Source of the DNA: Rhynchopus sp. YZ270_cl-10
Lineage: Eukaryota
Length of the DNA stretch: 64,000 nucleotides
Direction of reading: 5' to 3'
NCBI GenBank assembly: GCA_964035575.1
Contig: OZ037838.1
Coordinates: forward strand, 496,001 to 560,000
This document shows positions 1 through 64,000 of this stretch, piece after piece (within the stretch, counting starts at the first letter, position 1; every line of letters begins with the position of its first letter). The translations under genes were made by a program, and so were the position numbers. Under the pieces are notes generated by a model. The model was not told the DNA's origin. It worked only from the letters and a program-made list of their open reading frames with translations, and did not search any database.

Positions 1-574
1 GAATTTTTTACCCTTGAAAAGTGCATTTGAGGAAGTCACAATGCGTCAAAACGAAAAGGTCGTTTTTGGCACTTTTAAAACCGGGCTCCGCTGAGTTCAC
101 CATATTTTTGCTCGATTTATTTAGTGGAGTAACTATTACTTTATCGTATGTGTGGACAAAAATTTGGGACGGAGCGTAAGATAATTCCCTATGTATTTTC
201 CTTAAGGAAAATACAGGCAAAAATCCAGGTAAAAATCACTTTGTACAGACTATGCCTGGCGGGCACAGGGTGTGTCAAAACCAAAAAAAAATTGCTCGAA
301 TGGACGTTTCTGGGTTCCGGCATCTAGAGTCAAAAAAAATCTATTTTTTTTTTCGCGAAAATTTTTGACTTAACACTGGCTGTGCTTAGAAAACCCGAAT
401 TTTTTACCCTTGAAAAGTGCATTTGAGGAAGTCACAATGCGTCAAAACGAAAAGGTCGTTTTTGGCACTTTTAAAACCGGGCTCCGCTGAGTTCACCATA
501 TTTTTGCTCGATTTATTTAGTGGAGTAACTATTACTTTATCGTATGTGTGGACAAAAATTTGGGACGGAGCGTA
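1..574. repeat. Tandem copies of a ~397-bp AT-rich dispersed repeat
   Basis: 1-178 recurs at 398-574; about 177-530 matches the reverse complement of about 34316-34682. Confidence 0.8.
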
Positions 575-785
575 AATAAAGAAGGGGGGGTATATCATTT
601 TCAAAAAAGCGCGTTGCGTTCCCACTATCGTTTCCGCTGCGCTAGCGTTCCCACTCCATTCGGTTTCCTCTTACTTAGAGGGTCTTGGGTTTTTTTGCTG
701 GTACCATGGGTTACATTCATCACCACTCCCCTTCCCCTCCACTGACACATCACTCAACAGAGGACGGGCCTCCCCTGGTCACACA

Positions 786-1967
786 TCACTCACTGTTGTG
801 TGGGTGCAGATGCTGTGTCACAATGACGCCGTCTGATTGCGTAACCACAACAACACGTGAACACGGCGATATCGTAAATGCCCCCCCATTCTCGGTTTGC
901 GACAGAACACGCACACAGGACATGGTCGCCACATCATACTGGTGCACGTATGACTTGTAATACTCGTAATCGGGGTAAATGCTGCTGCAATCGGTGTCCT
1001 CATCATCCGTATACCATATAAATTCCCCAACCTCTACCCCCACCACAAGGTACTTCCCACACGGGGTGAACTGCATGCCCCAGACCCCACCCACATCAAC
1101 ACCGCGAAGAGCCGCACCACTCCAATCATAGAGGTGCACGGTGCTATAGTCCACCACAGCAAAGACAGAGGCAGACCGTGAAAGCGCCACTTCACACGAC
1201 CTACCCGCAGGCACACATGCCACAGCTTCACCTGTGTTCACATCCCACAGACGTGCGCTGTCCTCACTGGAGGTGGTCACCCACCCACCACAGTCCGACA
1301 GTGCCAGGTCCTTGCACTCTTCATGCGAGAGAGAGCGGAGCAACGTCAGGTCTTCGTCATACACAGAGACGCCGTCTTTGCCCTTCGAGACAACAACACA
1401 GCCACACGCAAACACTGAGTGCAAGTCAACAACACCGCCACGTCCGTATGAAACCGAGGGGCCGTCGACTTTGCGGACCACCTCCCCACCCGGAAGCGCA
1501 ACCTCGAGAAGGCAATCCTTGCATGCCAGGTAGCAGCGTGTCTTGCACTGCGAGATGGCAGGTGGACCGAACACTTCATTGTCCACTTTGAACGAGAAGA
1601 CAGTTTCAAAGGTTTCTGTGTCGAAACCGCCAACGTGCCCACTCTTGTTACTGTGGATGCAGAGCGTTCCACAACGTGACAGCGTCAACGACATCGCTTG
1701 CGGCTCTGTAGTGTACTCAGTAGGACACTTGATGTCGGCCAAGCGAGGACAGGCAAGCACAACCTGCACCCCTGCATCAAACGCAGTGTCCTGCAGACGG
1801 CACGTCCCCTCCAGCACCTGCGTGCCGATGCGCATCTCGACAGACGCAGGCGAGACAGCAAGCGCCCTGCACGCAACCTCCTTTGCCGCTGCAACGTCCC
1901 CCTCGCACGGCACCTCCACTGTCGCAGTCATGCCTGACTCTTCCAGCACAAAGGTCACGTCCATCAT
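786..1967 (-). CDS. UBL-beta-propeller family, copy 1 (intact)
   Basis: ORF 786..2027; conserved ATG start MMDVTFVLEE at 1967; ubiquitin-fold pattern followed by 7 repeats (LSRCG, ISQCK, FACG, SDCGGW, LSRSAS, FTPCGKY, ISPCSR). Confidence 0.85.
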   Translation of the reverse strand: MMDVTFVLEESGMTATVEVPCEGDVAAAKEVACRALAVSPASVEMRIGTQVLEGTCRLQDTAFDAGVQVVLACPRLADIKCPTEYTTEPQAMSLTLSRCGTLCIHSNKSGHVGGFDTETFETVFSFKVDNEVFGPPAISQCKTRCYLACKDCLLEVALPGGEVVRKVDGPSVSYGRGGVVDLHSVFACGCVVVSKGKDGVSVYDEDLTLLRSLSHEECKDLALSDCGGWVTTSSEDSARLWDVNTGEAVACVPAGRSCEVALSRSASVFAVVDYSTVHLYDWSGAALRGVDVGGVWGMQFTPCGKYLVVGVEVGEFIWYTDDEDTDCSSIYPDYEYYKSYVHQYDVATMSCVRVLSQTENGGAFTISPCSRVVVVTQSDGVIVTQHLHPHNSE

Positions 1968-2842
1968 ATTGTTAAGGGGTCTGTTGTGTTTGATGTGATG
2001 GTTGGTGGTGTCACTTCGCAACGACAAATAAGAAGGTTGGTGGGTTAAATACGTGTTTCAACAAAAAAGTCTGATAAAGAAAGCAATTCGAAGATACCCT
2101 GCGGCAAACACACAGATGTGACAAATAAAACTGATGGCTTGCCCGTACTGTGCTGTGAACGGGGAAGGTACACAACCGCTCATCAGCAGGTTTGTGTTTC
2201 CGCTTAAAACAAGTGTTTCTCTGCGCGTGTGATTTTATGGGGGAGAAGGCAATATGTTGTATGCTTCCTTCCTTCAAAACGTCACACATAACGCTTTTGG
2301 TTTTTGGGAGACACACAAGGTGCCAGGTTCTATGGTAGGAACGGAACCACCCTGCACCTGTTTGTATTGTTTCCGGTGCAATACATGGGGAAACGTTTCG
2401 CAGTCGAAACTAGGGAAAGAACCCTAGGACAGCTTCTTTTGATAAAAGTTAGCAAACATAAAACCAGCGCGTGGAAAAAAGAGAGTGCTATTTTCCTCCT
2501 GTATGTGCAGTGTACGTTTTGGGTACGGTGCGGAGAATACAATAGTTCGATAAAAGAAAACGCGAGCATATTTATGATTTGTGTTATCTCATTCAAAATA
2601 AGCTTGTTGTTCCCACCCCACTCGGTGCTCTCATACATACAAAACAACGAGTCAACAAGAAATAATATAAATATTGGGGGAAAATACAATAACGAAGTCT
2701 TTGTGTGCGATGTTTGAAAAGCTGTAAGCTTGAGCTAGATTGACGGTGTGGCCTATGCAGTTGATGGTATGCCCTCTGCAGACACTTGCACTGTCCCCTT
2801 CTGTCAGAATACAGTCACCACCCTCCCACCCCTCGCGGAACA

Positions 2843-4027
2843 TCACTCACTGTTGTGTGGGTACAGATGCCTTGTTACAATTGACCTACCGTATGTGTCC
2901 GCACTCTCAAGCTAGAAAACAACCACGCGTGAACATGGTGATATCGCAAATGGCGCTACGTATTGCACTGCAGAGGTTTGCTTGATCACATGCACACAGG
3001 ACATGGTCGCCACATCATACTGGTGCAGGTGTCCATTGTAATAGGAAGCAAGACCAAATTCGTCAGTACCCCATAGGTCCAAAACACGTTGCTGCACCAC
3101 AAGGTACTTCCCACACGGGGTGAACTGTATGCTCTCCACGTCCCCATCCACATCAACACTGCGAAGAGCCGCACCACTCCAATCATAGAGGTGCACGTTG
3201 CCAGAGCAACCCACAGCAAAGACTGAGGCAGACCGTGAAAGCGCCACACACCGCCGCCCCAGCTCGATCGGCACACACGCCACAGCAACACCAGTGTTCA
3301 CATCCCACAGACGTGCGTTGTTCTCTTTGTAGGAGGAGGTTATCACCCACCCACCACAGTCCGACACTGCTATACCCCAGCACCCTTCGTGCGAGAGAGA
3401 GCGGAGCAACGTCAGGTCTTCGTCATACACAGAGACGCTTGCTTGTTCGCCACGGGAGACAACAACACCGACACACACAAACACTGAGTACGAGGCGCCG
3501 TCGACTTTGCGGAGCACCTCCCCACCCGGAAGCGCAACCTCGTGCATACCGTCCCTGCACGTCAGGTAGCAGCGTGTCTTGCACCGTGAGATGGCAAGCG
3601 GACCATACACATCAAAGTCTACTTTGAAACTGAAGGCAGGGCTGAAGGTTTCTGTATCGAGGCCGGTGATGTAGCCTGCATTCTGTGCTAAGAGGAAGAG
3701 TGCTCCACAAGGAGACAGCGAAAAGTATATTAAATTCTTCTCGGGCCCACCAGTTGACGGCTCTACAGTATATTTATACTCAGCAGGACACTTGATGTCA
3801 GCAAAGCGGCAGGCAAGCACAACCTGCACCCCTGCATCAAACGCAGTGTCCTGCAGACGGCACGTCCCCTCCAGCACCTGCGTGCCGATGCGCATCTCGA
3901 CAGACGCAGGCGAGACAGCAAGCGCCGTGCACGCAACCTCCTTTGCCGCTGCAACGTCCGCCTCGCACGGCACCTCCACTGTCGCAGTCACACCTGACTC
4001 TTCCAGCACAAAGGTCACATCCATCAT
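2843..4027 (-). pseudogene. UBL-beta-propeller copy 2 (in-frame TAG near the C-terminus)
   Basis: ORF stops at 2912-2914, but the same frame continues LESADTYGRSIVTRHLYPHNSE to the family stop at 2843-2845. Confidence 0.75.
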
Positions 4028-4215
4028 ATTGTTAAGGGGTCTGTTGTGTTTGATGTGATGGTTGGTGGTGTCACTTCGCAACGACAAATAAGAAGAGATA
4101 ATACGTGTTTCTAACAGGGCAAATTCCTTGGGGGTGTTTTGAGGGTCTTGGGTTGTTTTGCTGGTACCCTGGGTTATATTGATCACCACCCTCCCTCCCC
4201 TCCTCTGGTCACACA

Positions 4216-5340
4216 TCACTCACTGTTGTGTGGGTACAGATGCCTTGTCACAATGTCGGTATCTCCTTCCAATACCACAACAACACGCGAACACGGCGAT
4301 ATCGCAAATACACCTGAACATTGCGGTATCACATGCACACAGGACATGGTCGCCACATCATACTGGTGCAGAGGTGTATTGTAATCGTCATCAGAATCCG
4401 TACCCTCTACCCTTACCACATCAAAGGTCCTCACCACAAGGTACTTCCCACACGGGGTGAAGTGCATGTCCTCGACATCCCCATCCATACCAACACTGCG
4501 AAGAGCCGCACCACTCCAGTCATAGAGCTGCACGTTGCCAGAGCACCCCACAGCAAAGACAGAGGCAGACCGTGAAAGCGCCACTCCACGCCACCCCTCC
4601 TCCAGCGGCACACATGCAACAGCTTCACCTGTGTTCACATCCCACAGACGTACGTTCCTCTCCTTGTTGGAGGAGGTGACCACCCACCCACCACAGTCCG
4701 ACACTCCCGCGTCCCAGCACCCTTCGTGCGAGAGAGAGCGGAGCAACGTCAGGTCTTCGTCATACACAGAGACGCCGTCTTTGCCCTTCGAGACAACAGC
4801 AACGCCACACGTCCGTATTGAAACCGACGAGCAGTCAATTTTGCGGAGCACCTCCCCACCCGGAAGCGCAACCTCGAGAAGGCCTTCCTTGTTGCACGGC
4901 AGGTAGCAGCGTGTCTTGCACTGCGAGATGGCAGGACGAGCGTACACTTTCAATGCGTCCAGTTTGAACGAGAAGACAGTGTCGAAGGTTTCTGTGTCGA
5001 AGCCGCCAACATGCCCAGTCCTGCTACAATAGACGCAGAGCGTTCCACAACGCGACAGTGACAAGTTGTCCACATGAATTGCAGTGTACTCAGCAGGACA
5101 CTTGATGTCGGCCAAGCGAGGACAGGCAAGCACAACCTGCACCCCTGCCTCAAACGCAGTGTCCTGCAGACGGCACGTCCCCTCCAGCACCTGCGTGCCG
5201 ATGCGCATCTCGACAGACGCAGGCGAGACAGCAAGCGCCGTGCACGCAACCTCCTTTGCCGCTGCAACGTCCGCCTCGCACGGCACCTCCACTGTCGCAG
5301 TCACGCCTGACTCTTCCAGCACAAAGGTCACATCCATCAT
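4216..5340 (-). CDS. UBL-beta-propeller copy 3 (intact)
   Basis: Full-length family ORF from MMDVTF to HLYPHNSE. Confidence 0.85.
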   Translation of the reverse strand: MMDVTFVLEESGVTATVEVPCEADVAAAKEVACTALAVSPASVEMRIGTQVLEGTCRLQDTAFEAGVQVVLACPRLADIKCPAEYTAIHVDNLSLSRCGTLCVYCSRTGHVGGFDTETFDTVFSFKLDALKVYARPAISQCKTRCYLPCNKEGLLEVALPGGEVLRKIDCSSVSIRTCGVAVVSKGKDGVSVYDEDLTLLRSLSHEGCWDAGVSDCGGWVVTSSNKERNVRLWDVNTGEAVACVPLEEGWRGVALSRSASVFAVGCSGNVQLYDWSGAALRSVGMDGDVEDMHFTPCGKYLVVRTFDVVRVEGTDSDDDYNTPLHQYDVATMSCVHVIPQCSGVFAISPCSRVVVVLEGDTDIVTRHLYPHNSE

Positions 5341-5971
5341 ATTGTTAAGGGCTCTGTTGTGTTTGATGTGATGGTTGGTGGTGTCACTTCGCAACGACAA
5401 ATAAGAAGGTGGGTGGGTTAAATACGTGTTTCAACAAACTCTGACAAAGCAAGCAATTTGAAAACTCCCAAACCGCCCAGAAATGTCAAAAAGGAAAAAA
5501 ACCCTTTGCCTGAAGTACAGAAATGAGTTGAGTGCACAATAAAAGGGGAAGGGAATAAACAAAAAGTCTCAGACATTTGAATCATTTCCCAACACAAATT
5601 TGTCATAATATAAACAAAACTTGCTGAGGAGAGGAAAGGCTACCACACAACAACATCGCTAAAAATGAAGAACAAAAACTAGCACATGCATGAGCCTTCT
5701 CGTGCACACACATCCACTTTGAAACAAGAGAAGGCACAATGAAGAACGGAACGTTTCTATCCTGCGGCTCAGGTTAGCAAGAGGGAGCCGGCAGACACCA
5801 AGGCAAAGTCAACAGGATGCTGCAGAACACAACAATGTGTGTCTCGCATATGCTGTCAACTGAACAAGGTGTGGGCAGGATAGAGCGTGCGTTGGCATTG
5901 TGCGCAACGTGCGAAAGTGATCGTGACTTACACACTTTGCTGAATCTAAAATTGGGGACAAAGGACAAAAA

Positions 5972-6946
5972 ATGAGAAAAGTTTATAAGATGACCCTAAG
6001 CCTCTCTGTGCTTAGTCACCTTATCATATTCGTTATCGCACAGCATCAGCTGCGCTGGCTTCTACAAGTTTGCTGTCAGGGCTGATGTCATTTCCCCAGC
6101 CGGAGTTCGTAATTTTGGCACGTACGATGACGTGTTCGAGCATGTGCATGGTGTAGCGCGGGTACGTAAAAACTGGGCGACGGTCGTAGCCAATAAGTAC
6201 GGGTGCGCCAATGGACCGGAGGCCCCGTGAGGAGGAGATGGCAGATGCGGGAAATGGGTTTTGAATCCCAAGGGCTTTGCACAGGTGGTGAAGCTTGTTG
6301 AGCAATGTGCGCAAGGCGGCGGCCCGTTCTCTAATGTTAGAGGTTGGCCGGAGAACATAGATCTTGTGGAAAATTTCCAAGTCAATGGCAAGTTCCACGC
6401 ATGTCACAGGCAGGTTGGCGGTGCTCCATTTCAGGAGGAGGCCCATAGGAGCATTCGCTTCAGTTCGTGGCGCTTCTGCTTGCATCTCGGATCATCGTCC
6501 TTCCCAAAGAAAGGGGCGAGCTGCCGGTAGATGGCCTCCTGGTATGGGGGCGCATCGAACACTTCGAAGTCCATATGCCATGGGTGGCGTGCAGGCGCTG
6601 TGGTCGTCCGCGAGGACAGGTCATCTACTGCGGCGGTGACGTCCAGCAGGTATCTCTGCACGTCGACGACGACCTGCTTGGGCGTGTTCGTGGGAGCTAT
6701 GCCATGCATAGCCAGGCAACTCGGGGTGTTCGGGCCGATCCTGTCGAGGAGAGGGCGGTGCGCTTCCTTCACGTTAGCAGACACAGTGTGCGGGCAAGTC
6801 CACAGCAGGTGCTTCGCCAACCCAGAGGTTGGTGTGAGGCATAAGGGGCACTGATTCACTTCGAGGTGTATGCCACCTCTCTTTGTTGACTCGTAGAGCA
6901 CAGCACCGTAGGGTGCGCGTAGAGTATTCGATGGGAGATGATACGA
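5972..6946 (-). mobile_element. 5'-truncated, frameshifted non-LTR retroposon fragment (family B)
   Basis: ORF pieces (about 6431-6946 and 6033..6485) carry CPLC..HLLWTCP, a Zn motif typical of non-LTR ORF2 C-termini; ends in the recurrent stem-loop; absent from the paralogous site near 20541. Confidence 0.7.
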
Positions 6947-6990
6947 AAAAAATATATTGCAACGCCTTCTGTCTGCCTGCGGGAGGCACT

Positions 6991-9195
6991 CTACCGCTGC
7001 CTTCTGCACCTCTGGGCAGCTCTGCTCAGTTGCTGTGCTATGCGTGCCTTGCGCTGTGCACGGACCACTGCAGGTGCCTTGCCCCAACCACCACCACCAC
7101 CACCCAGACACCTTCTCCCAGTATACCTCTCCTCATCCAAACAGGTAATGCAGCGGCAACCTGGGTTGCAGGGCGACTCGCATAGCGGCCCTTCGCTGTT
7201 GCCACAGAAGACACTGTTCACACGGCTTGCACCGATCACAGAGGGGCTGTGCTGTGCATGGTCAGCCGGAAGCGCACGATACCGTCGTGCGTTAAGCAGC
7301 ACCGCAAGGTCGAAGATGCGTTTCACGATACGTTCATCAGCACAGCGACCACTGAACGCAACATGCGACATCGTTCTGTACCACTGCGCATCTTCGTCAC
7401 CATCGGGGTCAACACGTTTGCACCATGAGGCATGAAGGCTTCGCACAACGTCAAGGTTTCTGAGTGTCGCCCATCCAGCAGGACCCCTGCTGGGGCCTGT
7501 AAGGAGAATGTCTGGAGAGATGTCGCAGGACTGAAGAAACGATAAATGCACGTCGTGTGCAGACAGAATGACATCGAGGGTGACTGCCGCACCCATGCGC
7601 ATGAGAAGTTGGCAGAGCTTCGGGTGTGCTGCGCTGCTCGATATCAGGCCCTTGAATGTGTCCTGCAGTATCTGGGGCTGATCCACCACCACACCCTGCT
7701 CCCTGCAGTGTCTTAAAATACGAAGCACGCATAGAACCTTCCCTGGTGTGTCCTCGTGGCCCCAACAGTGCGATGCGGAGCTACGCAACGCATAAGCAGT
7801 ATCGTCTGGAGAACGTTCAAACCCATCGAGCATCACATCGACGCAGCGGTGTGCTGCGCATTGCACTGCACTCTGCAGAGTCACCCCTGTACTCCCGTCC
7901 AGCTTGCTGCGGAGGAGCAGGTCAAGCTGGTCTGGGTTGTCGTTTTTGAGGATGTGTTCAAGATGGTACTCAAATGTGCTTGACGGATAGGAGCAGGCAG
8001 GCAGTGGAGAAGCAACATCGATGCCGTGCTCATGAAGGAGCATGTCGCGTGCCACGACAGAGTCTTTCTTCCAGAAGTCCTCCTCAACAACGTTGTGTGG
8101 GTACAGATGTTTCGTCACAATGACGCCATCTGGTTGCATAGCCACAACAACACGTGAACACGGCGATATCGCAAATGACCCATCGCTGCTTTGTGGTGGT
8201 AACACACGTACACAGGACATGGTCGCCACATCATACTGGTGCAGTTGGCCATTGTAAGCATCATCACCCTCGTTTTCAACATCTTCATCTGCATCTACCT
8301 TGACCACAAGGTACTTCCCACACGGAGTGAACTGCATGTCCTGGAGACCCCTACCCACATCAACACTGCGAAGAGCCGCACCACTCCAATCATAGAGGTG
8401 CACGTCGTTTTCCCCTGCCACAGCAAAGACAGAGGCAGACCGTGAAAGCGCCATTCTACACCAGAACCCCCCAGGCACACATACCACAGCAACACCTGTG
8501 TTCACATCCCACAAACGTGCGTTGTCCTCCTCCCAGGAGGAGGTGATCACCCACCCACCACAGTCCGACACTGCCACACGGCAGAACCCTTCGAGCAAGA
8601 GAGAGCGGAGCAACGTCAGGTCTTCGTCATACACAGAGACGCCGTCTTTGCCTTGGGAGACAACAACACCGCCACACGCGAACACTAGGGACGAGGGGCC
8701 GTCGACTTTGCGGATCACCTCCCCACCCGGAAGCGCAACCTCGAGAAGGAAATCCGCACACGCCAGGTAGCAGCGTGTCTTGCACCGTGAAATGGCAGGT
8801 GCAGCGACCACTTTAGTGTCCACTTTGAACGAGAAGACAGTGTCGAATGTTTCTGTGTCGAAGCAGCCAACATGCCCACTCCAGTCACCATAGATGCAGA
8901 GCGTTCCACAACGCGACAGCGACAAGTGTTCTGCATCCTCACTGTACTCAGCAGGACACTTGATGTCAGCAAAGCGGCGGGCAAGCACAACCTGCACCCC
9001 TGCATCAAACGCAGTGTCCTGCAGACGGCACGTCCCCTCCAGCACCTGCGTGCCGATGCGCATCTCGACAGACGCAGGCGAGACAGCAAGCGCCGTGCAC
9101 GCAACCTCCTTTGCCGCTGCAACGTCCGCCTCGCACGGCACCTCCACTGTCGCAGTCACGCCTGACTCTTCCAGCACAAAGGTCACATCCATCAT
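6991..9195 (-). CDS. UBL-beta-propeller copy 4, fused to a ~360-aa helical, Cys-rich and basic C-terminal extension
   Basis: Open frame reads through LYPHN into VVEEDFWKK... and ends RAAQRCRRQR. Confidence 0.8.
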   Translation of the reverse strand: MMDVTFVLEESGVTATVEVPCEADVAAAKEVACTALAVSPASVEMRIGTQVLEGTCRLQDTAFDAGVQVVLARRFADIKCPAEYSEDAEHLSLSRCGTLCIYGDWSGHVGCFDTETFDTVFSFKVDTKVVAAPAISRCKTRCYLACADFLLEVALPGGEVIRKVDGPSSLVFACGGVVVSQGKDGVSVYDEDLTLLRSLLLEGFCRVAVSDCGGWVITSSWEEDNARLWDVNTGVAVVCVPGGFWCRMALSRSASVFAVAGENDVHLYDWSGAALRSVDVGRGLQDMQFTPCGKYLVVKVDADEDVENEGDDAYNGQLHQYDVATMSCVRVLPPQSSDGSFAISPCSRVVVAMQPDGVIVTKHLYPHNVVEEDFWKKDSVVARDMLLHEHGIDVASPLPACSYPSSTFEYHLEHILKNDNPDQLDLLLRSKLDGSTGVTLQSAVQCAAHRCVDVMLDGFERSPDDTAYALRSSASHCWGHEDTPGKVLCVLRILRHCREQGVVVDQPQILQDTFKGLISSSAAHPKLCQLLMRMGAAVTLDVILSAHDVHLSFLQSCDISPDILLTGPSRGPAGWATLRNLDVVRSLHASWCKRVDPDGDEDAQWYRTMSHVAFSGRCADERIVKRIFDLAVLLNARRYRALPADHAQHSPSVIGASRVNSVFCGNSEGPLCESPCNPGCRCITCLDEERYTGRRCLGGGGGGWGKAPAVVRAQRKARIAQQLSRAAQRCRRQR

Positions 9196-9513
9196 ATTGT
9201 TCAGGGCTCTGTTGTGTTTGATGTGATGGTTGGTGGTGTCAATTCGCAACGAAAATAAGAAGGTTGGTGGGTTGAATACGTGTTTCAACAAACTCTGACA
9301 AAGCAAGCAATTTAAAAATACCCAAACCGTCCAGTAAGGACACACTGCAAGAGGAAGGAAAGTTTGAAGATACCCTGCGGCAAACACACAGGAGTGAGGT
9401 GTGACCCGTGGCAGGCAAACAAGAAAAGCAGCAACAGGGCTGAAAGGGGAGTTTCTTGGGGGTGTTTTGAGGGTATTGGGTTTTTTTGCTGGTACCCTGC
9501 GTTATCTTCATCA

Positions 9514-10695
9514 TCACTCCCCTTCCCCCCCGCTTCCCTCCTCTCCACTGACGCAGTGCTCACCAGAGTATGGGTACAGATGCTGTGTCACAATGACGCC
9601 GTCTGATTGCATAACCATGACAACACGTGAACACGGCGATATCGCAAATTCCCCATTCTCGGTTTGCGACAGAACACGCACACAGGACATGGTCGCCACA
9701 TCGTACTGGTGCAGGTATGACCTGAAATCGGGGTAAATGCTGCTGCCATCAGTATCATCGGTATCCTCATCATCCATAAATTCCGCAACCTCTACCCCCA
9801 CCACAAGGTACTTCCCACACGGGGTGAACTGCATGCCCCCGACACCCCCACCCACATCAACACTGCGAAGAGCCGCACCACTCCAATCAAAGAGGCGTAC
9901 ACTGCTATCGCTCCCCACAGCAAAGACAGAGGCAGACCGCGAAAGCGCCACTACACACCACCTACCCGCAGGCACACATGCCACAGCTTCACCTGTGTTC
10001 ACATCCCACAGACGTGCGCTGTCCTCACTGGAGGTGGTCACCCACCCACCACAGTCCGACACTGCCAGGTCCCTGCACTCTTCGTGCGAGATAGAGCGGA
10101 GCAACGTCAGGTCTTTGTCATACACAGAGACTGCGTCTGTGCCCTTCGAGACAACAACACCACCACACGTCCGTACTGAAACCGAGGGGCCGTCGACTTT
10201 GCGGAGCACCTCCCCACCCGGAAGCGCAACCTCGAGAAGGCAATCCTTGCATGCCAGGTAGCAGCGTGTCTTGCACTGCGAGATGGCAGGTGGACCGAAC
10301 ACTTCATTGGCCACTTTGAACGAGAAGACAGTGTCGAAGGTTTCTGTGTCGAAGCCACCAACATGCCCACTCTCGTTACTGTGGACGCAGAGCGTTCCAC
10401 AACGTGACAACATCAACATCGTCGCTTGCGGCTCTGCAGTGTACTGAGCAGGACACTTGATGTCGGCCAAGCGAGGACAGGCAAGCACAACCTGCACCCC
10501 TGCATCAAACGCAGTGTCCTGCAGACGGCACGTCCCCTCCAGCACCTGCGTGCCGATGCGCATCTCGACAGACGCAGGCGAGACAGCAAGCGCCGTGCAC
10601 GCAACCTCCTTTGCCGCTGCAACGTCCGCCTCGCACGGCACCTCCACTGTCGCAGTCACGCCTGACTCTTCCAGCACAAAGGTCACATCCATCAT
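9514..10695 (-). CDS. UBL-beta-propeller copy 5 (intact, short Gly/Glu tail)
   Basis: Full-length family ORF ending SGEEGSGGEGE. Confidence 0.85.
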   Translation of the reverse strand: MMDVTFVLEESGVTATVEVPCEADVAAAKEVACTALAVSPASVEMRIGTQVLEGTCRLQDTAFDAGVQVVLACPRLADIKCPAQYTAEPQATMLMLSRCGTLCVHSNESGHVGGFDTETFDTVFSFKVANEVFGPPAISQCKTRCYLACKDCLLEVALPGGEVLRKVDGPSVSVRTCGGVVVSKGTDAVSVYDKDLTLLRSISHEECRDLAVSDCGGWVTTSSEDSARLWDVNTGEAVACVPAGRWCVVALSRSASVFAVGSDSSVRLFDWSGAALRSVDVGGGVGGMQFTPCGKYLVVGVEVAEFMDDEDTDDTDGSSIYPDFRSYLHQYDVATMSCVRVLSQTENGEFAISPCSRVVMVMQSDGVIVTQHLYPYSGEHCVSGEEGSGGEGE

Positions 10696-22647: not shown

Positions 22648-23087
22648 CAGTTGGACAAGAAACTTGGCGACCAAATAATATTGGCGGATTTTGGGGGTTT
22701 TCTTGTAATTGGCGACTTTTTTGGTCGCCAATATTACTTGGTAGGATAGTGGTTCTTAGTCACATTGGTTGGGAGGTAGTTTTTTTTTTCGCAATTTTTG
22801 GTAAAAATTTTGTGCCTCCATTCGACTCACCATGTGTATTTGTGGGTGGCGTGCGTGAGTGCGTGGCGCGGAGCTAATGTTCGACTTTTTTGAAAGATAC
22901 GCTGCACCTGGTGCACTGAAGGGGCACCTTTTTTGTACTTGTGATGAAATAATTGTACTTGTGCTTTTTGTACCAATATGAACCGTTTTCCCATCAAATA
23001 ACTTGGCGACCAAAAAATATTGGCGGATTTTGGGGGTTTTCTTGTAATTGGCGACTTTTTTGGTCGCCAATATTATTTGTCCAACTG
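22648..23087. mobile_element. Tc1/mariner-type MITE
   Basis: TIR cagttggacaa / ttgtccaactg flanked by TA; an internal ~75-bp direct repeat at about 22662 and 23001. Confidence 0.7.
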
Positions 23088-23699
23088 TATAAGAAACCTG
23101 AATGAGTGAGAACAGCTGGGACATGCGCCAACCACTGCCCCTGCAAGAGCAAAAGTGTCACGTGCCGTTCCCTCACCCCCCCTTCTTGTGGTTGTTTGAT
23201 GCGTTGACGATTCCACACACACCATCTGTCACCTGTTGGGTGGTGTTACGGAGCACAGTTAGGGTGAACGACGTGACATTTTCCGCTCACAAAGTAGCGC
23301 AACAAAGAGGGTGGGGTGTGAGGACAATACTGAGATAAAAAAAAAGAAAAATATTCATTTAGAGTGTTGATACGGGTCAGCCGGACAGGCTCTCGGTCTG
23401 TTGTGCTTTCCAACGCGTTATCTTACTTTCTTTTTTTGTATTTGATGAACTCTGAGCAATGCAGGGCTCTGTGGAACAACACAGTGAGCCACCCCTGCAG
23501 TGACCAGATCTATCTCTCGACCTGTTTTTTTTTCCCCTGAAATTTTGGTGGAGTTTAAACCATACTAAATACCACTAAACTCCACCAAATTTCAGGAAAA
23601 ATCTGGTGAATCTTAGCAGTGCAAAACTATGTGCATTTTGTTGTGTCGACCATCGCCCCAAAGATGGCAAGCCAGTATTTAATTGGATTTTATTAATTG

Positions 23700-24075
23700 C
23701 ATGGATGTCCAAAGTACTTGAAGTATATCAAGTACTTGATCCCCCAAAAAACCCAATACTTGATACTTCAAGTACTTGACACCCTATTTTTTTTTCTAGT
23801 ACTTTTTGATCAAGTACAAAAAAAAAGTGGGCACTTGATCAAGTACTTGACGTTTTTTTGCGAAAACAAGTACTTGACAGACTCTGCCAGAGGGTAAAAA
23901 AGTAAAAAAAGTACGAGAAAAAAAAATAGGGTATCAGGTACTTGATTTCTGTCAAGTACTTGATCAATCTTCAAGTACTTGACTGTCATTTTGAGAGGAA
24001 AAAAAAGGGGGGTCAAGTACTTCAAGTACCATAAAAAATCCGAAAAAAGTACTTCAAGTACTTTGGACATCCATG
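23700..24075. mobile_element. Nested MITE rich in AAGTACTT palindromes
   Basis: 26-bp TIR catggatgtccaaagtacttgaagta; 6-bp direct repeat taattg on both sides. Confidence 0.8.
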
Positions 24076-24185
24076 TAATTGGATTTAATTGTATTTTATT
24101 GGATTTTATTATCCGTATTTTTTAATTAAATCCAATTAAAAGTATCTCCCTCCAGTAGACCAATTAAATCCAATAAAATTTAATC

Positions 24186-24968
24186 AAATCCAGTGAGTGG
24201 GGGGTTAGAAGGAAAAGCTGGAAAAAGTTGGCAGAGAAACCTGCACACCTGTCCCACCCCCCAAGCGCACCTACCTCTTGACTTACAAAGTTACTACAGT
24301 GAAATACAATACAATACAGTACAATACAAACAGACCACCTGATTTTTACCCCGCATATAGGCACGTACAGGTGCGTATAGGTCCGTACGGGTTTGCGGGT
24401 TTGCGCATAGGTGCGTATAGGTCCGTACGGGTTTGCGGGTTTGCGCATAGGTGCGTATAGGTCCGTACGGGTTTGCGGGTTTGCGCATAGGTGCGTATAG
24501 GTCCGTACGGGTTTGCGGGTTTGCGCATAGGTGCGTATAGGTCCGTACGGGTTTGCGGGTTTGCGCATAGGTGCGTATAGGTCCGTACGGGTTTGCGGGT
24601 TTGCGCATAGGTGCGTATAGGTCCGTACGGGTTTGCGGGTTTGCGCATAGGTGCGTATAGGTCCGTACGGGTTTGCGGGTTTGCGCATAGGTGCGTATAG
24701 GTCCGTACGGGTTTGCGGGTTTGCGCATAGGTGCGTATAGGTCCGTAGAGGACCGTCTAGGTACATATAGGGAATATACGCACCTGTACGTGCCTATATG
24801 CGGGGTAAAAATCAGGTGGTCTGTTTGTATTGTACTGTATTGTATTGTATTTCACTGTAGTAACTTTGTAAGTCAAGAGGTAGGTGCGCTTGGGGGGTGG
24901 GACAGGTGTGCAGGTTTCTCTGCCAACTTTTTCCAGCTTTTCCTTCTAAACCCCCACTCACTGGATTT
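24186..24968. repeat. Foldback: ~190-bp inverted arms around a 40-bp minisatellite
   Basis: Arms at about 24186-24378 and 24776-24968; unit gtgcgtataggtccgtacgggtttgcgggtttgcgcatag occurs 9 times plus a partial copy at 24371-24747. Confidence 0.9.
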
Positions 24969-25546
24969 AATTGGATTTAATTGGATTTTATTAGATTTTA
25001 TTGGATTTAATTGGATTTTATTGGATTAAATAGATTTTATTATTTGGACCCTGGATTTAATCCATCTTTGCATCGCCCCCAGGTGACGCATGGACCGTCA
25101 CCCAAAGGTGATTGCACTGAAAGAATACAAGACGAAATTCGTCTGAAGCTCAAGAAAGTATCCCACCTCATCCATACACCCGCTGCCTTCCCCCTCTCCC
25201 CTCATGTCGTGGAAACGACAGTAGCTAGGGAAGGAAGGTAGGTCTTATGTGGTCAAAAAAAAAGGGGGGGAGAAAAGGTTGGTGAGGTGAACTACGCGCT
25301 CGCATGCTTCGCCGTTGTGACGAAAGGACGGTTGGGTGGTTTGGGAGGGTGTTTTGAACGACACTTTTTTGTAAGGGAGTTTAAAGAAAAAAAAATTAAA
25401 CATGCCACACACCGAAGGGGGGTTAAGTTAACACATGACACCCCTGTTTGTTCTATCCTGCCCTGGGCCACGCCAGACGTACGACAAGAGCAAGAAGGGA
25501 ACGTAAAGGGGCGCCCAATTGGGACACTGCAGCAGTGGAGACGGTG

Positions 25547-25670
25547 AATATAAAAATATAAAAAGAGAGAAAATCTTTAATAAGATGATCTTAAGCCTCT
25601 CGTTGCTTAGCTACCTTGAAATGAAAGACCACAATTGGTATCGCACAGCTTCAGCTGGCTGTGTCTGGAA
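25547..25670 (-). mobile_element. Short diverged 3'-end copy of retroposon family B
   Basis: Contains the stem-loop and tatcgcacagc.tcagctg; flanked by a 14-bp direct repeat cagtggagacggtg (25533-25546 and 25671-25684). Confidence 0.65.
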
Positions 25671-25975
25671 CAGTGGAGACGGTGGGAGAAAAGAGAAAAG
25701 TTGAAAAAGCCGTGGCATGCGTAGGAGTGCCTTACCATCGACGAATGCATGTTTTTTTTAAAAAAAATATTGTTGATTGACCGCGACACAGCAGTTCTTT
25801 TGTTCTGTTTCTTTTTTTTTATGAAAATTTTTTTTGCTGTGTCAACAATCGGTAACTAAGGGTCTGTACTCAATATTGCACGAAGCCTTTTAGTACTAGG
25901 TATAGCACGTAGTAGCTCCTCGTTTCTTTTTCACGGTCACCGCCAATAGAGCAATGGGAAGGGGAAGGTTATATA

Positions 25976-26090
25976 CCGTAATCGTAAAAATTCTGAACCG
26001 TATAATACTTGGACCGTAAAAATTCTGGAACTTTTTGGGTTTTTTGGCAAACTGGAACATTTTTACGGTCCACAATCTTTACGATTACGG
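25976..26090. mobile_element. Small MITE with TA flanks
   Basis: TIR ccgtaatcgtaaa / tttacgattacgg with TA on both sides. Confidence 0.6.
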
Positions 26091-27088
26091 TAGGTAAACA
26101 AGAGAACAGTTGATGCAGACACCTCTCTGACCCACGAACGATGCCATCCTAGGACGAAGGCAAAAATGCTCGAGAGACTCGTTACTCTTTGCTTGTTGCT
26201 CAAAAGGCTAAAAAACGGGAAGAGGAAAAATTAAGGTTGTTTGTTGTTTGCTTCCACAGGCAAAAATAGAATAAACTTAACACTCATCACACGATAAAAC
26301 CCATGGGAGACAGGTTGTGAAACGCACCACTTCGACCTGTTTGTGGATCTGCGGCGCGGTTCGTCCCCAGAACCGCAAAAGTGTGTTCAAAATGCTTTTG
26401 TTTATATTTCCTCCTTCAGGTAACAAAGATAAATTAGTAGGACGCAGTCCCAAGCCCTGCGTCCTAAGGCTGAAGACATCCAACCCGCATCGCATGGATT
26501 TATAGCTTTAGTGCCTCGCACTTTTTGTTATGAAAATGGGGAGGAGGAGGGGGGAGAGGAGGAGGAGGAGGAGGAGGGCAAGAGGACACAACTGAAGACT
26601 CGGCCCCGTGGAAACGGGGGCGTTTTCTTTTTCCCGCAGTCCCATGGTGTCAGGGGTTCTTAGGGAACGCAGACCATTTTCAGTTCTTTTTTTTGAATTG
26701 TTGGATTAGTGTAGTTGTGTTGCCACAGTTGTGCAATCTCCACTATTTTTTTTTTTGCTGTATCGACAATCAATCTGTCTGAAGACGGGTTATGTACACA
26801 ATAATGTTAAAATAAAAATTGGTTGTATTAGTGTAAAAATCACACAAGGCTATGCTGTGCCATTTTGTATTTATTTTTTTAAATTTTTTTGATAAAACTG
26901 TTGGAGTAGTGTAGTTGCCTCGGTTTGTGTTGCCACAGTTTGTGCAAATCTCCACTATTTTTGTTGCTACTATTTTCTCCCCCAGAACCTCTCAATCAGC
27001 ACGGCGACGACAGAGCGACCCACTACATATTCTTCCTCATCGTGGGACGTTGATGCAGGCTCGCGCATTAACAACTATATTTTTGACA

Positions 27089-30000
27089 TCACGACTTCAG
27101 TACTTGGGCTATTTGCCGTTGCTTTATCGCCTGTAGAGGGAGCACGAAGGGTTTTTTGATGATTTGGTTGCTTATAACACATTGTACCCTGTCTCTAGAA
27201 CACTTTATAATATTATTGAAAGAGGGGGAGTATGTCAACATTCAATGAACTGATTAGCATATAGGGATCAACAAAAAATGTTACCAAATAATTAAGATAT
27301 TCTTTCAATCGAAAGATGGAGTTTTTTGTCCACCAGCGTCGTCTCCTCTTGTTTACCAACCAAAGAAAAATAAAGAAGAAATAGAAACTTAACACTCATC
27401 ACACGATAAAACCCATGGGAGAGGTTGTGGTGAAACGCACACACCTCGACCTGTTTTGGTGAGGAGTGGCTCTGCAGCGCGGTTCGTCCCTAGAACCGCA
27501 AAGTGTGTTCAAAATGCTTTTGTATTTCCTCCTTCATTTCATGAGGCGACAAAGAAAAAAAAAACGCACAATACCTGCGCTGGCCACCACGATCCAAGCA
27601 CCGCAGCGAAGATCGCTTCCACAAACACCGTCGCCAGCAGCGCCCAGGGCATCTGTATTTCTAACGGAAGCTCCAAGAACATATTGTACTGCGCGGTCAG
27701 CGTGACCGCTATTGCGATGCCTATGATTGACCCAAAGGCGAATGCACAGAGCACTGTGCACAACGCCTCGTACACAAACGCACGCACAAGCTGACTGCAG
27801 CTAAACCCCAACGACCGCATCACCGCAAACATCCATTGGTTGTGACTCACATTGTCTGTAAACGATATCCACAACAGCAATATGTTCAGAAACAGAGAGA
27901 CTGCGCTCATTGAGTAAAAGAACGCCATCAAAATGTCGATTGCGACGTGAGTGGAGTCAATCAGCTCCGCTGTGTCGAGAACAACGTGCTTTTCACGGTG
28001 CAAAAAGCTCTTCAACTCTGAAACCACCGCCTCACGGTCGGCATCAGACGTATCATCAGCGAACCTAACAAACAATCTCTGCATTTTTGTGATATTCTGC
28101 CCCACATATGCTTCCGTAGTACAGTCATCTAAGACCTTCGTGAACGAAGGAATCGACATCAACAACGGCGATCCTTTCAATAGGAAGGCATAAGACGATG
28201 CACCGGTCAACCACCCCGGCAGCTTTGAAATTAATGCTCTCGGCTGTGCCAAATAATGCCCCGCCAACGTTTCCACGGTCTGATCGCCTTCGAGATATAG
28301 CATCATAAATCGAAGCGTGTTTTCGACGTTCAAACTCATTGTGTCCTTGGCAGCGTAGGAAGCGATGACTGGTACTAAATTTTCGTATTTAACGTGAATA
28401 TCGACGTGGGTTTCTTCGGGGGGGATGCCGGAATAGATTTGCGGTGGTCTATATGTAGTGTCTGCACGGTAGGATGAATACAAAGACGCAAAGAGCTCAT
28501 CTCGCGCGACACCTCCCTGAAGTTCTTGAATTATGAAGAAATCGTCGTACACTGCCTCAAGGTAGCGAATATCAATGCCAACTGGGGCAAGCGAAATCAT
28601 CGGAAAGCTTAGCATATTGGAGACCTCAATAGAATCGATGAAGGTGTATTCGGTAATACGAAACGTTGAAAACGCCCAGGATTTGATCATAGGATTTTCT
28701 GCCGCCCTTTTTTGCAAAAATTCTTCTAACTCCTTATGCGGAAGAGGCTCATCTATATCAAGCGAACGCACCTGAATGTCAGACCCAACAGCAAGACGAA
28801 TATTATTCTCAATCGATTCTGCCTGCAAAGTGAACACCACCCCACCAAAGATTATGCTTGCTGTGCTGATTGCGAACATCACAAACGTTTTTGACGATCT
28901 TTCCCTATGTGCTGTCAAATTCTTTGAAACCAAAGTGCCTAAACGGCGTTCCGGACCCCAAAGGAGAAGTTTCAAACACATCTTCTCTGACATGCTTTGT
29001 AGGGTCATGCTAATAATGCACAGGCCAAACAGCATGCACAACAGAATCATCAAAAGGATGAAGAAAAACAACCATAATTCATCAAAAATGAATGAATAAG
29101 GCATCATGTAGTATACAGTGAACCCAGACACTACTAAAAAGAGGGCCAAACAGGTTTGCCACAGCTTTAACCCCATTGATTCTAGCTTGGTCATGGTAAC
29201 GCTTGTCACGGAGGAGGATTGATGAGATATGTCGAGGGCAGCGCGTAGTGTGTTTCCTAATGCTCTGCGAATCGGTATGATGTTTGCAGCGATTGGGACG
29301 ACAAAACCTAAAGTGATCGGTATGCCTACTGCAAGATCCCGCATTTTCCCGTATTCTGGATCAAATCCCGAATATACACTAAGCTTCTTCTCAATCACAA
29401 TCGAACCAATCAGAGCAAAGAACATCCCCAATGCGACCCCGGGGATTGCAAAAGAGAGGGCCTGGATTGAGATCAGATTGATCAAATGCGTTTTTCTAAA
29501 TCCTAATGCACGTAACATGCCGTGTTCATAGGTGCGTTTGCTTATTGATGCCATAAGAAGCGAATAGATCAGAATACAGCCAAGAATCATGATGGTAATA
29601 ACAATACAGTTGAAGATCTGATCGAGGAAGAGGCGGAGATAGGCGAAACCAACCATCGCATTTGGTAGAGGGTATTCGAGAGTGTCGTTGGTACGGTCGC
29701 CCATTAGGAGGACGATTTCGTCGCTGGCTTGGACAACATCGAGTTGCATTTCCTTCGCGCTTTTCATGAAGATATCTTTTCTGTTTTCAAACAGCGCCTG
29801 AATCAATACTGCATATTCATCCAGCTTGACAGCCTCTGCGATGGTGCGCAACTCTGGTAACGCAATCCCCGCAGTCTTTTCAAAAGACCTCCTCTGATTG
29901 AAGTAGCATATCTGCTCCATGACCGTCCGCACCAAATGATGTGAGTCAATCACAATCGCATTTCCAATCGCAGCAGGGTACTTCCCCTCTGACAGCGAAA

Positions 30001-30832
30001 TCTCCCCAACCACGTCTAGGTCTAACTGTATGACTGGAAGCGTGGGCTTGCTTTTGACCTGACCAGAGGTTTCGTCTCGCGTATCCAAAGAGCCAGCTGA
30101 AGCTCCAAAACCAAATGCGTCTAAGATGTCGACCTCAGTCTCCGCCCCGTAGTCATCAACAAAACGCTGGAAATCGATTGTAACAACAATGTGCTCACCT
30201 ACCTCTGCTTGAATCCCTAGTTGGCGGAGCATGGTGTCCTTAACGTGCGCTTCTCCTTCACCAAGGACCCGGTGTCCCCAGGTTCTTCCAATGTTTTGTG
30301 CTTCTTCGTTTCTGCTGTTTAAGACCAAAACTGTGCAGCCGACGGAGGAATTTTGTCCGTATTTCCTGCGCGCGCTAGCGGTGATGAACCAGCGAGGCGC
30401 GGTGCGCACCTTAGTTTCATTGAGAAGAGCACGGCGTGCGGTGTAGTTGAGGAAGGGGTTGGAGGAGTGGGTCATATCACTGAGCATCATCATGTCCATT
30501 TCGCCTGTCTTCTCTTCGGCAAGCTTGATGAAAAGGACCGGAGATTTGCCTATAGCATCGAGGATGAGTGCAGAGATGCCTACTACAGTGAAGACTGCGA
30601 AGAGACCAATGACATATTCTAGTGGCCGTTTGCGAACCTCAGCGACAGTCATTTTTGCAGAAAGCTTGCACGCTGCTGCCATTCCAGCAAAGACCCCACC
30701 CTCCACATCAGCATCGTCATCCTCACTTCTTGCCAACGGCCGCTCCGCCATCGACCCCTGGCTCCCATTCGAGCGGGCCCCCGCACTTTGTGGTCGTGAC
30801 GCCGGGGTAAAAGCACTCCGGTCCGTCGCCAT
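27089..30832 (-). CDS. FtsX/MacB-like ABC transporter permease; exons 30832-27575 and 27130-27089
   Basis: Two FtsX-type membrane modules (RTYEHGMLRALG...; NQWMFAVMRSLG...YEAL); CAG|GTATTG donor at 27574 and CTACAG| acceptor at 27131 give ...WWPAQ-AIKQRQIAQVLKS*. First ATG at 30832. Confidence 0.85.
27389..27550. repeat. ~160-bp dispersed repeat inside the permease intron
   Basis: Related copies at about 26279-26420 (direct) and 36068-36235 (inverted). Confidence 0.75.
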
Positions 30833-31356
30833 CTGCTCTTGAGGAAAGCAAGAATGCCGCTGTGTTACCAACGCCCGTGGTCCTTTGTCCTCCTCTTCCT
30901 CCACTCCCTTCAAGAACGCAAAGAAAAGCGAACTAATTTTGGGTTTTTAAAGAACGAAGAAGAAAATGTATTTTCTTTAGCAGATGAGAGGCGGGTGATC
31001 GAAGATTCGTGGGAGTTGGATGCACGCGAAAAGACAGTCGGCGCTGACAATCACAAAGGCGGACGCAACGATGAGGAGGAGGAACACACCGTAGCACGGA
31101 AGCCCCAGCATGCACGGCGGTGTGGTGGGTCCCTTTGTTGTCTTTTTCTTTTGAAAGGGCTTTATGTTAGTTTGTGCTTTTCACTCTACGCAGTCGCTTA
31201 AAATGCGGAATACTGTACGCAACGAGAGAGAGAGCGGGGGGAGAGAGAAAGCAGGAGTGTATGAAAAGGGTAAATGGAGGGCAAAAAAAAATGTGTTGTC
31301 TGTGGGGAAAACGGTGCTGGGTGGTGGGGGTGGGGGGGTAGGGAGCTAGGTACACG

Positions 31357-31507
31357 ACGTTGAAGTAAATTACTTTACTTGTGGTTTTACATGTCATTTT
31401 TTTGTGTTTAAGCTGTACGCTTACGTTTTTACGTGTACCACAAGTAAACTATTTTCACAAGTAAAATGACATGTAAAACCACAAGTAAAGTCATTTACTT
31501 CAACGTG
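31357..31507. mobile_element. Small palindromic MITE-like element
   Basis: ~44-bp inverted arms acgttgaagtaaat.actttacttgtggttttacatgtcatttt. Confidence 0.6.
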
Positions 31508-34315
31508 TAGTGCCATACGTCTCCACCCACGCTCTGAAGACCATACTATTCAAATAAAACGATGACCGTATTGTACAAAGTGTCGTGGGACCGCTTTTGG
31601 AGGGGTTTGAGCGTTTGAGACTTTGTTGGCATGTTAGTTCGTCTTATTGGCAGTTTTTTCCAGAATACCACCTTAGCATTTTTAAAGAGGATGGGGGGGA
31701 GGGACGTTCAGTTTCTACTGTTTTGTTTCGGTTGTATTGGGTTTTTTTTTTTTGTATTTGCTTTCGTTCGAAGAGCTCGTAATTCAAGAACGGGGGAGAA
31801 AGGGGAGAGTGGCTGAGGCTTATTTTGGAAAGACTGAATACACTTTAAAAGAAAACATTGTGAGATATCTTGCGTGCACATACACATACACATCAACAAA
31901 TAAAGGGAAAGTTAAACAACAAAACTAATGGGCGGGGAGGGAGCTAAATCTCGATCACTTGAAAGACGGGAAAATGCTTCCCTTTTGCGTTGAAGTGAAA
32001 ACACATACACACATTGGGGCCACATTATGCGCAAGAAGTACCCCTATTAGTCATCACACACACTATGGGCAATGTTCTCTTCCTAGAAATTGCCCACAAC
32101 TGCTTTCACACAACACACAGTGGGCTATATTCCTGATACTCAGGGGATAACCTAACCCCTAATAGCAAACACATACACACACTATGGGTGATATGTTGCC
32201 CCTCAGAAATACCCACATCTGCTTTTAAACACACAAACACACGACGCCAGACCATCACCTTCCCTTGAAGGGAAGGTACAGATTTTGTGTTTGACCACAT
32301 GCTTTATTACATTATTTCACCCACAGAGTAAAGACATCTACAGTGATAGAGGCGGGGCTAGGAACTATGCTCGAGGTAACAAAGAAGGCTTTGGAAGGGA
32401 TGGATGTGACCCATCTTCAAAAGTATGCCTAAGGGGGGGGGGGAAACCAGGATGCACGTTAGATGGGGGTGGCAAGGGAATCTAGGTTGTATGGTACGTG
32501 CTCGGCCCCGACTGAATACCGTATTATTCGTATTAGACAGTGTTATACGGTACTATACGGTGCTGCTGGGGACTGAATACCGAACAATTCGTATAATTAA
32601 TTATACGAATTATTCAAATTTTGCAACCTAGGGTGGGGGGAATGAGGGGGTTCGGTGTGTTACAAGCAGAGCTACAGGGGGGTGTGCCTCGTAGGGCTGC
32701 CCTGATTGATCTTCCCAGTAACTGCCTTGAGTAAAATGATTAAGATAATATTTTCAGAAAGATGGAGTTTATGTCCACCAGCGTCGTCTCCTCCTTCTAA
32801 AAAAGTCTTTTATTTTTTTTGATAAAATTGTTGGATGTAGTGTAGTTGCCTCGGTTGTGTTGCCACAGTTGTGCAATCTCCACTGTCTTTTTTTGCAAAT
32901 AAAAATTTGGGTACAGCGTGAGTAACAAAAAGCTTTTTTCACAAACCAAAAAAAAAGGGCGTTTGCACACCTGGAAACAAGACGGGTGCTTCTCGTGCAC
33001 ATATCCAAAAAAAAAAAGGGGGGGTGGGATTGAGTACAAACACTTCGGGACCTAGGCACCTGACGTGCCGTGTGTTATCGAACCCCATAGTGCTTTGCTA
33101 GGTTGCTTATTAGGAAAACAGAACAAAACAAAACAAAAAAACAGGATTGCAATCTTGAACTTCCATATTTAAAATACTGTGACCCGCAAGATATATGAAC
33201 TGTGAAAATGATACAACTCAGAAAAAATCGAAGTTCCACAACTTTTACGGTCCATATCCTTTACGGCTACGGTATTTAATAAAAAGAAGCAAAACCTTTT
33301 GGTTTTGGTAAGATGAACATAATTCTCGCATCTTTGAAAAAGGGTGGATATTTTGAAGTTGTTTTTAGCGACACCTCCAATGGATGTACAAGTGGTGTGG
33401 CTGACGACCCCAAAATAGCAGAAAATAGCAGAAAATAGCCCCAAAATAGCACCCCCCTTCAGCCACACCAACAAGACGAAAGAAAACGACAGAGGGGGGA
33501 AAAGGGGAATAAAGAAATGAACGTGTTACACTGACACAGTCATTATGTCGCACAACAAAAGAAAGAAAAGTTTTTGTGCACATCGTGAACAAAAAAATTC
33601 ATTTGTAGGCAGGAGACCTGCTACTGTCTATTATTACTGAATTTTTAGACAGACATCGGGAAAAGAGAGAAAAGTTTATAAGATGACCCTGAGCCTCTCG
33701 TGCTAAGTCACCTTAAAGACGTTGTGCAAAGTGCAAACGCCTCACCGTACATCGGCGTGACGCAGGCATTGAAAAAAGAAAGAAAAAGTTTATAAGATGA
33801 CCCTAAGCCTCTCGTGTTATAGTCACCTTTAAAAAAAATGTGAAGTTGAAAAACGTACCAACACAGCTTACAAGGCAGCTACTTCCTACTCGGCCTGCAT
33901 GGGAGGGTGGGTATCGAATAGGGGTGAAAGGGTAGGATCCAAGCTTGTCATACTTGGCCATCTGGAAAAAGAGCAAAAGGTCGAAAGAAGATGCTATGTC
34001 TTGCGTGCATGCACATCTAAAAGGGTTTTGGGGGAGGGTTGAAATTTCGCACGAGGAGCATGTGTGTTTTGTTTTTTTTGAAAACTTTGACAACGTGTAC
34101 CGAACGGCAATCCACGTTTGACCAAGTTCTTAGGAAATGACTGACCCCATCACACGCACAAAGATATTTTCTATCGAAAGATGGGGTGTTTGCCAGCGTC
34201 GTCTCCAAAATAAAATTCTAACACCCCCTATGTGGCAAGGCATAATTCTCATACCCGAGCAAAACTTTATTTTAACACCTCGTCCCGAGTTTTTGTCCGA
34301 GAATGCGATTACTAA

Positions 34316-34682
34316 TTAGTTACTCCACTAAATAAATCGAGCAAAAATATGGTGAACTCAGCGGAGCCCGGTTTTAAAAGTGCCAAAAACGACCTTTTCG
34401 TTTTGACGCGTTGTGAGTTCCTCAAATGCAATTTTGAAGGGTAAAAAATTCGGGTTTTCTAAGCACATGCAGTGCTAAGTTAAAAAAAATCGCGAAAAAA
34501 AAATACAAAAATTTTGTGTTGGAAGCTCGGAACCCAGAAACGTCCAATGGTGAAGTTTTTTTCTGGTTTCGTTGCACCCTGTATTTTTACTTAAAAATCA
34601 AGACAAAGTGATTTTTACCTGGATTTTTGCCTGTATTTTACTAGGGATTTTCCCTTAGTAAAATACAGGGGAATTATCTTTA
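34316..34682 (-). repeat. Inverted copy of the repeat at 177-530
   Basis: Direct sequence match by eye. Confidence 0.8.
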
Positions 34683-34760
34683 GTTAGTTAAAAGAGCAGA
34701 GCGACAGCCACGCATCGTGAGTGTTCACTGCTTTTTTTTTTTGCAAGGCTACTCTAATAC

Positions 34761-35272
34761 CAGGGTCCTAGCTTGGTTTTGAAAAAAAATGCCAAATCTG
34801 GGTCAGAATTTTTTTTTTGGGTCAGCAGAGGTTTTGGGCCTTGGGGGGCTTGTCTTGGCTTTTTTGGGTTTTCCGAGCTCTACCCTCACTGTGGTGGGGT
34901 CATTTCAGAAAAATGGACAAGTTCTTGACTGATACAAATTTTGGTCACTACGACTAGTGAGTTGCTCACAACGTTAAATGGAACTCTACTATAACCATAA
35001 AAATCACTCCCCGTTCATAGATCACCCAACACAAAATATATAAAATGGCGCCGCAGGCAAAAAAAATTGGGCCCAGCCCTGGACGGTGCCGGATTTTTTT
35101 GTCGATATTTTTTTCTTACCCCAGAAATGGTGGTGGGCCCCCCAAAGAGGGAAAAAAATCAGAATTTCCCAATTTCCAAATTAATTAATTCCCTTTTTTT
35201 TTTTTTTTCGTGGGTCGCGACCCAGGCACTTGGGTCAGCTTGACCCACTGACCCAGGCAAGCTAGGACTCTG
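34761..35272. mobile_element. hAT-like MITE
   Basis: TIR cagggtcctagcttg / caagctaggactctg; flanking direct repeat ctaatac (7-8 bp); internal segments recur inverted at about 59051-59162 and 58580-58640. Confidence 0.65.
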
Positions 35273-36617
35273 CTAATACCCAATGACTTTGCATCATAGT
35301 TGCATGACTCTACACACACCACACCAAAACACTGCGGTGTCAATAGCTAATCTTCACACAGGGAAAACGGGAAACGAAATCGGGGGAGAGTTTGTTAGTT
35401 TGTACGCTTCCACTGCTACTTAAAGCAAAAAAAAAAAAAAAAAAAAACCCCTACCGGCAGGGATGTTGCTAAACCGCGTAGTGGAATTCCAAAATCCTTG
35501 AGAGGTCGTTTTTTTTACGGGAAATTTTACGTGGGAAAATCCTTTTTTTTCCGGGAAATTTTGAGGAGTCTTTTTTTTTTTACGGGAAAATTCTGTAGGG
35601 TTGACCCGGGAGGCTGTACCTTCAATTTTTTTTTTTTTTGCCTGCGGCACCAGTTTTCATTTTTTTGCTCCGCAAAAAAGGGTTCGTTGAGTGACTCTGT
35701 GGTGTAAATAGCTATATTTTTACACCGTGCCCTATATTTTTTTTCGCCTGCGGCGCCATTTTATATTATTTTTTTTTGCTCCGCAAAAAAAAAATACAGT
35801 TCCGTATGTTCCCGATGGTACTTGTCTTCTGAAGGAAAAGTACAAAGTGAACGTGGGGGCAGTTTGCGTAGTTGCAAACTTTGCTGCATGTTGTGACCCC
35901 ACCATTTGACGGACAGAGCACGTCGAACCCAATAAGGAGTGAGAATGAAGGATATGGCCAAAGAAAAAAGTAGCGTACCGTGCGCCTGCGGCGCAAGCTT
36001 GCATTACACCCTTCTTATGATATAGTTTGGCTGTGAAAAAGGTGCAATTTTAAGCGCAATTTTTGAATGTCACCTCATGAAATGAAGGAGGAAATAGAAA
36101 CAAAGCATTTTGAACACACTCGCGGTTCTAGGGACGAACCGCGCTGCAGAGCCACTCCTCACCAAACAGGTCGAGGTGTGTGCGTTTCACCACAACCTCT
36201 CCCATGGGTTTTATCGTGTGATGAGTGTTAAGTTTCTATTTATGTGGCGTACCATGACTTCGCCAGAATGCGGTTTTCTCGAAGTTTTCTTGGAAAATGG
36301 GGACACTCTCGCACGGGTTTTGGAGGTTGCACCGGTCGTGCACTCCCGTCTTTGGTTGCTGTTGAACAAGGATTCTCTCTCCTGACCAAAAACGAAAGAA
36401 ATTGGACGTGGGGTCTCAAAATTTTCGGGGAAAACGGCATATTTAGCGATAAGTGTGTTCGAAACGTATCATGTGGGCAAAAAAAATCATGATTTTCACC
36501 TCCAGGGTCGAAAAATGTCCCTGATTCCTGTGTAAAAAAACCCGTAAAAAACCCCGAATTCCAAGCCCGAAAAGTGCGATTTTCGTAACTGTTTAGCGTC
36601 AGGTCTGCCTACCGGAT

Positions 36618-37955
36618 TCACTGACAAACGCAACCCCCGCCACAACGCACTGCCTCACGGTCACCCCCTCCTCCTCCTCCACCTTCTTCTTCCACTTCGC
36701 ATTCGGTGCGCGCTTCGTCGCTGGTATTTTCGGTGGCATGCTTGCCTGCAGAGAGCGGGCTGTCACTCACGTCCCCCTCACCCTCACCTAGCCCGACCAA
36801 GGCGCAGACGTACGAGACCTCTGATCCTACTACAGCAACACTCCTCTCGTCCCCCGCGACAACAAGACGCTGCACCACATCTGCCCCAAGACAACTACGT
36901 TGTACTATGCTTCCATCCATCGACCACCTTTCCACTGTCCCTTTGAGTGCACCTTGCAAGATAACATAGTTCAGACAACACGAGAAGAACGCAGACGGAG
37001 CAGACACCTTCAATTCCGCGAGCAGACGTGGTGTGTCACCAGAGGTTCGGTACACAGCGATGGATGCGGGACCACAAAAGAGGATGCGACTGCCACATGG
37101 CGAAAAGGTGCAGAAGGTACGGCTTTGGAACGGATACAGATCTAGCACTTTACCGTTGGAAAGGGAGATAAGCGCGCGGGCGTTGCTTCCACCAGGTTCG
37201 TGTCCGCACGCATACCGCCCGCACGGCGACACAGCTAGACCCCTCCCCGAAATTGCAAATCGATTCTCCACAACCTTCTTCGTCAAATCAAACACCACGA
37301 CACCAGATACACATCCCCCCACAACCCTGGTCCCCACCGCACTCAGTGCAAGAACCTCGCTTGGTAGAGTAAACGCCACCTCCGCGGCCTCTGCAGATCC
37401 CGCATCCTCAGGAAAACGGAGCAGCCGAACCTCAGGAGAGTAGTGTTCCGAGAACGCTAGGTGTGAGGCGCTGAGCGCAACACACTGTACACGGTGCACT
37501 GCCGCGGTCGTGGTGGAGTGTCCTGTCGCAAGGTTGTGGCACAGCAAGGTAGGAGGGGCGACACCCTCTGTTTCCAACGGTGCTGCACCTGTTGCGATGA
37601 GATGGGTCCCGCAGGGTGATATGGTGACATCCGGCTGCGAGAATTGGTGGCCCTTAAAGAGAGCAGTGGTATGCTTCCAGGCAGGCATAGCGGTCATGGT
37701 GACAGCGAGGTGAGGGTCGGCAGAAATCAGGTCCTTGAAAGGTGTGCTCGGATCCAGCAACATCAGGTCCGTCTCCGTCTCAGCCAAGACCATCGCCGTG
37801 ACAGCGCCGTAGGGGGCCAGGGTTCCCTCCTCACCGCGTCTGAACAACACCTTTCGTTGCATGCTGAGCACCGTCTCGTCGTCTGCAATGGTCACCTTGC
37901 AGCGGTGTACCCCCTCTTTGGATGGGACCGTGCATTCAACCTGTAGTACGTCCAT
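36618..37955 (-). CDS. Divergent UBL-like plus beta-propeller protein with a C-terminal CaaX-like motif (CVCQ)
   Basis: Within ORF 36618..38234; probable start MDVLQVEC at 37955; KVTIADDETVLSMQRKV fits a ubiquitin-fold pattern; ISPCG, VSPCG and FSPCG blade turns. Confidence 0.65.
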   Translation of the reverse strand: MDVLQVECTVPSKEGVHRCKVTIADDETVLSMQRKVLFRRGEEGTLAPYGAVTAMVLAETETDLMLLDPSTPFKDLISADPHLAVTMTAMPAWKHTTALFKGHQFSQPDVTISPCGTHLIATGAAPLETEGVAPPTLLCHNLATGHSTTTAAVHRVQCVALSASHLAFSEHYSPEVRLLRFPEDAGSAEAAEVAFTLPSEVLALSAVGTRVVGGCVSGVVVFDLTKKVVENRFAISGRGLAVSPCGRYACGHEPGGSNARALISLSNGKVLDLYPFQSRTFCTFSPCGSRILFCGPASIAVYRTSGDTPRLLAELKVSAPSAFFSCCLNYVILQGALKGTVERWSMDGSIVQRSCLGADVVQRLVVAGDERSVAVVGSEVSYVCALVGLGEGEGDVSDSPLSAGKHATENTSDEARTECEVEEEGGGGGGGDREAVRCGGGCVCQ

Positions 37956-38237
37956 GTGAGGATAAAGCCCAAAGACGGACGGTTTGTCTGGTGGTAAATG
38001 GAGGAGAGGGGTGAGGGGAGGAGGAAGGGGGTGAGGATGGCAAAAAGGAGCAATTCCTTTCGCTGCAAAGTAAGGTAATGGGTAGGGGAGGGGAGGTTCC
38101 ATGACTAACGATTGGGGAAGGAACTTTGGTGCTAAAAATACATTTTTTACTTTTGCGTATTTGACTCGCTGGGGTGTTTTTGCAATCACCAAAATCTCAA
38201 AATCGGGCAATGTACCCCGAAAAAACCAGGTCACACA

Positions 38238-39239
38238 TCACTCACTGTTGTGTGGATACAGATGCCTTGTCACAATGACGCCATCTGATTGCACTACCAT
38301 AACAACACGTGAACACGGTGATATCGCGAACGATGCACTCGTGCTATCCGATATCACATGCACACAGGACATGGTTGCCACATCATACTGGTGCAGCACA
38401 TGTGTAGTCCTCACCACAAGGTACTTCCCACACGGGGTGAACTGCATGTCCTCGACAAGCCCACCCACAGCAACACTGCGAAGAGCCGCACCACTCCAAT
38501 TAAAGAGCTGCACGATGCCATTCAGCCCCTCTACAGCAGAGCCCACCACAGCAAAGACAGAGGCAGACCGTGAAAGCGCCACTGCACAGAACCCACTCGC
38601 AGGCACACATACCACAGCTTCACCTGTGCTCACATCCCACAGACGTACGTTACAACGTCAGGTCTTCGTCATACACAGAGACGCCGTCTTTGCCCTGTGA
38701 GACAACAACACAGCCATACGCAAACACTGAGTACGAGGTGCCGTCGACTTTGCGGACCACCTCCCCACCCGGAAGCGCAACCTCGAGAAGACCTTTCCAA
38801 CACGCCAGGTAGCAGCGTGTCTTGCACTTCGAGATGGCAGGCGACCGTACACTTCATTGTCCACTTTGAACGAGAAGACAGTGTCAAAGGTTTCTGTGTC
38901 GAAGCCGCCAACGTGCCCATTCCTGCTACAATAGACGCAGCGTGTTCCACAACGCGACAGCGACAAGTTTACCGCGCGAGTTGCAGTGTACTCAGCAGGA
39001 CACTTGATGTCAGCAAAGCGGCAGGCAAGCACAACCTGAACCCCTGCATCAAACGCAGTGTCCTGCAGACGGCACGTCCCCTCCAGCACCTGCGTGCCGA
39101 TGCGCATCTCGACAGACGCAGGCGAGACAGCAAGCGCCGTGCACGCAACCTCCTTTGCCGCTGCAACGTCCGCCTCGCACGGCACCTCCACTGTCGCAGT
39201 CACGCCTGACTCTTCCAGCACAAAGGTCACATCCATCAT
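38238..39239 (-). pseudogene. UBL-beta-propeller copy 11 (frameshift near 38843, deletion in blade 4 near 38651)
   Basis: Split ORFs 38658..39239 and 38238..38633; the SDCGGW segment is missing. Confidence 0.8.
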
Positions 39240-39558
39240 TATGTTGCGTTACTTCGTGAGAAGGTGCAAATCAGCACGTTTGCTCCACCACAAACGGAGG
39301 GAGTGATGAGGTGGGTGGGGGAGAGGTGTTGTTCTGTGTTGCATGTTTGTGGTGGTTCTCGTTGTGAGAGGTGACGAATGGAAAATGACACTCAGCATCG
39401 CGATCTGTCACCCACACGAGAGCGCCACATGGGCAGCGTGTGAGGTGGGCAACCTGTGGCAGGCAAACAAAAGAAAAGCAGCAACAGGGCTGAAAGGGGG
39501 GTTTCTTGGGGGTGTATTGAGGGTCTTGGGCTTTTGCTGGTACCCTGGGGTATATTCA

Positions 39559-40671
39559 TCACCACTCTTCCTCCCCTCTCCTGGTCACATCACTCACTGT
39601 TGTGTGGTACAGATGCCTTGTCACAATGACGCCATTTAATTTCGTAGCCACAAAAACACGTGAACACGGCGATATCGCAAATGACGTAGCATAGTCTCGC
39701 AGGACCACACGCACACAGGACATGGTTGCCACATCATACTCGTCCAGCATGTGTGTTCCCTTTACCACAAGGTACTTCCCACACGGGGTGAACTGCATGC
39801 ACTCGACATCCCCACGCACATCAACACTGCGAAGAGCCGCACCACTCCAATCAAAGAGGTGCACGGTCTTTTCCTCCACCACAGCAAAGACAGAGGCAGA
39901 CCGTGAAAGCGCCACGAGACCCTGCCACCCGTCCGCAGGCACACATGCCACAGCTTCACCTGTGTTCACATCCCACAGACGTGTGTTGTTTTCCCTGTTG
40001 GAGGAGGTGATCACCCACCCACCACAGTCCGACACTGCCACGTCCCTGCACACTTCGTGCGAGAGAGAGCGGAGCAACGTCAGGTCTTCGTCATACACAG
40101 AGACGCCGTCTTTGCCCTTCGAGACAACAACACTGCCACACGCAAACACTGATTCCGAGTAGCCGTCGACTTTGCGGACCACCTCCCCACCCGGAAGCGC
40201 AACCTCGAGAAGGCAATCCTTGTGGCACGGCAGGTAGCAGCGTGTCTTGCACTGCGAGACGGCAGGCGGACCTAGCACAATATGGGGTAGGTTGAACTCA
40301 AAGACACGGGAAAAGGTTTCTGTGTCCAAGCCAACAACCTTCCGATCACAAAAATAGATGCAGAGCGTTCCACAACGCGACAGCGACATCACTACGTTCA
40401 ACGACGACTCCTTCAAATTGTACTCAGCAGGACACTTGATGTTGGCAAAGCGGCGGGCAAGCACAACCTGCACCCCTGCATCAAACGCAGTGTCCTGCAG
40501 ACGGCACGTCCCCTCCAGCACCTGCGTGCCGATGCGCATCTCGACAGACGCAGGCGAGACAGCAAGCGCCGTGCACGCAACCTCCTTTGCCGCTGCAACG
40601 TCCGCCTCGCACGGCACCTCCACTGTCGCAGTCACGCCTGACTCTTCCAGCACAAAGGTCACATCCATCAT
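39559..40671 (-). CDS. UBL-beta-propeller copy 12 (1-nt loss in the last codons alters the C-terminus)
   Basis: tgtgtggtac instead of tgtgtgggtac near 39606; otherwise full length. Confidence 0.7.
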   Translation of the reverse strand: MMDVTFVLEESGVTATVEVPCEADVAAAKEVACTALAVSPASVEMRIGTQVLEGTCRLQDTAFDAGVQVVLARRFANIKCPAEYNLKESSLNVVMSLSRCGTLCIYFCDRKVVGLDTETFSRVFEFNLPHIVLGPPAVSQCKTRCYLPCHKDCLLEVALPGGEVVRKVDGYSESVFACGSVVVSKGKDGVSVYDEDLTLLRSLSHEVCRDVAVSDCGGWVITSSNRENNTRLWDVNTGEAVACVPADGWQGLVALSRSASVFAVVEEKTVHLFDWSGAALRSVDVRGDVECMQFTPCGKYLVVKGTHMLDEYDVATMSCVRVVLRDYATSFAISPCSRVFVATKLNGVIVTRHLYHTTVSDVTRRGEEEW

Positions 40672-41432
40672 TGTGTTGCGTTGCTTCGTGAGAAGGTGCA
40701 AATCAGCACGTTTGCTCCACGACAAACGGAGGGAGTGATGAGGTGGGTGGGGGAGAGGTGTTGTTCTGTGTTGCATGTTTGTGGTGGTTCTCGTTGTGAG
40801 AGGTGACGAATGGAAAATGACACTCAACATCGCGATCTGTCACCCACACGAGAGCACCGCATGGGCAGCGTGATGGGACTGGAGGGATGTCTCTCTGTGG
40901 GCGTAGACAGGTATCAAAAGGGAGGTAGGGAGTGCGGGTGTGGTGTGCAAGAGACAACAAACAGGTCGGGGAGAGGTCTTTGTTTTGTCTTTGAAAGCTT
41001 GGTTGTATTAGTGTGGATGTGCTCCACTGTGTTTTGCTTTTAAACGTGGACACCATCCTTTGGTTCTTGCCCTGCTGAGGCAGCATTAGTTTTGTATTTC
41101 ATGACTTTTCAGTTTCTCTCCCCTCTGCGGTGTGAAGCGCAAACACTCTTTCTATTTGCTTCGCAGACCGGTAACTGACTCACGAAGTGTGTCCAATCCT
41201 GCTCATTTCTCTCAACATCATAAAAATCTCAAACCACACAAATGAAGGGAAAGGGAATAATGGGCACACAAATGAATGGGGTGAACGACATCTTCTTCGT
41301 TCTCAAACACGAAAACCTTGAAAGTGATGTGCAAACCTACGAAGGATAGAAAATGAATGCATCGCAATAAAATGTCTTTGCGTTTCACACAGGGACACCT
41401 CACTCAGGGGTGACCCCGAGACACAAGAAAAA

Positions 41433-41640
41433 GAGAAATATTTATAAGATGACCCTAAGCCTCTCTGTGCTTAGTCACCTTGAGCACATTCGTTATCGCA
41501 CAGCATCAGCTGCGTGGGTTTCCACAAGTTTGTTGTCAGGGTTGATGCCATTTCCCTAGCGGGAGTTCGTAATGTTGGCACGTACGACGCAGTGTTCGAG
41601 CATGTGCATGGTGTAGCGCGGGTACGTGAATTGGGCGACG
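41433..41640 (-). mobile_element. ~210-bp 3'-end copy of retroposon family B
   Basis: Matches about 5976-6182, including the stem-loop. Confidence 0.75.
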
Positions 41641-41768
41641 AAAAAAAGCTTGAAAACACAAGTCATTCGCAGTGTAGTCCTCATCCCAGCCAGTGGCAGC
41701 AAAAATCCAAATAACGGTGTTTTTTGGGTACTTTCAGTTTGCACCACCCTCCCACCCCTCGCGAAACA

Positions 41769-42891
41769 TCACTCACTGTTGTGTGGGTACAGATATTTTG
41801 TTGCAATGACGCGATCTGATTGAATAGCCATAACAACACGCGAACACGGCGATATCGCAAAGGACCCACCTGTTCCGTGCGGTAACACATGCACACAGGA
41901 CATGGTCGCCACATCATACTGGTGCAGGAAAGTCGTCCCAAAGCATCGTGTGTCCACGAACCTAACTACGGCGTACTTCCCACATGGAGTGAACTGCACG
42001 CCACAGACGCTCAGCTGCTCGTCTTCAAAGCGTCCAAGAACCGCACCACTCCAGTCATAGAGGTACGCTTTGTCATAGTACTCCACAGCAAAGACAGAGG
42101 CAGACCGCGAAAGCGCAACACACCACCCATTTGCAGCGGCACACATGCCACAGCTTCACCTGTGTTCACATCCCACAGACGTGCGTTCTCCTCCTTGTCG
42201 GAAAAGGTGATCACCCACCCACCACAGTCCGACACTGCCATGCTCCTGCACCCTTCATGTGAGAGAGAGAGCGGAGCAACGTCAGGTCTTCGTCATACAC
42301 AGAGACGTTGCCTTCGCCCTGCGAGACAACAACACCACCACACGCAAACGGCGTTCTCAAGGAGCCGTCGACTTTGTGGACCACCTCCCCACCCGGAAGC
42401 GCAACCTCCGCAAGACAATTCCGATCCGCCATGTAGCAGCGTGTCTTGCACCGCGAGATGGCAGGCGCATCACACACCTCAATGTTTGATTTGAACCTGA
42501 AGGCAGGGCTGAAGGTTTCTGTATTGAGGCCGGTGACACAGTCATCCTCCTGTGCAAAGAGGCAGAGTGCTCCACAAGGAGACAGCGACAAATGCCTAAT
42601 TTCCCTCTCCGGCTTTCCAATTGGCACCTCTGCACTGTACTCAGCAGGACACTTGATGTCGGCAAAGCGGGGGCGGGCAAGCACAACCTGCACCCCTGAA
42701 TCAAACGCAGTGTCCTGCAGACGGCACGTCCCCTCCAGCACCTGCGTGCCGATGCGCATCTCGACAGACGCAGGCGAGACAGCAAGCGCCGTGCACGCAA
42801 CCTCCTTTGCCGCTGCAACGTCCGCCTCGCACGGCACCTCCACTGTCGCAGTCACGCCTGACTCTTCCAGCACAAAGGTCACATCCATCAT
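41769..42891 (-). pseudogene. UBL-beta-propeller copy 13 (two frameshifts)
   Basis: Three overlapping ORF pieces: 42211..42951, 42011..42241 and 41769..42146. Confidence 0.8.
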
Positions 42892-43543
42892 ATTGTTAAG
42901 GGTTCTGTTGTGTTTGATGTGATGGTTGGTGGTGTCACTTCGCAACGACAAATAAGAAGGTTGGTGGGCTAAATACGTGTTTCAACAAACTCTGATAAAG
43001 AAAGCAATTTGAAGATACCCTGCGACAAACACACAGTCGTTGTGGTTTGCCAAAGATCGTGGGGTGGAATGATTCTTTCCTGTGGTTGTTGTTGGATTGA
43101 TTTGTGCTTTTTTTGCCAGGATTGTGGCCAAAGTATACATGATGAGATGATCGTGTTGTTGTTTGGCTAAGTGGTGGAGAAGGAACAGGATGAGGATGTC
43201 AGGCAGTGCAGCTACCTCAGATGCTGTGCGTTTGGCAAGTTGCAGCGTCTGTGCAGAACGTCCAGCTCAGGCGAAAAGAAGAGAAAGTGCAAAAAGAAGT
43301 GACTTGAGATACAATGCCTTGCCCTGGCAGTGTACCTTTTGGTGCGTTACCAGAACACCGTGGGTGGACCCGCGGCTGATCCCCCTAGACATAGATGGCG
43401 TGCGAAGAGTTTTCTTTGCATTCTTCTTCGCATTCGGGGAAAGCTAAAAGGGGTTTCTTGGGGGTGTTTTGAGGGTCTTGGGTTGTTTTGCTGACGCTGT
43501 GTTATATTGATCACCACCCTCCCTCCCCTCCCCTGGTCACACG

Positions 43544-44668
43544 TCACTCACTGTTGTGTGGGTACAGATGCCTTGTCGCAATGATGCCATTTGCTTGCAT
43601 GACCACAACAACACGCGAACACGGCGATATCGCAAAGGACCCTCCGACACGGGTTTGCGGTATCACACGCACACAGGACATGGTCGCCACATCATACTGG
43701 TGCAGGTGTACATCGTAATCAGGCCAATCTTCGTCATCATCATTATACTCCGCTACACCTACCCCCACCACAAGGTACTTCCCACACGGGGTGAACTGCA
43801 TGCTCTCGGCATCCCCACCCACATCAACACTGCGAAGAGCCGCACCACTCCAATCATAGAGGTGCACGTCGCCAGAGCACCCCACAGCAAAGACAGAAGC
43901 AGACCGTGAAAGCGCCACTGCTTCGTCCCGCCACCCCGCAGGCACACATGCCACAGCTTCACCTGTGTTCACATCCCACAGACGTGCGTTCATCTCACTC
44001 AGGGAGGAAGTGATCACCCACCCACCACAGTCCGACACTGCCACACGCACAAACCCTTCATGCGAGAGAGAGCGGAGCAACGTCAGGTCTTCGTCATACA
44101 TAGAGACTCCGTCATTGCCCTTCGAGACAACAACACCGCCACACGCAAACACTGAGTACGAGATGCCGTCGACTTTGCGGAGCACCTCCCCACCTGGAAG
44201 CGCAACCTCGAGAAGGTGATCCTCACACGCCAGGTAGCAGCGTGTCTTGCACTGCGAGATGGCAGGTGTAGCGTCTGCTTCGGCTGCGTCCACTTTGAAC
44301 GAGAAGACAGTGTCGAAGGTTTCTGTGTCGAAGCCGCCAACATGACCACTACTGTGACTATAGACGCAGAGCGTTCCACAACGCGACAGTGACCAGCATC
44401 CCACATGCGTTGCAGTGTACTCAGCAGGACACTTGATATCGGCAAAGCGGCGGGCAAGCACAACCTGCACCCCTGCATCAAACGCAGTGTCCTGCAGACG
44501 GCACGTCCCCTCCAGCACCTGCGTGCCGATGCGCATCTCGACAGACGCAGGCGAGACAGCAAGCGCCGTGCACGCAACCTCCTTTGCCGCTGCAACATCC
44601 GCCTCGCACGGCACCTCCACTGTCGCAGTCACGCCTGACTCTTCCAGCACAAAGGTCACATCCATCAT
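43544..44668 (-). CDS. UBL-beta-propeller copy 14 (intact)
   Basis: Full-length family ORF. Confidence 0.85.
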   Translation of the reverse strand: MMDVTFVLEESGVTATVEVPCEADVAAAKEVACTALAVSPASVEMRIGTQVLEGTCRLQDTAFDAGVQVVLARRFADIKCPAEYTATHVGCWSLSRCGTLCVYSHSSGHVGGFDTETFDTVFSFKVDAAEADATPAISQCKTRCYLACEDHLLEVALPGGEVLRKVDGISYSVFACGGVVVSKGNDGVSMYDEDLTLLRSLSHEGFVRVAVSDCGGWVITSSLSEMNARLWDVNTGEAVACVPAGWRDEAVALSRSASVFAVGCSGDVHLYDWSGAALRSVDVGGDAESMQFTPCGKYLVVGVGVAEYNDDDEDWPDYDVHLHQYDVATMSCVRVIPQTRVGGSFAISPCSRVVVVMQANGIIATRHLYPHNSE

Positions 44669-45474
44669 ATTGTTAAGGGGTCTGTTGTGTTTGATGTGAT
44701 GGTTGGTGGTGTCACTTCGCAACGACAAATAAGAAGGTTGGTGGGTTAAATACGTGTTTCAACAAACTCTGACAAAGCAAGCCATTTGAAGATACCCTGC
44801 GGCAAACACACAGATGTGCCGAATAAAACTGATGGCTTGCCCGTACTGTGCTGTGAACGGGGAAGGTACACAACCGCTCATCAGCAGGTTTGTGTTTCCG
44901 TTTACAACAACCCACAAGAGTAGAACAACACACAAACTCTTGAGAAACAAACGATAATGAGACCTAGAGTCTCTCTTGTTTCTTGTGTGCAACAGACGAA
45001 CGTGACAACACTCGCCGCGACTGCAAAGGCAAAACAGGGACACAAACGTTTCACTGAAGGGATACACAGTTGCTACATCTCACTGGGGAAGCACTTCCGC
45101 GATACCTTCGGTGCTGCACTACACAAGACTGCAGACCACAGCTATGTGCACATCCTGCACCAAACCCCACACAGAAGACCCCTCTCCGCATCCTCAAGCA
45201 ACGGCGGCAAAAGACTCTCCCAGAGCACGAAGCTGGATGCGTTCCATGTGAGTCCACGAAGCACACACTTGCCGTTCTCTTGCACGCACAGAGACGTCTG
45301 ACATTCCCTCAGCAACCCCCTTGCGCACACGCTGTTTCGACCGTCATTTCCGACCTTCGCTTCACACCGTTGGACACTCAGTTCCATTCACTTCACATCC
45401 GAATCGTCATGCATTTTCTCCTTCTTCTTTGACATGAGATGTCTTCCAGATGGTCCTTCATATGCGCATCCTCT

Positions 45475-46140
45475 CTACAGATCGAACCGGTGCACCTGGT
45501 CCCCTGCCTTGAAGCATACTGAGGCAAATGAGAACTCTGCGGGCTTACTCAGGGGTCTTGGTGTGGTGTGCTTGCAGGTGTTTGGCCGTGTTGCGATGGT
45601 GATGTGCGGTGTAGGGTCTTTGAAATACCTTCTGAAGCCGAGGCTGTGGAGTGCGGTGTCAGCTGCGTCGATGAGGGCAAGGATGTGCTCAGAGCGTGAC
45701 GTCACCACAGCGAACTCTGTTGTGCCTTCCTCATTCACAAATACGTCGGCATGCGTGAAGCTTGCATCAAACGGTGGAAACGGTGTGAACCCTGCTCCCA
45801 GCGCCTCCGCCACCTGCACGATGTCACCCTTGTTCATGTAGAGCTGGCGACTCAGCGAGACGTGTGGGTGTGCTATCGGCGTCCAGCCTTCCTCCACCGG
45901 GAAGGCGAGCTGCGGCACCTCCAGATACACAATGCCAGACCACATGCCCACCTGGTGTGCCTGGTGCCGTACGCGTGTCGCAGGTGCAGGTCCTGGTTCC
46001 AACGATCCGACAGTGTCCTGCGGTGCGGGCGGCACATCGCGTTTCCTCTTCCGTCGGCGCCGTTTCGCTAGCACCGTGTCGTCGGGTGGGGTCTCATGAC
46101 CATCATCACTGCCCGACCCATAAAGCGCAATGCCGTCCAT
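45475..46140 (-). CDS. USB1: U6 snRNA phosphodiesterase USB1-like (2H phosphoesterase)
   Basis: HVSLSR and HITIA 2H motifs; RVRHQAHQVGMWSGIVY, VFVNEEGTTEF, RYFKDPTPH and the terminal VCFKAGDQVHRFDL match the Usb1 pattern. Confidence 0.85.
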   Translation of the reverse strand: MDGIALYGSGSDDGHETPPDDTVLAKRRRRKRKRDVPPAPQDTVGSLEPGPAPATRVRHQAHQVGMWSGIVYLEVPQLAFPVEEGWTPIAHPHVSLSRQLYMNKGDIVQVAEALGAGFTPFPPFDASFTHADVFVNEEGTTEFAVVTSRSEHILALIDAADTALHSLGFRRYFKDPTPHITIATRPNTCKHTTPRPLSKPAEFSFASVCFKAGDQVHRFDL

Positions 46141-46394
46141 CGAGGGGGTGTGATAAAGTGAACTGTGAAGAAGGTCAAGGTGGAGGGGGGGTGAGCAGAG
46201 GATGATGAAGAAGAGTGGTGACGCAGTAGATTACCAGCTTAAAAGGGGGCTGTGGGAGCTTTTGAGGGCAGGCTGTGCGCTAATTTTCCTATCTCCCGTT
46301 TTGTGGATACCGTTACTGGCATTTGTTGTTCTTTTTTTGCTGTGACCTTGGGTCAACTTAATCACCACCCTCCCTCCCCTCCCCTGGTCACACA

Positions 46395-47525
46395 TCACTC
46401 ACTGTTGTGTGGGTACAGATGCCTTGTCGCAATGACGCCATCAGGTTGCATAACCACAAGAGTACGTGAACACGGAGATATCGCAAATGACACAACTGAG
46501 CTATGCGGCATCACATGCACACAGGACATGGTCGCCACATCATACTGGTGCAGGTAGGAGTTGTACACCAGATCATCGGTGTCCACACCATTTATGAACT
46601 CCGTAATCACTACCCCCACCACAAGGTACTTCCCACACGGGGTGAACTGCATGTCGTCGACAAGCCCACTGACATCAACACTGCGAAGAGCCGCACCACT
46701 CCAGTCATAGAGCTGCACGTTGCCAGAGCCCACCACAGCAAAGACAGAGGCAGACCGTGAAAGCGCCACTTGTACGCACGACCACTCGTCGGACTCCACC
46801 GGCACACAGGCCACAAAAATACCCATGTTCACATCCCACAGACGTGCGTTGTTATCCTTGTTGGAGGAGGTGATCACCCACCCACCACAGTCTGAAACTG
46901 CCACCTCCTCACACTCTTCGTGCGAGAGAGAGCGGAGCAACGTCAGGTCTTCGTCATACACAGAGACGACGTTGACTCCCATCGAGACAACAACACCGCC
47001 ACACGCGACCACTGAGTGCGAGAGGCTGTCAACTTTGCGGACCACCTCCCCACCCGGAAGCGCAACCTCGGCAAGGTAACCCAAACACGGCATGTAGCAG
47101 CGTGTCTTGCACTGCGAGATGGCAGGTACACCGGACACTTTAGTGTCCACTTTGAACGAGAAGACAGTGTCGAAGGTTTCTGTGTCAAAGCCGCCAACAT
47201 ACCCACTCCCATTACCATAGATGCAGAGCGTCCCACAACACGACAGTCTTATGCTTCCCGCATGCGTTGCAGTGTACTCAGCAGGACACTTGATGTCGGC
47301 AAAGCGGCGGGCAAGCACAACCTGCACCCCTGCATCAAACGCAGTGTCCTGCAGACGGCACGTCCCCTCCAGCACCTGCGTGCCGATGCGCATCTCGACA
47401 GACGCAGGCGAGACAGCAAGCGCCGTGCACGCAACCTCCTTTGCCGCTGCAACGCCCGCCTCGCACGGCACCTCCACTGTCGCAGTCACGCCTGACTCTT
47501 CCAGCACAAAGGTTACATCCATCAT
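46395..47525 (-). CDS. UBL-beta-propeller copy 15 (intact)
   Basis: Full-length family ORF, 376 aa. Confidence 0.85.
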   Translation of the reverse strand: MMDVTFVLEESGVTATVEVPCEAGVAAAKEVACTALAVSPASVEMRIGTQVLEGTCRLQDTAFDAGVQVVLARRFADIKCPAEYTATHAGSIRLSCCGTLCIYGNGSGYVGGFDTETFDTVFSFKVDTKVSGVPAISQCKTRCYMPCLGYLAEVALPGGEVVRKVDSLSHSVVACGGVVVSMGVNVVSVYDEDLTLLRSLSHEECEEVAVSDCGGWVITSSNKDNNARLWDVNMGIFVACVPVESDEWSCVQVALSRSASVFAVVGSGNVQLYDWSGAALRSVDVSGLVDDMQFTPCGKYLVVGVVITEFINGVDTDDLVYNSYLHQYDVATMSCVHVMPHSSVVSFAISPCSRTLVVMQPDGVIATRHLYPHNSE

Positions 47526-48169
47526 ATTGTTAAGGGGTCTGTTGTGTTTGATGTGATGTTTTGTGGGGTCACTTCACAACGACAAATAAGAAGGTTGGTG
47601 GGTTAAATACGTGTTTCAACAAAGAAGTCTGACAAAGCAAGCAATTTGAAGATACCCTGAGGCAAACACACAGTCATTGTCGTTTGCCAAAGATCGTGGT
47701 ATGTAATGATTATTTCCTGGGGTCGTCGTCGAATTGATTTACGTTTTTTTTTGCCAGGATTGTGGCCAAAGTATACATGATGAGATGATCGTGTTGTTGT
47801 TTGGCTAAGTGGTGGAGAAGGAACAGGATGAGGATGTCAGGCAGTGCAGCTACCTCAGATGCTGTGCGTTTGGCAAGTTACAGCGTCTGTGCAGAACGTC
47901 CAGCTCAGGACAAAATGCTCGACAGACTCGTTCCTCTTTGCTTGTTGCTCAAAAGACTATAAACGGGGGGGGAAAAAGTAAAAGTTGTTTGTTGTTCGCT
48001 TCCACACCTTTTTTTCTTCTTCGACTTGATTTACGATATGGTTGTGTTTGCCTGAAGTACAAAAAGTGTCGTGGAGCACAGGGGGGAAAAGAGGGGGAAA
48101 CAAGCGGGATACGCAGACGCGCGACTTTTCACGAGGGTCTCGAGCATTTTGTCAAATACTACGTGTTTA

Positions 48170-49532
48170 GGGCAGGCTCACTTTTGTCTGTGTTTATTGC
48201 TCGCGCGCGCGGAAAATTTTGAGAATTCCAAAAAAAAAAAACATGGGAAAAAAAAAAAACATTGTAGTAATAAAAGGTGTGAGGGAGAGAGTAGTGGGGC
48301 TTGAGGGTGATTTTGTGCACCAAGTTCCTACAAAAATATTGTGAAATGTTTCAAAAAAAGATCGATGGGATTTATTTTTGTGAGGTTCCGGGAAACCCGC
48401 AAACCCGCAAGTTCTTTTACACCGCTGTCCTCTCCTGTCCCTCCCAAACGCCCCTACCCTCTGAGCAAGATAAAACAATAAGCTCGCGTTTCTTTTATCG
48501 AGCAGATCTTATTCTCCGCCCCGTACCCAAAACGTAAACACCACTTTAATTCAGAAAAAATATTTTACTCTTCTTTTGTCTTCCACACGCGCTGATTTTT
48601 GTGTTCGCTATTTTTTTTAACCATGAACCTCCCCCACGCAAATGACTGCTTCTACGAGTGCACCATAGTGTACACTGTACACTGTACACTGTACACTGTA
48701 CACTGTACACTGTACACTGTACACTGTACACTGTACACTGTACACTGTACACTGTACACTGTACACTGTACACTGTACACTGTACACTGTACACTGTACA
48801 CTGTACACTGTACACTGTACACTGTACACTGTACACTGTACACTGTACACTGTACACTGTACACTGTACACTGTACACTGTACACTGTACACTGTACACT
48901 GTACACTGTACACTGTACACTGTACACTGTACACTGTACACTGTACACTGTACACTGTACACTGTACACTGTACACTGTACACTGTACACTGTACACTGT
49001 ACACTGTACACTGTACACTGTACACTGTACACTGTACACTGTACACTGTACACTGTACACTGTACACTGTACACTGTAGTTCCTATCACTTTCTGGTACC
49101 CAGGTATTCTGGGTACCCAGGCAACCTGATAACGAGAAAACACAAAATCCTAACACGTAACGAAAATAAGGATTTTACTGGGCAAAAGTAAGGTAAAAAT
49201 CATAATTTAATCTGGAAAACCCAGCGTAAAATGCCCACAAAACCACCAAAAAAAAACGGGAAAAAACTCGGTATACGGACCCGAAAAACCCCGAAAAAAG
49301 GCCGGTTTTCGCCTGAGGCCTGCAAAAAAAAAGAGCACAAAGCAAAACGTAACAAAAATTTCATAAACCCATTTGACCCCCAATAATAGATTCTCCATCC
49401 CCAACGTGTGTGTGTTTTTTTTTTCTTATTTTTTTTTTCCATGTTTTTTTTTCCATGTTTTTTTCTTGCGCGCGCGCGCGGAAAATTTTTGGGCCCTCCG
49501 AGCATTAAACACAGACAAAAGTGAGCCTGCCC
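48170..49532. mobile_element. PIF/Harbinger (Tourist-like) non-autonomous element
   Basis: ~34-bp TIR gggcaggctcacttttgtctgtgttta.tgctcg; 3-bp TSD TTA on both sides. Confidence 0.75.
48669..49078. repeat. Perfect (TGTACAC)n satellite, about 58 units
   Basis: Directly visible. Confidence 0.98.
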
Positions 49533-49855
49533 TTACTAAAAAGAAAAGAAAAGTTTATAAGATGATCCTAAGCCTCTCGTGCTTAGTCACCTTAAGAAAA
49601 GAAAGTGCAAAAAGAAGTGACTTGAGATACAATGCCTTGCCCTGGCAGTGTACCTTTTGGTGCGTGACCAGAACACCGTGGGTGGACCCGCGGCTGATCC
49701 CCCTAGACATAGATGGCGTGCGAAGAGTTTTCTTTGCATTCTTCTTCGCATTCGGGGGGAAAGCTAAAAGGGGTTTCTTGGGGGTGTTTTGAGGGTCTTG
49801 GGTTGTTTTGGGGTAGTATTCATAACCACCCTCCCTCCCCTCCCCTGGTCACACG

Positions 49856-50983
49856 TCACTCACTGTTGTGTGGGTACAGATGCGTGGACACAATAACGCC
49901 ATTTGTTTGCATGACCACAAGAATACGTGAACACGGAGATATCGCAAAAGACCCGCCATAGCTTTGCGGTATCACATGCACACGGGACATGGTCGCCACA
50001 TCATACTGGTGCAGGTGTACATCGTAATCAGGCCATTCGTCATCATCATTAAACTCCGCAACCTCCACCCTCACCACAAGGTACTTCCCACACGGGGTGA
50101 ACTGCATGTCCTTGACATCCCCACGCACATCAACACTGCGAAGAGCCGCACCACTCCAATCAAAGAGGTGCACGTTACCAGAGCCCTCCACAGCAAAGAC
50201 AGAGGCAGACCGTGAAAGCGCCACCCCTCCACACCACCCCTCCTCCAGCGGCACACATGCCACATCTTCACCTGTGTTCACATCCCACAGACGGGCGTTG
50301 TTCTCATTGCTGGAGGAGGTGATCACCCACCCACCACAGTCCGACACTGCCACACGCCCGCACTCTTCGTGCGAGAGAGAGCGGAGCAACGTCAGGTCTT
50401 CGTCATACACAGAGACGCCGTCTTTGCCCTCAGAGACAACAACACCGCCACACGCGGACACAGACTCTGAGATACCGTTGACTTTGCGGAGCACCTCCCC
50501 ACCCGGAAGCGCAACCTCGCATATGCTCTCCTTGCACGTCAGGTAGCAGCGTTTCTTGCAAGCTGAGATGGCAGGTGCACCGTACGCACATACGCCCATG
50601 TCGTCGACAAAGAAGGTGCTCTCAAAGGTTTCTGTATCCAAACCATACATGCTCCTATTACATTCGTCATACAAGACACAAAGCGTCCCACAACGCGAGA
50701 GTGACCAGCAGATCAACATCCCCTCTACACTGTGCATAGCAGGACACTTGATGTCAGCAAAGCGGCGGGCAAGCACAACCTGCACCCCTGCATCAAACGC
50801 AGTGTCCTGCAGACGGCACGTCCCCTCCAGCACCTGCGTGCCGATGCGCATCTCGACAGACGCAGGCGAGACAGCAAGCGCCGTGCACGCAACCTCCTTT
50901 GCCGCTGCAACGTCCGCCTCGCACGGCACCTCCACTGTCGCAGTCACGCCTGACTCTTCCAGCACAAAGGTCACATCCATCAT
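49856..50983 (-). CDS. UBL-beta-propeller copy 16 (intact)
   Basis: Family start MMDVTF at 50983 within ORF 49856..51349. Confidence 0.85.
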   Translation of the reverse strand: MMDVTFVLEESGVTATVEVPCEADVAAAKEVACTALAVSPASVEMRIGTQVLEGTCRLQDTAFDAGVQVVLARRFADIKCPAMHSVEGMLICWSLSRCGTLCVLYDECNRSMYGLDTETFESTFFVDDMGVCAYGAPAISACKKRCYLTCKESICEVALPGGEVLRKVNGISESVSACGGVVVSEGKDGVSVYDEDLTLLRSLSHEECGRVAVSDCGGWVITSSSNENNARLWDVNTGEDVACVPLEEGWCGGVALSRSASVFAVEGSGNVHLFDWSGAALRSVDVRGDVKDMQFTPCGKYLVVRVEVAEFNDDDEWPDYDVHLHQYDVATMSRVHVIPQSYGGSFAISPCSRILVVMQTNGVIVSTHLYPHNSE

Positions 50984-51388
50984 TGTTTCAAGAGCTGTGT
51001 TGGTGTGATACAATGGAATGTTCTGTTGGGTGGACAGTTGAAGGAGCTGAGGGTGGACACGTGGAAAGAAGGGACGAGGGCTGGGGGTCGTTGTTTTGGG
51101 TTGGGGTAGAAGTTCTGGGGTACAGGACAAAAATGAACAGCAGTGAGCACATGAATAGGTCTCACCATGGCGCACATCTCTGTGTGGAGGGCGACGAGGG
51201 CGGCCTGGCGGGAGGCGATGTGGTGTTCGGCTGCGACAAGGTGGTCTGCGGTGTCTTGCTCGTGGATGCACATCTGCCATCACTGGATAGGTGTGTGGTG
51301 GCAAGACGCAGGCTTCTGTTGACGGCCTCCACGGAATACAAGGGAGCAAGTCACCACACCCATTTCACATGGTGCCAAAGCATGAACA

Positions 51389-52509
51389 TCACTCGTTGTG
51401 GGGGTGCAGATGTCTTGTCGCAACGTTGGTGCAATCGAAAGACACATATGATAGAAACACAACCACACGTGAACACGGTGATATCACAAATGACTGATCG
51501 GTGACGTCTGGGATCACAAGTACACAAGACATGGTCGCCACATCATACTGGTGCAGCTCTTGAGGTTCTCCATCGTCAGTAAACTTATGTACGTAGACCA
51601 CAAGGTACTTCCCACACGGGGTGAACTGCACGCTAACGACACTTCCAGAGACAGTGGCGTTCTGAAGAGCCGCACCACTCCAGTCGTAGAGCTGCACTCG
51701 CTCTGCCTCATCCACACAGCCCCCCACAGCAAAGACAGAGGCAGACCATGAAATTGAAACCGCTACAGCGCACGTGGACATAGGCACACATGCCACAGCT
51801 TCACCTGTGTTCACATCCCACAGACGTGCGTTCTTTTCCTTGACGGAGGAGGTGATCACCCACCCACCACAGTCCGACACTGCCATGTGTCTACACACCC
51901 TGTGCAAGAGAGTGCGGAGCAACGTCAGGTCTTCGTCATACACAGAGACGCCGTCTTCGCCTTGGGAGACAACAGCGTTGCCACACGCGGATACTAACTT
52001 CGAGGGGCCGTCGACTTTGCGAAGCACCTCCCCACCCGGAAGCGCAAGCTCGAGAAGGCGATCCACACACGGTAGGTAGCAACGTGTCTTGCACCGTGCG
52101 ATGGCAGGTGGACCGCAATGAAACAGTCACTCTCAACAGTAAAAACGAAGGCAGTTTCGAAGGTTTCTGTATCGAAGCCGCCAACACATGTACTTCTACT
52201 ATAAAGGCAGAGCGTACCACAACGCGACAGCGACAAATTCATCACTCCCCCATCCACACTGTACTCAGCAGGACACTTGATGTCGGCAAAGCGGCGGGCA
52301 AGCACAACCTGCACCCCTGCATCAATCGCAGTGTCCTGCAGACGGCACGTCCCCTCCAGCACCTGCGTGCCGATGCGCATCTCGACAGACGCAGGCGAGA
52401 CAGCAAGCGCCGTGCACGCAACCTCCTTTGCCGCTGCAACGTCCGCCTCGCACGGCACCTCCACTGTCGCAGTCACGCCTGACTCTTCCAGCACAAAGGT
52501 CACATCCAT
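51389..52509 (-). pseudogene. UBL-beta-propeller copy 17 (frameshift near 52110)
   Basis: Split ORFs 51994..52668 and 51389..52066. Confidence 0.75.
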
Positions 52510-53345
52510 TGTTTTGCGTTGCTTCGTGAGAAGGTGCAAATCAGCACGTTTGCTCCACCACCAACGGAGGGAGTGACGAGGTGGGTGGGGGAGAGGTGTT
52601 GTTCTGTGTTGCATGTTTGTGGTGGTTCTCGTTGTGAGAGGTGACGAATGGAAAATGATACTCAACATCGCGATCTGTCACCCACACGAGAGCACCGCAT
52701 GGGCAGCGTGATGGGACTGGAGGGATGTCTCTCTGTGGGCGGAGACAGGTATCAAAAGGGAGGTAGGGAGTGCGGGTGTGGTGTGCAAGAGACAACAAAC
52801 AGGTCGGGGAGAGGTCTTGTTTTGTTTTTTTTCAAAGCTTGGTTGTATTAGTGTGGATGTGATCCACTATGTTTTCTTTGAACGAGGTCACCATCCTTTG
52901 GTTCTTGCCCTGCTGAGGCAGCATCAGTTTTGTATTTTCACGACTTTTAGTTTCTCTATCCTCTGCGATATGAAGCGCAAACACTCTTTCAATTTGCATC
53001 GCAGACCGGTAACTGACTCACGAAGTGTGTCAAAAACACCTTCCTCTGCGAGGCGGGATACCACAGCGACAACATCTATCACTGATGTGTCTGTGAGTGC
53101 TCAATGGCGTCATAGCTTTTATCATGACCACAGGCGTCCAATCCTGCTCATTTCTCTCAACATCATAAAAATCTCAAACCACACAAATGAATGGGGTGAA
53201 CGACATCTTCTTCGTTCTCAAACACGAAAACCTTGAAAGTGATGTGCAAACCTACAAAGGATAGAAAATGAATGCATCGCAATAAAATGTCTTTGCGTTT
53301 CACACAGGGACACCTCACTCAGGGGTGACCCCGAGACACAGGAAA

Positions 53346-53556
53346 AAGAGAAAGATTTATAAGATGACCCTTAGCCTCTCTGTGCTTAGTCACCTTGAGC
53401 ACATTCGTTATCGCGCAGCATCAGCTGCGTGGGTTTCCACAAGTTTGCTGTCAGGGTTGATGTCATTTCCCTAGCGGGAGTTCGTAATGTTGACTCGTAC
53501 GATGTAGTGTTCGAGCATGTGCATGGTGTAGCGCGGGTACGTGAATTGGGCGACGG
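53346..53556 (-). mobile_element. ~210-bp 3'-end copy of retroposon family B (duplicated together with 41433-41640)
   Basis: Same boundaries and flanks as the 41.4-kb copy. Confidence 0.75.
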
Positions 53557-53683
53557 AAAAAAGCTTGAAAACACAAGTCATTCGCAGTGTAGTCCTCATC
53601 CCAGCCAGTGGCAGCAAAAAATCCAAATAACGGTGTTTTTGGGTACTTTCAGTTTGCACCACCCTCCCACCCCTCGCGAAACA

Positions 53684-54785
53684 TCACTCACTGTTGTGTG
53701 GGTACAGATGCCTTGTTGCAATGCCGTTTGTTGTTGCACCCTCGAACACAACCACACGCGAACACGGTGATATCGCAAAGGACCCACTATAGAGTTGCGA
53801 TATCACACGCACACAGGTCGTTGTCACCACATCATACTGGTGTAGTTGCACATCAGATTCCGCAACCTCCACCCTTACCACAAGGTACTTCCCACACGCG
53901 GTAAACTGCATGTCCTTGACATCCCCATCCACATCAACACTGCGAAGAGCCGCACCACTCCAATCATAGAGCTGCACGTTACCAGAGCCCTCCACAGCAA
54001 AGACAGAGGCAGACCGTGAAAGCGCCAGTTTACACCACCTCACCGCAGGCACACATGCCACAGCTTCACCTGTGTTCACATCCCACAGACGTACGTTCTG
54101 CTCCCTGCTGGAGGAGGTGATCACCCACCCACCACAGTCCGACACTGCCACATTCCAGCACCCTTCGTGCGAGAGAGAGCGGAGCAACGTCAGGTCTTCG
54201 TCATACACAGAGACGACGTTGTGGCCCTTCGAGACAACAACACCACCACACGTCCGTATTGAAACGGAGGGGCAGTCGACTTTGCGGAGCACCTCCCCAC
54301 CCGGAAGCGCAACCTCAAGACGGCAATCCCCACACGCCAGGTAGCAGCGTGTCTTGCACCGTGAGATGGCAGGCCGACCGTACACTTCATTGTCCACTTT
54401 GAACGAGAAGACAGTTTCAAAGGTTTCTGTGTCGAAGCCACCAACATGCCTGCCCCTGCTACAATAGACGCAGAGCGTTCCACAACGCGACAGCGACAAG
54501 TTTTCCACATCTGTTGCATTGTACTGAGCAGGACACTTGATATCTGCCAAGCGAGGACAGGCAAGCACAACCTTGCACCCCTGCATCAAACGCAGTGTCC
54601 TGCAGACGGCACGTCCCCTCCAGCACCTGCGTGCCGATGCGCATCTCGACAGACGCAGGCGAGACAGCAAGCGCCGTGCACGCAACCTCCTTTGCCGCCG
54701 CAACGTCCGCAACGTCCGCCTCGCACGGCACCTCCACTGTCGCAGTCACGCCTGACTCTTCCAGCACAAAGGTCACATCCATCAT
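53684..54785 (-). pseudogene. UBL-beta-propeller copy 18 (1-nt insertion near 54573; 9-bp duplication ADVADV)
   Basis: cacaaccttgcaccc versus family cacaacctgcaccc; ORFs 54459..54845 and 53684..54712. Confidence 0.75.
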
Positions 54786-55441
54786 ATTGTTAAGGGTTCT
54801 GTTGTGTTTGATGTGATGGTTGGTGGTGTCACTTCGCAACGACAAATAAGAAGGTTGGTGGGTTAAATACGTGTTTCAACAAAAACGTCTGATAAAGAAA
54901 GCAACTAGAAGATACCCTGAGGCAAACATACAGTCGTTGTCGTTTGCCAAAGATTGTGGTGTGGAATGCTTCTTTCCTGGGGTTGTCGTCGAATTGATTT
55001 ACGTTTTTTTGCCAGGATTGTGGCCAAAGTATACATGATGAGATGATCGTGTTGTTGTTTGGCTAAGTGGTGGAGAAGGAACAGGATGAGGATGTCAGGC
55101 AGTGCAGCTACCTCAGATGCTGTGCGTTTGGCAAGTTGCAGCGTCTGTGCAGAACGTCCAGCTCAGGCGAAAAGAAGAGAACGTGCAAAAAGAAGTGACT
55201 CGAGACACAAGGCCTTGCCCTGGCAGTGTACCTTTTGGTGCGTGACCAGAACACCGTGGGTGGACCCGCGGCTGATCCCCCTAGACAGATGGCGTGTGAA
55301 GAGTTTTCTTTGCATTCTTCTTCGCATTCGGGGGGAAAGCTAAAAGGGGTTTCTTGGGGGTGTTTTGAGGGTCTTGGGTTGTTTTGCTGGGTCCCTGGGG
55401 TATATTCATCACCACCCTCCCTCCCCTCCCCTGGTCACACA

Positions 55442-56560
55442 TCACTCACTGTCGTGTGGGTACAGATGTCTTGTCGCAATGACGCCATTTGTTTGCATGA
55501 CCACAAGAATACGTGAACACGGTGATATCGCAAATGACCCTCCAGAGAGTAGCGGGATCACATGCACACGGGACATGGTCGCCACATCATACTGGTGCAG
55601 GTGTACATCGTAAACAGTCCAATCTTCGTCATCATAATTACACTTTTCTACCCCCACCACAAAGTACTTCCCACACGGGGTGAACTGCATGTCCTTGACA
55701 TCCCCACCCACATCAACACTGCGAAGAGCCGCACCACTCCAATCAAAGAGCTGCACGCTCTTTCCCATATGTCCCCCCACAGCAAAGACAGAGGCAGACC
55801 GTGAAAGCGCCACGAGACACTGCCACCCGTCCGCAGGCACACATGCCACAACTTCACCTGTGTTCACATCCCACAGACGTGCGTTCTTGTCCTTCCTGGA
55901 GGAGGTGATCACCCACCCACCACAGTCCGACACTGCCATGCCCCTGCATGCTTCATGAGAGAGAGAGCGGAGCAACGTCAGGTCTTCGTCGTACACAGAG
56001 ACGCCGTCTTCGCCCTTCGAGACAACAACACCACCACACGTTCGTACTGAAACCGAGGGGCAGTCGACTTTGCGGAGCACCTCCCCACCCGGAAGCGCAA
56101 CTTCGAGAAGGCAATCCCCACACGGCAGGTAGCAGCGTGTCTTGCACCGTGAGATGGCAGGCGGACCGAATACATTGTCCACTTTGAACGAAAAGACAGT
56201 GTCAAAGGTTTCTGTGTCGAAGCCGCCAACATACCCAGTACAGTCACCATATACGCAGAGCGTTCCACAACACGACAGCGACAAGTAGTCTGCTTGCTGC
56301 CGCCAACTGTACTCAGCAGGACACTTGATGTCAGCAAAGCGGCGGGCAAGCACAACCTGCACCCCTGCACCAAACGCAGTGTCCTGCAGACGGCACGTCC
56401 CCTCCAGCACCTGCGTGCCGATGCGCATCTCGACAGACGCAGGCGAGACAGCAAGCGCCGTGCACGCAACCTCCTTTGCCGCTGCAACGTCCGCCTCGCA
56501 CGGCACCTCCACTGTCGCAGTCACGCCTGACTCTTCCAGCACAAAGGTTACATCCATCAT
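55442..56560 (-). CDS. UBL-beta-propeller copy 19 (intact)
   Basis: Family start at 56560 within ORF 55442..56698. Confidence 0.85.
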   Translation of the reverse strand: MMDVTFVLEESGVTATVEVPCEADVAAAKEVACTALAVSPASVEMRIGTQVLEGTCRLQDTAFGAGVQVVLARRFADIKCPAEYSWRQQADYLSLSCCGTLCVYGDCTGYVGGFDTETFDTVFSFKVDNVFGPPAISRCKTRCYLPCGDCLLEVALPGGEVLRKVDCPSVSVRTCGGVVVSKGEDGVSVYDEDLTLLRSLSHEACRGMAVSDCGGWVITSSRKDKNARLWDVNTGEVVACVPADGWQCLVALSRSASVFAVGGHMGKSVQLFDWSGAALRSVDVGGDVKDMQFTPCGKYFVVGVEKCNYDDEDWTVYDVHLHQYDVATMSRVHVIPLLSGGSFAISPCSRILVVMQTNGVIATRHLYPHDSE

Positions 56561-59345
56561 TGTTTCAAGAGCTGTGTTGGTGTGATGCAATTTAATGTTC
56601 TGTTTGGGTAGACAGTTGAAGGAGCTAAGAGGGTGGACACGTGGAAAGAGGAAACGGGGGATAGGGACCGCTGTTTGGAGCGGGGTGTAATATCTCATGG
56701 GTGATTTGGGGTCTTTTTTTCAGGAAAATTCACAAAACCTACCTGATTTTTACCCCGCGTATAGGCGCATATAGGTTCGTGTATATGTCCCCCCACAACC
56801 CGCTGAAGCCACTCTTTTCCCTCTCCATGGGACACCTTCGGCACCGCTTTGTCCTGGCAATCACCACTGCGCCAAGCGGAGGGTGAGGAGGTCGCTTTCT
56901 GGGATGATGAGATCGTGGAAGGAGACGACGACTGGGCATGGGGGCTGTGTGACGAAGAGGCTGACGACTGGGATTTCCCTGAGGTATACTTCCCTCACAA
57001 CCAGTTGTGGTAGATGCGTTGATGCCACTTCGTCCGCAGAGTACGGGGTTCAGGCACAGGAGGTCAACAAAGGTCTGGCGGAAGTCCGATCCCACTGTGG
57101 CACACCCTCGCACATGACTGCAGCCTAGCGGCCATCCACGCCTCGGGGTGTCGCTCCTCCACCGTGCTGCCCCACCTACCGGAAGGCGCGACATGAGAAG
57201 CTCGAATAATGCGCTCACTCGGTGGAGATTGACAGCATCAAGGGCACTGCAAAGACCGTCTTGCGTCTCTTCGCATTGAGACGCAACCTCAACATCGTCA
57301 TCTTCCAGTCAGGTGAATCACCGGTCATCCTGGTTGCTCCTGTTTGTGAATTTATGTGAATTTACGTGAACTGGAACCTGGAACATTCACAAAGTTACCA
57401 ACGAAAGTGACATTTTATGTAAAGATTTTTAAGAAATGTTGCGTACCGTGGCTTCGCCAGTGCCATGACTGATGATTTCTCCAGTTCTTCGAACTTTCAC
57501 AGCCCTTCTCAACCAAAGCGCGAATTGTTTTTGCTTAGAATTGTACGTGTTGAAAATCCATACGTACTTTTTCATTTTTGGGGGAGCTGCGTAATCCCTG
57601 GACCCACTTTTGAGTTTTGGTTTTTGGGACTTTCCAACCGGTAAAGGGACCCCAGATGCAAATTTTTGATCGTACCTGGCCGCAATTGAAAGATTTTGAA
57701 CACGGCTTTCAATTCCATTTTTTTAAGTACCTATCCCCCCCGTGGATATGTCCGGACCCATTTTGATGTGTATATGCCCGGCACTTTCCTGAAAATTTTC
57801 CGGACATATCCACATATGAGGGGAGATGCCCCGCCAACGTGCGGGGCCGAAAGCTCGGAATGGGTTTTTGCCCGTAAACTCGTGTTTTTTTTTTTTTTTT
57901 TTGAAATATGATTTTGAAATATGAAATATGATATATGATGCCCCCCAAAACCCCTTCTTACCGATAGCCCTGCCTTTTAGGGCGAATTTCGACGATTTGA
58001 GGCCATTAAAAGCAAAATTTGACACTTTTGAGCATCTATGGGGGTCTAAAACGCGATTTTGCGCACTACGATTTTTCGTGGGATTTACGAAAGACAAGTC
58101 AATTTTTGACCCCAAAAAAATTCACAAAATTGCCCTCGGTGGTCCTCACCCCCACATGTCCTCAATACTGGGCGAAAAAATGCAAAAAAAAAAAAACGCA
58201 AAAATCGGGTGTTTGACCATCTGGGTGCACCAAATACACGGGAGTGCGGTACTAAGCCATAATCAGTTTTTCCGCGCTGAAGAATCCGATGAAGAATTCT
58301 TCCAGACTTTTGTATAGGGGGTCAGAACTGAGGGCAATCCTCAGTTATTGGAAAAAAAAAAAAAAATCCCCTTTTCCAGGGAAGTTCCTAAGTGGGACCG
58401 AGAACATGAAATTCTGGATTTTAGTTTTTTTTTCCTTTTTTTTTTTCCTTTTTTCCTTCGGGGGCTTTCTTGTGGTTTCTGGTGGGTTTCACTGTAGGTG
58501 ACACACCACCAGTGTGGTGAAATGGTCGAAACTCTCAAAAGCAAGAGTTTTCAGGGGGCAAGAAAAAAAAATTGACACCAAAATCCTGCACCATCCAGGG
58601 CTGTATCCCCAATTTTTTTTGCCTGCGGCGCCATTTTTCATTTTTTGCTCTGCAAAAAAGGGTTCGTTAGAAGCTAGATTTTTACACCGTACCCAAAAAA
58701 TTTTGCCTGCGGCGCCATTTATATTATTTTTTGCTCCGCACAAAGAGAAGTGCAAACGCCTCACCGTTCATCGGCGGAAGCACTGGTTCCACGGGTTATC
58801 GAACCCCAGAGAGCACTTCATTGGCATGCACACGGTTACCACGAGGGAGCGTATATGCAGGTACAAAATCACTGCCCCATCTAAATAATATTCCCAACGC
58901 CTTTAGGGATCCCCTTGCATTTTGCAGCCAAAAATGCAACTAGACCAAAGCTGCAAAAAGTTCCGCACGCGTGTAGCGCGCCCAGGTTTGGGACCCCTTT
59001 TTGAATTTCGAGGGCGGTTAAAGTGGGCCCAGAACCACAGTTCTGACACTCATTTAGCATTGTGAGCAACACACTAGTTGTCGTAACCAAAATTTGTATC
59101 AATCAAGAACTTGTCCATTTTCTGGAAATGACCCCACTACAGTGAGGGTAGAGCTCGGAAAGCCCGAAAAAGGGCAAAAAACCCCACCCAAAAAAAGGAA
59201 AAAAACGGGAACATAAATCCAGAATTTTGCTGTTTTTCCCGAGAACAAGGGGCAACCCTGCCCTTTTCGGACCAGAGGTTTTTTTACGGGGGGGTGGGGG
59301 GTGGGGTAGGGGGTCCGACTCCTAATAGACTTGTGTATAAAATTT

Positions 59346-60479
59346 CGTACAAAAAACTCATTATTAAACTTCTGGTCATCTCCAAGGCAACTGCGGGTGA
59401 AAAACACCCTCAGAGTGGGTCACAGGGGGCCTGTGGGCCGAAAAACGACCCAGAAGCCACCCCAGAATACAAAAAAATGGAAAAAAATAGTGAAAAAACG
59501 GCTTTTTTCACGTTTTGGCCATGTTGGGCAAAACAGCGATTTTTCAAGAAAAAAACCAAAAAACGGCATATTTTTTGACATCACAAAGCCTCCTTTGGCA
59601 CAAATATACCCCAAAAGTGGCCTGTGAGTCCATTCCAACCTGTTTTGGGCATATTTGACACTTTTGGAAGTGTTTTTTTGGTGTTTTCACGCTGAAAAAC
59701 GCCCCCAAAAAATCCTTGGACGGTCCTTGGACAGCACTGCCACCATTGCTCCGACCACATTCTCAGCCATATTTTTGCTTAAAACCCCCGAAAAAGGGCC
59801 CCCGGAACCCCAATCTTTCCAAATTTCCACCTCATCCCCACCCAAACACCGCAAAAACACGACAGAAAATCGTCTTAAAAACACACTTTTTTCAAAAAGG
59901 CTATTATGGAACCTGCCTGATGACCTTTTTGAAAAAAGTGTGTTTTTTAAGACGATTTTCTGTCGTGTTTTTGCGGTGTTTGGGTGGGGATGAGGTGGAA
60001 ATTTGGAAAGATTGGGGTTCCCGGGGCCCTTTTTCGGGGGTTTTAAGCAAAAATATGGCCGAGAATGTGGTCGGAGCAATGGTGGCAGTGCTGTCCAAGG
60101 ACCGTCCAAGGATTTTTTGGGGGTGTTTTTCAACGTGAAAACACCAAAAAAACACTTCCAAAAGTGTCAAATATGCCCAAAACAGGTTGGAATGGACTCA
60201 CAGGCCACTTTTGGGGTATATTTGTGCCAAAGGAGGCTTTGTGATGTCAAAAAATATGCCGTTTTTTGGTTTTTTTCTTGAAAAATCGCTGTTTTGCCCA
60301 ACATGGCCAAAACGTGAAAAAAGCCGTTTTTTCACTATTTTTCCCCATTTTTTTGTATTCTGGGGTGGCTTCTGGGTCGTTTTTCGACCCACAGGCCCCC
60401 TGTGACCCACTCTGAGGGTGTTTTTCACCCGCAGTTGCCTTGGAGATGACCAGAAGTTTAATAATGAGTTTTTTGTACG
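59346..60479. mobile_element. 1.13-kb near-perfect palindrome (foldback or MITE)
   Basis: Arms 59346-59900 and 59924-60479 with a 23-nt spacer; can be read as CAAAAAACTC...GAGTTTTTTG flanked by TA. Confidence 0.85.
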
Positions 60480-60714
60480 GTCATTTTACTCACATGTGGG
60501 CCCCCCCCCACGATTTTTTTCCCGGCTTTTGGGGGGGTGAAAATAAAATTTTTTTTTGGAAAATTTAAAAAAAATCTTGATGGTGTGCTCTTACTCCCCC
60601 CGATACCTTTCTCGCGCCCCAAGAACCATCTAAGGGAGTTAGAGGGTGGGCGTGTTTTCCTAGAATTTGACGGACGGAGCTCGTAGAACCCAACGAGGAA
60701 TGAGAAAAAAGCGG

Positions 60715-63700
60715 GGTCCTCACACATCTACCACCTACTACGCGAACTGGACGGCAGAGCCGATAAGTCGCAGCAGTACCCACTGACGGAGAACGGCACC
60801 ACCATCACCGACAACACAGCCAAAGCGAACATATTTGGTAGGCACTACTCAGACGTGAGCCGCAAAGACCCCACAGACACGGAGGACGTAGCCACAACAC
60901 CGACGGACGTCCCATACCACGAATCAGAGCGTGCCTTTACAATGCAGGAGCTCAACACCATCGTGAACAACCTGGAAGACAACAAAACACCAGGCATGGA
61001 CAACATACACAACGAGATGCTACGACACATGGGACCGGAGGCGAGGAAGGGTCTCCTGCGTATCATGAACCTCTCGTGGAGTAGTGGCACACTCCCACTG
61101 GAATGGACGACTTCTCTACTGATGCCCATCCACAAGCCTTCGAAACCGGACCACCTCCCTGCTTCGTACAGACCAATTGCACTGACGAGTACAGTGAGCA
61201 AGGTGCTCGAGCGCATGATCGGACACCGCCTACACCAGCTCATGGAAGACCCTGATGAGCAGTTCCCTAACCTCCACAAGGCCCAAGCAGGTTTCAGGAA
61301 AAAGAGATCCACGATCGACAGCATCGCACTGGTAACGCAACTGGCCAAGGACACAGTAGAGGAAGGACGCAGTGCAATCCTCCTCAAAGTCGACCTAGAG
61401 AAGGCGTACGACCGCCTCAAACGCAGTGCCATCCTACAACACCTGCACGACTTCCCACTCACGTACCAGAAATGGATTGGTGCATACCTCAGCAACAGAC
61501 GAGCAGCGGCGACCGTGGCAGGTCACGTCAGCGAGTTCTACGACATGGAGGAGGGAGTACCCCAAGGCACAGTGCTCTCCCCCCTACTCTTCAACGTAGT
61601 CATGGCAAACCTGGCGAAAACCCTAGAGTGCGTGGACGGACATGTGTGCATGTACGCCGACGACCTCGCAATCCTGTGCATTGGCAACAACACCGACGAA
61701 GCCGCTTTATCCGCACAAAAGGCTATCGAAGTACTTGAACGTGAACTCCCCCCAATGGGCCTCCGAATCTCCACCGACGACGACAAAACGAACCTCCTAG
61801 CCTTCACCACCAAGAAAGACCCCAACAACGTCAGAGACAAGCAATTCGCAGTGCACTACAGCAATGGGAAACGCGTGCCTACAACCCGACTGACACAGTA
61901 CCTCGGCATCCTAATAGATGACGAATGCAACATGATACAACACATGGAATCAGTGTGCACAAAGTACAAACAACGACTCTCCGTACTGTACGCACTAGGA
62001 GGCGAGGACTGGGGTGCGGAAGCAGACACCATGCGACAAGTGTACATGACATATGTGCTGCCCGTGCTCACCTACGGGATAGGAGTGTGGGGACACGCAC
62101 TGCCCAAGAAGAACCGAACCCATCTTGAGACCCTCCACCACGGCGCAGCCAGACTGATCACCGGCTGTCTACGCACCACAGCGACGGAGAACCTTCTCTG
62201 GGAGGCGAACCTACGATCAATCGCTGAAATTGCACAAGCGGAAGGAGCAAAGCTGTACGAGCGCGCCAACCGCATACATGACTCGCCCGCGTACACCGCC
62301 GTGCAGTCAACCAAAAAACACTCCAACACTACATGGCTTAGAGCAGCCACGAACACCGTTGAGGAAACAAAGATGTACACTCAGCACACAACTCGGAGCA
62401 CCATTGCGCTCCACTACCCTGTGCCCCCCTGGCAATGGGAGGAAGTACAGGATAAGCTTACGCTGCACCCCACCATCCCAGGAGTCCTCCGAGCGGACTC
62501 TAAACAAACCAAAGAGGAAGCTCTGGAAAAAACGCAGGAGGCCCTCGACAAGCTACCCCAGTACGACTACAGCACGTACACCGACGGATCACTGTCCGAC
62601 ACGAACATCGGCGGGGCGGGATGTGCAGTGACGGACGCTGACGACAACATGATCCACGTCTTCGGCAAGGGGGCAGGCAGGCGATGCGTGGCCTACCAAG
62701 CCGAGCAGACGGCAATCCGTGAGGCACTCACCGACCTTGCAAACCGCACCACTACCACCAAACACGCGAGAGTGGCGATCCTCACAGACAGCCAGTCCTC
62801 AATCCGCGCCCTAGAGGGAGGACCACAGAAGGCTGTCGAGCATTCACTGCACGACATATGGCGTGCGATACACACACTCACGCGCAAAGGAGTACGCGTA
62901 GACTTCCAGTACGTCCCAAGCCATATCGGCCTACCTGGAAACGAAGCTGCGGACAAAGAGGCAAAGCGGCACGCGAACGCCATGGTACCACAGCTGGAAC
63001 CCATAGCGATGATGACGGCCGCCTCTCAGATCAAGAGGGTGGCAGCGCAGCTCACCGTCACACCCACCGAAGACAGCGCATATGCGTGCCAGCACACCGA
63101 CGCCAAAGCGAAGACGAAGATACAACTCCGCCACCCGCAACTCCGCCCACAACGACTGACACGTAAGGGAGCGCGTGAGATGAGACTCCTGCGCACAAGA
63201 CGACACCCCCTCCTGTACACGGACAGGAGCCACAACGACACCCCCAACTGCAAGGCGTGCGGAAAGGCGAATGTGACGGCGAAGCACCTTCTGAAGCAAT
63301 GCCCCAAGCTCACCGACAAAAGAGCCAACCTGTGCAGCAACACCTCGTGGGGAACACTCCTCACACAACACCCAGCAGTGGTCCTGGAATTTTTGGTGTC
63401 CTCCGGATTGTCTGATGACACTCTGAGTGACCTTCTGAGGCCAACTGTAACGAACTGAAGAGAACACAACTTTTAGCTTTATTTGCTTTTACTTTTACAT
63501 TACTCATATCAACAAGAGGATACCAACAAAAAAAGAAAACATCAAGAGAACACACCGACCAGCATGTCAGCTGATCACGGGAACCTAAAAAAGGTTTCCA
63601 CTTTTGTCGTCAGGCCAGTGTCCTTAACGATGCTGCCACACCCTGAGGGGGAGGTGTGCTGTCTGTAAACCCTGTGTGGCAAACGGGGAGGTGACCTCCG

Positions 63701-63833
63701 TAAAACGGCAACCCGCACGTCCTAGATGTGAAAAACGGCACCAGCTGGGACACGGTCCCGGGTTTACTCTGGATAGAACAAAAAAGAGCGGCCACACTGC
63801 CTCGGCAGCGCTGAAGAGACGAGAGTGAATACC

Positions 63834-63867
<34 letters not shown>
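60715..63867 (+). mobile_element. 5'-truncated I/Ingi-group-like LINE, probably ending at the poly(A) at 63838-63867
   Basis: RT-RNase H domain order; no endonuclease domain upstream; 30-nt A tract about 380 nt after the stop. Boundaries approximate and no TSD found. Confidence 0.7.
60855..63458 (+). CDS. Non-LTR retrotransposon polyprotein (RT, RNase H, Zn knuckle), N-terminally truncated
   Basis: YRPIALTS, QAGFR, DLEKAYD, GVPQGTVLSPLLFN, YADD, YLG; RNase H YTDGS, AEQTAI, TDSQS, VPSHIGLPGNEAAD; CKAC..HLLKQCP. The frame stays open upstream to about 60690. Confidence 0.95.
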   Translation: MSRKDPTDTEDVATTPTDVPYHESERAFTMQELNTIVNNLEDNKTPGMDNIHNEMLRHMGPEARKGLLRIMNLSWSSGTLPLEWTTSLLMPIHKPSKPDHLPASYRPIALTSTVSKVLERMIGHRLHQLMEDPDEQFPNLHKAQAGFRKKRSTIDSIALVTQLAKDTVEEGRSAILLKVDLEKAYDRLKRSAILQHLHDFPLTYQKWIGAYLSNRRAAATVAGHVSEFYDMEEGVPQGTVLSPLLFNVVMANLAKTLECVDGHVCMYADDLAILCIGNNTDEAALSAQKAIEVLERELPPMGLRISTDDDKTNLLAFTTKKDPNNVRDKQFAVHYSNGKRVPTTRLTQYLGILIDDECNMIQHMESVCTKYKQRLSVLYALGGEDWGAEADTMRQVYMTYVLPVLTYGIGVWGHALPKKNRTHLETLHHGAARLITGCLRTTATENLLWEANLRSIAEIAQAEGAKLYERANRIHDSPAYTAVQSTKKHSNTTWLRAATNTVEETKMYTQHTTRSTIALHYPVPPWQWEEVQDKLTLHPTIPGVLRADSKQTKEEALEKTQEALDKLPQYDYSTYTDGSLSDTNIGGAGCAVTDADDNMIHVFGKGAGRRCVAYQAEQTAIREALTDLANRTTTTKHARVAILTDSQSSIRALEGGPQKAVEHSLHDIWRAIHTLTRKGVRVDFQYVPSHIGLPGNEAADKEAKRHANAMVPQLEPIAMMTAASQIKRVAAQLTVTPTEDSAYACQHTDAKAKTKIQLRHPQLRPQRLTRKGAREMRLLRTRRHPLLYTDRSHNDTPNCKACGKANVTAKHLLKQCPKLTDKRANLCSNTSWGTLLTQHPAVVLEFLVSSGLSDDTLSDLLRPTVTN

Positions 63868-63871
<4 letters not shown>

Positions 63872-64000
63872 AGGGCGAAATCATAAAAGTAGCGTACCGT
63901 GCGCCTGCGGCGCAAGCTTACTGTAAATTGTATGACATGGTACTGGGTACTTAACTCAAAAAAGTGGACGGCATCTAAAAATTTCCGCCTGCGGCGCGGC

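What the first reader, a model, noticed from the sequence alone, without database searches (positions are those of the whole stretch)
786..56560. 19-copy UBL-beta-propeller array: constant ubiquitin-like end, hypervariable binding domain
Seen: 19 same-strand paralogues in two clusters. The ~215-bp UBL segment is almost identical even at synonymous sites, while every propeller differs substantially. Established: UBL domains without a di-Gly end (Rad23/Dsk2, parkin, Elongin B types) act as docking modules for the proteasome or E3 ligases, and beta-propellers are common substrate receptors. Inference: this is a diversified repertoire of cytosolic adaptors (no signal peptide or membrane segment is visible) that couples many different targets, possibly viral or endosymbiont proteins, to one invariant effector. 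The logic resembles the expanded F-box and BTB families of plants and nematodes, but I do not recognise this architecture as a described system.
Basis: partly seen in the sequence, partly recalled or inferred. Interest (0 to 1): 0.92.

Follow-up and report, generated by a model that had tools for sequence, protein, structure and literature searches.

The report
Antibody-like propeller repertoire in a diplonemid
A marine single-celled flagellate, likely a diplonemid, carries well over a hundred tandem gene copies whose predicted protein joins a near-constant ubiquitin-like domain to a seven-bladed propeller that varies almost only on one face, like antibody loops, and it likely uses them to recognise foreign proteins inside the cell.

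Summary
The array is real and much larger than reported. All 19 copies are confirmed (11 intact, 1 nearly intact, 7 broken). They are a slice of a family of at least 120 close paralogues, 111 of them on the two contigs this window spans. The host is likely a diplonemid. Predicted folds: a ubiquitin-type beta-grasp without di-Gly and a 7-blade WD40 propeller. One correction matters: the propeller is not generally variable. Variation sits in 14 loops on the top face (mean entropy 2.48 bits, against 0.29 in bottom loops). These loops keep frame through indels, carry sites with omega above 1 (robust to rate variation; 0 of 23 recombination nulls reached the observed value) and are shuffled between copies. 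UBL identity at silent sites is best explained by gene conversion far from selected sites, so it does not prove an invariant effector. The UBL lacks the Leu8/Ile44/Val70 patch, which weakens a Rad23-type shuttle. UBL+WD40 as an architecture is known (Rsa4/NLE1, Ytm1/WDR12), but these genes are not NLE members. Closest analogues: fungal HNWD receptors and F-box repertoires. Targets, partner and expression are untested.

The parts
786..1967 (-). c01, intact UBL-WD40 (393 aa)
   Evidence: identical to P0062
2843..4027 (-). c02, in-frame stop in blade 7 (codon 371 of 394)
4216..5340 (-). c03, intact
   Evidence: P0014
6991..9195 (-). c04, intact, runs on into a ~370-aa C-terminal extension shared with c10 (no Pfam hit)
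9514..10695 (-). c05, intact
   Evidence: P0023
11922..13138 (-). c06, frameshift near 12052 (blade 7)
14431..15564 (-). c07, intact
   Evidence: P0048
15885..16986 (-). c08, 5'-truncated (begins just after the stop of ORF 16989-18350) and frameshifted near 16760
18790..19917 (-). c09, intact
   Evidence: P0021
20586..22526 (-). c10, intact, with the C-terminal extension (~260 aa)
36618..38102 (-). divergent WD40 paralogue next to cluster 2, with a UBL-sized N-terminal part (fold of that part untested)
   Evidence: hhalign probability 94.5 over propeller residues; no Pfam hit
38238..39239 (-). c11, frameshift near 38841 plus deletion of about one blade
39559..40671 (-). c12, nearly intact: 1-nt deletion at 39607 alters only the C-terminal tail
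41769..42891 (-). c13, frameshifts near 42258 and 42137
43544..44668 (-). c14, intact (374 aa), reference for numbering and folding; UBL = 44453-44668
   Evidence: P0001
46395..47525 (-). c15, intact
   Evidence: P0016
49856..50983 (-). c16, intact
   Evidence: P0009
51389..52509 (-). c17, frameshift near 52116
53684..54785 (-). c18, 9-nt duplication and 1-nt insertion (54574) in the UBL, frameshifted
55442..56560 (-). c19, intact
   Evidence: P0007

Best explanation
This is a large tandem family of genes predicted to encode a ubiquitin-like domain plus a 7-blade WD40 propeller, whose 14 top-face loops are hypervariable, positively selected and shuffled between copies; it likely acts as an intracellular repertoire of non-self receptors that would hand bound foreign proteins to one shared partner, likely of the ubiquitin system. 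Shown: copy number, face-restricted variation, frame-preserving loop indels, sites with omega above 1, mosaic genealogies. Predicted: the two folds. Inferred: short-tract gene conversion among more than 100 copies homogenises everything not under diversifying selection (bottom face, UBL) and recombines new loops. Also inferred: the mostly acidic top face binds variable, probably basic, proteins of endosymbionts, viruses or other intracellular parasites; the constant UBL plus bottom face form the handle for a ligase, segregase or proteasome cofactor; that handle is not the canonical Ile44-patch route.
For: 414 hits at E<=1e-3; the best 120 listed are 70-82% identical to c14 (excluding itself): 83 on the contig right of the N gap, 28 on the contig left of it, 9 on six other contigs. 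AF2 propeller: strand blocks mostly pLDDT 84-97, Foldseek TM ~0.7-0.78 to WD40s. UBL model pLDDT 86, TM 0.8-0.89 to ubiquitin, parkin UBL and ISG15; the family profile aligns to ubiquitin 5-71 without gaps. Loops classified from the model alone: top loops entropy 2.48 bits, pN 0.41; bottom loops 0.29 bits, pN 0.04, dN/dS 0.35. 61-119 distinct sequences per loop among 120 proteins. 45 of 53 non-modal length alleles keep frame. My M2a vs M1a test on 221 gap-free codons of 13 copies: 2dL 128.9, and 18.7 with gamma rate variation (omega2 2.8, 21% of sites; I169, V207, R208, A359 above 0.95). 0 of 23 neutral simulations with a new genealogy every 8 codons reached 18.7. Conflicting splits at 96-100% bootstrap between parts of the gene. 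Median loop charge -10. The selected positions lie in the same two loop classes as in HET-E (PMC1805685, section 10). Diplonemids host Holosporaceae/Rickettsiaceae rich in secreted proteins (PMC8061765, passages).
Against: No target, partner or expression was shown. On structure-defined top loops alone dN/dS is 1.26 with CI 0.95-1.68; the clearer 1.56 uses entropy-picked sites and is partly circular. Recombination inflates the codon test: 3 of 23 nulls passed the nominal threshold, one reached 15.1. A PHI-like test was not significant (p 0.74), and four-gamete incompatibility did not change with distance, so recurrent mutation also contributes. The UBL lacks the Leu8/Ile44/Val70 patch and has 11 acidic against 3 basic residues. 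UBL dN/dS is uninformative, and the UBL drifts faster than the bottom loops among distant paralogues (26-42% against 39-50% identity). 7 of 19 copies are broken.
Confidence: 0.58

Rival explanations
1. Variable receptors as above, but the UBL is not the effector handle. It is a folding or expression tag and a long homology anchor for conversion, and the constant partner (if any) binds the propeller's bottom face or the proteins simply sequester their targets.
For: Canonical UBL patch lost. Bottom loops better conserved than the UBL among distant paralogues. UBL silent-site identity is the far end of a gradient away from selected codons. Identity starts at the ATG although three unrelated 5' flank types exist.
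Against: In intermediate subfamilies the UBL (65-90% identity) is at least as conserved as the bottom loops (59-84%) and more than the strands (47-65%). All full-length distant paralogues aligned keep a UBL, 6 of 14 hitting PF00240.
Confidence: 0.15
2. Conspecific recognition or genetic conflict: the repertoire discriminates alleles of the organism's own polymorphic protein (het-like allorecognition, S-locus F-box-like collaborative recognition) or neutralises selfish toxin elements.
For: Same evolutionary signature and same loops as HET-D/E (PMC1805685). Tandem multi-gene detoxifying repertoires exist at plant S-loci (PMC6649718, PMC5788982, search listing only).
Against: No cell-fusion incompatibility in diplonemids is known to me (own knowledge). 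No linked polymorphic partner gene was seen in the window. More than 120 specificities exceed the 10-member HNWD family.
Confidence: 0.14
3. Neutral concerted evolution: a recently amplified, dispensable array in which conversion homogenises conserved parts while loosely constrained loops drift and escape conversion.
For: 37% of window copies are broken. Top-loop dN/dS CI includes 1. Silent sites in loops are also raised (pS 0.35).
Against: Bottom loops are equally solvent-exposed in a propeller yet have ten times lower pN. 45 of 53 length alleles keep frame. Omega above 1 persists with rate variation and exceeds all 23 recombination nulls.
Confidence: 0.08
4. A dedicated mutator (DGR-like reverse transcriptase or deaminase) targets the loops.
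For: CDR-like patches; an RT gene lies 4 kb from cluster 2.
Against: No base bias: diversity 0.48/0.48/0.41/0.48 at consensus A/C/G/T, and codon positions 1-2 exceed position 3. The RT is an RT-RNase H non-LTR element with 22 cluster members and a poly-A tail. No template repeat and no Rfam hit. Top-face loops of one clone's reads were not examined for somatic variants.
Confidence: 0.04

Closest known systems
Fungal HNWD non-self receptors HET-D/HET-E/HET-R (Podospora anserina)
   Same: WD40 propeller with positively selected residues in the d-a loop and b-c turn on the top face; concerted evolution with exchange between loci (PMC1805685, abstract and section 10).
   Different: HNWD are NACHT-containing NLRs, 10 members, and their repeats are homogenised within a gene. 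Here there is no NACHT, the N-terminus is a UBL, the seven blades of one gene differ from each other, homogenisation runs position by position across more than 100 paralogues, and whole loops vary in length.
Expanded F-box (and MATH-BTB) ubiquitin-ligase adaptors of nematodes and plants; S-locus F-box clusters
   Same: Tandem expansion; conserved N-terminal module with positively selected substrate-binding domain; proposed role against pathogens (PMC8120010, passages).
   Different: No F-box, BTB or SOCS box; the constant module is a beta-grasp; no cullin link shown; much stronger homogenisation at silent sites.
Rsa4/NLE1 and Ytm1/WDR12 ribosome assembly factors
   Same: Same domain order: uncleaved N-terminal UBL followed by WD40; the UBL is a handle for a constant machine, Rea1/midasin (PMC8122580, PMC6624252, passages).
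   Different: These are conserved, essential genes; the Pfam NLE domain is not matched by any of 14 family UBLs and no top PDB sequence match is Rsa4/Ytm1 (best 60 shown).
UBL shuttle factors Rad23/Dsk2/Ddi1 and parkin UBL
   Same: Ubiquitin-type fold without di-Gly.
   Different: No UBA domain; Leu8/Ile44/Val70 equivalents are Glu/Arg/Ala; acidic UBL.

Membership tests
Integral ubiquitin-like (beta-grasp) domain | Ubiquitin fold | tested here: met
   AF2 pLDDT 86 with a 14-row alignment; Foldseek TM 0.8-0.89 to ubiquitin and UBLs; profile hits ubiquitin 5-71. The window's own UBL alone has no ubiquitin-family Pfam hit.
Integral ubiquitin-like (beta-grasp) domain | No C-terminal di-Gly, so not conjugated or cleaved | tested here: met
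   The domain ends VVLAR/VVLAC in the commonest forms among 120 proteins.
WD40 7-bladed propeller | Seven 4-stranded blades with velcro closure, WD at the end of strand C | tested here: met
   DSSP of the AF2 model, with strand A of blade 2 assigned by me; Foldseek to G-beta and other WD40s. Pfam WD40 hits are below cut-off.
UBL shuttle factors (Rad23/Dsk2 type) | Hydrophobic patch equivalent to ubiquitin Leu8/Ile44/Val70 (role recalled; the patch is named in PMC4962041) | tested here: not met
   Glu9-10, Arg46, Ala72 by the alignment; invariant or nearly so in 120 proteins.
UBL shuttle factors (Rad23/Dsk2 type) | UBA or other ubiquitin-binding domain | tested here: not met
   None in Pfam scans.
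NLE1/Rsa4, WDR12/Ytm1 | NLE-type UBL (Pfam NLE) | tested here: not met
   0 of 14 family UBLs match NLE at E<=10.
NLE1/Rsa4, WDR12/Ytm1 | Conserved MIDAS-binding glutamate (E114/E80) | tested here: inconclusive
   Its place just before the last strand is recalled, not aligned here; that stretch has no conserved Glu and position 64 is polymorphic.
HNWD / fungal NLR | NACHT domain and N-terminal death effector | tested here: not met
   374-aa proteins with UBL and WD40 only.
HNWD / fungal NLR | Positive selection at d-a and b-c positions of the top face | tested here: met
HNWD / fungal NLR | Near-identical repeats within one gene | tested here: not met
   The self-search gives one full-length match per copy and no blade-to-blade match; no WD-length tandem repeat.
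F-box/BTB/SOCS cullin adaptors | F-box, BTB or SOCS-box domain | tested here: not met
   No such Pfam hit.
F-box/BTB/SOCS cullin adaptors | Binding to a cullin complex | not testable with these tools
   Needs pull-down.
Diversity-generating retroelement | Adenine-specific variation, template repeat, DGR-type RT | tested here: not met

The most novel reading that the evidence does not exclude
A free-living protist has evolved an antibody-like intracellular immune repertoire: hundreds of UBL-WD40 genes with a constant framework and 14 CDR-like loops, recombined by ongoing gene conversion anchored in the invariant UBL, which route endosymbiont or viral proteins to destruction through a UBL-reading partner not yet described.
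Probability: 0.35. Interest if true: 0.93.

Novelty: new variant of a known kind. Interest (0 to 1): 0.8.

Why it matters
Diplonemids are among the most abundant marine eukaryotes (PMC10161547, abstract start), and I found no described immune receptor system for them in the searches made. This family gives a concrete, testable candidate: one invariant domain to pull down and many natural variants of one binding face. It extends the variable-WD40-receptor principle of fungal NLRs to Euglenozoa with a different effector module. It is also a natural library of propeller binders with a defined constant framework.

Tried and rejected
Alternate haplotype: I first read the 457-kb contig as a second haplotype. 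Window copies c01, c03, c05 are themselves on it, so it is the contig left of the N gap. DGR or deaminase mutator: rejected. Viral origin: no relative in viral contigs; JGI metagenomes gave one weak 35-residue match, not followed. Rfam: none. GENECONV-like runs are confounded by clustering of variability and were not used. Low loop-to-loop correlation (r 0.00-0.10) also fits a star phylogeny, so mosaicism rests. AU tests favour each partition's own ML tree by construction; the conflicting splits are the evidence. Expression: no RNA holder listed; run X11 is only guessed to be RNA; neither is evidence. The polypyrimidine-AG scan had no control and is not used. Logan depths were not used as copy number. 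The first full-length fold left the UBL at low confidence until distant paralogues were added. No whole genome is held, so the copy count comes from protein clusters. ESM Atlas, the wide VIA fold search and complex prediction (UBL against propeller) were not available, so whether the UBL packs on the bottom face is open. Earlier scan findings: none. PMC4705406 is not held.
Full report
Observation. A search of the window with one copy finds 19 paralogues, all on the minus strand, ten at 786-22526 and nine at 38238-56560. The first 216 bp are 97.7-100% identical in 17 copies; c18 carries a 9-nt duplication and a 1-nt insertion, and c08 is 5'-truncated. Eleven copies are intact, c12 differs only in its tail, and seven are broken by a stop, frameshifts or deletions. 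c04 and c10 read on into a shared extension with no Pfam hit. Contigs of four public runs from two studies lie on 38000-48500 at 97% identity or more, including copy-specific pieces, so an assembly artefact is unlikely; these runs may include the source sample.

Host and family size. The neighbouring FtsX-type gene has its best named relatives in diplonemids: a transcript labelled Rhum (read by me as Rhynchopus humris) at 50%, Diplonema papillatum at 45%, one labelled Hpha (read as Hemistasia) at 40%, and one labelled EG (read as Euglena) at 32%. The host is therefore likely a diplonemid. A protein search returned 414 hits, of which the best 120 were listed; apart from the query itself they are 70-82% identical to c14. 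The median pairwise identity is 70.5%. The other 294 hits were not seen. The sensitive search adds full-length paralogues down to about 30% identity. The 10 I looked up are all single ENA sequences, and two share a contig length with a copy of this genome's LINE. No listed hit came from D. papillatum or EukProt, but the lists were cut, so the range is not settled. In low-depth runs labelled with other organisms, the UBL appears as one 213-bp contig with 1 difference (X7) while propeller pieces differ by about 5-15%; the same pattern thus exists in other samples.

Folds. AlphaFold2 gives a 7-blade propeller with velcro closure from residue 83 on, matching WD40 structures at TM about 0.7-0.78. 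The N-terminal domain folded well once 13 more distant paralogue domains were aligned (pLDDT 86) and matches ubiquitin, parkin UBL and ISG15 at TM 0.8-0.89. The family profile aligns to ubiquitin residues 5-71 without gaps. There is no di-Gly. The equivalents of Leu8, Ile44 and Val70 are Glu9/10, Arg46 and Ala72, and the domain has 11 acidic and 3 basic residues with one lysine. The ORFs begin directly with the UBL; 13 of 120 proteins exceed a hydropathy of 1.6 in some 19-residue window, which I did not locate but which the model's beta-strands would explain.

Where the variation lies. Among 120 proteins the UBL is almost flat apart from positions 24-25 and 64-65; 105 of 116 complete UBLs differ from the majority by two residues or fewer. 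The propeller alternates invariant blocks with 14 hypervariable patches. Classified from the model's strands alone, these are the seven D-A and seven B-C loops: entropy 2.48 bits and pN 0.41, against 0.29 bits and pN 0.04 for the A-B and C-D loops. The D-A and B-C loops form the top interaction platform, where HET-E carries its selected residues (PMC1805685, section 10 read). Each loop has 61-119 distinct sequences, lengths vary (loop 12 from 4 to 31 residues), and the summed loop charge has a median of -10. Of 53 non-modal length alleles among the 19 copies 45 keep frame; the other 8 include real frameshifts and misplaced anchors.

Selection. DNA analyses used 13 of 19 copies (six frameshifted or truncated ones left out). 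Pairwise dN/dS: UBL 0.95 (CI 0.27-4.5), conserved propeller sites 0.17, bottom loops 0.35, top loops 1.26 (0.95-1.68), entropy-picked sites 1.56 (1.25-1.93, partly circular). A codon site model of my own (MG94-type, M2a vs M1a, separate trees for four parts, 221 codons after dropping gapped columns and loop 12) gave 2dL 128.9, and 18.7 when all rates were allowed to vary by gamma; I169, V207, R208 and A359 passed 0.95. In 23 neutral simulations with a fresh genealogy every 8 codons none reached 18.7, the largest was 15.1 and three passed 5.99. Positive selection is thus supported, moderately.

How the diversity is made. Trees of four parts of the gene, all 19 copies, conflict at 96-100% support: c06 groups with c02/c09/c13 in blade 1 but with c17 in blades 4-7; c10 with c01/c05 in blade 1 but with c04 later; c05 with c03/c18/c19 in blades 2-3 but with c01 elsewhere. 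5' and 3' flanks also come in a few types that are reassorted among copies. Silent diversity falls from 0.24 next to a hypervariable codon to about 0.05-0.07 six to eight codons away (0.15 in a last bin of nine codons) and to 0.00-0.02 in the UBL. This is what short-tract conversion plus diversifying selection predicts, and it explains the silent-site identity of the UBL without invoking an invariant effector. Against a clean picture, a PHI-like test was not significant and four-gamete incompatibility was about 0.43 at all distances, so recurrent mutation contributes. There is no base bias, which excludes a DGR-type mutator, and the nearby RT is a multi-copy LINE.

Mechanism. I commit to an intracellular variable-receptor repertoire. 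The top face likely binds diverse foreign proteins, and the UBL with the bottom face would recruit one constant partner, likely in the ubiquitin system. The first half is well supported by sequence. The identity of targets is inferred from the arms-race signature and from diplonemids carrying Holosporaceae and Rickettsiaceae with many secreted proteins (PMC8061765, passages read); whether this organism has symbionts is unknown. The effector step is the weakest: the canonical patch is gone, and among distant paralogues the bottom loops (39-50% identity) outlast the UBL (26-42%), although in intermediate subfamilies the UBL is at least as conserved.

Known systems. It works like fungal HNWD receptors and like F-box repertoires (PMC8120010, passages read) but is a member of neither: no NACHT, no within-gene repeat identity, no F-box. 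The domain order is that of Rsa4/NLE1 and Ytm1/WDR12, whose UBL is a handle for midasin (PMC8122580 and PMC6624252, passages read), but Pfam NLE matches 0 of 14 family UBLs. Six literature searches listed no description of this family. The D. papillatum genome paper has no occurrence of WD40 or ubiquitin in its main text; its supplements, which I did not open, could list such a family, and subscription papers are not covered.

Verdict. Interest 0.80.

Noticed in passing
window 45475-46140 (-): USB1/HVSL-type phosphodiesterase gene embedded in cluster 2; a 219/221-identical copy lies on the left contig, a sign of segmental duplication within the array region.
   Followed up: partly
window 6991-8100 and 20586-21368 (-): Shared C-terminal extension fused in frame to c04 and c10, with a deletion in c10 and no Pfam hit; possibly an alternative effector domain.
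   Followed up: partly
window 16989-18350 (-): 453-aa ORF without a clear family whose stop abuts the 5'-truncated copy c08; it contains a stretch that looks UBL-like by eye, with no Pfam hit.
   Followed up: partly
window 60855-63458 (+): Non-LTR retrotransposon ORF (RT, RNase H) with a 30-A tail at 63838; 22 cluster members.
   Followed up: partly
window 24124-25022, 59329-60497, 48669-49078: MITE-like element with ~258-bp inverted ends around a perfect 40-bp tandem; a 1.17-kb near-perfect palindrome; a perfect 7-bp tandem of 58 units.
   Followed up: no
window 27539-30913 (-): Intronless FtsX-like ABC permease gene, used for lineage assignment.
   Followed up: partly
UBL positions 24-25 and 64-65 (c14 numbering): The only recurrently polymorphic UBL sites, with charge changes (D/K/N, D/G/E) in many combinations; by recalled ubiquitin geometry they may lie together at the end far from the propeller, a possible second contested surface.
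   Followed up: partly

What the first reader, a model, noticed from the sequence alone, without database searches (positions are those of the whole stretch)
786..1745. Variation maps to one face of the propeller, in a CDR-like pattern
Seen across copies (copy 1 coordinates given): near-invariant blocks EVALPGGEV, VYDEDLTLLRS, SDCGGW, LWDVNTG, LSRSASVFAV, DWSGAAL, FTPCGKY, QYDVATMS and ISPCSR alternate with variable stretches. The variable stretches sit just before each strand A (for example NEVFGPP, TKVVAAP, AEADATP) and between strands B and C (HSNKSG, GDWSG, YDECNRS). Established: D-A and B-C loops form the top, ligand-binding face of beta-propellers; A-B and C-D loops form the bottom face. 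Inference: diversifying selection is acting on a single binding surface.
Basis: partly seen in the sequence, partly recalled or inferred. Interest (0 to 1): 0.85.

Follow-up and report, generated by a model that had tools for sequence, protein, structure and literature searches.

The report
Diplonemid hypervariable ubiquitin-propeller receptor array
A single-celled plankton organism (likely a diplonemid) carries over a hundred neighbouring copies of a gene whose predicted ubiquitin-like handle stays almost identical while one face of its predicted propeller differs in nearly every copy, likely a selection-driven library of intracellular binding proteins, with targets and function untested.

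Summary
Observation confirmed; interpretation partly supported. The window holds 19 minus-strand copies (7 defective) of a gene for a ubiquitin-like (UBL) domain fused to a seven-bladed WD40-type propeller. 111 of the 120 best database relatives lie on the two contigs flanking the window's gap. The host is likely a diplonemid. With faces defined from the predicted structure, 64 of 128 top-half columns but 1 of 134 bottom-half columns exceed 2 bits of entropy. With rate variation, multi-base changes, separate trees or ungapped columns modelled, the top face still shows dN/dS about 3 to 4 at 30 to 50% of sites (2ΔlnL 27 to 36; neutral maximum 6.8 in 9 simulations). The bottom face shows none (2.6). 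Silent diversity decays with distance from hypervariable codons, as expected if selection shields the loops from gene conversion that homogenises the rest. Best reading: a recombining repertoire of cytosolic binders on a constant UBL adaptor, analogous to nematode F-box and fungal HNWD systems. Expression and ligands are untested.

The parts
786..1967 (-). Copy 1 (c01), intact UBL + 7-blade propeller gene, 393 aa
1743..1967 (-). Ubiquitin-like (beta-grasp) domain of copy 1, residues 1-75; nearly invariant at amino-acid and silent sites
   Evidence: model of the copy-14 domain, pLDDT 83.6; Foldseek TM 0.72-0.79 to ubiquitin/ISG15; VIA Z up to 12.3; pS 0.021
786..1742 (-).
1689..1709 (-). Top-face loop D7-A1, hypervariable
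1635..1655 (-). Top-face loop B1-C1, hypervariable
1563..1589 (-). Top-face loop D1-A2, hypervariable
1512..1520 (-). Top-face loop B2-C2
1416..1463 (-). Top-face loop D2-A3, with an 11-codon insertion private to copy 1
1377..1385 (-). Top-face loop B3-C3 (least variable of the 14)
1305..1319 (-). Top-face loop D3-A4
1257..1268 (-). Top-face loop B4-C4
1191..1208 (-). Top-face loop D4-A5
1140..1154 (-). Top-face loop B5-C5
1077..1094 (-). Top-face loop D5-A6
948..1040 (-). Top-face hairpin B6-C6: long, acidic, anchor-to-anchor length 7-34 residues, 119 distinct versions in 120 proteins
879..899 (-). Top-face loop D6-A7
825..845 (-). Top-face loop B7-C7
2843..4027 (-). c02, premature stop at 2912-2914 removes the last strand
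4216..5340 (-). c03, intact
6991..9195 (-). c04, intact, read on into a long C-terminal extension of no known family
9514..10695 (-). c05, intact, closest relative of c01
11925..13137 (-). c06, frameshift near codon 350 (blade 7 out of frame)
14431..15564 (-). c07, intact
15885..17090 (-). c08, broken in the UBL and near codons 112-114 (5' limit approximate)
18790..19917 (-). c09, intact
20586..22526 (-). c10, intact mosaic: c01-like at blade 1, c04-like at blade 7 and extension
38238..39239 (-). c11, frameshifted
39559..40671 (-). c12, open, short B6-C6 hairpin, altered last codons
41769..42891 (-). c13, frameshifted
43544..44668 (-). c14, intact (search query P0002)
46395..47525 (-). c15, intact
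49856..50983 (-). c16, intact
51389..52509 (-). c17, frameshift in the D1-A2 loop region
53684..54785 (-). c18, frameshift in the UBL
55442..56560 (-). c19, intact

Best explanation
This is a tandem array of genes for a predicted ubiquitin-like domain fused to a predicted seven-bladed propeller, in which variation is confined to the propeller's top face; it likely works as a library of intracellular binders that bring many different foreign or conflict-related proteins to one constant partner through the ubiquitin-like domain. Shown by calls: the array, the two folds (as models), the face-restricted variation, exchange between copies, and a dN/dS of about 3 at a third to a half of top-face codons after controls. 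Inferred, step 1: gene conversion between copies keeps the 225-base UBL almost identical and the short bottom-face blocks similar, and shuffles loops between copies. Inferred, step 2: selection for new specificities removes conversions that would overwrite a loop, so silent as well as replacement differences pile up around the loops. Broken copies could act as donors. Inferred and weakest, step 3: the proteins are cytosolic, the top face binds proteins of endosymbionts, viruses or selfish elements, and the UBL docks the complex on a ubiquitin-system machine (proteasome, Cdc48/p97 or a cullin ligase) for disposal, as proposed for nematode F-box proteins. My odds: steps 1-2 about 0.8, a recognition role about 0.6, the ubiquitin-disposal output about 0.35.
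For: Array: 19 copies in the window. 120 of 120 listed relatives are 70-100% identical and nearly full length; 83 lie on the contig holding the window's right-hand copies and 28 on the contig holding its left-hand copies (my count). Face mapping. Pairwise identity among the 120 proteins: UBL 96%, bottom 87%, top 45%. Each of 13 of the 14 top loops has 99-119 distinct versions in 120 proteins; B3-C3 has 72. Selection on the top half with gamma rate variation: omega 3.3, 2ΔlnL 36.3; with multi-base changes omega 3.0, 33.4; bottom half 2.6. Ungapped equal-length loops only, 107 columns: omega 3.2-4.1, 27.0-29.0. Four segment-specific trees: omega 3.2, 26.6; F61 frequencies: 32.5. Nine neutral simulations with rate variation, multi-base changes and shuffled trees gave at most 6.8. 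Exchange: PHI p<=0.001; loop-to-loop distance correlations fall from 0.09 (adjacent loops) to about 0; r2 is near independence beyond 3 residues. c10 is 0.07 from c01 and 0.16 from c04 in blade 1, but 0.21 and 0.01 in blade 7. Three unrelated 5' flanks precede nearly the same UBL DNA. UBL four-fold-site diversity is 0.008, below the 0.045 of the shared 5' flank. Silent diversity at amino-acid-invariant codons falls 0.269, 0.147, 0.114, 0.075, 0.000, 0.014 with distance from hypervariable codons; propeller only rho -0.29, p 4.5e-4, n 139. This is the 'peak of divergence' signature described in PMC3924837 (passages). Tyr and His make up 5.0% each of hypervariable positions against 0.0-0.1% of bottom loops. 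Only 1 of 120 proteins has a 19-residue hydropathy window above 1.8, and the N-terminus is the UBL, so a cytosolic location is likely. Diplonemids host secreting Holosporaceae and Rickettsiaceae endosymbionts (PMC8061765 passages).
Against: Mean pN is only about equal to pS over the top half (0.341 vs 0.328), and the closest pair c01-c05 has 11 silent changes in 91.8 sites against 32 replacements in 298. One-ratio omega for the top half is only 1.35, and 1.01 on the 28 columns far from indels. The grid method with site-wise silent rates flags only 17 of 133 top columns, and also 5 of 146 bottom or mid columns. The selection tests rest on 14 of the 19 window copies, on my own implementation of the codon models, and on 9 calibration runs. 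Paralogues from one assembly are compared, not alleles. The UBL has an arginine where ubiquitin's Ile44 lies (register; residue numbering recalled), so a canonical proteasome-receptor contact is doubtful. 7 of 19 copies are defective. No ligand, partner, localisation or phenotype is shown.
Confidence: 0.6

Rival explanations
1. Neutral escape: the top loops are simply unconstrained, conversion homogenises the framework, and once loops diverge by indels they stop being converted. No positive selection is involved.
For: pN is about equal to pS on the top half. The whole-gene M2a signal vanishes with rate variation (2.4). Neutral data with gamma rates mimic M2a statistics of 48-145. 7 of 19 copies are defective.
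Against: The omega-3 class persists with rate variation, multi-base changes, separate trees and ungapped columns (27-36 vs neutral maximum 6.8). Equally exposed bottom loops are under purifying selection (omega 0.28). In an ordinary WD40 the top face is where change is least tolerated (PMC4754046 passages). The top halves of the strands vary as well as the loops (29 of 77 columns above 2 bits).
Confidence: 0.15
2. A targeted mutator (error-prone repair or templated mutagenesis aimed at the loops) raises the mutation rate on the top-face codons, as in antibody genes or diversity-generating retroelements.
For: Silent diversity is 1.8-fold higher at top four-fold sites than bottom ones (0.186 vs 0.103) and decays over about 10 codons. 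Multi-base changes improve the fit. Loop insertions in c01 and c10 look like local duplications.
Against: No base preference: change rates from A, C, G, T on the top half are 1.29, 1.13, 1.20, 0.93. The only reverse transcriptase in the window is a LINE-type RT-RNase H. Fourteen short targets spaced by 30-60 bases are hard to aim at. Selection against conversion predicts the same gradient with no new machinery.
Confidence: 0.08
3. Selection on the top face is real but the role is not defence. The proteins would be outward-acting effectors or decoys used against prey or host cells, or players in an internal genetic conflict, with the UBL serving as a spacer or oligomerisation module.
For: The UBL lacks the canonical hydrophobic patch residue (numbering recalled). 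No full-length relative from a named diplonemid surfaced, which points to a young, lineage-specific arms race of unknown kind.
Against: No signal peptide or membrane segment is evident. The constant-N-domain, selected-C-domain layout in tandem arrays matches the F-box pattern (PMC8665587 passages).
Confidence: 0.16
4. Assembly or sequencing artefact: collapsed or error-rich repeats create the variation.
For: A 200-base N gap lies inside the array (11583-11782), and six copies carry frameshifts.
Against: Variation respects codon frame and structure. Copy-specific loops occur letter for letter in short-read contigs of runs X1 and X2, which may come from the same sample as the assembly but use different data.
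Confidence: 0.01

Closest known systems
Nematode F-box (and MATH-BTB) ubiquitin-ligase adaptor expansions
   Same: Hundreds of lineage-specific tandem paralogues; constant N-terminal adaptor under purifying selection; C-terminal target-binding domain with dN/dS peaks; proposed to recognise foreign proteins (PMC8665587 passages).
   Different: The N-terminal module here is a beta-grasp UBL, not an F-box or BTB. The binder is a WD40-type propeller. The host is unicellular. Silent-site homogenisation of the N-domain is extreme here.
Podospora anserina HNWD NLRs (het-d, het-e)
   Same: WD40 propeller sensor with hypervariable, diversifying positions on the interaction surface, plus concerted evolution (PMC12222747 abstract and passages).
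   Different: No NACHT or HET domain here. Exchange is between whole genes, not between near-identical repeats in one gene. Four variable codons per repeat there; 14 different loops with length variation here.
MHC, plant R-gene and self-incompatibility clusters evolving by conversion plus selection
   Same: Divergence peaks at selected sites amid homogenised sequence; mosaic copies; pseudogenes retained in the cluster (PMC3924837 passages).
   Different: Different folds and multicellular hosts; function is established there and not here.
NLE1/Rsa4 and WDR12/Ytm1 (UBL + WD40 ribosome-assembly factors)
   Same: Same domain order (recalled). An NLE + WD40 cluster was rank 2 in the Atlas search at 0.85, a lead only.
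   Different: Those are conserved single-copy genes (recalled). No Pfam NLE match was listed.
Hypervariable BTB-Kelch arrays in sea squirts
   Same: Tandem arrays of a constant ubiquitin-system adaptor plus a propeller with fast-evolving top loops.
   Different: BTB-BACK-Kelch in animals; unrelated sequence; AI notes, not evidence.

Membership tests
WD40-type seven-bladed beta-propeller | Seven four-stranded blades with velcro closure | tested here: met
   DSSP on the model gives strands A-D for blades 1-6, A-C at the C-terminus and D at 84-86; Foldseek E 1e-16 to G-beta, PkwA
WD40-type seven-bladed beta-propeller | Pfam WD40 repeat above the curated cut-off | tested here: inconclusive
   Copy 1 scores 23 bits against 27; distant member P0196 scores 31.6; the profile finds PkwA, WDR61, WDR5 at E 1e-15 to 1e-8
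WD40-type seven-bladed beta-propeller | Asp-His-Ser/Thr-Trp tetrads in most blades | tested here: not met
   Only blade 4 keeps conserved His215, Ser233, Trp241; the usual His and Asp positions in D-A and B-C loops are the hypervariable ones elsewhere (tetrad definition). A divergent WD40, which does not affect the fold assignment.
Integral (type II) ubiquitin-like domain | Beta-grasp fold superimposable on ubiquitin | tested here: met
   pLDDT 83.6; TM 0.72-0.79, rmsd 1.4-2.5; Z 12.3, rmsd 1.8, 76 aligned; Pfam ubiquitin E 0.007 for P0196
Integral (type II) ubiquitin-like domain | Fused in a larger protein, no di-glycine after the last strand | tested here: met
   No di-glycine follows the last strand in the 14 copies of A1; not a conjugatable modifier
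Proteasome shuttle UBLs (Rad23/Dsk2 type) | Ile44-type hydrophobic patch | tested here: not met
   Arg46 occupies the position, by the register (ubiquitin numbering recalled); invariant in 120 of 120
Proteasome shuttle UBLs (Rad23/Dsk2 type) | Binds Rpn1/Rpn10/Rpn13 | not tested
   No host proteasome sequence was in hand; no complex prediction was run
Fungal HNWD NLRs | NACHT and HET domains | tested here: not met
   370-390 aa proteins fully accounted for by UBL + propeller
Fungal HNWD NLRs | Near-identical WD repeats within one gene | tested here: not met
   No tandem repeat reported inside any copy; blades differ in sequence
Fungal HNWD NLRs | Diversifying selection on the propeller's binding face with concerted evolution | tested here: met
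   (works like, is not a member)
F-box / BTB cullin-ligase adaptors | F-box, BTB or SOCS-box domain | tested here: not met
   None in Pfam scans; the N-domain folds as a beta-grasp
F-box / BTB cullin-ligase adaptors | Constant N-domain plus positively selected C-domain in tandem lineage-specific arrays | tested here: met
NLE1/WDR12 (NLE domain + WD40) | Pfam NLE domain and midasin-binding acidic loop | tested here: inconclusive
   No NLE match listed; Atlas lead at 0.85; the loop was not tested
Diversity-generating retroelements | Adenine-specific mutagenesis | tested here: not met
   All four bases change at similar rates

The most novel reading that the evidence does not exclude
A single-celled eukaryote has a germ-line, recombining, antibody-like repertoire of several hundred cytosolic receptors. 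Fourteen independently shuffled hypervariable loops sit on one propeller face, coupled through an invariant ubiquitin-like handle to protein disposal, and the system is used against endosymbiotic bacteria or viruses. This would be a protist innate-immune system built on a UBL-WD40 scaffold, which my literature searches did not find described.
Probability: 0.3. Interest if true: 0.88.

Novelty: new variant of a known kind. Interest (0 to 1): 0.68.

Why it matters
How protists recognise intracellular invaders is largely open, and diplonemids are abundant marine plankton that carry endosymbionts. This array gives a concrete, testable candidate: one constant docking domain and more than a hundred natural binding-face variants. 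It would extend to Euglenozoa, on a different scaffold, the design seen in nematode F-box and fungal HNWD genes. It is also a natural scaffold library, showing which 60-70 positions of a WD40 propeller can change freely. And it is a clean case in which standard dN/dS tests are inflated by conversion-driven differences in silent divergence.

Tried and rejected
No whole genome was held, so DNA analyses use only window copies. Whole-gene M1a/M2a and M7/M8a/M8 were rejected as evidence. Recombination alone does not mimic the signal (20 neutral runs, maximum 15.0); rate variation does (20 runs, 48-145). One one-ratio fit (UBL, permissive columns) did not converge and is ignored. The longest-identical-tract test (34 of 171 pairs beyond all 400 permutations) ignores clustering of variable sites and is not used as support. 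Frameshift positions are too few to show a bias to loops. Sequence searches with the array's own UBL found no ubiquitin relative; only distant members and the fold search did. No RNA holder was listed among sequencing runs; this says nothing on expression. Read depths were not used for copy number. No full-length relative with a species name appeared; these searches are limited by word index, length and a top-150 listing, so absence from other diplonemids is not shown. No Rfam family in the window. The C-terminal extension of c04 and c10 matched no Pfam family and was not folded. Complex prediction was not run: no candidate partner. Literature: searches listed no description of this family. 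The main text of the D. papillatum genome paper PMC10161547 has 0 occurrences of WD40, ubiquitin or propeller; its supplements were not read and could bear on novelty, as could subscription papers outside the library. No earlier scan notes exist for this genome or sequence.

Full report
What is there. The window is eukaryotic DNA with one strand of intronless genes. tblastn with copy 1 finds 19 copies of one gene between 786 and 56560, all on the minus strand. Twelve are open through the propeller with normal, altered or extended ends, one has a premature stop, and six are frameshifted. The best named relatives of the neighbouring FtsX-domain gene are a transcript labelled Rhum (50%), Diplonema papillatum (45%) and one labelled Hpha (40%). 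I read the labels as Rhynchopus humris and Hemistasia phaeocysticola from recall. The host is therefore likely a diplonemid. A protein search with copy 14 returned 414 hits at E<=0.001 among 7998 candidates; the 120 listed are 70-100% identical over 96-100% of the query. The window's own left-hand copies are listed on a 0.46-Mb contig and its right-hand copies on a 2.7-Mb contig, which fits a split at the N gap (11583-11782). By my count 28 and 83 of the 120 lie on those two contigs, so the locus holds at least 111 distinct copies. Far more divergent full-length members (21-29% identity to P0196) occur on other large ENA contigs.

Anatomy. AlphaFold2 on a 120-sequence alignment gives a seven-bladed propeller with velcro closure, closest to G-beta, PkwA and WDR5. 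The N-terminal 75 residues were low-confidence in that model because they barely vary. With a 20-row alignment that included divergent members they fold at pLDDT 83.6 and match ubiquitin, ISG15 and the Dsk2/Rad23 UBLs (TM 0.72-0.79; Z up to 12.3). No di-glycine follows, so this is an integral UBL. An invariant arginine sits at the position of ubiquitin's Ile44 (register; numbering recalled). There is no evident signal or membrane segment.

The observation. I assigned each residue to top loop, bottom loop, or the upper or lower half of a strand from the DSSP strands alone, using the published rule that D-A and B-C loops form the top face (PMC3195729, passages). In the 111 aligned proteins that the window does not encode, mean entropy is 2.41 bits in top loops, 1.67 in upper strand halves, 0.45 in lower halves, 0.28 in bottom loops and 0.12 in the UBL. 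64 of 128 top columns and 1 of 134 bottom columns exceed 2 bits. Columns with more than 30% gaps were left out. This is not the default for WD40 proteins, whose tetrad His and Asp lie in these loops and whose top face tolerates change least (PMC3195729 and PMC4754046, passages).

Selection, first pass. I wrote codon models (M0, M1a, M2a, M7, M8a, M8) and applied them to 14 of the 19 copies. The five copies broken mid-gene were left out, the out-of-frame tails of c06 and c12 were masked, and c04 and c10 were cut at the propeller end. On 243 columns at least four codons from any indel, M2a beats M1a by 111 with omega 5.0, and M8 beats M8a by 111. On 367 permissive columns, 55 of 59 sites with posterior above 0.95 are in the top half, 3 mid-strand, 1 lower strand.

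Selection, controls. Silent divergence is very uneven: pS is 0.021 in the UBL, 0.135 in the bottom half and 0.328 in the top half, against pN of 0.016, 0.080 and 0.341. Neutral simulations showed that shuffled trees alone give statistics up to 15, but site-to-site rate variation gives 48-145 with apparent omega mostly 3-6. The first-pass tests are therefore not evidence. With gamma rate variation in null and alternative, the strict whole-gene statistic drops to 2.4 and the bottom half to 2.6. The top half keeps omega 3.3 on 31% of sites (36.3), and omega 3.0 on 49% with double and triple changes allowed (33.4). It survives restriction to 107 ungapped columns from loops of modal length (27.0-29.0; B6-C6 dropped), four segment-specific trees (26.6) and F61 frequencies (32.5). 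Nine matched neutral simulations reached at most 6.8. A grid method with site-wise silent rates is more conservative: 17 of 133 top and 5 of 146 bottom or mid columns. Positive selection on part of the top face is thus well supported but moderate, and a few dimorphic bottom or side positions (such as 121, 164, 190, 247) are unresolved.

How the pattern is likely made. The copies exchange DNA. PHI is significant (p<=0.001), linkage between polymorphic residues is near independence beyond three residues, and loop distances are almost uncorrelated between loops (a star-like history would also lower linkage). c10 switches from c01-like to c04-like along its length. Three unrelated upstream sequences lead into almost the same UBL DNA, whose silent sites are less variable than the shared 5' flank (0.008 vs 0.045). 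Silent diversity at amino-acid-invariant codons falls steadily with distance from the nearest hypervariable codon; the two farthest bins are mostly UBL, but the trend holds within the propeller. That gradient is what is expected when selection preserves differences against gene conversion (PMC3924837, passages). A local mutator would also give it, but the change spectrum has no base bias.

What it likely does. A constant docking module and a diversified binding face, in a large lineage-specific tandem array with pseudogenes, is the layout of nematode F-box genes, proposed to recognise foreign proteins (PMC8665587, passages). The propeller behaves like the sensor of Podospora HNWD receptors (PMC12222747, abstract and passages). 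Hypervariable positions are rich in Tyr, His, Asn and acidic residues relative to bottom loops. Diplonemids harbour bacterial endosymbionts with many secreted proteins (PMC8061765, passages). I therefore favour cytosolic recognition of foreign or conflict proteins, with the UBL handing them to the ubiquitin system. This last step is inference only, and the missing Ile44 patch argues against the textbook shuttle contact.

Novelty and verdict. It is not an HNWD NLR, an F-box/BTB adaptor or a DGR by their defining features; it works like the first two. No description of the family surfaced or 82 (search listings), or in the main text of PMC10161547 (term search; supplements unread). I rate it a new variant of a known kind, interest 0.68: real, statistically robust in its structural pattern, moderately robust in its selection signal, and functionally untested.

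Noticed in passing
window 6991-8085 and 20586-21353 (-): c04 and c10 read on past the propeller into a near-identical extension (about 365 and 255 aa; c10 lacks an internal part) with helical-repeat-like character and no Pfam match.
   Followed up: partly
UBL residues 24 and 64 (copy 1: 1896-1898 and 1776-1778): Two polymorphic positions (D/K/N and D/G/E) in an otherwise nearly invariant UBL, entropy above 1.1 bits; unexplained.
   Followed up: no
window 60687-63458 (+): Long open frame with reverse transcriptase and RNase H, followed by a 30-base A run at 63838-63867; likely an ingi-like LINE (clade name recalled).
   Followed up: partly
window 6431-7132 (-): Frame with a cysteine/histidine motif that may be a decayed LINE C-terminus, directly after the c04 extension; no Pfam match.
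   Followed up: partly
window 27539-30832 (-): FtsX-domain permease-like gene with relatives in diplonemids, amoebozoans and ciliates.
   Followed up: partly
window 36618-38102 (-): Unrelated-looking gene whose sequence suggests another small domain plus propeller; no Pfam match and not hit by the array's UBL profile.
   Followed up: partly
window 45475-46140 (-): USB1/HVSL-like 2H phosphodiesterase gene embedded in the array.
   Followed up: no
window 16989-18350 (-): 453-aa gene inside the array with only a weak kinesin-motor hint, E 0.24.
   Followed up: no
window 48669-49078 and 24369-24747: Perfect tandem arrays: 7-mer x 58.6 and 40-mer x 9.5, both 100% identical units.
   Followed up: no
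window 1-575: About 397-base direct repeat (1-183 recurs near 398-575) just past the end of the array.
   Followed up: no
copy 1 residues 172-182 (1422-1454) and c10 D1-A2 loop: Loop insertions that resemble duplicates of adjacent strands, suggesting unequal exchange as a source of loop-length variation.
   Followed up: no

Follow-up and report, generated by a model that had tools for sequence, protein, structure and literature searches.

The window analyzed here, a 64,000-nt stretch of contig OZ037838.1 from the marine diplonemid protist Rhynchopus sp. YZ270_cl-10, contains 19 tandem genes on the minus strand, each encoding a ubiquitin-like (UBL) domain followed by a WD40 propeller (Table 1). 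The array extends from position 786 to 56557 and consists of 18 copies with a UBL start and one 5′-truncated copy. The UBL-WD40 gene is 1.1 kb long, with no apparent introns and an open reading frame (ORF) of ~375 aa; 7 of the 19 copies are broken. Copy numbers agree with those of the initial annotation of this locus, whose own start, at position 2843, lies beyond the copy 1 that it cites. The closest relatives of a gene neighboring the array are likewise diplonemid. At least 120 members of the family were counted. DNA-level tests were based on the 19 window copies, and protein-level tests on a set of 123 proteins skewed toward the 120 matches nearest to copy 14. The window also contains a reverse transcriptase with RNase H, resembling a LINE-type element, and an FtsX-like ORF, with which a plasmid search gave no match. 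No description of the UBL-WD40 family was found in the literature searched, the coverage of which was incomplete, and the terms "WD40," "ubiquitin," and "propeller" are absent from the main text of some diplonemid genome papers.

Table 1. Copies of the UBL-WD40 gene and associated features, in window coordinates
Feature	Position	Strand	Observations
Copy 1	786–1964	-	Intact UBL-WD40 gene; 5′ flank type A
Copy 2	2843–4024	-	Premature stop ahead of last strand; blade-1 type common to 6, 9, 13
Copy 3	4216–5337	-	Intact
Copy 4	6991–9192	-	Intact; in-frame fusion to C-terminal extension (~6991–8090) without Pfam match
Copy 5	9514–10692	-	Intact; 5′ flank type B; propeller 7.7% from copy 1 (flank A)
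200-N gap	11583–11782		
Copy 6	11925–13137	-	Frameshift close to 3′ end; blade 1 similar to 2/9/13; blades 5–7 and flanks similar to 17
Copy 7	14431–15561	-	Intact
Copy 8	15885–16986	-	5′ truncation within UBL, and frameshift; adjoins stop of ORF 16989–18350
Copy 9	18790–19914	-	Intact; blade 1 similar to 2/6/13; 78-nt tract in common with copy 15 at ~19258–19338
Copy 10	20586–22523	-	Intact mosaic; 1/5-like tracts ~22140–22268; 4-like ~21363–21518, and shared C-terminal extension
Distant member of the array's propeller family, directly after copy 11	36618–38234	-	Family profile E = 1.9e-13
Copy 11	38238–39236	-	Frameshifts and internal deletion
Copy 12	39559–40668	-	Full UBL and propeller; last codons altered; block partner is copy 17
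Two spacers of block copy 12–14 (copy 13 between)	40669–43543	-	3.2% and 4.2% from block 17–19 spacers
Copy 13	41769–42888	-	Two frameshifts; flanks as copy 18 (94.8%, 96.8%), propeller 25.7% different
Copy 14	43544–44665	-	Intact; source of structure models; UBL ~44453–44665, propeller ~43556–44416
Copy 15	46395–47522	-	Intact
Copy 16	49856–50980	-	Intact; 5′ flank type B
Copy 17	51389–52509	-	One frameshift; 5′ flank type C
Two spacers of block copy 17–19 (copy 18 between)	52510–55441	-	Used in block comparison
Copy 18	53684–54782	-	One frameshift; UBL with 9-nt duplication
Copy 19	55442–56557	-	Intact; 5′ flank type B
Reverse transcriptase	60855–63458		With RNase H

An AlphaFold2 model of copy 14 (pLDDT 90) combines a beta-grasp domain with a seven-bladed propeller; the UBL domain was of low confidence in a first fold (94/120 close homologues) and was resolved with a diverse 23-sequence alignment. 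A profile of the N-terminal domain matched ubiquitin and UBL chains (best single-domain E-value, 7e-6), and a Pfam ubiquitin match was found in this domain of four of eight members, while the window UBL alone gave no useful match against Pfam, PDB, or the Atlas. Whole-protein searches of the Atlas returned generic WD40 clusters (≤0.85), and a viral fold search returned only generic propellers at 9–16% identity. Pfam scans covering 7 of the 19 copies revealed no NTPase family (NACHT/STAND), the array proteins showed no cullin-binding domain, and the NLE domain (PF08154) was absent both from the families matched by eight N-terminal domains at E-values up to 10 and from the other Pfam scans. A crude hydropathy profile of copy 14 gave no sign of a hydrophobic leader or a membrane segment (highest 19-residue window, 1.37; N-terminal value, 0.68). 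The di-glycine of a conjugatable modifier does not follow the UBL domain in any of the 19 copies. Proteasome-shuttle UBL proteins of the Rad23/Dsk2 type are defined by a Leu8-Ile44-Val70 hydrophobic patch; in an ungapped alignment with ubiquitin, the array UBL has E9, R45, and A71 at these positions. Because an Ile44-type patch is absent, the putative invariant partner of the UBL domain is probably not a proteasome ubiquitin receptor.

The copies are mosaics of one another. The initial annotation had reported propeller segments shared by incompatible sets of copies, and all eight of its sharing claims were borne out in an alignment of the 19 copies. SPCGAL..TFSPAF occurs in copies 2, 6, 9, and 13; EPQA..HSN in 1, 5, and 10; PLEEGW in 3, 7, and 16; PADGWQ in 12 and 19, with a one-residue variant in copy 8; SHEECEEVAV in 9 and 15; and YDVHLHQYD in 14, 16, and 19. 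SHEECEEVAV lies above the score threshold for exchanged tracts; PLEEGW, PADGWQ, and YDVHLHQYD each fall below it. As had been described, copy 10 groups with copies 1 and 5 in blade 1 (UFBoot 98) and with copy 4 in blade 7 (UFBoot 97), and its tail is that of copy 4 (99.0% over 622 nt). Copies 6 and 17 likewise have common flanks (upstream, 92.7%; downstream, 95.1%) and group together in blades 5–7 (UFBoot 100 each), whereas blade 1 of copy 6 groups with copies 2, 9, and 13 (UFBoot 100). Blade-by-blade trees, which the initial annotation had proposed as a check, are incongruent, with 17 supported conflicts (counted without copy 11, given its deletion) versus no more than one per clonal simulation (none in 98 of 100 simulations, one in the other 2). 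AU tests rejected the trees of other blades in 42 of 42 comparisons, but this result was not relied on, because each segment's own tree is favored by construction, and simulation was used instead.

Tests for recombination among the window copies gave a PHI z of −9.8 (p = 0.0005), which remained significant at −5.1 for the 12 full-length copies, −3.2 with indel-adjacent codons masked (146 codons kept), and −2.8 with seven obvious mosaics or their parents removed. Eight tracts scored ≥12 versus 0.16 expected from clonal simulations, only six of them above the 95% simulation threshold; the best score was 22.7, and 1 of 300 simulations reached 21.8. The longest-identical-run statistic (16.5) exceeded all 500 permutations but not the top clonal simulation of 500 (17.0). 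At the protein level, a copying model gained 904 log units at a switch rate of 0.01 versus 43–327 in three clonal simulations, with ~2.8 segments per gene over the 123 proteins; its switch positions were not taken as breakpoints, because they are arbitrary within invariant blocks. In the same set, a derived loop patch is common to 275 protein pairs versus 24.5 expected from column shuffles, and such sharing seldom reaches the adjacent patch (6.2% versus 2.5% expected).

A history in which the array expanded clonally and star-like, loop codons changed rapidly and repeatedly, and the shared motifs are convergent would be in keeping with the near-star tree, with the 100–122 distinct sequences among 123 proteins found in 13 of 14 loop patches, and with a nonsignificant PHI on 31 third-position sites in conserved codons (p = 0.77). 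Such a history is nonetheless highly improbable: simulations with the same site rates fail to reproduce the data (near/far incompatibility ratio of 0.80 versus a clonal 0.94 ± 0.02, with a minimum of 0.88 in 500 simulations), the UBL domain is identical across three unrelated 5′ flank types, and block partners are as different as random pairs (10.9–13.5% at four-fold sites between blocks 12–14 and 17–19 versus an all-pair mean of 14.4%). It is still less credible that the assembly collapsed a high-copy repeat and produced the mosaics as chimeras. Unitigs from 5 of 11 sequencing runs support a high-copy family and the local sequence but, at 58–170 nt over copy 10, are too short to phase a gene; the window contains a 200-N gap, and exact matches in the UBL region reach 234 nt. 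Set against this, the contigs that carry the window's proteins measure 0.46 and 2.7 Mb, no exact match between propellers exceeds 113 nt (median, 46 nt), seven of the eight tracts carry 1–3 mismatches to the matching window copy (although the true parent could sit elsewhere), and ~2.8 segments per gene would demand pervasive misjoins.

Exchange between copies is the favored source of the mosaics, and the size of the exchanged unit is the point on which the initial annotation has to be revised. It had proposed that segments are shuffled at the scale of blades, by gene conversion or unequal crossover anchored on the invariant blocks, and that the same process homogenizes the UBL segment. Between-copy exchange and UBL homogenization are supported; the blade as unit is not. 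Anchoring on the invariant blocks is conjectural, since blocks that lack informative sites give no position for a breakpoint. Tracts measure 32–151 nt and blades 102–135 nt, with seven of the eight tracts (32–78 nt) shorter than any blade. Correlation between neighboring loop patches is alike within a blade (0.114) and across a boundary (0.099) in the 123 proteins, and DNA linkage likewise lacks a boundary effect (across minus within blade, −0.060 versus a clonal −0.022 ± 0.023). Blades within copy 14 are only 20% identical on average (maximum, 0.33) and are therefore not interchanged between positions. Exchange of whole blades, with crossing over at invariant turns, could explain the well-supported conflicting groups in the blade trees, the fading of the linkage excess at ~100–130 nt (about one blade), and the copy 4/10 tract, which spans blade 7 plus slightly beyond, but on balance it is improbable.

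Silent (four-fold-site) diversity rises from 0.011 in the UBL domain to 0.10 in the propeller core and 0.23 in the top-face loops. The near-invariant UBL domain is identical behind three different 5′ flank types, the flanks switching within a few bases of the ATG, as expected of the homogenized segment that had been postulated. Between blocks 12–14 and 17–19, UBL domains differ by 0.5–1.4% and propellers by 16–27%, with spacers only 3.2–4.2% apart, a similarity that could itself reflect homogenization. A three-gene block duplicate with near-identical spacers and divergent propellers points to gene conversion, which we infer to be the main route of exchange, along with some unequal crossover that would account for block duplicates, flank swaps, and the truncated copy.

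Protein variability is confined to the d-a and b-c loops (entropy of 2.04 bits on one face versus 0.35 bits elsewhere), in patches delimited from the strands of the model after the variability was seen. Codon tests, run with our own code on a single fixed tree, assigned an omega of 4.7 to 25% of codons under M2a (2dlnL 517), a value inflated because these tests ignore recombination. Once silent-rate classes and multi-nucleotide changes were allowed, omega was ~2.2 (2dlnL 42 and 65); the partition-wide loop omega is only 1.4. Of 54 selected codons, 53 fall in top-face patches, which make up 129 of the 275 codons, in a test that likewise ignored recombination. The initial annotation had also suggested that exchange creates combinatorial diversity. 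Patches are indeed redistributed, but nearly all of them have almost as many sequences as there are proteins; therefore, most of the diversity appears to come from point substitution under positive selection, and conversion redistributes it.

A targeted mutator (DGR-like or deaminase-like) that rewrites the loops, with conversion secondary, is very unlikely. The 2.3-fold higher silent diversity of the loops relative to the core, the strongly better fit with multi-nucleotide changes (2dlnL ~380 in loops), and the reverse transcriptase in the window are what it would lead one to expect; that enzyme, however, has RNase H, and linkage to selected codons together with differential conversion accounts for the silent gradient. 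Base bias is also missing, all four bases varying similarly (alternative alleles per consensus site: A, 1.98; C, 1.63; G, 1.78; T, 1.59), unlike the adenine specificity of DGRs. The same genetics could instead go with another role, the genes being a neutral or selfish repeat family or housekeeping adaptors whose loops are in either case relaxed and do not recognize foreign proteins; this reading has a small but appreciable chance of being right. Broken copies, a high core omega (0.45–0.56), and an architecture like that of the ribosome-assembly factor Rsa4 all lean toward it, yet a codon class with omega >2 survives correction, variation is restricted to one face, and the two-domain layout is kept in distant relatives with mutual identities of 22–39%.

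Short, position-matched gene conversion combined with positive selection on top-face loops, as would suit an intracellular binding repertoire, is probably the explanation of the 19 mosaic copies. Conversions of tens to ~150 nt, below the scale of whole blades, would carry patches from one paralog to another, and the loops on what is predicted to be the propeller's top face are likely evolving under positive selection. A feedback may operate in which near-identical segments (the UBL domain and bottom-face turns) undergo conversion most frequently and remain similar, with loop variants being preserved by selection. In the putative recognition role, each propeller would bind a different foreign or fast-changing protein, such as one from an endosymbiont, virus, or prey, and the constant UBL domain would link it to one putative invariant host partner.

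Nematode F-box and MATH-BTB expansions likewise pair a constant adaptor with a fast-evolving substrate-binding domain in large families with a proposed role against foreign proteins; in the array, the adaptor is instead a UBL domain, and no cullin-binding domain is detected. Rsa4/NLE1 and Ytm1/WDR12 are conserved low-copy genes whose UBL domain carries a conserved MIDAS-binding glutamate, whereas the array is hypervariable; Rsa4 (4wjs) aligns structurally over 503 columns (TM 0.55), but with 10% identity, an rmsd of 12 A, and no NLE Pfam match in the array proteins. VSGs are surface coat proteins that are expressed one at a time, whereas the array proteins lack a hydrophobic leader or membrane segment, judging from copy 14, and no expression site is evident. 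Rsa4/NLE1 and Ytm1/WDR12 have an N-terminal UBL domain and then a WD40 propeller, in the same order as the array proteins (PMC6624252). Mosaic VSGs of Trypanosoma brucei, also a Euglenozoan, resemble the array in its broken copies and in short templated patches from homologous members (~46 bp on average versus 32–151 nt in the array) (PMC11383311).

In the way it works, the array resembles fungal HNWD repeats or zebrafish NLR-B30.2 genes but is a member of neither. HNWD of Podospora (het-d/het-e) is a NACHT-WD40 allorecognition family that, like the array, has a WD40 propeller, inter-locus exchange by conversion or unequal crossover, positive selection at the d-a loop and b-c turn of the top face, a homogenized framework, and pseudogenes (PMC1805685). 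In contrast, the array lacks NACHT and HET domains; the repeats of an HNWD gene are nearly the same as one another and form the exchanged unit, whereas exchange in the array, with its dissimilar blades, is position-matched between paralogs and of sub-blade length, and 54 codons are flagged versus 4 per repeat in HNWD (PMC1805685). Zebrafish NLR-B30.2 genes likewise form hundreds of clustered paralogs, in which one domain is homogenized by conversion (very low dS), the other is positively selected, and short tracts recombine variants, but they combine NACHT, LRR, and B30.2 in a vertebrate rather than UBL and WD40 in a single-celled eukaryote (PMC4852459).

The UBL-WD40 array, whose domain architecture is known elsewhere from ribosome-assembly factors, bears the signature of diversified receptor families: a large array, a homogenized constant domain, a predicted binding face under positive selection, and patch exchange. 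It provides a clean natural case of conversion at three rates within one 1.1-kb gene. Its presence in relatives of the trypanosomes suggests that mosaics of the VSG kind also form outside parasites and in genes other than those for surface antigens. A bolder proposal, which we regard as doubtful, is a diplonemid system of intracellular receptor diversification in which the invariant UBL domain would be both shared adaptor and recombination anchor, and 14 loop patches would be shuffled across a pool of genes and pseudogenes numbering in the hundreds in clonal populations, giving a free-living single-celled eukaryote an ongoing, anticipatory immune repertoire. How free-living protists recognize intracellular bacteria and viruses is largely open, and the array gives concrete diplonemid candidates.

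The copies, 19 tandem genes that each encode a ubiquitin-like domain (UBL) and a seven-bladed WD40 propeller, lie within 786-56557 as minus-strand repeats of ~1.1 kb (self-comparison and ORF listing of the window), comprising 18 near-identical starts and one 5′-truncated copy in two clusters (786-22523 and 38238-56557). The frame through the UBL and propeller is complete in 12 of the 19, including copy 12, whose last codons are altered; seven (copies 2, 6, 8, 11, 13, 17, and 18) are broken as assembled. With copy 14 as the query, 415 proteins were recovered at E up to 0.001, and the best 120 of these matches are all at least 70% identical, each a separate 90% cluster, with every one from ENA or the window and spread over at least eight contigs. 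A profile search of 50% representatives returned intermediate members as well as five full-length relatives that are more distant. A search with the latter recovered three of the five, each on a large ENA contig, with generic WD40 proteins making up the rest; thus, within the scope of these searches, the family looks lineage-restricted. No description of it was found among titles and abstract openings, nor by look-ups of "WD40," "ubiquitin," and "propeller" in the main texts of PMC10161547 and bioRxiv 10.64898/2026.01.29.702485.

The mosaics in this new, hypervariable UBL-WD40 family are real and finer than a blade. The initial annotation had attributed them to blade-scale segment shuffling, and all eight of its statements on sharing between copies are present in the alignment. 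Blade-by-blade trees (built without copy 11; support in parentheses) contain mutually incompatible groups: copies 2, 6, 9, and 13 (100) and 1, 5, and 10 (98) in blade 1; 9 and 15 (93) and 3, 5, 18, and 19 (99) in blade 3; 6 and 17 (100) in blades 5-7; and 4 and 10 (97) and 1, 5, and 8 (96) in blade 7. Congruence, named there as counting against mosaicism, was not seen. Because fast loops can imitate conflicting blade groups, clonal evolution was simulated on the whole-propeller tree with fitted site rates. The 17 observed blade-tree conflicts compare with none in 98 and one in 2 of 100 such simulations, the near/far incompatibility ratio of 0.80 with a minimum of 0.88 in 500, and the eight shared tracts scoring at least 12 with 0.16 expected. 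PHI (z=-9.8) kept its significance in three reduced data sets; when restricted to 31 silent sites in conserved codons it gave p=0.77, and the longest-run statistic fell within the range of the clonal simulations. The read data are short unitigs, too short to phase a gene, and the mosaics are those of the assembly; misjoins are nevertheless an unlikely source, given the megabase-scale contigs (proteins listed for the window sit on contigs of 0.46 and 2.7 Mb), the shortness of exact propeller matches, and the mismatches inside seven of the eight tracts.

The blade as the unit of exchange was not borne out, as within- and across-blade comparisons did not differ for proteins or DNA. Among 123 proteins (the 120 matches, less seven without a recognisable C-terminal motif, plus the 19 copies, which replaced nine identical matches), the correlation between adjacent loop patches (14 top-face segments) was 0.114 inside a blade, 0.099 over a boundary, and 0.02 at a distance of three patches. 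DNA linkage showed no boundary effect and decayed by ~100-130 nt, and tracts measured 32-151 nt. Patch alleles were held in common by 275 pairs, versus 24.5 by chance, with 100-122 distinct sequences per patch in 13 of the 14 patches. Under a copying model, genes break into ~2.8 segments, and the gain is ~3-fold that of the closest-matched clonal simulations, of which three were run. Since blades of one gene are only 20% identical, exchange joins equivalent positions in different genes. In the same alignment, the first and last blades show a renewed rise in patch correlation (0.05-0.07 at lags 10-13); contact between blades 1 and 7, which are neighbours, could account for this, as could internal conversion that leaves the ends linked.

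A block duplication pairs copies 12-14 with copies 17-19; between the two blocks, spacers are 3.2% and 4.2% apart, UBLs 0.5-1.4%, propellers 16-27%, and four-fold sites 10.9-13.5%, similar to random pairs (14.4%); copies 13 and 18 have both flanks in common and different blade-1 types. At the sequence level, a changed interior between like flanks is the pattern expected of conversion; alternatively, the spacers became alike through homogenisation, itself recombination. Flanks of three unrelated 5′ types (A, B, and C) give way to a common UBL sequence no more than a few bases from the ATG, and copies 1 and 5 are 7.7% apart yet differ in 5′ flank, as would be consistent with exchange inside the UBL. 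At four-fold sites, diversity rises from 0.011 in the UBL (48 sites) through 0.10 in the core (91) to 0.23 in the loops (46), a gradient that purifying selection at the protein level does not explain alone. The low UBL value relative to the core, together with its recurrence behind unrelated flanks, upholds the earlier proposal that this segment is homogenised. Type-A copies are preceded, at a distance of ~60 nt, by a pyrimidine-rich stretch followed by AG (e.g., 44666-44740, minus strand), possibly a spliced-leader acceptor.

The d-a and b-c loops have an entropy of 2.04 bits, compared with 0.35 for the a-b and c-d segments and 0.11 for the UBL. A site model gave omega 4.7 for 25% of codons, dropping to ~2.2 with significance kept when silent-rate classes and multi-nucleotide changes were included (custom code on one fixed tree, ignoring recombination); 53 of 54 high-posterior codons fall in top-face patches. 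Loops of these types are also the ones under selection in the propellers of fungal HNWD (PMC1805685). A DGR or deaminase as loop mutator is unlikely, with no base bias pointing to either. Copy 6 carries a ~25-codon insertion in its blade-5 b-c loop (~12230-12310, minus strand) with a basic run similar to a nuclear localisation signal. A ~45-nt insertion private to copy 10 lies in the loop after blade 1 (~22100-22140, minus strand) and repeats part of the preceding sequence; a 112-nt unitig matches this region without differences.

AlphaFold2 on a diverse alignment (mean pLDDT 90) predicted a beta-grasp domain (82-91 across residues 1-80) and a propeller that resembles G-beta and WD40 structures with seven blades; the alignment with the Rsa4 structure extends over 503 columns, enough to cover both domains. 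The N-domain profile matched ubiquitin and UBL chains, and the N-domains of four of eight family members matched Pfam ubiquitin; the window's own UBL, searched alone, had no matches. Aligned to ubiquitin, the Leu8/Ile44/Val70 patch is occupied by E9, R45, and A71, and di-glycine is absent, making a conjugated modifier or classic proteasome shuttle unlikely. Copy 14 showed no hydrophobic leader.

Among the neighbouring elements, the C-terminal extension common to copies 4 and 10 is 99% identical across 622 nt, with ~330 nt missing from copy 10's version; copy 4's had no match in a Pfam scan. The N-terminus of the 538-aa ORF did not match the UBL profile. The best named relatives of the FtsX-like gene are from EukProt transcriptome "Rhum" (52%), which we take to be a Rhynchopus, and Diplonema papillatum (47%), marking the host as a diplonemid. 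The reverse transcriptase ORF and poly-A adjoining the array resemble a non-LTR retrotransposon.

Features in and beside the UBL-WD40 array
Feature	Position	Strand	Remarks
C-terminal extension	6991-8090 (copy 4), 20586-21360 (copy 10)	-	fused to both copies
200-N scaffold gap	11583-11782		between copies 5 and 6
453-aa ORF	16989-18350	-	Pfam: nothing convincing; stop codon abuts copy 8's truncated UBL
Perfect tandem array, 40-mer x9.5	24369-24747		
FtsX-like permease gene	27539-30913	-	nearest named relatives diplonemid
538-aa ORF	36618-38234	-	immediately after copy 11; distant relative in same propeller family, E=1.9e-13
USB1/HVSL-type 2H phosphoesterase gene	45475-46140	-	within array; PF09749, E=9.9e-16
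Perfect tandem array, 7-mer x58.6	48669-49078		
Reverse transcriptase + RNase H ORF	60855-63458	+	30-nt A run downstream, poly-A 63838-63867

Loop selection and short conversion are patterns visible as signatures in the sequences, from which we infer the causal steps. Selection likely acts on point substitutions in the 14 top-face loops, which short conversions probably pass between copies and recombine; the UBL and bottom-face turns would stay alike through frequent conversion, preserving homology for later exchange, and occasional unequal crossover would alter copy number and flanks. By analogy, the propellers may recognise foreign proteins. The process is like that in zebrafish NLR-B30.2 (PMC4852459), fungal HNWD (PMC1805685), and mosaic VSGs (PMC11383311), and the architecture like that of Rsa4/Ytm1 (PMC6624252); for each of these four families, defining features looked for in this array were absent.
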